Below are positions 1-32,000 of a stretch of 32,000 nt of DNA, in pieces. Numbering within the stretch: the first letter of the stretch is position 1; each line of letters begins with the position of its first letter. This stretch comes from Megasphaera elsdenii DSM 20460. Lineage in GTDB: Bacteria; Bacillota; Negativicutes; Veillonellales; Megasphaeraceae. The notes beneath the pieces are model-generated. The model searched no databases. It worked only from the letters and a program-made list of their open reading frames with translations, and was not told the origin of the DNA. The translations under genes were made by a program, and so were the position numbers. The stretch covers positions 2,040,001-2,072,000 of the forward strand of contig NZ_CP027570.1 of the NCBI RefSeq assembly GCF_003010495.1, written 5' to 3'.

Positions 1-1
1 C

Positions 2-160
2 ACCGGTCAGAAAGGCCGTTATGTACCGCTGAAAGAAACTATCGAAGGCTTCAAGGAAATCTTGTCCGGTAAATGCGATGACATGCCGGAACAGGCCTTC
101 TACATGGTCGGCAATATCGAAGAAGCATACGAAAAGGCTAAGACACTGAAAGGGGAATAG
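2..160 (+). CDS. atpD: F1 ATP synthase beta subunit, C-terminal fragment (5' end lies outside the window)
   Basis: The frame is open from the left edge and stops at TAG 158-160. The translation ...[48 protein letters not shown] has the conserved F1-beta C-terminus. atpC starts 3 nt later. Confidence 0.8.
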
Positions 161-163
161 TCT

Positions 164-586
164 ATGGCAGAAGCAGGAAAGACACTCCATCTGGAAGTCA
201 TTACACCCGATGCTGCCGTACTCCATGAAGACGTGGATTTCGTCCTCGTCCGCGCCCTGGACGGTGACCTGGGCATCATGCCCAACCATGCGCCGCTCAT
301 CGCGTCCCTGTCGATCTGGCCCTTGTGCTATGACAAAGGCGGAAAGCGCCAGTACGTCACCGTAGCGTCGGGATTCCTGGAAGTCCATGACAATACGGTC
401 ACGGTCATCACGCCGGCTTCGGAAAAACCGGAGGACATCGACGTAGACCGTGCCAAATCGGCGGAAAAACGCGCCGAAGACCGCCTGGCTGCACACGCTG
501 CCGACATCGACACGGCCCGCGCCGAAGCGGCCCTGCAAAGAGCCCTGCGCCGCCTGGATGTCGCCGAAAAATACGGCAAGCAATAA
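164..586 (+). CDS. atpC: F1 ATP synthase epsilon subunit
   Basis: 140 aa. LHLEVITPD...LVRALDGDLGIMPNHAPLIASL is the epsilon beta-sandwich and the C-terminus is helical (AEKRAEDRLAA...). It sits in the canonical position after atpD. Confidence 0.93.
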   Translation: MAEAGKTLHLEVITPDAAVLHEDVDFVLVRALDGDLGIMPNHAPLIASLSIWPLCYDKGGKRQYVTVASGFLEVHDNTVTVITPASEKPEDIDVDRAKSAEKRAEDRLAAHAADIDTARAEAALQRALRRLDVAEKYGKQ

Positions 587-590
587 AGTC

Positions 591-672
591 AGGTTTGATG
601 TTGAAAGTTTGATGTTTGATGAAGAATGTTTTAAATTTAAAAGCCCTCACGTCAAACATCATACATCAAACC
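591..672. repeat. Long imperfect hairpin built from GTTTGAT-type heptad arms, with no cargo
   Basis: Left arm 593-627 is GTTTGAT GTTGAAA GTTTGAT GTTTGAT GAAGAAT. Right arm 644-671 is its inverse (CCCTCAC GTCAAAC ATCATAC ATCAAAC). The apical loop TTTTAAATTTAAAA is palindromic. A 17-nt stretch AACATCATACATCAAAC is identical to the right arm at 15386-15402. Confidence 0.75.
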
Positions 673-673
673 T

Positions 674-708
674 AAAAAGGAGCTGTCTCTTAAGACGGCT
701 CCTTTTTA
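674..708 (+). terminator. Rho-independent terminator of the atp operon
   Basis: Stem GGAGCTGTC (679-687) pairs with GACGGCTCC (694-702), including one G-U pair. It is followed by TTTTT (703-707) and preceded by an A-run. Confidence 0.8.
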
Positions 709-737
709 TTGACTTTTTCCTCTATCTCTGCTATGAT
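709..737 (+). promoter_or_regulatory. Sigma-70-type promoter for the glyQS leader
   Basis: TTGACT (709-714), a 17-nt spacer, then TATGAT (732-737). Confidence 0.55.
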
Positions 738-743
738 AGGGGA

Positions 744-968
744 CGTACAAATACATAGGCGATGCAGGAGAGTAAGTACGTATCATCCTCAGCGAAGCAG
801 GGACAGTGTGAGCCTGCTGCCGATGCGGAAGGCGCTCTGAAGGCCGCGGCCGGAAGTCTTTTGATGTGTATGGCCGGTGAATCAAGCGGGTCTTTCGACC
901 AACCAGGGTGGAACCGCGGGTAAGTATACTCGTCCCTGTAACATGTCATGTGTTACAGGGACTTTTTT
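744..968 (+). promoter_or_regulatory. T-box riboswitch leader (glycine specifier) with intrinsic terminator
   Basis: Stem I motifs are present: GGAGAGTA, distal-loop-like AGTGTGAGC, and a candidate specifier GAA-GGC-G (GGC 831-833). The T-box core is CAGGGTGGAACCGCG (904-918). The terminator stem 933-943/951-961 is followed by T6 (963-968). It lies directly upstream of glyQ. Confidence 0.85.
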
Positions 969-987
969 GTATTTAGGAGGGAACAAG

Positions 988-1866
988 ATGAATTTTCAAG
1001 ACATGATATTTGCATTGAAGAGCTTTTGGTCTTCTCAGGGCTGTATCATCTATGAACCGTATGATGTAGAAAAAGGGGCAGGGACCATGAACCCGGCTAC
1101 GTTCCTGCGCACGCTCGGACCGGAACCGTGGCATGTCGCTTACGTCGAACCGTCGCGCCGCCCGGCTGACGGCCGTTATGGTGACAACCCGAACCGCCTG
1201 TACCAGCATCATCAGTTCCAGGTCATTTGCAAACCGTCGCCGGACAACATCCAGGAACTCTATTTGAAGAGTTTGGAAACACTGGGCATCAACCCGGCCG
1301 AACACGACATCCGCTTCGTCGAAGATAACTGGGAATCGCCGACCCTCGGCGCCTGGGGCCTGGGCTGGGAAGTCTGGCTCGACGGCATGGAAGTCACGCA
1401 GTTCACCTATTTCCAGCAGGTCGGCGGCATCGACGTCGCTCCGGTCTCGTCGGAAATCACATACGGCATGGAACGCCTGGCTATGTACATCCAGGGCGTC
1501 GAAAATGTCTATGACCTCAAATGGAATGAAGACGTCACCTACGGCGATATCTTCCATCAGAACGAAGTCGAACAGTCGACGTATGCTTTTGAATTGAGCA
1601 ATGCCGACCTCTTGTTCCACCTCTTCGATGAATACGAAAAAGAAGCGATGCGGGTCATCAAAGCCGGCTTCGTCCTTCCGGCTTATGACTACGTATTGAA
1701 ATGCTCGCACACGTTCAACCTCCTCGACGCCCGCGGCGCCATCAGCGTCAGCGAACGAGCTGCTTTCATCGGCCGCGTCCGCAACATGGCCCGGGCCTGC
1801 GCCAAAGCGTACTTGGAACAGCGTGAAAAATTAGGCTTCCCGATGCTTAACAAGGAGGAAAAATAA
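988..1866 (+). CDS. glyQ: Glycine--tRNA ligase alpha subunit
   Basis: ATG at 988 lies 7 nt after [25 protein letters not shown]...[28 protein letters not shown] is highly conserved GlyQ. The upstream part of the 877 ORF overlaps the T-box and is not coding. Confidence 0.95.
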
Positions 1867-1867
1867 G

Positions 1868-3916
1868 ATGAGCAAAGATTTGTTACTTGAAATCGGTACT
1901 GAAGAAATCCCGGCTCATTATATGCCGAGTATCCTGTCCCAGGTCAAGGACCTGGCCGGGAAATCCTTTGGCGAAGCCCATATCGCCTACGAATCGATCC
2001 GTACCCTCGGTACGCCGCGCCGCATCGCCCTCATCATGAAGGGCGTCGCTGAAAAACAGGCCGACGTATCGGCTAAACATAAAGGCCCGTCGGTCAAGAT
2101 CGCTTACGACGCCGACGGCAATCCGACCAAAGCCGCCATGGGTTTTGCCCGGGGTCAGAAAATCGACGTCAAGGACCTCGTCGTCGAAGACGGCTATGTC
2201 TATGCCAACGTCACCAGTGTCGGCGCTGACACAGCCGGCCTCTTGCCGGACCTTATGAAGGGTATCGTCACGGGCCTCAATTTCCCCAAGAGCATGCACT
2301 GGGGCAGCCTGGACTTCCACTTCGTCCGTCCTATCCGCTGGTTCGTCGCACTCTTCGATAAAGACGTCATCCCCTTTGAACTGGCCAACGTCAAGTCGGG
2401 CAAGGTCAGCCGCGGCCACCGCTTCCTGGGCACGGGTGATTTCGAAATCGAAAGCCCGGCAGCTTACGAAGAAACGTGCAAAGAACACTTCCTCATCGTC
2501 GACCCGGAAGTCCGCAAACAGATGATCCTCGACGGCTTGCAGAAGCTGGCTGACGAAAAGGGCGGTACCATCATCATGGACGACGACCTCTTGGAAGAAG
2601 TCGTCTACCTCGTCGAATATCCGACAGCTCTCTGCGGCGAATTTGATGAAGATTACCTGAAACTGCCGGAAGCGGCCATCATCACGCCGATGAAGGACCA
2701 CCAGCGTTATTTCCCTATGCGCGATAAAGACGGCAAGCTCATGAACCTCTTCCTGACCGTCCGCAACGGCAACGATTACCATCTGGAAACGGTCCAGCAC
2801 GGCAACGAACGCGTCCTCCGCGCCCGCCTGGATGATGCCAAGTTCTTCTTTGAAGAAGATAAGAAACATCACCTCGTCGATTACACGGAAAAACTGAAGA
2901 AAATCGTCTTCCAGGATGGCCTGGGCACGCTTTACGACAAAGCCCAGCGCCTGGAAAAGATTACGGTCTTCCTCAATCATAAACTCGACCTCGGCCTGGA
3001 CGATGCCAAATTACAGCGCGCTTCGCTCCTGGCGAAAGCCGACCTGGCTACGCAGATGGTCATGGAATTTACGGAACTCCAGGGCGTCATGGGCAAGGAA
3101 TATGCCCTCATCGACGGCGAAGATAAAGGCGTTGCCGAAGCCATCAACGAACAGTACCAGCCGCGTTTTGCCGGTGACGTCCTGCCGCAGACCGACATGG
3201 GCAAGGTCTTGGGTATTGCCGATAAATTCGATACCATTACGGGCATGTTCAGCCGCGGCTTCATTCCGACCGGTTCTCAGGACCCCTTCGCCCTGCGCCG
3301 CCAGACCATCGGTATCCTCAACATCCTCATGGATGCCGGCTGGAACCTCAACTGCCATGAAGTCTTTGCCTTCGTCCTCAGCCTCCTCGGCGTAGAAGGG
3401 GAAGACGCAGCCAAAGTCATGGGCCAGCTCGACGATTACTTCACGCTGCGCCTGAAGAACATCTTCCAGGATAAAGGCATGGATTACCACATCATCGACT
3501 GCGTCCTGGCTTCGGATACGCTCAACGCTTACGAAGAAGCCCGCCGTGCCCAGGCCCTCATCGATGCCGACATCATGGGCAAGACCGACCTCTTGCAGGC
3601 CTTCACCCGCGTCAGCAACATGATCAAAGGCGCCGACAATACCGGCGTCAACCCGGACCTCTTCGAAACAGAAGAAGAAAAAGCCCTCTACAGCGCCTGC
3701 CAGGCTATGCAGGTCAACTTGCCGCAGAAATACGCTGTCTATGACTACGAAGGCGTAGCCGAAGTCCTTTCCGAAGGCATTGCGGCTATCAACGATTTCT
3801 TGGACAACGTCCTGGTCATGCACAAAGATGAAGCTGTCAAAGAAAACCGCCTCCATCTCCTGGCCTTGACGTACAGCCTCATCCAGCCCTTAGGCGACAT
3901 CAAGAAATTGGCGTAA
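1868..3916 (+). CDS. glyS: Glycine--tRNA ligase beta subunit
   Basis: 682 aa, starting 1 nt after the glyQ stop. MSKDLLLEIGTEEIPA... is the typical GlyS N-terminus. Confidence 0.95.
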   Translation: MSKDLLLEIGTEEIPAHYMPSILSQVKDLAGKSFGEAHIAYESIRTLGTPRRIALIMKGVAEKQADVSAKHKGPSVKIAYDADGNPTKAAMGFARGQKIDVKDLVVEDGYVYANVTSVGADTAGLLPDLMKGIVTGLNFPKSMHWGSLDFHFVRPIRWFVALFDKDVIPFELANVKSGKVSRGHRFLGTGDFEIESPAAYEETCKEHFLIVDPEVRKQMILDGLQKLADEKGGTIIMDDDLLEEVVYLVEYPTALCGEFDEDYLKLPEAAIITPMKDHQRYFPMRDKDGKLMNLFLTVRNGNDYHLETVQHGNERVLRARLDDAKFFFEEDKKHHLVDYTEKLKKIVFQDGLGTLYDKAQRLEKITVFLNHKLDLGLDDAKLQRASLLAKADLATQMVMEFTELQGVMGKEYALIDGEDKGVAEAINEQYQPRFAGDVLPQTDMGKVLGIADKFDTITGMFSRGFIPTGSQDPFALRRQTIGILNILMDAGWNLNCHEVFAFVLSLLGVEGEDAAKVMGQLDDYFTLRLKNIFQDKGMDYHIIDCVLASDTLNAYEEARRAQALIDADIMGKTDLLQAFTRVSNMIKGADNTGVNPDLFETEEEKALYSACQAMQVNLPQKYAVYDYEGVAEVLSEGIAAINDFLDNVLVMHKDEAVKENRLHLLALTYSLIQPLGDIKKLA

Positions 3917-4204
3917 TTTCGTGGTTAGTGGCTAGTGGTTCGTCTCGGACTCAGATGCCGCTGCGCGGCGACAAATTCAAATGAACAACGACGCTTCGGG
4001 ATACCCTCAGCGCGTAGCGGGCCGCCTTCACAGGACGGCCCCTACGGATGTAGCGCTGCGCGGCGACAGACTCAGGTGGACAACATCGCCTCGAGTAACC
4101 CTCGGCTCGTAAAAAGCAAACTCTCAGTCAGCAGAGCTGGTCCAATGGGCCGGAGAGGTTGATTGTACCTTCGACGACCCGCCGCGAATCCTGTGATAAA
4201 GCGG
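3917..4204. repeat. Mosaic intergenic repeat block R1 (in the glyS 3' UTR)
   Basis: Contains heptad arm GTGGTTA GTGGCTA GTGGTTC (3921-3944), short hairpins at 3954-3972 and 4048-4067, and the GTAG...CTAC palindrome 4014-4045. Positions 4003-4050 are identical to 10780-10827. A collapsed copy of the 164-nt element (termini only) is at 4117-4161, and a partial inverted REP foot at 4174-4190. Confidence 0.85.
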
Positions 4205-4256
4205 AAATTCCATGGCCAAAAATGAAAAATATGATATAATAATAGGGAGTATTGCA

Positions 4257-4285
4257 GGAGCTGTCTTCACTCGACAGCTCCTTTT
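4257..4285 (+). terminator. Rho-independent terminator (glyQS transcript, downstream of R1)
   Basis: Perfect 9-bp stem GGAGCTGTC (4257-4265) / GACAGCTCC (4273-4281), followed by TTTT. Confidence 0.7.
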
Positions 4286-4313
4286 CCGCACCTACTATAA
4301 AGGAGTGATCATT

Positions 4314-4874
4314 ATGAAATTCAAGAATCTCGTCATGTTGGCTGCTGCCCTTACCTGCATTGCCGGCTCGACAGTTATGGCTGAAGAAAAAGTGAGCATC
4401 AAGAGTGCCAGTGCCGACAGCTATGAAGTCGTCCAGGTCATGACGACAAAAGACAAGAAGTACTATCAGTATTATAACAGCGCCTATCAGTATGCCGTCG
4501 ATATCCCCAGAGCGGCTACGACAGCTGACATGAATGCCGACGGCGACGGCTGCTATTTCCAGGACCCCAAAGACGATGCCGTCTACATGACCTATGCTGC
4601 CAAGAACACCATGGGCTTTACCATCGACGAACTCTACAACATGGCTTTGGGCATGAATGGTTCGCCGACCTTGACGACCAACATCAAGACCAAGAATAGC
4701 TATGCCATCGGCTGGACGGACGGCAAGAAATCCTATTACCACGAACTCTACATCAACGACAAGAACAAGACCTATACGGCCTTCTCCGTCACCTATCCGA
4801 CCAGCAAGAAAGATAAGTACCAGGCCATCATCGCCCACATGTCCCGCAGTTTCATGCCGAACGTACAAATGTAA
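4314..4874 (+). CDS. Hypothetical secreted protein (signal peptide)
   Basis: ATG 4314 lies 8 nt after AGGAG. The N-terminus MKFKNLVMLAAALTCIAGSTVMA/EEK is signal-peptide-like. I recognise no family. The longer 4212 start would run through the terminator hairpin. Confidence 0.7.
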   Translation: MKFKNLVMLAAALTCIAGSTVMAEEKVSIKSASADSYEVVQVMTTKDKKYYQYYNSAYQYAVDIPRAATTADMNADGDGCYFQDPKDDAVYMTYAAKNTMGFTIDELYNMALGMNGSPTLTTNIKTKNSYAIGWTDGKKSYYHELYINDKNKTYTAFSVTYPTSKKDKYQAIIAHMSRSFMPNVQM

Positions 4875-4896
4875 TGGATAATATGGGGAAAACCCC

Positions 4897-4925
4897 TTTA
4901 CAGGACAGTGTCTTTATGGTATAAT
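4897..4925 (+). promoter_or_regulatory. Sigma-70-type promoter for rplS
   Basis: TTTACA (4897-4902), a 17-nt spacer, then TATAAT (4920-4925). Confidence 0.6.
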
Positions 4926-5022
4926 TCCCTTGTTAATTTAGGCAGTCCTCTGTCCGGTAACACGATTGTCGTGAAAGGTGGCGGCAACGGGGGCACGAAT
5001 GTCTTATAGGAGGAAAAAAGAA

Positions 5023-5364
5023 ATGAACATTATCAGCGTACTTGAACAGGAACAGCTTCGTGACGATATCCCGGCATTCCGCCCTGGTGATACAGTCAAA
5101 GTTCACGTAAAGGTTGTCGAAGGCAATCGCGAACGTGTACAGGTTTTTGAAGGTGTCGTTATCGGCCGTCAGAACGGCGGTGTCCGCGAAACTTTCACTG
5201 TCCGCCGCGTTTCCTACGGTGTTGGTGTTGAACGTACTTTCTTAGTACATTCCCCGCGCCTCGCTAAAATCGAAGTCGTTCGCCACGGTATCGTCCGTCG
5301 TGCAAAATTGCACTACCTCCGTGGTCTTACAGGCAAAGCTGCCCGTATCCGCGAACGTCGGTAA
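5023..5364 (+). CDS. rplS: 50S ribosomal protein L19
   Basis: ATG 5023 follows AGGAGG (5009-5014). The product [53 protein letters not shown] is canonical L19. Confidence 0.96.
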
Positions 5365-5388
5365 TTCATTGGCAAGAACACTTGAAAA

Positions 5389-5433
5389 AGAGGTTGACCT
5401 GCGAAGATGGCTTCGCGGGCCAGCCTCTTTTTT
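5389..5433 (+). terminator. Rho-independent terminator of rplS
   Basis: 17-bp stem GAGGTTGACCTGCGAAG / CTTCGCGGGCCAGCCTC (two G-U pairs, one mismatch), loop ATGG, then T6. Confidence 0.8.
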
Positions 5434-5440
5434 CATGGCT

Positions 5441-5645
5441 CCATCGTAGGGGCCGTCCCAAAGGGCGGCCCGCCGTGCCCAACCTCTCAGTCAGCTGCGC
5501 TGACAGCTCCCCTACAAAGGGAGCCAAAGCCTCTCCTCATAGGCCCTTTTTGGTCCGTCAGGTGCTGACCGCAGGGAAGTGCAAGACGGTTGCCAAAACG
5601 GAGAGCTGAGCTAGAGGTGGCCCGAAGGGCCGGAGAGGTTGGTCT
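5441..5645. repeat. Mosaic intergenic repeat block R2
   Basis: The REP-like hairpin GTAGGGGCCGTCCCAAAGGGCGGCCCGC (5446-5473) is identical to 16679-16706 and 19521-19548. It is followed by a full 164-nt element (5479-5642). Confidence 0.85.
5479..5642. repeat. 164-nt element with 10-bp terminal inverted repeats (full copy a)
   Basis: CCAACCTCTC...GAGAGGTTGG. Internal hairpins include GTCAGC-TGC-GCTGAC, GCTCCC-CTACAAA-GGGAGC, GTCAG-GTG-CTGAC and GGCCC-GAA-GGGCC. It matches 10893-11056 at about nine positions in ten, judged by eye. Confidence 0.8.
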
Positions 5646-5719
5646 TAAACAAATGGGCCATCCTGCGATTCAGGATATCGTGCACTCATATTGTTAACCA
5701 TGATATAAATGAAATTGAG

Positions 5720-5748
5720 TTGACTGCAATCGATGCAGCGAGTATAAT
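5720..5748 (+). promoter_or_regulatory. Sigma-70-type promoter for bioB
   Basis: TTGACT (5720-5725), a 17-nt spacer, then TATAAT (5743-5748). Confidence 0.55.
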
Positions 5749-5790
5749 AATCCCATAGTTTACAAAAACAAAGCAAGGAGTGGGTTGACA

Positions 5791-6786
5791 ATGAACACAA
5801 TAGCTGCACTGACAGATAGCATTATAAAAGGATACCGCATCCAACGCGGTGATGATTTATCGATTTTCCTGGAAGCACCTTTAGAGGAGCTGCAGAAGGG
5901 GGCCGGTGCCTTACAGCGCCATTTTTGTGGCAACCATGTCGATTTCTGTACCATCATCAATGGCCGCAGCGGCCGTTGTGGGGAAGACTGCAAATACTGT
6001 GCTCAGGCGGCCTGCCATCATACGGGCTGTGACGAATACGGTTTCTTGCCGAAAGAAGAAATCATCGCCAACGCCAAGGCCAATCAGGATGCCGGCGCCA
6101 ACCGCTTTGCCATCGTCACGTCCGGCCGGGCGCTGACCGGTGCTGATTTTGAAAAGGCCCTGGATGCATACCGCACGATGAAACAGATCCTGCACATCGA
6201 CCTCTGTGCTTCTCACGGCCTGCTCACGCCGGAACAGCTGCACCGCCTCCATGAAACGGGCGTCACCAGTTACCATCACAACATCGAAACGTCGCGGCGT
6301 TTCTTCCCGCACATCTGTACGACCCACACTTATGACGACCGCATCCGCACCATCAAGGCCGCTCAGAAAGAAGGGCTCTGCGTCTGCTCTGGCGGCATCA
6401 TCGGCATGGGGGAAACCTGGGAAGACCGCCTGGATATGGCCATCAGCCTGGCCGAACTGGGCATCCAATCCATTCCCATCAACGCCCTCATGCCTATTCC
6501 CGGCACGCCCTTGGAACATCGGATCCAACTCGACAGCCGCGACATCTTGCGTACGATTGCTTTCTTCCGCTTCATCAACCCGGAAGCCAACATCCGCCTG
6601 GCAGCAGGCCGCAAACTCCTGCCGGAAAACGGCGCTACGGCTCTCCTCAGCGGCGCGTCGGCTTCCATTACGGGCAACATGCTGACCACATCGGGTTCGA
6701 CCATCGTCGAAGACATGGCCATGCTAAAGCGTCTGGGCCTCAGTAACCAGGACTTGGGCGAAAACAGCATGTGCGGACCGAGATGA
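5791..6786 (+). CDS. bioB: Biotin synthase (radical SAM)
   Basis: Contains the CGEDCKYC radical-SAM cysteine triad, plus ...RFAIVTSGR... and ...CSGGIIGMGET... typical of BioB. I prefer ATG 5791 (RBS AAGGAG at 5774-5779). TTG 5785 is an alternative start. Confidence 0.9.
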   Translation: MNTIAALTDSIIKGYRIQRGDDLSIFLEAPLEELQKGAGALQRHFCGNHVDFCTIINGRSGRCGEDCKYCAQAACHHTGCDEYGFLPKEEIIANAKANQDAGANRFAIVTSGRALTGADFEKALDAYRTMKQILHIDLCASHGLLTPEQLHRLHETGVTSYHHNIETSRRFFPHICTTHTYDDRIRTIKAAQKEGLCVCSGGIIGMGETWEDRLDMAISLAELGIQSIPINALMPIPGTPLEHRIQLDSRDILRTIAFFRFINPEANIRLAAGRKLLPENGATALLSGASASITGNMLTTSGSTIVEDMAMLKRLGLSNQDLGENSMCGPR

Positions 6787-7083
6787 TCGTTGATCGTAGT
6801 TCGTTCGTCGTTCATCGCCTCGGACTCAGATGGCGCTGCGCGCCTTTCGACTCAAACTGATAATGCGTCCTCGGGTATCCCCTGCGGTGCATAGCGGGCG
6901 CCCCACGCGGTCGCCCCTACGATACGGGCGATGCTGCGTAATTATGTAACGATCGCTTTTGGGCGATTATAAAAAAATCCACAGCCGTATCCATGACGAA
7001 CAGCACATGCTTTTCCGGCCTGCGGCGCCGCCAGGCGCCATTTCCCTCGACGAACGATGAACGACCTACGACGAACGATACGC
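6782..7083. repeat. Mosaic repeat block R3: heptad arms bracketing REP-like cargo
   Basis: Left arm GTTGATC GTAGTTC GTTCGTC GTTCATC (6789-6816) starts 3 nt after the bioB stop. The inverted arm GACGAAC GATGAAC GACCTAC GACGAAC (7049-7076) is at the other end. Between them are the short hairpin 6828-6844 and the REP-like hairpin 6893-6920 ending CCCCTAC. Confidence 0.8.
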
Positions 7084-7170
7084 CATCCCCCTAGCCACTC
7101 ATTCTTGTCTATGGTATAATACAAAGGATAAATAAATACATTCAGATAAATTTTCAATGAGGTGATTATC

Positions 7171-8442
7171 GTGGCAAAACAGATTTTTGTTACCGGTCAT
7201 AAGAGCCCGGACACGGACTCCATTTGTTCTTCTATTGCTTATGCAAAATTGAAACAGTTACAGGGCATCGACGCTACGCCGATCCGCGCAGGCGAACCGA
7301 ATAAGGAAACGGCCTTTGCCCTTGATTATTTCCACGTCGCTCCCCAGCCGTTGGTCAAGGATTTCTACGTCAAAGTCAGCGAAGCCGTCCACACGGAAGT
7401 AGAAGCCCTTCCGGTCAGCGCTAGCCTGAAAGATGCTGCCAAATGGTTCGCATCCCATGAAAGCGACGTCGCTCCCGTTGCCGACAACGGTCAGTTCGTC
7501 GGCGTCATCGAAAAGAGCCAGCTTGCTGATGAATTCATCAAGACCGTTATGGGCGAAGAATTGAGCACCGTCAAAGGCCTGGCTCATGATCCGGAATTGT
7601 TCTTCAAACCGACCGACAACGGTCACGACATCCCGGCTGATGGCAAATATGCTGTCGTCGAAAATGGTAAATACGTCGGCATGATCTGTGCAGACTGCGT
7701 CGCTGCTGCTGAAAAACAGCCGGTCATCCTCGTCGACCACAACGAAAAGAAACAGATCATCGACGGCATCGACGAAGCATCCATCGTCGGCGTCATCGAC
7801 CATCACCGCATCGGCGGCACCTTGGAAACGGCTGGCCCTATTTCCATCCTCTTCAAACCCGTCGGTTGCACGGCTACCATCGTCACGGGCTTGTATGAAC
7901 AGGCTAAGATCGACATCCCGAAAGACATTGCCGGCCTGCTCTTGTCGGCTGTCATTTCCGATACGGTCCTCTTCCGTTCGCCGACCTGCACGCCGGCTGA
8001 CCGCGAAGCTGCCGAAAAATTGGCTAACATCGCTGGCGTAGACATGGAAAAATACGGCATGGAAATGCTCAAAGCCGGTGCTAACGTCTCCGATTTGACG
8101 CCGGACCAGATTGTCCACAACGACATGAAAGAATTTTCCAGCGGCAATACGACCTTCACAGTGGCTCAGGTCCAGGTCATGGATACGACAGACCTCCTCG
8201 ACCAGAAACAGGTCCTGCTCAACGCCTTGGAAAAATTGCGCGCTGAACACGATTACGCCGCTTCCTTCTTGATGATCACCAGCATCATCGACGAATCGAC
8301 GAACCTCATCTTCGCCGGCAATATGGACGACGTCGTCAGCAGTGCCTTCGGCAAAGACGTCCTCGACAAGGAAGTCTACCTGCCCAAGGTCATGAGCCGT
8401 AAGAAACAGGTCATTCCGCCTATCCTTTCGGCAATGAAATAA
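7171..8442 (+). CDS. ppaC: Family II (Mn-dependent, DHH/DHHA2) inorganic pyrophosphatase with a CBS-pair insertion
   Basis: Contains FVTGHKSPDTDSICS, DHNE and DHHRIGG DHH motifs, a CBS-like insert (FVGVIEKSQL..., KYVGMICADCV), and a DHHA2 C-terminus. I prefer GTG 7171 (RBS GAGGTG at 7159-7164). The ORF opens at 7162. Confidence 0.88.
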   Translation: MAKQIFVTGHKSPDTDSICSSIAYAKLKQLQGIDATPIRAGEPNKETAFALDYFHVAPQPLVKDFYVKVSEAVHTEVEALPVSASLKDAAKWFASHESDVAPVADNGQFVGVIEKSQLADEFIKTVMGEELSTVKGLAHDPELFFKPTDNGHDIPADGKYAVVENGKYVGMICADCVAAAEKQPVILVDHNEKKQIIDGIDEASIVGVIDHHRIGGTLETAGPISILFKPVGCTATIVTGLYEQAKIDIPKDIAGLLLSAVISDTVLFRSPTCTPADREAAEKLANIAGVDMEKYGMEMLKAGANVSDLTPDQIVHNDMKEFSSGNTTFTVAQVQVMDTTDLLDQKQVLLNALEKLRAEHDYAASFLMITSIIDESTNLIFAGNMDDVVSSAFGKDVLDKEVYLPKVMSRKKQVIPPILSAMK

Positions 8443-8456
8443 GTGATGATTTTCAG

Positions 8457-8487
8457 AGGCCCCATCGACACGGTGTGGGCCTTTTTA
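8457..8487 (+). terminator. Rho-independent terminator after the pyrophosphatase gene
   Basis: AGGCCCCA...TGTGGGCCT imperfect stem followed by TTTTT. Confidence 0.6.
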
Positions 8488-8508
8488 TCTGTAAAAGGGG
8501 AATAATGC

Positions 8509-10710
8509 ATGAATCCTATTTTTGATACCCTCAACGACCGCCAGTGTGAAGCCGTCAAGCATACCGAAGGGCCGCTGCTGATTACGGCTGGCGCTGGTTC
8601 GGGCAAGACCAAGGTCCTGACCTGCCGCATTGCCCACCTCCTGGAACTGGGCGTCGCGCCGTACCGCATCCTGGCCATTACCTTCACCAATAAGGCTGCC
8701 AAGGAAATGAAGGAACGCGTGACCAACCTCGTCGGCGCCCAGGCGGACAGCATCTGGCTGAGCACGTTCCATTCGTTCTGTGCCAAGCTGCTGCGCTTTG
8801 AAGTCGACGGCTTCCACGGCTATACGCGGAATTTCACCATTTACGACTCGTCAGACCAGTTGGTCCTGGTCAAGGACTGCTTGAAAAAGCTCAACCTCGA
8901 TGACAAGCAGTTCATGCCGCGGTCCGTCTTGGGGACCATTTCGTCGGCTAAGAACGTCCTCATGGACGCTAAGGCCTTTGCGGCGAAAGCCTCCGATTTC
9001 TACGAACAGAAAGTAGCCGACGTCTACGCCTTGTACCAAGAAAAGCTGCGGGAAAACAATGCTGTCGACTTCGACGACCTCTTGTTCCTGGCCGTGCGCC
9101 TTTTGCAGGAAAAGGAAGATGTTCGGGAAAAGTACCAGTCCCGTTTCCAATATATCTTGGTCGACGAATACCAGGATACGAACCATGCCCAATACGCCTT
9201 GACCAAGATCCTGGCTGCCCGCTGGCGCAACATCTGCGTTGTCGGCGATGCGGACCAGAGCATTTACGCCTGGCGCGGTGCCGATATCCGCAATATCATC
9301 GACTTTACCCGGGACTATCCCGATGCGGCATCGATTAAATTGGAACAGAACTACCGCTCGACAAAGACCATCCTCCACGCCGCCAATGCCGTCATCGACA
9401 ACAACGAAAGCCGGCCCAAGAAGACATTGTGGACGGAAAACCCGGCAGGGAACAAGATTATCCATTACCAGGCCCAGACGGAACACGATGAAGCCGACTA
9501 TATCGCCGGCGTCATCTATAACCGCCACGAAATCAGCCACGAACCGTATGGCGATATGGCCATCCTCTTTAGGACTAACGCCCAGTCCCGTGTCCTCGAA
9601 GAGAAACTCATGCGCTATGCCATTCCCTATACCATGGTCGGCGGCACCAAGTTCTACGACCGCAAGGAAATCAAAGACGTCCTGGCCTATTTGCGATTGC
9701 TCTACAACCCGGAAGACAGCTTGAGCCTGACGCGTATCATCAACGTGCCGAAACGGAACATCGGCGCCACGACGATGGAACACGTCGCAGCCTATGCGGA
9801 AGAACAGGGCATATCCTTGTTTGAAGCCTTGTCGTCGACGGACGAGATTCCCGTCACCAAACGAGCCCGGACGTCGTTGGAAAACTTCGCCGCCATGATT
9901 TTCGACCTCCTCAACGACATCGAAGGCAAAGATGTCTTGAGTCTCATCGAAACGGTCATCAAAGAGACGGGCTACGGTGATATGCTCGATAAAGAAGCGG
10001 AACATGACCCGCAAGGCGAAAGCCGCAAGGAAAATGTCGGCGAATTCCTGTCTGTCGCCAAAGATTACATGGACAGCAATCCCGACGGCAACCTCCAGGA
10101 CTTTTTGGAAAACGTCGCCCTGGTCAGCGATGTCGATGATTTTGAAAGCAGTGATTCCAAAGTGACCCTCATGACTCTCCACGCCGCCAAGGGGTTGGAA
10201 TTCCCTGTCGTCTTCCTGACCGGCCTCGACGAAGGCCTGTTCCCGCACAGCCGGACCCTGCTGGACCCGGCGCAAGTCGAAGAAGAACGGCGCCTGGCCT
10301 ACGTCGGCATTACCCGGGCAGAACGGCAGCTCTACGTGACCAATGCCATTACGCGGACCATGTACGGCCGCATCTCGGCGTATATGCCCAGCCGCTTCTT
10401 GGCGGAAATTCCACCGCAGCTCATGGAAGACTACCATCGCAAGAGCGCCATGCCCCAGAGCCGGACGACGGCCGTGCCTGGGAAACAACGCGTCTCCATC
10501 TTGACCAAGCCCGTCGCGTCGAGCCTGCCGAAAAAACACGCCGTGACCGACACCTTTGCCAAAGGCGACAAAGTCCGCCACAAAATCTGGGGCATCGGTA
10601 CTGTCCTCGACGTCATCGGTGAAGGCACGAACATGCAGATGAAAATCCAATTCCCAACAAAAGGCGTCCGCCAAGTCGTCGTAAAATACGCCCCCTTAGA
10701 GAAAATATAA
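8509..10710 (+). CDS. pcrA: ATP-dependent DNA helicase PcrA (UvrD/Rep superfamily 1)
   Basis: 733 aa. Contains Walker A AGAGSGKT, LVDEYQDTN, and the ...LMTLHAAKGLEFPVVF... helicase motifs. The conserved Firmicute pcrA-ligA gene order is present. Confidence 0.95.
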   Translation: MNPIFDTLNDRQCEAVKHTEGPLLITAGAGSGKTKVLTCRIAHLLELGVAPYRILAITFTNKAAKEMKERVTNLVGAQADSIWLSTFHSFCAKLLRFEVDGFHGYTRNFTIYDSSDQLVLVKDCLKKLNLDDKQFMPRSVLGTISSAKNVLMDAKAFAAKASDFYEQKVADVYALYQEKLRENNAVDFDDLLFLAVRLLQEKEDVREKYQSRFQYILVDEYQDTNHAQYALTKILAARWRNICVVGDADQSIYAWRGADIRNIIDFTRDYPDAASIKLEQNYRSTKTILHAANAVIDNNESRPKKTLWTENPAGNKIIHYQAQTEHDEADYIAGVIYNRHEISHEPYGDMAILFRTNAQSRVLEEKLMRYAIPYTMVGGTKFYDRKEIKDVLAYLRLLYNPEDSLSLTRIINVPKRNIGATTMEHVAAYAEEQGISLFEALSSTDEIPVTKRARTSLENFAAMIFDLLNDIEGKDVLSLIETVIKETGYGDMLDKEAEHDPQGESRKENVGEFLSVAKDYMDSNPDGNLQDFLENVALVSDVDDFESSDSKVTLMTLHAAKGLEFPVVFLTGLDEGLFPHSRTLLDPAQVEEERRLAYVGITRAERQLYVTNAITRTMYGRISAYMPSRFLAEIPPQLMEDYHRKSAMPQSRTTAVPGKQRVSILTKPVASSLPKKHAVTDTFAKGDKVRHKIWGIGTVLDVIGEGTNMQMKIQFPTKGVRQVVVKYAPLEKI

Positions 10711-13206
<2,496 letters not shown>

Positions 13207-13428
13207 ATAAGCAACCTCTCAGTCAGCAGAGCTGCCAGCTCCCCTACAAAGGGAGCCTTAAGCCTCCCCTGATAGGCCCTTTTTGGCCCGTCAGGGGCAG
13301 TTGTACGGATGCGGCGTCCCGCCGCGACAAACACAAACCAATAACGACGACTCGCGTAATCCTCAGCCGTATCGTAATGCCCCTTGCCGGAGGCTATCGT
13401 AGGGGACGGCCAAAGGGCGTCCCGCTCA
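13207..13428. repeat. Mosaic repeat block R5
   Basis: Contains the 5' half of the 164-nt element (13211-13296), a short hairpin (13308-13328) and a REP-like hairpin (13399-13425). Confidence 0.85.
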
Positions 13429-14006
13429 GAATAGTGGCTACATTCGTAACAGACTAAGGGCGATGATTTTATGAATCAACATTTTCACCCGGAAAGTTGA
13501 TGGTGTAAAATAATTGTGGGGAAACTTTAATGCATTAAAGAAAACATAATTACCTGTTGAATGAATAGCTGGGATTGGATAAGTCTACGCATATTGAGCC
13601 ATTGTGCCGAGCTCGTTTAGTCACACGTTCTGCAGATGTCAGTTATCGTAAGTCCGTTGCGCTTACGCCTCCGGCCAGCTTGAGTGGGCAAAGTGTCTTA
13701 CAGTCTATTCGTAAACTGGAAGCCTATGCGCGGAAACAATTCACGGCTCATAGGCAGACGAGAAAACCCGAAGTTAATCAAGAAATATTGAAGAAAGAAT
13801 GGAGTCGCCGAAAATTGCCGTATTGTACGTACGTTCCCGATGAAGCAGCTCATATGCCGGGGCGTGAATCAACTTTGAACGGTAATGGATGCGACTCATA
13901 GAAAATGGTGGTTATCAGCATATTATGTAACGCTTATACCAAGGTCCTTTTTCTCACTCAAAAAAATTCCCATAATATGTTGACACCGTCAAAGTTCTTC
14001 ATGACT

Positions 14007-14035
14007 TTGTATGGCAGGTTCTTTTTTGGTATAAT
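14007..14035 (+). promoter_or_regulatory. Candidate promoter of the rfb locus (extended -10)
   Basis: TTGTAT (14007-14012), a 17-nt spacer containing TGn, then TATAAT (14030-14035). Confidence 0.5.
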
Positions 14036-14069
14036 TAAGTGTTAAAATTTACGGTGAGGAGTGATTTTT

Positions 14070-14954
14070 TTGAAAGGGATTGTATTAGCTGGTGGTAGTG
14101 GGACGCGGTTGTATCCGCTGACGATGGTGACGTCTAAGCAGTTGTTGCCGGTGTATGATAAGCCCATGATTTATTATCCGTTGTCGACGTTGATGTTGGC
14201 TGGGATTCGGGATATTTTGATTATTTCGACGCCGACGGATTTGCCGAATTTTGAACGGCTCCTGGGAGATGGGTCCCGCTATGGTATTCATTTGAGTTAT
14301 AAGGTGCAGCCGTCACCAGATGGATTGGCTCAGGCTTTTATTCTCGGTGAAGAATTCATTGCCGGGGAACCGTGTGCTATGGTTTTGGGCGATAATATTT
14401 TCTACGGTGCTGGGCTGACCCGTCATTTGCAGCAGGCTGCAGCCAATACGGAAGGGGCTACGGTGTTTGGCTATTATGTCGATGATCCGGAACGGTTCGG
14501 CGTCATTGAATTCGATGAAAAGGGCAAAGCCATTTCTATTGAAGAAAAACCGGCACAGCCAAAGACGAATTACGCTGTTACGGGCCTGTATTTTTATGAT
14601 AAGCATGTTTGTGAATATGCTAAACAAGTCAAGCCGTCGGCGCGGGGCGAACTGGAAATCACGGACTTGAATCAGATGTATTTGGAAAAGGGGAATCTCA
14701 ACGTCGTCACCCTGGGACGGGGTTACGCCTGGCTCGACACGGGAACAGTCAACAGCCTGAGCGAAGCTTCGAACTTCGTCAAGGCTGTAGAAACGAGGGC
14801 CGGCATCCAGATTGCCGCCTTAGAAGACATCGCCTATGGCCACGGCTGGATCGATAAAGAAACCCTCATGGAAAGCGCCATAAAATACGGCAAGAGCCCA
14901 TATGGACAATATTTGAAAAAAGTCGCAGAAGGGAGATTTTTGAAAGATTTGTAA
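14070..14954 (+). CDS. rfbA: Glucose-1-phosphate thymidylyltransferase
   Basis: TTG 14070 lies 8 nt after GAGGAG and gives [18 protein letters not shown]..., the canonical RmlA N-terminus. The ORF opens at 14061. Confidence 0.93.
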
Positions 14955-14957
14955 GGA

Positions 14958-15410
14958 ATGTTTGAGGTTTGATGTTTGATGTGAATGGTGCGAAATTTGT
15001 GAGAAAGGAGTGCTTGGTGTGCCTTTACGATCGTTTCGTGATTTAATCGTTTGGCAAAAAGCAATGCGATTGGCACGAGAGACTTATTGCTTGGTCAAGT
15101 TGTTACCTATGGAGGAACGCTATGCTTTGTCTGATCAAATGAGAAGGGCTGCTGTATCTATTCCTTCTAATATTGCAGAAGGTCAATCGAGAAATACTAA
15201 AAAAGAATTTATTCAGTTTTTGCATATTGCTAAAGGTTCTAATTCAGAATTGATGACACAATTTTTATTGTGCTTGGATTTTGAATATTTGAAAAAAGAA
15301 GAGATTCAAAAGGTTATGAAATTATGCACTGAAATCGATGGACTGCTCGGCGGTCTGATAAAAAGCTTAAAAACTAACCTGGTTTAACATCATACATCAA
15401 ACATCAAACT
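14958..15410 (+). mobile_element. Cassette: four-helix-bundle gene flanked by GTTTGAT-type heptad inverted arms (IVS-like insertion, inferred)
   Basis: The arms are 14960-14987 and 15382-15409. A 16-bp perfect inverted repeat joins 14967-14982 and 15394-15409. The interior is visibly AT-richer than rfbA and rfbB. An empty homologue lies at 591-672. Confidence 0.55.
15019..15387 (+). CDS. Four-helix-bundle protein (23S rRNA intervening-sequence protein family; Avd-like fold)
   Basis: ...FRDLIVWQKAMRLARETY...RRAAVSIPSNIAEGQSRNTKKEFIQFLHIAKGSNSEL... is a clear family signature (PF05635/TIGR02436). I prefer GTG 15019 (8 nt after AAGGAG). The ORF opens at 15010. Confidence 0.9.
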   Translation: MPLRSFRDLIVWQKAMRLARETYCLVKLLPMEERYALSDQMRRAAVSIPSNIAEGQSRNTKKEFIQFLHIAKGSNSELMTQFLLCLDFEYLKKEEIQKVMKLCTEIDGLLGGLIKSLKTNLV

Positions 15411-15459
15411 GCTATTATTTAGGTGATAAAAGTATTATATCGAAAGAGGAGAACGGAGC

Positions 15460-16482
15460 ATGACTATCATCATCACCGGCGGTGCCGGTTTCATTGGGTC
15501 GAATTTTGTGTTTCATATGTTGAGGGAGCATCCGCAGGACCGGGTGATTTGTTTGGATAAGTTGACGTATGCCGGGAATTTGTCGACGTTGGCACCGGTT
15601 ATGGGGCAGGATAATTTCCGTTTTGTCAAGGCCGATATTTGCGACCGCGGTGCGGTGTATTCGTTATTCGAAGAAGAACATCCCGATGTGGTCGTCAATT
15701 TTGCGGCGGAATCCCATGTCGACCGATCCATTGAGAATCCGGCGATTTTCTTGGAAACGAATATCATGGGGACGGCGGTTCTCATGGATGCTTGCCGCAA
15801 GTACGGCATCCAGCGGTATCATCAGGTATCGACCGATGAAGTCTATGGGGATTTGCCCTTGGACCGGCCGGATTTGTTCTTTACGGAAACGACGCCGATT
15901 CATACATCCAGCCCGTACAGTTCCTCCAAGGCGTCGGCTGATCTCTTGGTCCTGGCCTATCATCGGACCTATGGCCTGCCGGTGACCATCAGCCGCTGCT
16001 CCAATAATTATGGGCCCTATCATTTTCCGGAAAAATTGATTCCCCTCATGATTATCAATGCCCTGCATGACAAGCCGTTGCCCGTTTACGGCGATGGACT
16101 CAACGTTCGCGATTGGCTCTATGTCGAAGACCATTGTCGGGCTATCGACCTCATCCTCCAGAAGGGCCGCGTCGGCGAAGTCTATAATGTCGGCGGCCAC
16201 AATGAAATGAAGAACATCGACATCGTCAAATTGATTTGCAAAGCATTGGGCAAGCCGGAAAGCCTCATCCATCATGTTACCGACCGCAAAGGTCATGACC
16301 GGCGCTACGCTATCGACCCGACGAAAATCCATGAAGAATTGGGCTGGCTGCCGGAAACGAAATTTGCCGACGGCATCAAAAAGACCATCCAGTGGTACTT
16401 GGACCATGAAGACTGGTGGCAGCCCATTATTTCCGGCGAATACCAGCAGTATTACCAGAAGATGTATGGAAGCCGAGGCTGA
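15460..16482 (+). CDS. rfbB: dTDP-glucose 4,6-dehydratase
   Basis: 340 aa. Contains [11 protein letters not shown] (Rossmann fold) and YSSSK (catalytic YxxxK), and looks like RmlB throughout. Confidence 0.95.
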
Positions 16483-16494
16483 AACCCCGGCGCA

Positions 16495-16830
16495 GTTCGC
16501 AGGCCGCCTCGGATTCAGATGCGGCGTTGCCGCGACAATTCATGATTGTATTACGACCATGAATCGTTCGTCATAAATTTTGGCCATGCCTAGGATTCAC
16601 GCGGGACGCCTTAGCAGGACGTCCCCTACGAAATCGCATGCAGGCGATAAAAAAATTATGCGGCTACAAGCCGCAGCTGTAGGGGCCGTCCCAAAGGGCG
16701 GCCCGCTGTGAACAGTTGGAGAGATATCCGGACGGTCAACATGGCACGCAGTATGTTGTTATGCCCCGCTATTCCGAACGGGCGCCCCTACAGTTGTTGG
16801 GATTGTCAATTCATAGAAATTGCGTAGAGG
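16495..16830. repeat. Mosaic repeat block R6
   Basis: Short hairpin 16518-16535, REP-like hairpins 16600-16629 and 16679-16706, and a collapsed one at 16779-16791. About 280 bp (16519-16815) is repeated directly at 19359-19635. Confidence 0.85.
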
Positions 16831-16910
16831 CGATGTGAAATGAACGCAGTTTGCAGGCGGTTGGTCCTATGTCAAGATTTCGGACAAATTAAATTGAGGT
16901 TTTTCGTTTC

Positions 16911-17825
16911 TTAGATTCCCAGACGCATATTATGTTTCTGGAAATCAGCATACAGCTTTTCATAGTCATCCGGTGACATGTAGTTGCAATGGCTATGAAT
17001 GCGTACGGTGTTGTAAAAGGTATTGATGTATTCAAACACCAACAAGTACGCTTGCTGATAATTTTGAATCTTGAAGCGATTGAGCCATTCCCGTTTAATC
17101 AGGGAGTGGAAGGATTCGATGCAGGCATTGTCCCATGGATAGCCTTTCTTCGAATAGCTGCGGCGCATTTGGGATGTCTCCCGAATATATGCCTGCGAAA
17201 CATACTGGCAGCCACGGTCCGAATGGATAACCAACAGCTGTCCGGGTTTCCGGCATTGTTTGGCTTCCTGCAGCATCTTGACGATGCCGGCGACGTCCAG
17301 ATTACGGGCCAGATTCCAGGCGATGATTTTCCTGGAGAACAAATCCATAATGCTTTCCAAATAGACGAAACCTTCAGCTGTCCAGATATAGGTGATGTCG
17401 CTGCACCATACTTGATCCGGTTCTTCAGGATTGAAGCATTCCTGAAGGATATTCACCAGCGCCACGTCAAAGTCACTGTTACGGGTCGTTACGGTGTAAT
17501 GCTTTACCCAGCAGGCCTGAATGCCCATTTGCCGCATGTATACGCCAACTGTGCGTTCAGAGATACTGTCCCCGTTCTGCTGCATAACTTGGGCAATCTT
17601 CGGGGCTCCGTAAATCTGCTTGGAATCGTCGTAGATAGTTTGAATCTTTTTCTTCATCTCCTTGCGGTGCTGGGCCTGTTTCGATGGTTTGCGCGCCGCC
17701 CAGTCATAATATCCTGAAGAAGAAACGTCGAGTTCAGAAAGCACTCCGGACACCGAAAAACGACGTTCTGCCTGATGGGCATTTTCGGCTTCTTCCTGGA
17801 CACTGCGATAGATGGCAATGGTCAT
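16911..17825 (-). CDS. IS3-family transposase OrfB (DDE integrase core)
   Basis: 304 aa. Contains ...WCSDITYI..., ...HSDRGCQYVS... and ...YPWDNACIESFHSLIKRE..., the typical rve/DDE domain. Confidence 0.92.
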   Translation of the reverse strand: MTIAIYRSVQEEAENAHQAERRFSVSGVLSELDVSSSGYYDWAARKPSKQAQHRKEMKKKIQTIYDDSKQIYGAPKIAQVMQQNGDSISERTVGVYMRQMGIQACWVKHYTVTTRNSDFDVALVNILQECFNPEEPDQVWCSDITYIWTAEGFVYLESIMDLFSRKIIAWNLARNLDVAGIVKMLQEAKQCRKPGQLLVIHSDRGCQYVSQAYIRETSQMRRSYSKKGYPWDNACIESFHSLIKREWLNRFKIQNYQQAYLLVFEYINTFYNTVRIHSHCNYMSPDDYEKLYADFQKHNMRLGI

Positions 17826-18103
17826 TTGTCCAGAATGCTGATAGCTTTTTTTAGGACATTCAACGCATCCTTCGCATCCCGCAGTTCACGCTGCAGACGG
17901 GCGATTTCCTTAGCTTCATCCGAAGCATAGTTGCCGGAACCACGATAAGGCATTTCGCCATTGTCCTTCAGCTGCTTTTGCCAACGGGACAAGGTTTGTG
18001 GAGCAATACCTAGATTCGTAGCACAGCCAACCAAGCCGAGTTCCCGATGTTCATGATAATATTTAACTGCGTTGATTTTGAATTCTTTGTTGAATTTTGC
18101 CAT
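17822..18103 (-). CDS. IS3-family transposase OrfA (HTH)
   Basis: 93 aa: MAKFNKEFKINAVKYY...LGIAPQTLSRWQKQ... with a leucine-zipper-like tail. It ends just after the A7 frameshift motif, and the -1 frame continues into OrfB. Confidence 0.9.
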   Translation of the reverse strand: MAKFNKEFKINAVKYYHEHRELGLVGCATNLGIAPQTLSRWQKQLKDNGEMPYRGSGNYASDEAKEIARLQRELRDAKDALNVLKKAISILDK

Positions 18104-18250
18104 ACTGAGGCCTCCTTAGTTAATCCTATTGTACCACCATTAGGAACCTCAGTTTGACTTGTCCTATTTATATGCTAACACCAGGTCTGTGGTCTGCGTT
18201 TACCTGATAACGATGGTGTAATAAGAAAGTATGAAAGGGGAATCCATCCT

Positions 18251-19171
18251 ATGAAAATCTTTGTAACGGGTGTGAATGGCCAGTTGGGTCATGATGTGAT
18301 GAATGAATTGATTCGCCGCGGTCATATAGCGGTGGGCAGTGGTTCGAAGGCGGTGTACAGTGGTATGGCTGATGGGACGGCAGTGACGACGGCGCCGTAT
18401 GTGTCTTTGGATATTACCGATGCTGATGCCGTACGGCGGGTCATTACGGACGTGCAGCCCGATGCGGTCATTCACTGTGCGGCTTGGACGGCTGTCGATT
18501 TGGCCGAAGGTGATGACAAAGTGGCTCAGGTCCGGGCCGTCAATGCCGGCGGGACACAGCATATTGCCGATGTCTGCAAAGAACTGGACTGCAAGATGCT
18601 CTATCTCAGTACGGATTATGTGTTCAACGGTCAGGGAACGGAGCCGTGGCAGCCGGACTGCAAGGATTACCAGCCTCTCAATGTCTATGGTCAGACGAAG
18701 CTCGAAGGTGAACTGGCTGTGTCGCAGACGCTGGAAAAATATTTCATCGTCCGTATCGCCTGGGTATTCGGTCAGAATGGCAAGAATTTCGTTAAGACCA
18801 TGCTCAATGTCGGCAAGACGCACGATACGGTTCGCGTCGTCAATGACCAGATTGGCACGCCGACGTATACCTTTGATTTGGCCCGGCTGCTGGTGGATAT
18901 GATTGAAACTGAAAAATACGGCTATTACCATGCGACCAACGAAGGCGGCTACATTTCCTGGTACGACTTTACCTGTGAAATCTATCGCCAGGCCGGCTAC
19001 AAGACAAAAGTCCTTCCTGTCACGACGGAAGAATACGGCCTGTCCAAAGCCAAACGGCCCTTCAATTCCCGCTTGGATAAAAGCAAACTCGCCGCCAATG
19101 GCTTCCGGCCGCTGCCTGACTGGAAAGATGCCTTGAAGCGGTATTTGGAAAATTTAGTGTCTCGTGGCTAG
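18251..19171 (+). CDS. rfbD: dTDP-4-dehydrorhamnose reductase
   Basis: 306 aa. MKIFVTGVNGQLGHDV...STDYVFNG...YGQTKLEGE is RmlD-like. The last codons and the TAG stop lie inside heptad arm 19157-19191. Confidence 0.93.
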   Translation: MKIFVTGVNGQLGHDVMNELIRRGHIAVGSGSKAVYSGMADGTAVTTAPYVSLDITDADAVRRVITDVQPDAVIHCAAWTAVDLAEGDDKVAQVRAVNAGGTQHIADVCKELDCKMLYLSTDYVFNGQGTEPWQPDCKDYQPLNVYGQTKLEGELAVSQTLEKYFIVRIAWVFGQNGKNFVKTMLNVGKTHDTVRVVNDQIGTPTYTFDLARLLVDMIETEKYGYYHATNEGGYISWYDFTCEIYRQAGYKTKVLPVTTEEYGLSKAKRPFNSRLDKSKLAANGFRPLPDWKDALKRYLENLVSRG

Positions 19172-19670
19172 TGGTTCGTGGCTCGTTATGGACTCAGATG
19201 CCGCTATGCGGCGATGGATTCAAAGTGACAACGACGCTTCGGGATAACCCTCAGCGCGTAGCGGGCCGCCAGCCTCTGCTGTCCGTTTTGGCAGCCGTCC
19301 TGCGCCTCCCGTTGGTCGTCACTTGACGGGCCAAAAAGGCTTACAGGACGTCCCCTACGGATGCCGTTGCGCGGCAACATTTCATAATTGTATTACGACC
19401 GTGTGCTACTCGTCATAAATTCTGGCCATGCCCAGGATTCACGCGGGACGCCTTATCAGGACGTCCCCTACGAAATCGCATGCAGGCGATAAAAAAATTA
19501 TGCGGCTGCAAGTCGCAGCTGTAGGGGCCGTCCCAAAGGGCGGCCCGCTGTGAACAGGTGGAAATTATGCCTCGTTCTTCCGAACGGGCGCCCCACGTGG
19601 TCGCCCATACAGTTGTTGGGGACTGTCAATTCCCAGGAGTCGTGGCGGGCCGCCTGCGGTCCTGTGGACC
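19157..19670. repeat. Mosaic repeat block R7
   Basis: Heptad arm GTGTCTC GTGGCTA GTGGTTC GTGGCTC GTTATGG (19157-19191), short hairpins 19197-19213 and 19360-19377, and a split GTAG...CTAC palindrome (19258-19357) with an inverted 164-nt-element fragment in its loop. REP-like hairpins are at 19442-19471, 19521-19548 and 19586-19610. Confidence 0.88.
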
Positions 19671-19759
19671 GTAAAAAAATACAAGACTCCGATTTGCGGC
19701 TTGCGTTTAACTAAATATGTTATAATAAAGGAAACATGCATGAAGGGAGATAACTATTA

Positions 19760-20368
19760 ATGGGTCAGATACAGGTTGAAAAGAATGTAGGCGGTATTGA
19801 TGGGCTTTGTGTCATTATGCCGACGGTCCATGGTGATGGTCGTGGATATTTCATGGAAACGTATAATCAGAAGGATATGGAAGAAGCGGGATTCCATATC
19901 AATTTTGTTCAGGATAATCAGAGCATGAGCACCAAAGGTGTGCTTCGGGGACTCCATTTCCAGAAGCATTTCCCTCAATGCAAACTCGTCCGTGCCGTCC
20001 GCGGCAGTGTTTTTGACGTGGCTGTCGATTTGCGCCGTGATTCCAAGACGTATGGCAAGTGGTATGGCGTCGAATTGACGGAAGAAAACAAGAAGCAGTT
20101 CCTCATTCCGGAAGGCTTTGCCCATGGCTTCCTGGTCCTCAGCGACGTAGCGGAATTTTGTTATAAGGTCAACGACTTCTGGCATCCCAATGACGAAGGC
20201 GGCATGGCCTGGAATGATCCGGAAATCGGTATCCAGTGGCCTCAGCTCGTGGGTGAATATAAAGGTTCGCCCAGTGCCGCCGGTTATCATCTCGAAGACG
20301 GGACACCGTTGAACCTGAGCGATAAAGACCAGCAGTGGTTGGGGTTGAAAGATACCTTTTCCTTCTGA
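19760..20368 (+). CDS. rfbC: dTDP-4-dehydrorhamnose 3,5-epimerase
   Basis: 202 aa. ...HGDGRGYFMETY...GVLRGLHFQ...KLVRAVRGSVFDVAVDLR... is the RmlC cupin signature. Confidence 0.93.
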   Translation: MGQIQVEKNVGGIDGLCVIMPTVHGDGRGYFMETYNQKDMEEAGFHINFVQDNQSMSTKGVLRGLHFQKHFPQCKLVRAVRGSVFDVAVDLRRDSKTYGKWYGVELTEENKKQFLIPEGFAHGFLVLSDVAEFCYKVNDFWHPNDEGGMAWNDPEIGIQWPQLVGEYKGSPSAAGYHLEDGTPLNLSDKDQQWLGLKDTFSF

Positions 20369-20393
20369 GTGCCTGAAAGCGGGGGTGGGCTTT

Positions 20394-21302
20394 ATGCAGA
20401 ACATCATTGCTGTGATTTGGGATTTCGATAAGACGTTGATCGATGGGAATATGCAGGACCCTATTTTTGAGGAATATCATATCGATAAGGCCAAATTTTG
20501 GCAGCATGTCAATGCCTTGCCGGCGCGCTATGCCAAGGAAGGCGTCAAGGTCAATGCGGACACGATTTACTTGAATCAGTTCATCAAGGACGCACAGAAT
20601 GGGATTTTCAAAGGCCTCAATAATGAAAAGCTGAAAACTTTTGGCCAGAAACAGAAGTATTATCACGGTGTCCCGGAAATCTTCAAGAATCTCCAGCGCG
20701 TCGTCGAAGAGAATCCTAAGTACCGCGAGTACAACATCAAGGTAGAGCATTACATCGTCAGTACCGGTATGTCGGCTATCATCAAAGGGTCGGCGGTCAT
20801 GCCTTATGTCGAAGCTATCTGGGGCTGTGACCTCATTGAAGGGCTTGATGGAGAAAAGCATAAGATCATCGGCGAAGTGGGCTACACTATCGACAATACG
20901 ACCAAGACGCGGGCGCTGTTTGAAATCAATAAGGGCGTGCCCCAGCATCCGGAAATCGACGTTAACGCCAAGATGTCCGATGCTCTGCGGCGCGTCGCTT
21001 TTCCCAATATGATTTATATTGCCGACGGGCCGAGCGATGTGCCGGCCTTTTCGGTAGTCAAAAAATTCGGCGGATCGACCTTCGCCATTTATCCCAAGGG
21101 CAACAGTAAGGCCTTCTGCCAAGTCGAACAACTGCGGGAAGATGGCCGCATCGATATGTATGCTGAAGCCGATTACCGCGAGGGTACAACGGCTTATATG
21201 TGGCTGACCCACAAAGTCGACGAAATCGCCGAACGCATCTACAAAACAGAAAAAGAAAGCCTGGAAGGAGCCGTCTCGGCTGCTCCTAGACATTTGGTGT
21301 GA
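20394..21302 (+). CDS. HAD-superfamily hydrolase (specificity unknown)
   Basis: ATG 20394 follows GGGGGTG. Motif I is DFDKT (VIWDFDKTLIDG) and the late motif is YIADGPSDVPAF. It is co-oriented 25 nt downstream of rfbC. Confidence 0.75.
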   Translation: MQNIIAVIWDFDKTLIDGNMQDPIFEEYHIDKAKFWQHVNALPARYAKEGVKVNADTIYLNQFIKDAQNGIFKGLNNEKLKTFGQKQKYYHGVPEIFKNLQRVVEENPKYREYNIKVEHYIVSTGMSAIIKGSAVMPYVEAIWGCDLIEGLDGEKHKIIGEVGYTIDNTTKTRALFEINKGVPQHPEIDVNAKMSDALRRVAFPNMIYIADGPSDVPAFSVVKKFGGSTFAIYPKGNSKAFCQVEQLREDGRIDMYAEADYREGTTAYMWLTHKVDEIAERIYKTEKESLEGAVSAAPRHLV

Positions 21303-21368
21303 GTTTTTGCTTTATAGTTTGTAGTACAGAGTCTGTAGTTTACAGAAGATGACTTTTAAATTTAACAC

Positions 21369-21403
21369 CATCTACTAACCACTAACTGCTAGCCACTAAC
21401 CAC
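21369..21403 (-). repeat. Orphan heptad arm (GT-type on the minus strand)
   Basis: The minus strand reads GTGGTTA GTGGCTA GCAGTTA GTGGTTA GTAGATG. Its first 15 nt are identical to arm 3921-3935. It lies just downstream (minus sense) of the 21441-22310 gene and its terminator. Confidence 0.75.
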
Positions 21404-21405
21404 TT

Positions 21406-21439
21406 AAAAGGGCTTGTCGCATGTGCGACAAGCCCTTTT
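21406..21439. terminator. Bidirectional Rho-independent terminator between convergent genes
   Basis: Perfect 11-bp stem GGGCTTGTCGC (21410-21420) / GCGACAAGCCC (21425-21435), flanked by AAAA and TTTT. Confidence 0.85.
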
Positions 21440-21440
21440 A

Positions 21441-22310
21441 TCATCTCCGCGGCGGTGGCCGATGGCCATGGTGCGGCGGGGGTGGACGGTGCCAGCCCCA
21501 ATCACGGTAAAAAGGGCCGCCCCAGTTCCAATAGGTGTCCATATACAGTTGGGTCAGGTAGGCGTTGTAGGCCATGCGTTCCAGGTCGGCCTGGGTGACG
21601 ACGGAGATGCGGCGCGATGCCGTTTCTTTGATGTCGCCGACGGTGACGTCTGCCAAGATGTCGACTTGGCCTGTTTTGACGGGGATGATGCTGTTGTCTT
21701 CGCCGATTTTGGCAATCGATTCATTGAGACTCTTGGCATTCAGCGTGTAAGGGACCCCGCCTGGCGTCTGCAAGGCGACGATGCCTTTGCTGCCCAGGGC
21801 CAGGTAGCGCGGATAGATAATGACGCGGCTCTTTTTCATCATTTTTTCGGCGCTGCCATAGATCAAGCCTTCATGGGGAGCGTCCATGCGCCAGACGGAA
21901 CTCTTGTCTTTGGCGACCAGGTAGTCCCCGATTTGTTCCGTTGTCTTTTCGTCATATGCCCGGACGCGGCGGAAATACTTGTCCGTCAGGTCTTTGTCGA
22001 CGCGGAAATAATAAGGCCTGGTTTTCGCATCCAGCCCGGTCCGTTGGGAATCAATGGTCTGGAGCAAGGTCGTCACGTCTTTATAGGTCGAGCCTTTGGT
22101 CAGGTAGTATTTGTCGATGATCTTGCCCGTATGGCCGGCCAAAGGGTCCGTCGGTACACTGGCCTTGGCTGTATCAGCCGGATTAGCGGCCTGGACCTGT
22201 GCGGCTGGCTCGGCTGGAACCGTTTTGGCAGCTTCGTCGGCAGCCAGTCCGGACAAGGTCGTGCAAGTGCAGAACAAGGCGGCCAGGATAGCCTGTTTCC
22301 AAATGTTCAC
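21441..22310 (-). CDS. Hypothetical secreted protein with a Trp/Gly/Pro/His/Arg-rich C-terminal tail
   Basis: GTG start 7 nt after AGGAGG. The signal peptide is MNIWKQAILAALFCTCTTLSGLAA. There is a weak Big_2-like stretch (...SIIPVKTGQVDILADVTVGD...). The tail is YWNWGGPFYRDWGWHRPPPPHHGHRPPPRR. Confidence 0.7.
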   Translation of the reverse strand: MNIWKQAILAALFCTCTTLSGLAADEAAKTVPAEPAAQVQAANPADTAKASVPTDPLAGHTGKIIDKYYLTKGSTYKDVTTLLQTIDSQRTGLDAKTRPYYFRVDKDLTDKYFRRVRAYDEKTTEQIGDYLVAKDKSSVWRMDAPHEGLIYGSAEKMMKKSRVIIYPRYLALGSKGIVALQTPGGVPYTLNAKSLNESIAKIGEDNSIIPVKTGQVDILADVTVGDIKETASRRISVVTQADLERMAYNAYLTQLYMDTYWNWGGPFYRDWGWHRPPPPHHGHRPPPRR

Positions 22311-22585
22311 GATAACACCTCCTTCTTCATTTTACTATAGCGCGTCGCCGAGGCAACCGTCAATATACCGTGAAAAATTGCACGAGAAATGGACAGACCT
22401 GTCTTATTTTACAAACGTATGGCGGGTTTATTGAAAAATACTTATCAGAGGCATATAATAAATAGTATATACAATTTGTATATAAAAATGCCATATTTTG
22501 TCACTATTATACGAATATATTTGATGAAATAGACTGAATTGCTTGAACTCATTGTGACATCATAAGGCGTGCAGGAGGTTTTATC

Positions 22586-23527
22586 ATGAACAAGACGTAT
22601 AAAGTCATTTACAACCGGACGCGATGCATGTATCAAGTCGTATCCGAACTTGCCAAAGGCCGTACCAAATCAGAAACCCCAGAAATGCTGAAAACCGTTT
22701 TCAGCAAACACGGGAGTCTGGCCCGAGGCATCGTGATGACCGTCTTGTCCATGAGCCTGGCTATGCCCGTGGGGGTGGCCGTGCAGGCAGAAGAGGGAAG
22801 TGGGAATACGGGGAGTGGGGATACTACCTATATCTCTGATACCAATACAGAAGTCCAGAATATCCAGGCTCTGGACAAGCAGGTAGTCAAGAATGCACAG
22901 GATATTGCTGCCAATAAAACCACGACAACTACCAATACAAACAATATTACTGCGAATAAGACGGCAATAGACAAAAACACTGCAAGCATTGCCACGAATA
23001 CGAGCAATATTGCCGCTAATACAGGGGCCATCAGCAATGAAACCACAGCTCGGACTAAGGCTATCAGTGACTTGGAAACCAAACTGACTACTGGCGACAA
23101 CAGCCTAGCTTCCAAGGCCAATGTGGATGCGTCCAACATCGGTACGAAAATTGATACTTCCAGTGAAACCACCGATGAAGCCAAAAAGAAAAAGCAGGAA
23201 GACAATGCCAAACTCTGGGGTGAAGCCCTGGGTATTGGGACCATTGCTGATGGAAACGAAGAACTGCTCACTGGCGGAACCTTGTATACGGAACTGCGGC
23301 CTCCTGAAAACGGTTTCTATATTTATAACGGGCAATCCACTGCCTACAATCTGCTGGCTTTGGATTCAGCCGTCAATGCCCTGGGTGTGGAAAAAATAAC
23401 GGACAACAGCGGGAATATCACCTATGTGTCCAATCTGTACAAGTATTTCAAAGCCAATACAACGCCGTCGATGCAACAAAGCAGTCGACACCCGTATCCA
23501 ATCTCCAGATCCTCGGCAACGATGTGA
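22586..23527 (+). CDS. Adhesin fragment 1: ESPR signal region plus coiled stalk repeats
   Basis: MNKTYKVIYNRTRCMYQVVSELAKG is the extended signal peptide region of type V secretion. It is followed by a signal peptide, then NIAANKT...NITANKTAIDKNTASIATNTSNIAANTGAI stalk periodicity, and ends ...YKYFKANTT. Confidence 0.8.
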   Translation: MNKTYKVIYNRTRCMYQVVSELAKGRTKSETPEMLKTVFSKHGSLARGIVMTVLSMSLAMPVGVAVQAEEGSGNTGSGDTTYISDTNTEVQNIQALDKQVVKNAQDIAANKTTTTTNTNNITANKTAIDKNTASIATNTSNIAANTGAISNETTARTKAISDLETKLTTGDNSLASKANVDASNIGTKIDTSSETTDEAKKKKQEDNAKLWGEALGIGTIADGNEELLTGGTLYTELRPPENGFYIYNGQSTAYNLLALDSAVNALGVEKITDNSGNITYVSNLYKYFKANTTPSMQQSSRHPYPISRSSATM

Positions 23528-26500
23528 CAGCTACTCTCGGCAATTCCGTCTATCTCGGCACAAAATCTTCCGCCACGGCGTCTAAGTCGGCAACGGCGGA
23601 AGCCATCCAGTTGGCCCAAGACCAGGGCGATACAGAAGCACTTGCTTCGGATGAATACAAGAACGCTGCCACAGACGAAGCCAAAAATGCCATCAAGCAG
23701 AAATATGAAGCCAAGTATATCCATGCGGCCAATATCGCGGCAATGGACAAGGACGGTATCTCTGCCGGCGTGACCAACTACGACACAGATTACACCTATG
23801 GCAATGATAGTAGCTACAACTATGCGGGCAGTCAGGCTGATGGTATTGTTACAGTAGGCGGTAAAGACGCTACCCGCCGCATCCAGAACGTATCTGCTGG
23901 TCTTGTCGGTCCTACGAGCACCGACGCCGTCAACGGCTCCCAACTCTATGCCCTCACCCGGCAGATCCGTTTTGGCGGCGACAATTCCAGCTTCGGTACC
24001 ACTGCGGCAGACGATCAGAACGTCGTGGCCCGTGGCTCCAACGAGGCTATTTCCATCACCGGCGGCAGCGATGCTGTCACTTCGTCCAACGTCGATGGCA
24101 AGACCACCAACACGGTGGATACTGCCAAGCTCACCGGCAATAACATTGCTGTTGTTGCAGATGCGGACAAGAATGCCCTCCATGTACAGCTGGCCAGCAA
24201 CCTCAAGGACCTGAACACCGCTCAGTTGGGCTCTGGCAGTGGGGAAAGCTATAAAGAAACCATCAAGCTCGACGGCACAGGGACCAACGGCGGCCAGATG
24301 ACATTGGCTGGTGCTGATGGAACCGTAAAGACTACCCTGGATACCACAGGCCTTACGATTGCCAATGGCCCGAAATTTACCAGCAGCGGCATTGATGCAG
24401 CCAGCCAGAAAATCCATAATGTGACGGCAGGTACGGATGATGCAGATGCGGTTAATGTTAAGCAGCTGCAGTCTGCCCGTACATTGCTGACCCAGGGCAC
24501 GAATATCACTTTGGCTGATACAGATGCTGATGGACACCATACCTATACGGGGAATGTGGACAATCTGGCAGTGAAAGCCAACAAAGAAGCTGCGAAATCG
24601 GTGACGCTGAAAAACGGCCTGACCTTCAATGACGGCACTAATACAACTGCTTCTGTAGAAGAGAGCGGTGCTGTTTCCTACAACCTGAATCAGGAGATTT
24701 CCCTGAAGAAAGTCACTACCGGCAATAGCACACTGGATACAGAGGGTCTCACCATTTCCGGCGGGCCGAAGATTGCCGCCAGCGGTATCGACGCGGGAAA
24801 CAGGGTCATCAGTGGTGTTGCCAATGGCAGTAACGATACGGATGCGGTCAATGTATCGCAGCTCAAAGCCATTCAGTCCGATGTGAACGCAGGTTGGACA
24901 ATCAAAGGCAAAGATCCGGCGAATGCAGATGTAAACGCCAATATCGGTAAGGGAAAGACCGTGACCTATGATAACGGCAACTATATCAAGTCTGTAGTCA
25001 CGAAGGATGACAGCACTAGCAATGCCACGGTGAAGGTGGATGTGACCACCGGCACATTTGGTTCTGGTACCGGTGATAAGGCTGGTACGGTTACTTCCAC
25101 AGCCAATGGACTGGCAACGACCCAGGATGTAGCGAATGCTATCAACAGCGCATCTATCAATGTAGTGGCTGATAATACATCGGGTAGTAAGAAAGCAGTG
25201 AAAGCAGGAAATACTGTTCACTTTGCCAATGATGGAAATCTGACTTTGGTTCAGGGGGATAATACGTCAGGCGAAGCAACTTTCACTTACGGCCTGAAAC
25301 AAGAAATCAGTATCTCTAAAGTCACGACATCCGATACGACGAAAGGCTCTACGGTTCAGACGGCAGAAGGCATTACGACCACGGATGTAGCGGGCAATAC
25401 CTATATTCAGAATGGACAGGGCATTACCTTGACACCGAAGACTCCAGAAGACGGCAAGACAGCTGTTATCTTGTCTAATAAGGGGCTGAGTAATGGTGGT
25501 AACGTCATCAGTGGTGTTGGTGCTGGTACAGCTGATACAGATGCTGTCAATGTGGCCCAGCTGAAAGAAGTGAATGACAAGGTGGGCAGCGGTTGGCAGA
25601 TTGCCGGTAATGACGGACAGAAGGTGGCGGATATCGGCGCCGGCAAGAAGGTGACCTTCAAGTCGAACAGTGCGTATCTGACGACTAGTACAGCAGCTCG
25701 TTTAGGTACGGGCGAATCGGATACCGGTGCTGATGTTACCTATAGTCTGAAGACGAAAGCACTTGCGTCGGGTACGAATGGAACAGTCGCTTCTGTTTCT
25801 GACGCTGATGATGGCCTTGCCACGGCTAAGAATGTGGCGGAAACCATCAACCAGACTTACTGGACCGCAGCTTCCGGAAAATCCGGCAGCGGTAGCCAGA
25901 CGGATGAAACGGCCAACGCTGCGGATAAACAGATTTCGGCCGGAGATACGGTAATATTCAATGCCGGAAACAACCTATCCCTTGTCCAGAATGGAGCTTC
26001 CTTCACCTATGGTCTGCAGACCGATTTAACCGGAATGAATACCATCCGCTTTGGCGGTACTCTGAATAATGGGAACTGGTCGGGCGGTCTCTTGATTGGC
26101 AAGCAGGCAGGTTCTGGTGCCAACACTGCAGACGGTAACTATATTACAGGCCTTTCCAATACAAAATGGGACCGCGCGACCATATCGGAAAACAGCAGTA
26201 TGGCAGCTACAGAAGGAGAACTTAAACAAGCCATTGAGAATATCACTACGTCGGGTGGTGGTACTGGTGGTTTCGGCTTGCAAGCAGATACTGGGGACTC
26301 CATTATGCAGGATCTTCGCAAGACCATCCAAATTAAAGGTGACGGTGAAGGTTCGCAGGATGGCAACATCAAGACATCGAATGAAGGCGGTGTGCTGCGT
26401 ATCCGACTCAATAAGACGCTGAACTTGTCGGAAGACGGTTCTGTACAAGTCGGATCCAGCAAAATGTCAAACGGTGCTATTCAGCTGGGGGAAGATGCGG

Positions 26501-26727
26501 ATGCGAACAAAATCCTCATGGACAGTGCAAAGGGCATGGCAACAGTCGGTGGCGTGACGATAGATGGCGCAAATAAGACAGTATCCGGCCTGTCCAATAC
26601 AACATGGGAAGTTGCAAAAGCGACGCAGGATGTTTCCGTGGGCGGTTATAAAGGCTCGACTAAGGTTGCAACAGAAAGTCAGCTGGCAGCGGCTATCTCT
26701 GAAGCACAACTACGGCTGCTATCATGA
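23524..26727 (+). CDS. Adhesin fragment 2: YadA-like head/neck/stalk repeats
   Basis: Recurrent neck motifs are present: DAVNGSQLYAL, DADAVNVKQLQSA, DTDAVNVSQLKAI, DTDAVNVAQLKEV. This frame is already open from 23329. The fragment ends in the coiled segment ...ESQLAAAISEA. Confidence 0.8.
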   Translation: MTATLGNSVYLGTKSSATASKSATAEAIQLAQDQGDTEALASDEYKNAATDEAKNAIKQKYEAKYIHAANIAAMDKDGISAGVTNYDTDYTYGNDSSYNYAGSQADGIVTVGGKDATRRIQNVSAGLVGPTSTDAVNGSQLYALTRQIRFGGDNSSFGTTAADDQNVVARGSNEAISITGGSDAVTSSNVDGKTTNTVDTAKLTGNNIAVVADADKNALHVQLASNLKDLNTAQLGSGSGESYKETIKLDGTGTNGGQMTLAGADGTVKTTLDTTGLTIANGPKFTSSGIDAASQKIHNVTAGTDDADAVNVKQLQSARTLLTQGTNITLADTDADGHHTYTGNVDNLAVKANKEAAKSVTLKNGLTFNDGTNTTASVEESGAVSYNLNQEISLKKVTTGNSTLDTEGLTISGGPKIAASGIDAGNRVISGVANGSNDTDAVNVSQLKAIQSDVNAGWTIKGKDPANADVNANIGKGKTVTYDNGNYIKSVVTKDDSTSNATVKVDVTTGTFGSGTGDKAGTVTSTANGLATTQDVANAINSASINVVADNTSGSKKAVKAGNTVHFANDGNLTLVQGDNTSGEATFTYGLKQEISISKVTTSDTTKGSTVQTAEGITTTDVAGNTYIQNGQGITLTPKTPEDGKTAVILSNKGLSNGGNVISGVGAGTADTDAVNVAQLKEVNDKVGSGWQIAGNDGQKVADIGAGKKVTFKSNSAYLTTSTAARLGTGESDTGADVTYSLKTKALASGTNGTVASVSDADDGLATAKNVAETINQTYWTAASGKSGSGSQTDETANAADKQISAGDTVIFNAGNNLSLVQNGASFTYGLQTDLTGMNTIRFGGTLNNGNWSGGLLIGKQAGSGANTADGNYITGLSNTKWDRATISENSSMAATEGELKQAIENITTSGGGTGGFGLQADTGDSIMQDLRKTIQIKGDGEGSQDGNIKTSNEGGVLRIRLNKTLNLSEDGSVQVGSSKMSNGAIQLGEDADANKILMDSAKGMATVGGVTIDGANKTVSGLSNTTWEVAKATQDVSVGGYKGSTKVATESQLAAAISEAQLRLLS

Positions 26728-27433
26728 CGCCAATGCCGTGGCTATCGGGGCTTATTATCATCCCAATGATACGACCATCTTGTCCATCGGTGGCAGTATG
26801 GGCGGCGGTGAAAATATGGTCAACGCCGGTGTCACTTGGAAGATGGGACACAGCGGTCATGAACAACGGGCAGCTCAGCCTGTGGTTACGCATCCGGTCC
26901 AGGCGGCTCCTGCCGTGCAGCAGGCCGCTCCGGTCCGTCCGGCGCCTGTTGCTACTCCGGCACCTGTTGTCACTCCGGCTCCTGTCACTACGCCAGTTCC
27001 GGTGAAAGCAGTCGTTCCGGCAACGCCGGCTCCGGCTGTGACGACGGCCATGCCAGCCGCTCCGTCTGGCGATACGGCTGCCTTGGCCCAGATCCTGGCA
27101 CGGCAGACGGCGATCCTGGAAAAACTGGCTCAGAACCAGTCTCAGGCGGCTCGTCCGACAGCGGTAGCACACGGCGACGATATTTTCCCGGATGTCCCAG
27201 AAAATCATTGGGCCTATGCTTATGTAGCTAAATTAGAAAAAGCCGGTGCGCTCAAGGGATTCAAGCGTCCGGCTGTGTTGAAGAGTCCTATGATGACGCG
27301 TGATGATTTCGCGTCGGTATTGTACACGGCCATGGCCAACGGGGCCACGACCAATCCGGCCTTGAATGGTGACGACAGCCTGAACCGGCTGGCCCAGGAA
27401 TTTAAGGCGGAATTGAAAGATGTCAAGCCGTAA
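26702..27433 (+). CDS. Adhesin fragment 3: YadA-type membrane anchor strands, Pro/Ala/Val linker and SLH domain
   Basis: The anchor reads NAVAIGAYYHPNDTTILSIGGSMGGGENMVNAGVTWKMG. The linker is PAPVATPAPVVTPAPVTTPVPV and the SLH motif is FPDVPENHWAYAYVAKLEKAGALKGF. The formal ORF opens at 26564, overlapping fragment 2. Confidence 0.75.
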   Translation, partial: KHNYGCYHDANAVAIGAYYHPNDTTILSIGGSMGGGENMVNAGVTWKMGHSGHEQRAAQPVVTHPVQAAPAVQQAAPVRPAPVATPAPVVTPAPVTTPVPVKAVVPATPAPAVTTAMPAAPSGDTAALAQILARQTAILEKLAQNQSQAARPTAVAHGDDIFPDVPENHWAYAYVAKLEKAGALKGFKRPAVLKSPMMTRDDFASVLYTAMANGATTNPALNGDDSLNRLAQEFKAELKDVKP

Positions 27434-27436
27434 GGC

Positions 27437-28393
27437 TTATTCGCCTAGGGCATAGAGTACGTCGGCTGCGACGGCGTTTAGGTTGTAGCGGCTGGTGTAG
27501 CACACCAGGGTCCCTTGGGACGCGGCCTGCTGGCAGGCTTTGCGGACCAGGGCGTGGCCCGTGTGGTTGGTATTGATGATGAGCACATCGGCACCTTGCA
27601 ATTTTTGGATGTCGAAATGTTTGCTTTCCAGAATCATCCAATGAGGGAAGCGCGTGCGGACTTTGTCATGCCACAGGGCGCTGCCGCCAGCCAGACAGAC
27701 GCGGAATCCTTTGAGGGCCTTTTCCAGGCGCGACGTGTAGTCGTCGGGCAGGGGAAAGGCCCTTTTTTCGACGTCTTCCTGGGGACAGCGCGTTTCCCAT
27801 TCGCGCAGGGACTGTTCCAGCGTCTGGACGTAGCCGTCGTAATTTTCCTGCAAGGTCTTATAATAGGCCTGGGTCTGGGCCAGTTCGTCGCGGAGACGGG
27901 CAGCATCGTCGTCGGCGACGGGCAGCGTGTCGTCGTAGACCAGGCGGATGACACCCAAGGCCAGGGCGATTTGGCCGGCCGTATCCAGAACGCCTGCCAA
28001 GGTCAACGCTTCTGCCGTATTCGATGGCATACGGGGCTGAGTCACTGCCATGAGGCCCCGGACTTTGTGGCCTTCGATGGCCGTCGGCCGCGGGAACTGT
28101 TCTACCGTAATCGTAGCGGCCTTCACCGTGCCTGATGAATCGGTCCGGCTCAGGTCGTAAACGGATTTGCGCGGCGTGAAGGAGTGCTGCGTCAGGCGGC
28201 ATGTGCCATCCATGCAGCCCGTCTTGTCCGGGAATTCGATGTACCCGTCTTTTTGCAGTTTGTCCCATAATCGCGCTGTCGGAACGGGCCGCCCTGCCAG
28301 GCAGAGCATTTCGCCATATGGCAAGAAACATTCATTGCCGCGGCACGACAGTCCTGTTATTTCATTGATATACATAAGCTGTGTGATTTTCAT
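27437..28393 (-). CDS. Uncharacterised protein: Cys-rich N-terminus, central coiled-coil-like segment, DUF2325-like C-terminal domain
   Basis: ATG 28393 lies 9 nt after AGGAGA (the ORF opens at 28417). The C-terminus RVCLAGGSALW...ADVLIINTNHTGHALVRKACQQAASQGTLVCYTS resembles DUF2325 from memory. I could not run a profile search. Confidence 0.6.
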   Translation of the reverse strand: MKITQLMYINEITGLSCRGNECFLPYGEMLCLAGRPVPTARLWDKLQKDGYIEFPDKTGCMDGTCRLTQHSFTPRKSVYDLSRTDSSGTVKAATITVEQFPRPTAIEGHKVRGLMAVTQPRMPSNTAEALTLAGVLDTAGQIALALGVIRLVYDDTLPVADDDAARLRDELAQTQAYYKTLQENYDGYVQTLEQSLREWETRCPQEDVEKRAFPLPDDYTSRLEKALKGFRVCLAGGSALWHDKVRTRFPHWMILESKHFDIQKLQGADVLIINTNHTGHALVRKACQQAASQGTLVCYTSRYNLNAVAADVLYALGE

Positions 28394-28610
28394 AATATGA
28401 TTTCTCCTCGCGTCCATAGAATATGTTTCTATTATACGGCAGGCCTTGGGGCTTGAATAGGGGCGGAAACATCTTGTTATGAAGGGAAATTCACTCCATT
28501 TATAGTTCTATGAAGAAAAAGTACAGAATTTTTTGTGTCAAGGAGAAAAAATTATGATAGAATAAGGGGGTACATATGCAGAGTATACTAATAGAGGAGG
28601 TGCGCCGATA

Positions 28611-29171
28611 ATGATGAAGCGGAATATCGTTCTCGTCGGCATGATGGGGAGCGGCAAAAGTCATATTGGCCGCAAGCTGGCCCAGCGCCTCGGCTGGCAA
28701 TTTGTCGATACGGACCGGCGTATTGAACGGGCTGTGGGCATGACCATTGCCGAGTTCTATGCCAGTGCCGGAGAAAAAGTTTTTCGCGAACGGGAAATCA
28801 ATGTCCTGCAGCAAGTCAGCCGCTATCATGAAGCTGTCATTTCCTTTGGCGGCAACTTTCCCATGAATGTCGGTACTTATCGAATCCTGCATCGTCATGG
28901 ATTTATCGTCGCTTTATTGTCCGAACCGTTCCGCGTGGAAGAACGGGTCAGCCGTCATATAGGCAAGCGGCCGACTGTCGATTATGAGAATCTTCATGAT
29001 TTCGTCCACACGATGATGAAACAGTGGGAAGAGGTCTATCCGTACTGCGACTGCGTCATTGATACGACGCGCGGGGGAGCGTCACAGATCGTCGAATCCA
29101 TTGTCCATAAAATCAACGAAAGGCATGTGCAATTCATTGCCCGGGAAAAGAAGGAGAAGGATGTAAAATGA
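28611..29171 (+). CDS. aroK: Shikimate kinase
   Basis: Contains Walker A GMMGSGKSHIGR, FVDTD, EKVFREREINVL and FGGN, the AroK layout. The RBS GAGGAGG is at 28594-28600. It overlaps the pfkA start by 4 nt (ATGA). Confidence 0.85.
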   Translation: MMKRNIVLVGMMGSGKSHIGRKLAQRLGWQFVDTDRRIERAVGMTIAEFYASAGEKVFREREINVLQQVSRYHEAVISFGGNFPMNVGTYRILHRHGFIVALLSEPFRVEERVSRHIGKRPTVDYENLHDFVHTMMKQWEEVYPYCDCVIDTTRGGASQIVESIVHKINERHVQFIAREKKEKDVK

Positions 29172-30130
29172 TCAACAAAATCGGAGTATTGACCAGCGGC
29201 GGCGACGCTCCTGGTATGAATGCGGCTATCCGCGGGGTTACACGGTATGCCATCCAGAAAGGTCTTACTGTCGAAGGCATCATTCGCGGCTATGAAGGGC
29301 TGTTGAGTCATGAAACGCGCCCCTTAGGTCGTCGTGATGTCGGCGCTATCATCCATCGCGGCGGTACGATGCTTCGGACAGCCCGCTGCCTGGAATTCAA
29401 AGAAAAAGAAACGCAGAAAAAAGCAGCTGCCTACCTGCGTGAACTGGAAATAGATGCCCTCGTCGTCATCGGCGGCGACGGTTCCATGCGCGGTGCCCAG
29501 GCTTTGAGCCGCTGGGGCATCCCGACCATTACCATTCCCGGCACCATCGACAACGATATGATGGGGACGCAGTATACCCTGGGTTTCGATACGGCTGTCA
29601 ATACGGTTCTGGAATCGGTCAATAAGATTCGTGATACGGCGTTCTCCCATGACCGCGTCGCCGTCATCGAAGTCATGGGCCGTGAAGCCGGATTCATCGC
29701 CCTCAATGCCGGCATGGCTTCCGGTGCCGAAGCGGTCCTGGTCCCGGAACATCCTGTCGACTTGGCTGCCCTTTGCCGTCACCTGGAAGAATCGCACCGC
29801 ATGAAGAAATTGAGCAGTATCGTCATCGTCGCGGAAGGCGCTGCCAAAGGGGCCGATGTCGTCGACTACATCAAAGAACACACCTACCTTTCGCCGAACT
29901 TGACCGTCCTCGGCTATGTCCAGCGCGGCGGCGCTCCGTCGGCTTATGACGCCATCATGGCAGGCCGTTTTGCCCAGAAAGCCGTCGACAGCCTGCTGGC
30001 TGGCACGTACAACTGTGTCGTCGGCCTCATCGATAACCGCGTCGTAGCGACGCCGTATTCGGAAGCCGAAGCCCTGCGCTATCCCATCGACGAAAATCTG
30101 TTGAGCCTGGTCCATCTCTTAGGGAGATAA
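29168..30130 (+). CDS. pfkA: ATP-dependent 6-phosphofructokinase
   Basis: 320 aa. Contains MINKIGVLTSGGDAPGMNAAIRGV, ...IGGDGS..., ...PGTIDND... and ...MGR..., the canonical PfkA motifs. Confidence 0.95.
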   Translation: MINKIGVLTSGGDAPGMNAAIRGVTRYAIQKGLTVEGIIRGYEGLLSHETRPLGRRDVGAIIHRGGTMLRTARCLEFKEKETQKKAAAYLRELEIDALVVIGGDGSMRGAQALSRWGIPTITIPGTIDNDMMGTQYTLGFDTAVNTVLESVNKIRDTAFSHDRVAVIEVMGREAGFIALNAGMASGAEAVLVPEHPVDLAALCRHLEESHRMKKLSSIVIVAEGAAKGADVVDYIKEHTYLSPNLTVLGYVQRGGAPSAYDAIMAGRFAQKAVDSLLAGTYNCVVGLIDNRVVATPYSEAEALRYPIDENLLSLVHLLGR

Positions 30131-30365
30131 GGCGCCTGCGGCGCCGTTTGGCGTGCAACGTGATTCGTTTGCCGTGGCTGTGCATAAAGGAAATGCTCCT
30201 TGTGCACAGCCTCTTTTTTTGCGAAAGCTCTCACAAATACAGGTTTGGGACACCCACAGGATTCGCGCGGGCCTCCGCTTATGGAGGCCCCTACACCGCG
30301 GCCTGCGGCCAGCCGACTGCGTTTGTTTATTACGGCAAACGAACCACGACCCACGGTAAACGACG
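30131..30365. repeat. Mosaic repeat block R8: heptad arms bracketing a terminator and a REP-like hairpin
   Basis: Palindrome GGCGCC-TGC-GGCGCC (30131-30145). Left arm GTTTGGC GTGCAAC GTGATTC GTTTGCC GTGGCTG (30146-30180). REP-like hairpin GGGCCTCC-GCTTAT-GGAGGCCC plus CTAC (30265-30294). Inverted arm at 30334-30364, with 14 of 15 positions complementary at its inner end. Confidence 0.82.
30176..30220 (+). terminator. Rho-independent terminator (pfkA), embedded in repeat block R8
   Basis: Stem GGCTGTGCA (30176-30184) / TGCACAGCC (30203-30211) with an inner AAGGA/TCCTT extension, followed by TCTTTTTTT. Confidence 0.75.
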
Positions 30366-30423
30366 TGAAAAAGGGGTTATGCATGACGACGGCAGCCTTC
30401 GTGCGATAATCCCCTTCAATGCG

Positions 30424-30452
30424 TTGACATCTTATAAATATGCACGTATAAT
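30424..30452 (+). promoter_or_regulatory. Consensus sigma-70 promoter for the ABC transporter genes
   Basis: TTGACA (30424-30429), a 17-nt spacer, then TATAAT (30447-30452). Confidence 0.7.
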
Positions 30453-30507
30453 AGAGTAGCGTATATATTATCATATGTTACAGAGTGTCATTTAGAGGAG
30501 TGTTATC

Positions 30508-31173
30508 ATGTCGTTTGATTTTAGTCTGATCTGGAACTCATTGCCCCTGCTGTTAGCCGGTGCCGGTGTTACCATTGAAATCACGGCGATTGCTGTCGGC
30601 CTGGGTTTCATTTTCGGCCTGATTACCAGTGTCTGCCGTCTGTCAGGCGTCAAGGTCCTGCAGGTCATTGCCGTCTGCTACGTCAATATTATCCGTGGTA
30701 CGCCTATGCTGGTCCAGATTTTCCTGATTTATTTTGCCCTGCCCATGGTTATCGGTGAACGTATCAATCCTTTCGTCGCTGCCGTCGCTGCCTGCTCGAT
30801 CAATAGTGGGGCTTATGTTTCGGAAATTTTCCGCGCTGGGATCCAGTCTGTCGATAAAGGCCAGATGGAAGCCGGCCGGTCCCTGGGCTTATCGTGGATG
30901 CAGACCATGCGCTACGTCATCTTGCCCCAGGCTTTCAAACACGTCATCCCGCCGTTAGGCAACGAATTTATTTCCATGACCAAGGAAACGTCCCTGGTTT
31001 CGGTCATCGGCTTTGAAGAATTGACCCGCCGCGGCCAGCTCATCATCGCCAAGACCTATGGTTCTTTTGAAATCTGGCTTACGGTTGCTGCCATTTACCT
31101 GGTCATGACCTTGACCATTGCCCGTCTTGTAAGCTATTTGGAACGGAGGTTCGCAACGGATGATAGAAATTAA
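30508..31173 (+). CDS. Amino-acid ABC transporter permease (His/Glu/Gln/Arg/opine family)
   Basis: 221 aa with multiple TM segments and the EAA-like loop ...[25 protein letters not shown]... typical of polar amino-acid permeases. Confidence 0.9.
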
Positions 31174-31879
31174 AGGTTTGAAAAAAAGTTTTGGCAAGCA
31201 CGACGTCCTCAAGGGCATCGACTTGACCATTCAGGATAAAGAAGTCGTCGTCATCATCGGCCCGTCCGGTTCTGGTAAGAGTACGATTCTGCGCTGCATC
31301 AATTATCTGGAACAGCCGACGGCTGGGGAAATCATCGTCGACGGTATCAGCATGAGCGATGCCAAGAGCATCAACAATATCCGCAAGGAAGTCGGCATGG
31401 TCTTCCAGCGCTTCAATCTCTTCCCGCACATGACGGTCTTGCAGAACATCATCTTGTCGCCTATGAAGACCCGTGGTGAAAGCAAGGAAGAAGCGACGAA
31501 GACGGCTATCCAGCTGTTGGAAAAAGTCGGCTTGGCCGATAAGAAAGATGCCTATCCCGAAACCTTGTCCGGCGGCCAGCAGCAGCGTGTGGCCATTGCC
31601 CGCGCGTTGGCTATGAAGCCGAAGTTCATGCTTTTCGATGAACCGACATCGGCACTGGACCCGGAAATGGTCCGCGAAGTATTGGACGTCATCAAGGATT
31701 TGGCCAAAGACGGCATGTCCATGGCTATCGTTACCCATGAAATGGGCTTTGCCCGGGAAGTCGCCGATCGCGTCCTGTTCATCGATGAAGGGAAAATCCT
31801 CGAACAGGGCAAACCGGACGACATCTTCTTCCACCCGAAAGAAGAACGGACGAAACTCTTCCTGTCGAAGATATTGTAA
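31160..31879 (+). CDS. Amino-acid ABC transporter ATP-binding protein
   Basis: Contains Walker [10 protein letters not shown], the signature [15 protein letters not shown], Walker [12 protein letters not shown] and the H-loop VTHEM. It overlaps the permease by 14 nt. Confidence 0.94.
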
Positions 31880-31886
31880 AAAGCGT

Positions 31887-31920
31887 AAAAAAAGCTGTCG
31901 CATAAGCGGCAGCTTTTTTT
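31887..31920 (+). terminator. Rho-independent terminator of the ABC operon
   Basis: Stem AGCTGTCGC (31893-31901) / GCGGCAGCT (31906-31913) with one G-U pair, an A-run before it and T7 after it. Confidence 0.8.
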
Positions 31921-32000
31921 GTGGTTCGTTTGGCGTGATTCGTTTGCCGAAAATTCGTAGAAATGCAGGCTGAGGCTGTGCACAGGATTCGCTCGGGCGC
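31921..32000. repeat. Start of another mosaic repeat block (runs off the window)
   Basis: Heptad arm GTGGTTC GTTTGGC GTGATTC GTTTGCC (31921-31948), then GGCTGTGCACAGGATTCGCTCGGGCGC. This matches the R8 junctions (30176-30184 joined to 30256-30270) without the terminator insert. Confidence 0.75.

Follow-up and report, generated by a model that had tools for sequence, protein, structure and literature searches.

What are the tandem 7-nt repeats that recur just past the ends of genes in this stretch of Megasphaera elsdenii DNA, and how are they related to what their inverted pairs enclose? The window, by which we mean the whole 32,000 nt analysed (strain DSM 20460, GCF_003010495.1, NZ_CP027570.1, positions 2,040,001-2,072,000, forward strand), was originally predicted to hold 13 heptad-periodic arms beginning with GT, although the arms actually listed number 12, several of them paired around variable cargo in an architecture for which no described element was known. 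We consider it fairly probable that the arms are the inverted heptamer-repeat stems of IVS-type hairpin cassettes and of gene-less derivatives of these.

Period-7 arrays at gene 3' ends

Arrays were called by a self-match scan requiring at least 15 of 21 positions, a scan which is blind to arms of fewer than four units, so that the length distribution is truncated at its low end. Nine arrays are observed in the window at period 7, compared with 0 to 2 at periods 5 to 11, with a mean of 0.17 (maximum 2) in 200 dinucleotide shuffles of the window and with 0.045 in shuffled intergenic DNA, while TRF independently reports eight. Each of the nine either falls in non-coding sequence, which makes up 17.6% of the window, or overlaps a stop codon. 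The 7-nt periodicity is therefore real and enriched over shuffled sequence, and the claimed start of each heptad is borne out as well: with the originally predicted coordinates and phase, 48/53 heptads begin with GT and 51/53 with G, at a window frequency of the GT dinucleotide of 0.05. The heptads are imperfect, decaying toward the array edges, and all three GTTTGSC-type arms score under the 15/21 threshold; in one of them (30334-30364) the heptad phase holds only if a 3-nt insertion is allowed. TAG is present only in some GTGGCTA heptads, and stop codons in all three frames, as had been suggested, are placed by about half of such arms. A run of three or more G is absent from all four window dialects (GTTTGAT, GTGGYTA, GTTCGTC and GTTTGSC).

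The arms, of 4-5 units each, begin between -15 and 41 nt from a stop codon (Table 1), the extremes being rfbD, whose stop lies inside the arm, and the ABC ATPase gene, in which a terminator intervenes between stop codon and arm. All window units lie between protein-coding genes, outside 23S rRNA helices (9, 25 or 45), and Rfam detects no rRNA in the window. An IS3 copy at 16911-18106 is unrelated to the arms. The four inverted pairs are confirmed: in minimum-energy and centroid folds alike, the arms of units 1, 3, 4 and 7 form the closing stem (z -2.5 to -9.0). A lone arm is unstructured, and two further pairs are revealed by other strains. The arms are orientation-specific, stop-codon-proximal modules which pair into long stems, as predicted.

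Table 1. Arms and gene of the repeat units, in window coordinates
Feature	Position	Strand	Description
Unit 1, left (GT-sense) arm	593..627	+	GTTTGAT, 5 heptads, 6 nt past atpC stop (584-586)
Unit 1, right (AC-sense) arm	644..671	+	pairs with 593-627 in minimum-energy and centroid folds, z = -9.0
Solo left arm	3921..3944	+	GTGGYTA, 4 nt past glyS stop; REP-like modules directly after
Unit 3, left arm	6789..6816	+	GTTCGTC, 2 nt past bioB stop
Unit 3, right arm	7049..7076	+	closing stem with 6789-6816, z = -4.25
Unit 4 (complete cassette), left arm	14960..14987	+	GTTTGAT, 5 nt past rfbA stop
Unit 4, gene, PF05635 / TIGR02436	15019..15387	+	122 aa, Pfam E = 5e-40, NCBIfam
Unit 4, right (AC-sense) arm	15382..15409	+	closes 471-nt fold with 14960-14987, z = -2.5
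Solo left arm	19157..19191	+	GTGGYTA; rfbD stop (19169-19171) is TAG of heptad 2
HAD unit, right (AC-sense) arm	21369..21403	+	unit begins at stop of HAD gene (20385-21302)
Unit 7, left arm	30146..30180	+	GTTTGSC, 15 nt past pfkA stop, GC hairpin 30131-30145 before
Unit 7, right arm	30334..30364	+	closing stem with left arm, z = -6.9
Unit 8, left arm	31921..31948	+	GTTTGSC, directly after ABC ATPase terminator 31884-31920

The units differ in content. Unit 1 is gene-less, with a loop of 16-22 nt, and is followed by an intrinsic terminator (673-708). The cargo of unit 3 (6817-7048) consists of REP-like modules, with a promoter-like site downstream (7092-7120), while that of unit 7 combines a terminator-like and a REP-like hairpin and is followed by a perfect promoter consensus (30424-30452). 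The right arm of unit 8 lies about 120 nt downstream, beyond the window end, and in L093 an array complementary to the unit 8 arm (9872-9905) adjoins the convergent hemL stop codon. REP-like modules also follow the arm at 19157, for which no partner was found; nor was an inverted partner of the arm at 3921 detected within 3900-4215. These two partnerless arms count against the hairpin-cassette explanation.

Comparison of strains indicates that orthologous junctions vary as the original prediction supposed: arrays gain and lose 7-nt units, and whole units are present, absent or replaced. Strain L007 has one heptamer more than the GTTTGAG GTTTGAT GTTTGAT upstream of the unit 4 ORF and a shorter arm at the rfbD position, and in strain L097 the whole of unit 7 is replaced by a different array, GAGCTCG TAGCTCG TAGTTCG. 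The arm at 21369-21403 had been taken for a GT-sense arm belonging to the minus-strand gene at 21441. Strains L007 and L008 show it to be the right-hand arm of a plus-strand HAD unit, for both retain the left arm (GTGTAGT GGCTCGT GGCTAGT GGTTCGT GGCTCGT, right after the TGA), which in this strain is deleted together with about 75 nt. Copy numbers in this unit are 5/2, 1.5/5 and 0/5; a bidirectional terminator follows at 21405-21440.

The PF05635 gene and its arms across phyla

The protein encoded in unit 4 is S23p, the '23S rRNA IVS protein' (IVP), an Avd-like four-helix bundle with solved homologues of five chains each (PDB 2GSC and 2RLD). Its gene is preceded by a ribosome-binding site, AAAGGAG at 15004-15010, and its stop codon lies inside the right arm. 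An identical protein occupies the rfbA/rfbB junction in many strains; between M. elsdenii strains RfbA and RfbB can be 99% identical while the intervening IVP is 75% identical and the arm dialect different. The idea of variable cargo is not upheld: what marks this class of element is the gene for the protein cargo itself, and the remaining cargoes belong to an unrelated REP-like repeat family that is also found without arms.

Of 80 homologous loci, drawn from about 10 phyla, 75 have one or more period-7 arrays within 250 nt of the gene and 50 have arrays on both sides. The 59 kb adjacent to the gene contain 149 arrays and the other 390 kb contain 76, an enrichment of about 13-fold. The upstream neighbour is co-oriented in 51/65 loci, and the left arm starts at a median of -4 nt relative to its stop codon (within 30 nt in 35/42). 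The upstream arm reads (YAGTNNN)n and abuts the stop of the previous gene, while the downstream arm is its complement, (NNNACTR)n; aligned in phase, the positions are G 0.88, T 0.69, N, N, N, Y 0.77 and A 0.77, with an information content of 3.4 bits against about 2.0 in column-permuted controls, irrespective of the starting seed. A single polarity is common to 116/125 arms, and left and right arms are 76% complementary within a locus but 54% across loci. A full cassette consists of a (YAGTNNN)n arm, a ribosome-binding site, the PF05635 gene and an (NNNACTR)n arm, and sits immediately past the stop codon of a usually co-oriented gene.

Some arrays run to 10-20 units. About 60 dialects occur across phyla, most without runs of three or more G and some common to several phyla. 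The repeat unit varies by genome and travels with the protein, with which it co-varies (Spearman 0.33, Mantel p = 0.001), a correlation confounded by host phylogeny. Each of the four window dialects is also seen in arms flanking PF05635 genes of relatives, either Megasphaera or Acidaminococcus. GTTTGSC is an IVP arm in M. elsdenii MSK.21.52, in which the IVP gene is preceded by the hairpin-plus-dialect combination of unit 7, and in a Megasphaera MAG which also contains an IVP pseudogene ringed by AGTGGTT arms; GTTCATC is an IVP arm in Acidaminococcus.

Described repeats and competing explanations

Cyanobacterial STRR heptanucleotides, with the units CCCCAGT, TTGGTCA and CAACAGT, were reportedly described by Mazel et al. 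in 1990. TAACTGA repeats occur in Beggiatoaceae, Cyanobacteria and Bacteroidetes (MacGregor 2015, PMC4679880). Both resemble the arms as intergenic tandem heptamers with 7-nt indels and a sporadic cross-phylum spread suggesting horizontal transfer, and a CAGT/AGT core is present on one strand of several units, the reverse complement of TAACTGA being TCAGTTA. The Beggiatoaceae arrays differ in lying mostly just upstream of start codons, with one inverted pair reported (PMC4679880), and no link of PF05635 to STRR or TAACTGA repeats has been reported. REP/BIME elements and MITEs are likewise short, hairpin-forming intergenic repeats often found in 3' UTRs, and the REP-like cargo of several units (GTAGGGG plus a GC palindrome) fits the REP/BIME description. 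The arms themselves are not REP/BIME elements, being tandem heptads without a GTAG-plus-hairpin unit of their own which do not fold alone, nor MITEs, as no target-site duplication and no linked transposase is detected. HutP-type antiterminator sites have three or more UAG triplets spaced 4 nt apart, upstream of a terminator and together with a hutP gene; the arms differ in position, lying 3' of genes, and the HutP analogy is not needed to explain them, although their cross-phylum core is YAG(T).

The supposition that no described element has this architecture does not hold, since the Coxiella 23S rRNA IVS shows the same features: an S23p ORF, 3-4 GACAGAT heptamers whose number varies between strains, and a 28-bp stem of inverted repeats in which RNase III cleaves at the first heptamer (PMC4990558). 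S23p IVSs are known from Leptospira, Coxiella burnetii, Brucella and Haemophilus (Ralph & McClelland 1993; Warrier et al. 2016, PMC4990558) and are viewed as selfish elements of unknown mobility (PMC4990558). IVSs and window cassettes have in common the PF05635 gene in sense orientation to the host transcript, strain-variable tandem heptamers just upstream of the ORF and terminal inverted repeats forming a stem of ~28 bp which loops the ORF out. They differ in that IVSs lie in rRNA helices whereas the window units lie between protein-coding genes (atpC, bioB, rfbA, pfkA etc.), that most window units are gene-less, the gene having been lost or never present, and that RNase III cleavage has been demonstrated for the IVS alone. 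The polar heptad-array nature of the arms is not noted in published IVS work. The parts have each been described before, while the link between arms and PF05635 gene is new within the literature searched.

Xanthomonas heptamer repeats fit the pattern too: they are found no more than 50 bp from stop codons, occur as convergent pairs, and for the most part are transcribed (Rehm et al. 2015, PMC4692102). They resemble the arms in having few conserved positions, about four units, stop-proximal inverted pairs and lengths that vary between relatives, but their units are G-rich. The GGGAATC arrays of Xanthomonas and GGGGAYT arrays of Nostoc have been read as G-quadruplex elements, the former folding as such in vitro (PMC4692102), and a regulatory role of this kind could be extended to the arms, which are alike in position and pairing. 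That paper makes no S23p link and mentions neither 'S23' nor 'XCC0516'; we predicted and found that the Xanthomonas orthologue of XCC0516, a protein of solved structure, between accB and accC, has GGGAATC-type inverted arms on either side. As the window dialects lack the necessary G runs and cannot form such structures, and most of the ~60 dialects across phyla lack these runs too, quadruplex formation is not the common property, and this explanation is hardly credible here. Slightly more room, but very little, is left for neutral simple-sequence repeats accumulating harmlessly downstream of genes, with pairs and IVP link incidental. Copy number steps of 7, imperfect units decaying toward array edges and the fact that in many bacteria heptamers exceed all other long SSRs in over-representation (PMC4679880, PMC4692102) are as expected of slippage, which favours 7-nt units (Mrazek 2007, cited in PMC4679880). 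Enrichment beside one gene family in unrelated phyla, fixed polarity with a common AGT core, complementarity of same-locus arms and their precise start at the stop codon largely refute neutrality as a complete explanation, and slippage survives only as the copy-number mechanism.

The 7-nt period and the conserved polar AGT core are not explained by a stem alone. By analogy with TRAP and HutP, the pentameric IVP toroid might bind one YAGU/YAGT heptad per subunit in single-stranded RNA or DNA, the arms being candidate cognate sites with possible roles in expression control, protection or mobility. This proposal, which we judge doubtful, is compatible with the hairpin-cassette explanation and could be its missing half. 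It is consistent with a core of three bases that is conserved at 7-nt intervals across phyla, the remaining four positions of the heptad having drifted, with the five chains of 2GSC and 2RLD and the homopentameric toroid of XCC0516 (Lin 2006, cited in PMC4990558), with the unstructured lone arm, with dialect-protein co-variation and with the homology to Avd, which acts with nucleic acid in diversity-generating retroelements (PMC10053308). Against it, arrays of 10-20 units exist, in a length distribution truncated below four units, the window has arms in four dialects yet one IVP gene, Coxiella apparently does not make the protein (PMC4990558), and co-inheritance alone can explain the co-variation. 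A little less probable still is a DNA-level mobile element, MITE- or integron-cassette-like, in which the arms would serve, as duplex DNA or as a folded single strand, for recombination sites or terminal inverted repeats, units lacking a gene would be non-autonomous copies, and movement would depend on a recombinase encoded elsewhere or on homologous recombination between arrays. A transposon origin of IVSs has been proposed (Burgin 1990; Ralph & McClelland 1993; both cited in PMC4990558), and the unit-wise variation at orthologous junctions, one architecture in about 10 phyla and the dialects common across phyla are in agreement with such an element, as is the arrangement [GT arm][AC arm]-IVP-[AC arm], which recurs in about 5 loci and is expected from a one-armed circle integrating into a resident hairpin. 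Arm mismatches, with 96 sense-strand G:U against 123 A:C, show no G:U excess and therefore no signature of selection on sense RNA in particular, which argues for a constraint on the DNA itself or on the two strands alike. However, the 80 loci show neither a transposase nor an integrase linked to the cassettes, the four complete window units lack flanking direct repeats, the sole examinable deletion, that in the HAD unit, has microhomology ends and is not a precise excision, the rfbA/rfbB replacement is explicable by ordinary recombination in the near-identical flanks, and only 7 matches were found in 2.9 million viral contigs.

Probable fate of the cassettes and a possible wider meaning

From the folds, the complementary arms are predicted to close a long stem with the cargo looped out, and this stem is probably an RNase III substrate. 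By analogy with the Coxiella S23p IVS, a precedent from one organism in an rRNA context, host RNase III would cut the 28-40-bp stem of the transcript and the insertion would be excised from the RNA or rendered harmless there; such removal would in turn allow the insertion to be tolerated in operons and 3' UTRs. The terminator-like hairpin inside unit 7 and the terminator before unit 8 mean that the two arms of these units may not be co-transcribed. Copy number may change via slipped-strand mispairing. Cassettes of the same dialects would have given rise, by deletion or as miniature copies, to the solo arms and to the hairpins that lack a gene (units 1, 3, 7 and 8 together with the HAD unit). 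This descent is suggested by the common dialects and, for unit 1 only, by ends 74-78% identical to those of the IVP unit, inner flanks included; no IVP remnant is detected by tblastn in the gene-less units.

A broader and distinctly speculative possibility is that PF05635 proteins and heptanucleotide repeats form one ancient selfish module, in which the toroid reads the heptads, RNase III excises and recombination moves the cassettes. If so, STRR, GGGAATC and TAACTGA repeats and the window arms would be the other half of the PF05635 module across phyla, paired arms would let host RNase III excise a cassette from any transcript, whether rRNA or mRNA, and array-to-array recombination would insert the cassette exactly between a stop codon and the gene that follows.

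Heptad arrays and the gene enclosed by one pair of arms

Nine arrays of period seven are detected by a self-match scan of the window, compared with 0 to 2 for any other period from 5 to 11, and dinucleotide shuffles of the window yield a mean of 0.17 arrays and a maximum of 2, the outcome on the window of the comparison with shuffled sequence proposed in the original prediction. Eight period-7 arrays are recovered independently by Tandem Repeats Finder. All arrays lie in the non-coding 17.6% of the window or overlap a stop codon. GT opens 48 of the 53 heptads in the phase previously set. Relative to the last base of the stop codon in the + strand gene before them, the left arms, the GT-sense arrays, have their starts in the range -15 to +41 nt, within the 50 nt claimed. 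The observation of heptad arms with GT at positions 1-2 is thus confirmed, and all four claimed pairings with a right arm, the AC-sense inverted complement, are present. Assignment of the arm at 21369-21403 to the minus-strand gene at 21441 had to be reversed by comparison with two other strains, in which the TGA that ends the HAD gene runs straight into a GT-sense arm of the same dialect (heptad sequence), with ∼75 nt of cargo behind it; the arm belongs to a + strand unit, of which the left arm and a stretch of cargo are lost in the window strain. A degenerate GT-sense run absent from the original list, GTTTGTA GTACAGA GTCTGTA GTTTACA GAAGATG with TAG/GAG/CAG every 7 nt, occupies 21317-21351, 17 nt upstream of this AC-sense arm, and the motif TTTTAAATTTAA is found 5' of an AC-sense arm at two places, 21354-21365 and in unit 1 (630-641).

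Features of the window, in window coordinates
Feature	Position	Strand	Remarks
Gene order, first half			atpC, T-box leader, glyQS, unknown gene, rplS, bioB, DHH phosphoesterase, pcrA, ligA, rfbA
Gene order, middle			small ORF, rfbB, IS3-family element, rfbD, rfbC, HAD hydrolase, minus-strand unknown gene
Gene order, end			YadA-like adhesin, aroK, pfkA, ABC permease + ATPase
Unit 1	593-671		after atpC
T-box leader	753-940	+	upstream of glyQS; Rfam 55.6 bits against a gathering cut-off of 93, E = 1.5e-11
glyS	1868-3916		encodes GlyS, identical on HE576794.1 (GCA_000283495.2, M. elsdenii DSM 20460) and on many gut and rumen metagenome contigs
Solo arms	3921-3944, 19157-19191
Unit 3	6789-7076		after bioB
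Unit 4	14960-15409		after rfbA; complete cassette (gene and flanking arms)
IS3-family element	16911-18106	-	between rfbB and rfbD; HTH_Tnp_1 orfA and rve orfB
HAD unit	right arm 21369-21403	+	after HAD hydrolase gene
Unit 7	30146-30364		after pfkA
Unit 8	31921-31948		after ABC ATPase gene; coordinates of left arm
REP-like family, abutting inner edge of a heptad arm	3945-4140, 6817-7048, 19192-19650		intergenic
REP-like family, arm-free junctions	5446-5641, 10696-11148, 13206-13425, 16518-16788		intergenic
REP-like family, further copy	30250-30310		intergenic

The ORF between the arms at 14960-14987 and 15382-15409 in unit 4 encodes a 122-aa member of PF05635 (E = 5e-40), the '23S rRNA IVS protein' (IVP) family, and of TIGR02436 ('four helix bundle protein'), with weaker matches to Avd of diversity-generating retroelements. 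The called start is 15019, not the GTG at 15010; a strong ribosome-binding site precedes the gene, which ends inside the right arm. The nearest solved structures, 2GSC (XCC0516 of Xanthomonas campestris) and 2RLD, have five chains each; for XCC0516, Lin et al. 2006, as cited in PMC4990558, are the source for the description of the protein as a homopentameric toroid.

No Rfam family matched the window at gathering thresholds. In a permissive scan of 550-1000, unit 1 matched nothing beyond generic hairpins (miRNA), and the T-box appeared below threshold; 3' of the T-box, a terminator-like hairpin is located at 932-962. A PADLOC search for defence systems gave no match. The ESPR/YadA-type adhesin locus at 22586-27433 is broken here into three ORFs (313, 1067 and 289 aa), of which the second overlaps the third. 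In other strains it is a single ORF, with a length of 1529 aa in L098 and exceeding 4028 aa in L100; the split could reflect loss of function, phase variation or differences in assembly.

Arms as a property of the PF05635 family

The original prediction's structural reading held in part. Its claim that the architecture was undescribed did not, as both the Coxiella IVS and heptamer repeats in Xanthomonas were already published. The Coxiella burnetii IVS, 428 nt in helix 45 of 23S rRNA, carries an S23p ORF preceded by three or four GACAGAT heptamers, the count being strain-dependent, and a 28-bp inverted-repeat stem; RNase III cleaves the element at the first of the repeats (PMC4990558). In X. 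campestris, 186 GGGAATC-type arrays were read as G-quadruplex elements by Rehm et al., with S23p unmentioned (PMC4692102), and TAACTGA arrays are common to Beggiatoaceae, Cyanobacteria and Bacteroidetes according to MacGregor, who cites Mrazek 2007 for heptamers as the most abundant long simple repeats (PMC4679880). The window units differ from the Coxiella IVS in being intergenic rather than within rRNA, and their dialects, unlike the Xanthomonas arrays, are not G-rich. Beyond the Coxiella case no literature linking heptad arms to PF05635 in general was found, which, coverage being incomplete, is absence of evidence only.

If these repeats are of one class, the Xanthomonas S23p gene is predicted to lie between heptamer repeats. 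As predicted, the XCC0516 orthologue is located between accB and accC and enclosed by heptamer arrays: ∼6 nt separate the accB stop codon from the start of GGGAATC GGGAGTG GAGAATC GGGAATC, and on the other side the complementary array runs up to the accC start codon. The cassette occupies 2420-2875 of three Xanthomonas loci (L103, L106, L108), its right arm ending exactly at the accC ATG; this leaves no recognisable Shine-Dalgarno sequence, which brings the mode of accC translation into question.

The family was surveyed by scanning one genome per species, which gave 572 relatives, and the best 80 of these 572 loci, picked on protein similarity alone, were analysed. They represent Bacillota, Bacteroidota, Acidobacteriota, Nitrospirota, Verrucomicrobiota, Chloroflexota, Spirochaetota, Fibrobacterota, Planctomycetota, Synergistota and Desulfobacterota, plus Nitrosomonas. 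Within 200 nt of the PF05635 gene (59 kb), 149 period-7 arrays are present, versus 76 in the other 390 kb, and at a strict threshold at least one arm is detected in 75/80 loci and both in 50/80. Arms are about 5 to 6.5 units long, with medians of 23 nt from the end of the upstream arm to the start codon and 5 nt from the stop codon to the downstream arm. Phase alignment gives the motif (YAGTNNN)n, with G at 0.88, T at 0.69, three free positions, Y at 0.77 and A at 0.77, carrying 3.4 bits versus about 2.0 in controls and identical whatever the starting point. A common polarity is shared by 116 of the 125 arms, and the two arms are complementary at 76% within a locus compared with 54% between different loci. 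The upstream neighbour is co-oriented in 51/65 cases, and the left arm starts at a median of -4 nt from that neighbour's stop codon, within 30 nt in 35/42. The commonest units world-wide, GTGGTTA, GTGGTCA and GTGGCCA, correspond to the GTGGYTA type of the window. Thus, the description of GT phase, stop-codon proximity and inverted partner made from the window fits the whole cassette class. Among the 75 loci with arms, protein identity correlates with dialect similarity (Spearman 0.33, Mantel p = 0.001), so that arms travel with the gene, with host relatedness as a confounder.

The notion that stops in every reading frame define an arm is true for just 53–58% of arms and was dropped as a general rule, as the commonest dialect, GTGGTCA, contains no stop. 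A link to rhamnose-biosynthesis (rml) clusters was likewise rejected, being confined to Megasphaera and Acidaminococcus (3/80 loci), and a phage origin is unlikely, with 7 loci in the viral collection.

Strain variation and gene-less units

The expectation that orthologous junctions differ by whole units was borne out at the HAD unit, the pfkA unit and the rfbA/rfbB IVP. Heptad number differs between strains by steps of seven, left/right arm copies in the HAD unit being 5/2, 1.5/5 and 0/5 in three strains, and one strain carries a different three-unit array and a terminator instead of the pfkA unit. A comparison of two M. elsdenii strains shows 99% identity for RfbA and RfbB but 75% for the intervening IVP, which also has another dialect; the IVP has been replaced and has not diverged in place. 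At the same junction, strain MSK.21.52 and a Megasphaera MAG carry an IVP allele of 72–75% identity between GTTTGSC arms, in front of which is a small GC hairpin, exactly as in unit 7. In the MAG, rfbB is followed by another IVP, frameshifted and with AGTGGTT arms; arms in Acidaminococcus are of the GTTCATC dialect. An extra 119-aa PF05635 gene with AGCNGCC-type arms lies between rfbB and rfbD in a M. elsdenii-like strain (L097, 433-1050).

That junction is the site of the IS3 copy in the window, and strains L004, L006 and L009 lack the IS3-family element there. In two strains a group II intron with an RVT_1 and GIIM ORF (L101, 9756-11600, and L102) is inserted at the equivalent of window ∼31921-31925, just past the ABC-ATPase terminator and within the left arm's first heptad (TTTTTTTGTGG|GTGCGCC...).

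The cargo of gene-less units is a separate REP-like family, with modules of ∼95 nt (GACTCAGATGCCGCTGCGCGGCGACAGACTCAAACTGACAACGACGCC...) combined with GTAGGGG-type palindromes, GTAGGGG(A/C)CG...CCCCTAC; three copies abut an arm and four junctions with the family are arm-free. A tblastn search of the window with 80 IVP proteins gave noise only (E ≥ 0.03) for IVP pseudogene remnants in these units, and no inverted partner was found for the arms at 3921 and 19157. What links these units to cassettes is their arms, through the dialects and layouts found around IVP genes in relatives and through unit 1, which is 74–78% identical to both ends of the window cassette, the sequence inside the arms included. 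We infer that the gene-less hairpins may be deletion or miniature derivatives of cassettes.

Mechanism and significance

The gene is enclosed by two heptad arrays that are polar and complementary to each other, in a fixed order with the GT-rich arm first. The pair starts at the stop codon upstream, changes in steps of the size expected from slippage and is swapped as a whole. For units 1, 3, 4 and 7, the minimum-energy and the centroid fold alike place the arms in the closing stem (fold z of -9.0, -4.25, -2.5 and -6.9, respectively), and a single arm alone is predicted to be unstructured. Unit 1 and the HAD unit each have a stop codon on one side and an intrinsic terminator on the other, and units 3 and 7 are each followed by a promoter-like site. 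A terminator-like hairpin is enclosed in unit 7, and unit 8 comes after a terminator. By analogy with Coxiella, the transcript arms may pair into a stem long enough for RNase III, which would allow insertion to be tolerated in rRNA and operons alike.

G:U mismatches in the arms, examined as a signature of selection on sense-strand RNA, do not outnumber A:C mismatches (96 versus 123); the constraint therefore does not act on the sense RNA alone. Of the alternatives, the one of greatest interest, which can coexist with pairing into a stem, is that the pentameric toroid would read one heptad per subunit, an idea that fits the conserved triplet and arms 4 to 6 units long. A DNA-level recombination route is also suggested, consistent with the [GT arm][AC arm]-gene-[AC arm] order in about five loci. 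In L038, L046, L052, L065 and L023 a GT arm and adjoining AC arm, in a tight hairpin, precede the PF05635 gene and a second AC arm follows it, so that direct repeats flank the gene too.

Non-G-rich dialects, the intergenic setting, many gene-less copies and the general link of heptamers to PF05635 are new from the window. Three puzzles, separate until now, are tied together: the role of the '23S rRNA IVS protein' family, open since 1993 despite solved structures; the reason why, among long simple repeats, heptanucleotides are over-represented the most in many bacteria, as was observed in 2007; and the nature of stop-codon-proximal heptamer hairpins in Xanthomonas and cyanobacteria. The repeats are the arms of PF05635 cassettes in at least ten phyla. 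Cassettes can occupy essential operons, as at accB/accC and rfbA/rfbB, and for annotation the arms mark real gene ends, can provide the stop codon of a gene and form hot spots of variation among strains.

Follow-up and report, generated by a model that had tools for sequence, protein, structure and literature searches.

The unit between rfbA and rfbB

The window (the whole 32,000-nt stretch of Megasphaera elsdenii DSM 20460 analysed here, in whose coordinates all positions are given unless a related locus, numbered L001 and so on, is named) holds a compact gene-bearing unit, 14957-15412, in the spacer between two genes of the rfb operon. The features at this junction are as follows.

14061-14954, plus strand: rfbA (glucose-1-phosphate thymidylyltransferase), the upstream host gene; PF00483, E 3e-76
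14957-14985, plus strand: left (5') heptad array, about four units of GTTTGAG/GTTTGAT
14981-14998, plus strand: sub-terminal segment GTGAATGGTGCGAAATTT, from a repeat search (family D11) and global alignment
15004-15010, plus strand: Shine-Dalgarno sequence AAAGGAG, 8 nt 5' of the GTG, read from the sequence
15019-15387, plus strand: four-helix-bundle protein gene (PF05635/TIGR02436), 122 aa, GTG start
15384-15412, plus strand: right (3') heptad array, complement of the left array, overlapping the stop codon
15460-16482, plus strand: rfbB (dTDP-glucose 4,6-dehydratase), the downstream host gene; PF16363 and PF01370

The first-pass annotation, made without database searches, had recognised ORF 15019-15387 as a member of the four-helix-bundle family. 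Profile searches agree, with scores above the curated thresholds for both PF05635 (E 5e-40, 136 bits against a cut-off of 33.8) and TIGR02436 (131 bits against a cut-off of 24); the protein also matches PDB 2GSC (XCC0516) at E 4.5e-33. The gene is, as had been remarked, AT-richer than its rfb neighbours (GC 0.35, versus 0.49 for rfbA, 0.52 for rfbB and 0.52 for the whole window). Its product is 98-99% identical among M. elsdenii assemblies and metagenome contigs (entries named 'four helix bundle protein'), the two commonest sequences occurring on 218 and 831 contigs. PF05635 is a large family, of 22,767 clusters at 50% identity, in which the polar motif RRA..S.PSNIAEGQ.R is very strongly conserved; both solved relatives crystallised with five chains per entry. 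The domain was functionally uncharacterised as of a 2024 survey (PMC11270868), and PADLOC models gave no defence-protein match to the protein at E 0.01 or better.

The arms had been described as complementary brackets around the gene with a 16-bp perfect match. That match is real, 14967-14982 pairing with 15394-15409 at 16 of 16 positions, and it extends to a wider pairing of 14960-14985 with 15384-15409 (26 nt at 88%); the right arm does run over the stop codon of the four-helix-bundle gene, at 15385-15387. The unit thus has terminal inverted repeats that can form a long stem, as intervening sequences (IVSs) do. The stem scores 17, where the maximum among 300 shuffles is 13, and the minimum-free-energy fold of a 481-nt unit pairs the arms under both RNA and DNA parameters. 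As RNA, the arm duplex has an energy of -29 kcal/mol in the window and of -39 to -40 kcal/mol in other strains. The heptad motif has seven matches in the window against 0.07 expected, all at this cassette or at the gene-less hairpin 591-672 described below.

Variation at the rfb junctions among strains

The order rfbA, four-helix-bundle gene, rfbB is found in all eight further M. elsdenii loci, and also in other Megasphaera species and in Acidaminococcus hominis. Heptad number varies among the M. elsdenii strains, from three to six in the left array and from three to four in the right. On the plus strand from rfbA to rfbB we detected no promoter-like or terminator-like site; with no such site of its own, the cassette is probably expressed from the rfb operon transcript.

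An empty rfbA-rfbB junction, which the first-pass annotation had proposed to look for across strains, was not found: every Megasphaera and Acidaminococcus locus retrieved is occupied, and recent mobility at this junction is thus without support. This is one of the outcomes that the annotation had listed as counting against its idea. What the comparison revealed instead is allelic replacement, of ancient date. In strain MSK.21.52 (L009), RfbA and RfbB are 99% identical to those of the window, whereas the cassette protein is only 75% identical, and the L009 cassette (2935-3448) has its own arms, of GTTTGGC type. Against window positions 14955-15459, the L009 sequence has one breakpoint within the final ~25 nt of rfbA and the other within the initial ~40 nt of rfbB. 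The two cassette alleles differ with a pN of 0.16 and a pS of 0.88, the latter saturated, so the four-helix-bundle protein is under purifying selection; dS between the window and L009 is 0.26 in rfbA and 0.16 in rfbB. Saturated synonymous divergence inside flanks that are 99% identical means either that the cassette was exchanged in one piece or that the polymorphism is an old one. M. elsdenii has two very old cassette alleles at one junction.

The next junction of the operon, rfbB-rfbD, is more variable. In L005 it holds a second four-helix-bundle gene (11644-12003), 54% identical to the first and accompanied by heptads of the type CAGCNGC. This second cassette is intact in L207 (4549-4914) and in L209-L212, is broken into two ORF fragments in L010 (3293-3692), and is represented in L208 (4550-4920) by a similar stretch in which no gene was called. 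The rfbB-rfbD spacer of the window and of most strains is a non-coding mosaic between CGCAGNN arms. In L213 (4479-4569) the spacer measures just 90 nt, and its solo array, of left type with four AGTTTGT units, lacks both partner arm and cargo; it could be what is left of a cassette, or the start of one. A tblastn search of the other rfb spacers of the window found no relics of a four-helix-bundle gene.

Heptad arrays throughout the protein family

For a family sample we took one genome per species, giving 80 loci with proteins 48-75% identical, 77 of them with full flanks, from Bacteroidota, Bacillota, Chloroflexota, Planctomycetota, Verrucomicrobiota, Spirochaetota, Fibrobacterota, Acidobacteriota and other phyla. 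A heptad array lies within 160 nt of the gene in 71 of the 77 relatives, against 32 of 400 control placements in the same loci (8%), and arrays lie on both sides of the gene in 47 of the 77, against none of the 400. It had been asked whether other copies of the gene are flanked by heptad inverted arms, and for most of the relatives sampled the answer is that they are. Among more distant relatives (33-47% identity, from contigs of viral collections) arrays were found in about 20 of 31.

The arrangement of these arrays is regular. Arrays have a median of five units per arm (with a detection threshold of three units); the median distance from the end of the left array to the start codon is 20 nt, and in 36 of 64 loci the right array runs over the end of the ORF. 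Ungapped complementary stems are 31 bp long in the median and 85% paired. The gene-proximal left arrays are of AG-only type in 40 loci and CT-only in four, and the right arrays are CT-only in 49 loci and AG-only in none. Polarity is therefore fixed, with (AG[T/G]NNNN)n lying 5' of the gene and its complement 3'. The consensus unit is A-G-[T/G]-N-N-T-Y, with a conserved AG[T/G] anchor and four variable positions; GATGTTT, the main unit in Megasphaera, deviates from the usual AG anchor, and the first unit, AGGTTTG, conforms. The heptad type differs among loci but is common to both arms of one cassette: the left and right consensus heptads are the same in 17 of 43 loci (0.9 when arms are re-paired across loci) and differ by at most one position in 32 (5.2 when re-paired). 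The association with heptad arrays, their fixed polarity and the sharing of heptad type between arms hold throughout the family as sampled.

The genes also share a position. In 51 of 67 loci the gene and both its neighbours read the same way, the gene forming a sense wedge with spacers of 10-100 nt; for the upstream neighbour by itself, orientation agrees in 66 of 73. These neighbours belong to 139 Pfam families and include tRNA synthetases, ATP synthase subunits and ABC transporters. The earlier description of the window unit as sitting in an mRNA operon 'instead of an rRNA' is misleading, because the sense wedge in an mRNA operon is the norm of the family; at gathering threshold, Rfam detected rRNA in none of 15 ORF-poor related loci.

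From these regularities we define a class, the heptad-armed PF05635 cassette, as a PF05635 gene with a G/T-rich array 5' and its complement 3', each within 160 nt, the gene lying in sense orientation in an operon spacer. The window unit has the arrays on both sides within that distance, the polarity and the sense placement in an operon spacer; it is one instance of an architecture that extends across the sampled family and many phyla. We found no published account, in the literature searched, of a link between PF05635 and heptamer arrays beyond the Coxiella IVS (PMC4990558), and none of the family-wide association.

Base pairing within the arms was examined in 71 stems. No evidence of selection on RNA base pairing emerged: the mismatches have no excess of G.U (65 G.U versus 81 A.C), and the order of heptad variants in one arm gives no signal of being mirrored in the other, so selection on exact RNA pairing is unsupported. 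These data fit arms that slip independently on each side while being homogenised in type, and fit a pairing made register-tolerant by the periodicity of the arms. They also leave room for the arrays to be binding sites instead of stems.

Gene-less hairpins

Two elements in the window resemble the cassette and lack a gene.

591-673, no strand assigned: gene-less hairpin with GTTTGAT arms and the conserved loop TTTTAAATTT; fold z = -5.8
21304-21409, no strand assigned: hairpin-type element with loop GATGACTTTTAAATTTAAC..CCATC, as in the gene-less hairpins, and AGTNNNN/NNNNACT arms

The first of these has on one side the stop of an ORF truncated by the start of the window, and on the other a terminator-like hairpin. 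The cassette arms had been reported to recur here, at 591-672, with no gene between them, and they do, the left arm having 15 nt and the right arm 17 nt (AACATCATACATCAAAC) in common with those of the cassette. The sub-terminal segment GTGAATGGTGCGAAATTT (14981-14998) recurs in turn at the edge of the loop in the gene-less hairpins (GTGGATGGTTTTAAATTT). When metagenomes were scanned by pattern, the Megasphaera hairpin was recovered with GTTTGAN arms and GATGG(C/T)TTTTAAATTT as its loop; copies in gut metagenomes have ~12 different flanks, point either way and are often next to terminators, and one 150-kb contig carries three of them. Hairpin and cassette match at their ends over more than the heptads, through GTG[A/G]ATGGT...AAATTT at the left end and over 24 nt at the right. 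The ends of gene-bearing and gene-less copies are thus homologous.

In the second element, 21304-21409, the arms are poorly complementary and the fold is not better than that of shuffles, yet the AGT/ACT arrays are still phased. It belongs to a variable site after a HAD gene, at which L003, L005, L007 and L008 have a GTTTGAG-armed hairpin, L004 and the window have the same loop with AGTNNNN/NNNNACT arms, and L002 has nothing. We rejected L002 as a virgin empty site: a 17-nt direct repeat of terminator sequence borders the indel, and a deletion between its two copies fits better.

The clearest link between the two forms is in L020, a locus of the Clostridia, where a gene-less hairpin lies one spacer from the cassette, in the opposite orientation. 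Of the neighbouring cassette it retains both arms, the inner stem (which is not periodic), the final ~20 nt of the ORF and the untranslated 3' stretch, and is for these reasons an internal-deletion derivative. Further loci have nearby hairpins with the heptad type of their cassette. The first-pass proposal, that the gene-less hairpins are derivatives of a gene-bearing, autonomous unit, can be kept in its first half, in view of the common ends and of the clear internal deletion in L020; autonomy of the gene-bearing unit is speculative, and so is the suggested action of the protein on the stems.

Two further observations concern sequences near such elements. A 31-nt stretch at 550-580 is 77% identical to 14864-14894 (...AAAATACGGCAAG); both lie in coding sequence just upstream of the two GTTTGAT elements, at the 3' end of the preceding gene, and the likeness is probably due to chance. 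In L078, nested heptad hairpins of AGTACTC/GAGTACT lie at 3355-3690, 3' of an acidobacterial four-helix-bundle gene, and each encloses copies of a GC-rich ~60-nt unit; Acido-Lenti-1 RNAs in the same locus (479-524 and 1691-1736) were considered and set aside as unrelated GC hairpins.

Comparison with known elements

The comparison with rRNA IVSs drawn by the first-pass annotation is supported and can be generalised. The 23S IVS of Coxiella burnetii comprises a PF05635 ORF and a 28-bp terminal stem, carries two or three tandem GACAGAT heptamers (depending on strain) just upstream of the ORF, and is cut by RNase III in the stem at the first repeat (PMC4990558). The 23S IVSs of C. burnetii and Leptospira and the Megasphaera unit are alike in protein family, in terminal inverted repeats, in a stem of ~28 bp and in tandem heptamers whose number depends on the strain, and sizes are also alike (~430 nt for the Coxiella IVS and ~455 nt for the Megasphaera unit). 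They differ in that the IVS sits in helix 45 or 25 of 23S rRNA whereas the Megasphaera unit lies between two genes of an mRNA operon; in that the Megasphaera protein is under purifying selection whereas the Coxiella ORF is reported to be decaying and not expressed; and in that RNase III cleavage, demonstrated for the Coxiella IVS, is only predicted for the Megasphaera unit. An IVS of this kind is recognised by its location inside a 23S rRNA gene, in helix 9, 25 or 45. The unit 14957-15412 is flanked by rfbA and rfbB, and Rfam at gathering threshold detected no family in the whole window, leaving the hairpins uncovered and finding no rRNA; on location, then, the unit is not an rRNA IVS.

Arrays of tandem heptamers have also been described in other bacteria, reportedly including the STRR arrays of cyanobacteria. 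The GGGAATC repeats of Xanthomonas include 70-75 convergent inverted pairs (PMC4692102), and TAACTGA in Beggiatoaceae forms another heptamer repeat array (PMC4679880). STRR, GGGAATC and TAACTGA arrays resemble ours in being intergenic, in repeating a heptamer in tandem from a few to dozens of times and in varying among strains. For Xanthomonas campestris, the published table of GGGAATC arrays places one of four units between bccP (XCC0517) and XCC0516, where it runs over the start of XCC0516, which encodes the PDB 2GSC protein (PMC4692102 supplement). A term search of PMC4692102 and PMC4679880 found no mention of S23, IVS or four-helix. Unlike the published heptamer arrays, those described here are tied to a gene, with fixed polarity and a heptad type shared between arms.

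The dispersed, gene-less hairpins with the ends of a gene-bearing unit, including one internal-deletion derivative, also recall MITEs and REPINs, as does their presence or absence between strains. Terminal inverted repeats combined with dispersed copies, the hallmark of MITEs, are both found here, the gene-less form having ~12 distinct flanks. Unlike MITEs and REPINs, these elements come with no transposase of a known class, and their ends are periodic arrays, not unique terminal inverted repeats. We saw no target-site duplication at the hairpin borders and no cognate transposase, the only ORF being the four-helix-bundle gene.

Interpretation of unit 14957-15412

The anatomy of the unit is plain: a PF05635/TIGR02436 gene with its own ribosome-binding site is packaged between inverted heptad arrays. 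Since the same packaging surrounds most relatives, in many phyla, it looks like a widespread selfish gene cassette, and on balance we favour reading the window unit as a resident cassette of this kind, of IVS type, riding the rfb transcript. Co-transcribed with rfb, its arms would pair in the transcript to form a 16-31-bp stem that, being periodic, would tolerate register shifts. RNase III may then cut this stem, as it does that of the Coxiella IVS, and such cleavage would release a small mRNA and part rfbA from the rfbB segment. The unit would spread, or would once have spread, whole, with its arms included; on this reading the gene is carried along in the narrow gaps of operons that are unrelated to one another, and the hairpins that have its ends but no gene are deletion derivatives of the unit. 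Most likely the unit as a whole acts like a selfish element, mobile now or formerly.

A possible but doubtful alternative is that the arrays are binding sites at the ends of a mobile element, where a pentameric four-helix-bundle protein recognises one heptad per subunit. The target would be single-stranded RNA or DNA, with the gene-bearing unit as the autonomous form and the gene-less hairpin as the non-autonomous one. The conserved AG[T/G] anchor beside four variable positions speaks for recognition of the heptad itself, and the pairing data (no wobble signal, no mirrored heptad order) agree with it, as does element 21304-21409, which keeps phased arrays while unpaired. The paralogous cassettes of L005 carry different heptads (GTTTGAT and CAGCNGC), so that arms appear cassette-specific; the deletion derivative in L020 stands at a second site in the opposite orientation; and the very strong conservation of RRA..S.PSNIAEGQ.R also counts in its favour. 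The median of five units per arm recalls the five chains per entry of the solved relatives, although the three-unit detection threshold truncates this figure. Against binding sites, nucleic-acid binding by the subfamily is putative, the 120-aa helical bundle shows no recognisable nuclease or recombinase motif, no target-site duplications were seen, and the arms are after all still 85% complementary over a median of 31 bp.

It is improbable that the association is a coincidence, the arms being a copy of a REP/MITE-like hairpin of Megasphaera into whose loop the gene fell by chance. The gene-less hairpin does occur at ~12 other sites, and the spacers of the window are full of heptad arrays with non-coding cargo. 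Chance is contradicted by the enrichment of arrays (relatives in other phyla, with other heptads, have arms at 71 of 77 loci versus 8% of controls), by polarity fixed relative to the gene, by the heptad type shared between the two arms (32 of 43 loci differing by at most one, versus 5.2 when re-paired), and by the alternative allele at the rfbA-rfbB junction, which has GTTTGGC arms of its own.

Less probable still is a dedicated role of the gene, as component or regulator, in dTDP-rhamnose or O-antigen synthesis, for the sake of which it would be kept in the rfb operon. The conserved order from Megasphaera to Acidaminococcus would fit such a role, as would the second copy between rfbB and rfbD in several strains and species. 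Homologues, however, adjoin 139 different Pfam families, synonymous divergence between the alleles is saturated while the flanking genes are 99% identical, and the second copy is present, absent or a pseudogene depending on the strain.

That the gene is a stray Avd accessory gene of a diversity-generating retroelement (DGR), whose Avd is a homologous four-helix bundle reportedly assembling as a pentamer, is hardly credible, since its weak homology (PF22296, E 3e-5; NF033474, E 3e-9) is below the curated cut-offs (25 versus 40 bits and 37 versus 80 bits), it lies between rfbA and rfbB, neither the window nor the related Megasphaera loci have a reverse transcriptase or a template/variable repeat pair next to it, and the called genes of eight related loci contain no reverse-transcriptase domain; both tests of Avd identity thus failed, and gene context contradicts it.

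Returning to the selfish cassette, we advance a broader proposal only tentatively, and ourselves consider it rather unlikely in its full form. PF05635 proteins together with inverted heptad arrays may constitute an unrecognised class of selfish elements across many phyla, in which a pentamer would bind about five heptads and be needed for spread or maintenance, the gene-less hairpins being non-autonomous. Such a class could account for protein-coding rRNA IVSs, for many heptamer arrays (STRR, GGGAATC) and for thousands of operon-wedged genes. The origin of rRNA IVSs and the excess of heptamer repeats in bacteria are old open questions, and they are here linked by one easily recognised architecture, consisting of the gene, inverted heptad arrays, a sense-oriented operon wedge and gene-less derivatives. 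The same architecture marks a place where transcripts of operons such as rfb, atp and acc are likely to be broken post-transcriptionally.

Other heptad elements and mosaic repeats in the window

The cassette and 591-672, the heptad sites named by the first-pass annotation, are both real, but at least five more arrays in the window had been overlooked. Besides 21304-21409, they include the following.

3916-3944, plus strand: heptad array CGTGGTT/AGTGGCT, directly 3' of an ORF stop and leading into a mosaic repeat
6781-7073, plus strand: heptad-armed intergenic element of CGTTCAT type, with arms at 6781-6817 and 7044-7073 and non-coding cargo
16490-16508, plus strand: left CGCAGNN arm of an element in the rfbB-rfbD spacer with a non-coding mosaic repeat as cargo
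16845-16861, plus strand: first part of the right arm of the rfbB-rfbD element, split by an IS3-family insertion and resuming at 18184-18201
19153-19187, plus strand: heptad array CGTGGCT/AGTGGTT, overlapping the rfbD stop and opening a 590-nt mosaic spacer

The split right arm of the rfbB-rfbD element was recognised by comparison with L003, L004 and L008, which lack the insertion. The IS3-family element that interrupts this CGCAGNN arm occupies 16862-18183, with ORFs at 16911-17825 and 17822-18103 on the minus strand. It ends in TG...CA and is flanked by a 3-bp target duplication, GGT, at 16859-16861 and 18184-18186; other strains are without it.

Nested mosaic repeats build the intergenic spacers, often directly after a heptad array. 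They lie at 3941-4139, 5446-5641, 6823-6886, 10718-11055, 13206-13425, 16518-16720 and 19191-19594, and have no Rfam match. A 64-nt mosaic unit (GACTCAGATGCCGCTGCGCGGCGAC...) has seven copies in the window, and the mosaic motif GTAGGGGCCGTCCCAAAGGGCGGCCCGC may pair at long range with GCCCCTAC. A mosaic unit of ~240 nt is tandemly duplicated in L001, L004, L007 and L008.

The region upstream of rfbA (~1-8700 in L001-L008) differs in gene content by strain and includes apparent defence genes: an OLD-family ATPase/TOPRIM with a UvrD helicase, SMODS with S_4TM, a KAP NTPase, and AAA_15/DUF3226. A long ORF, 11053-13206, takes this place upstream of rfbA in the window.
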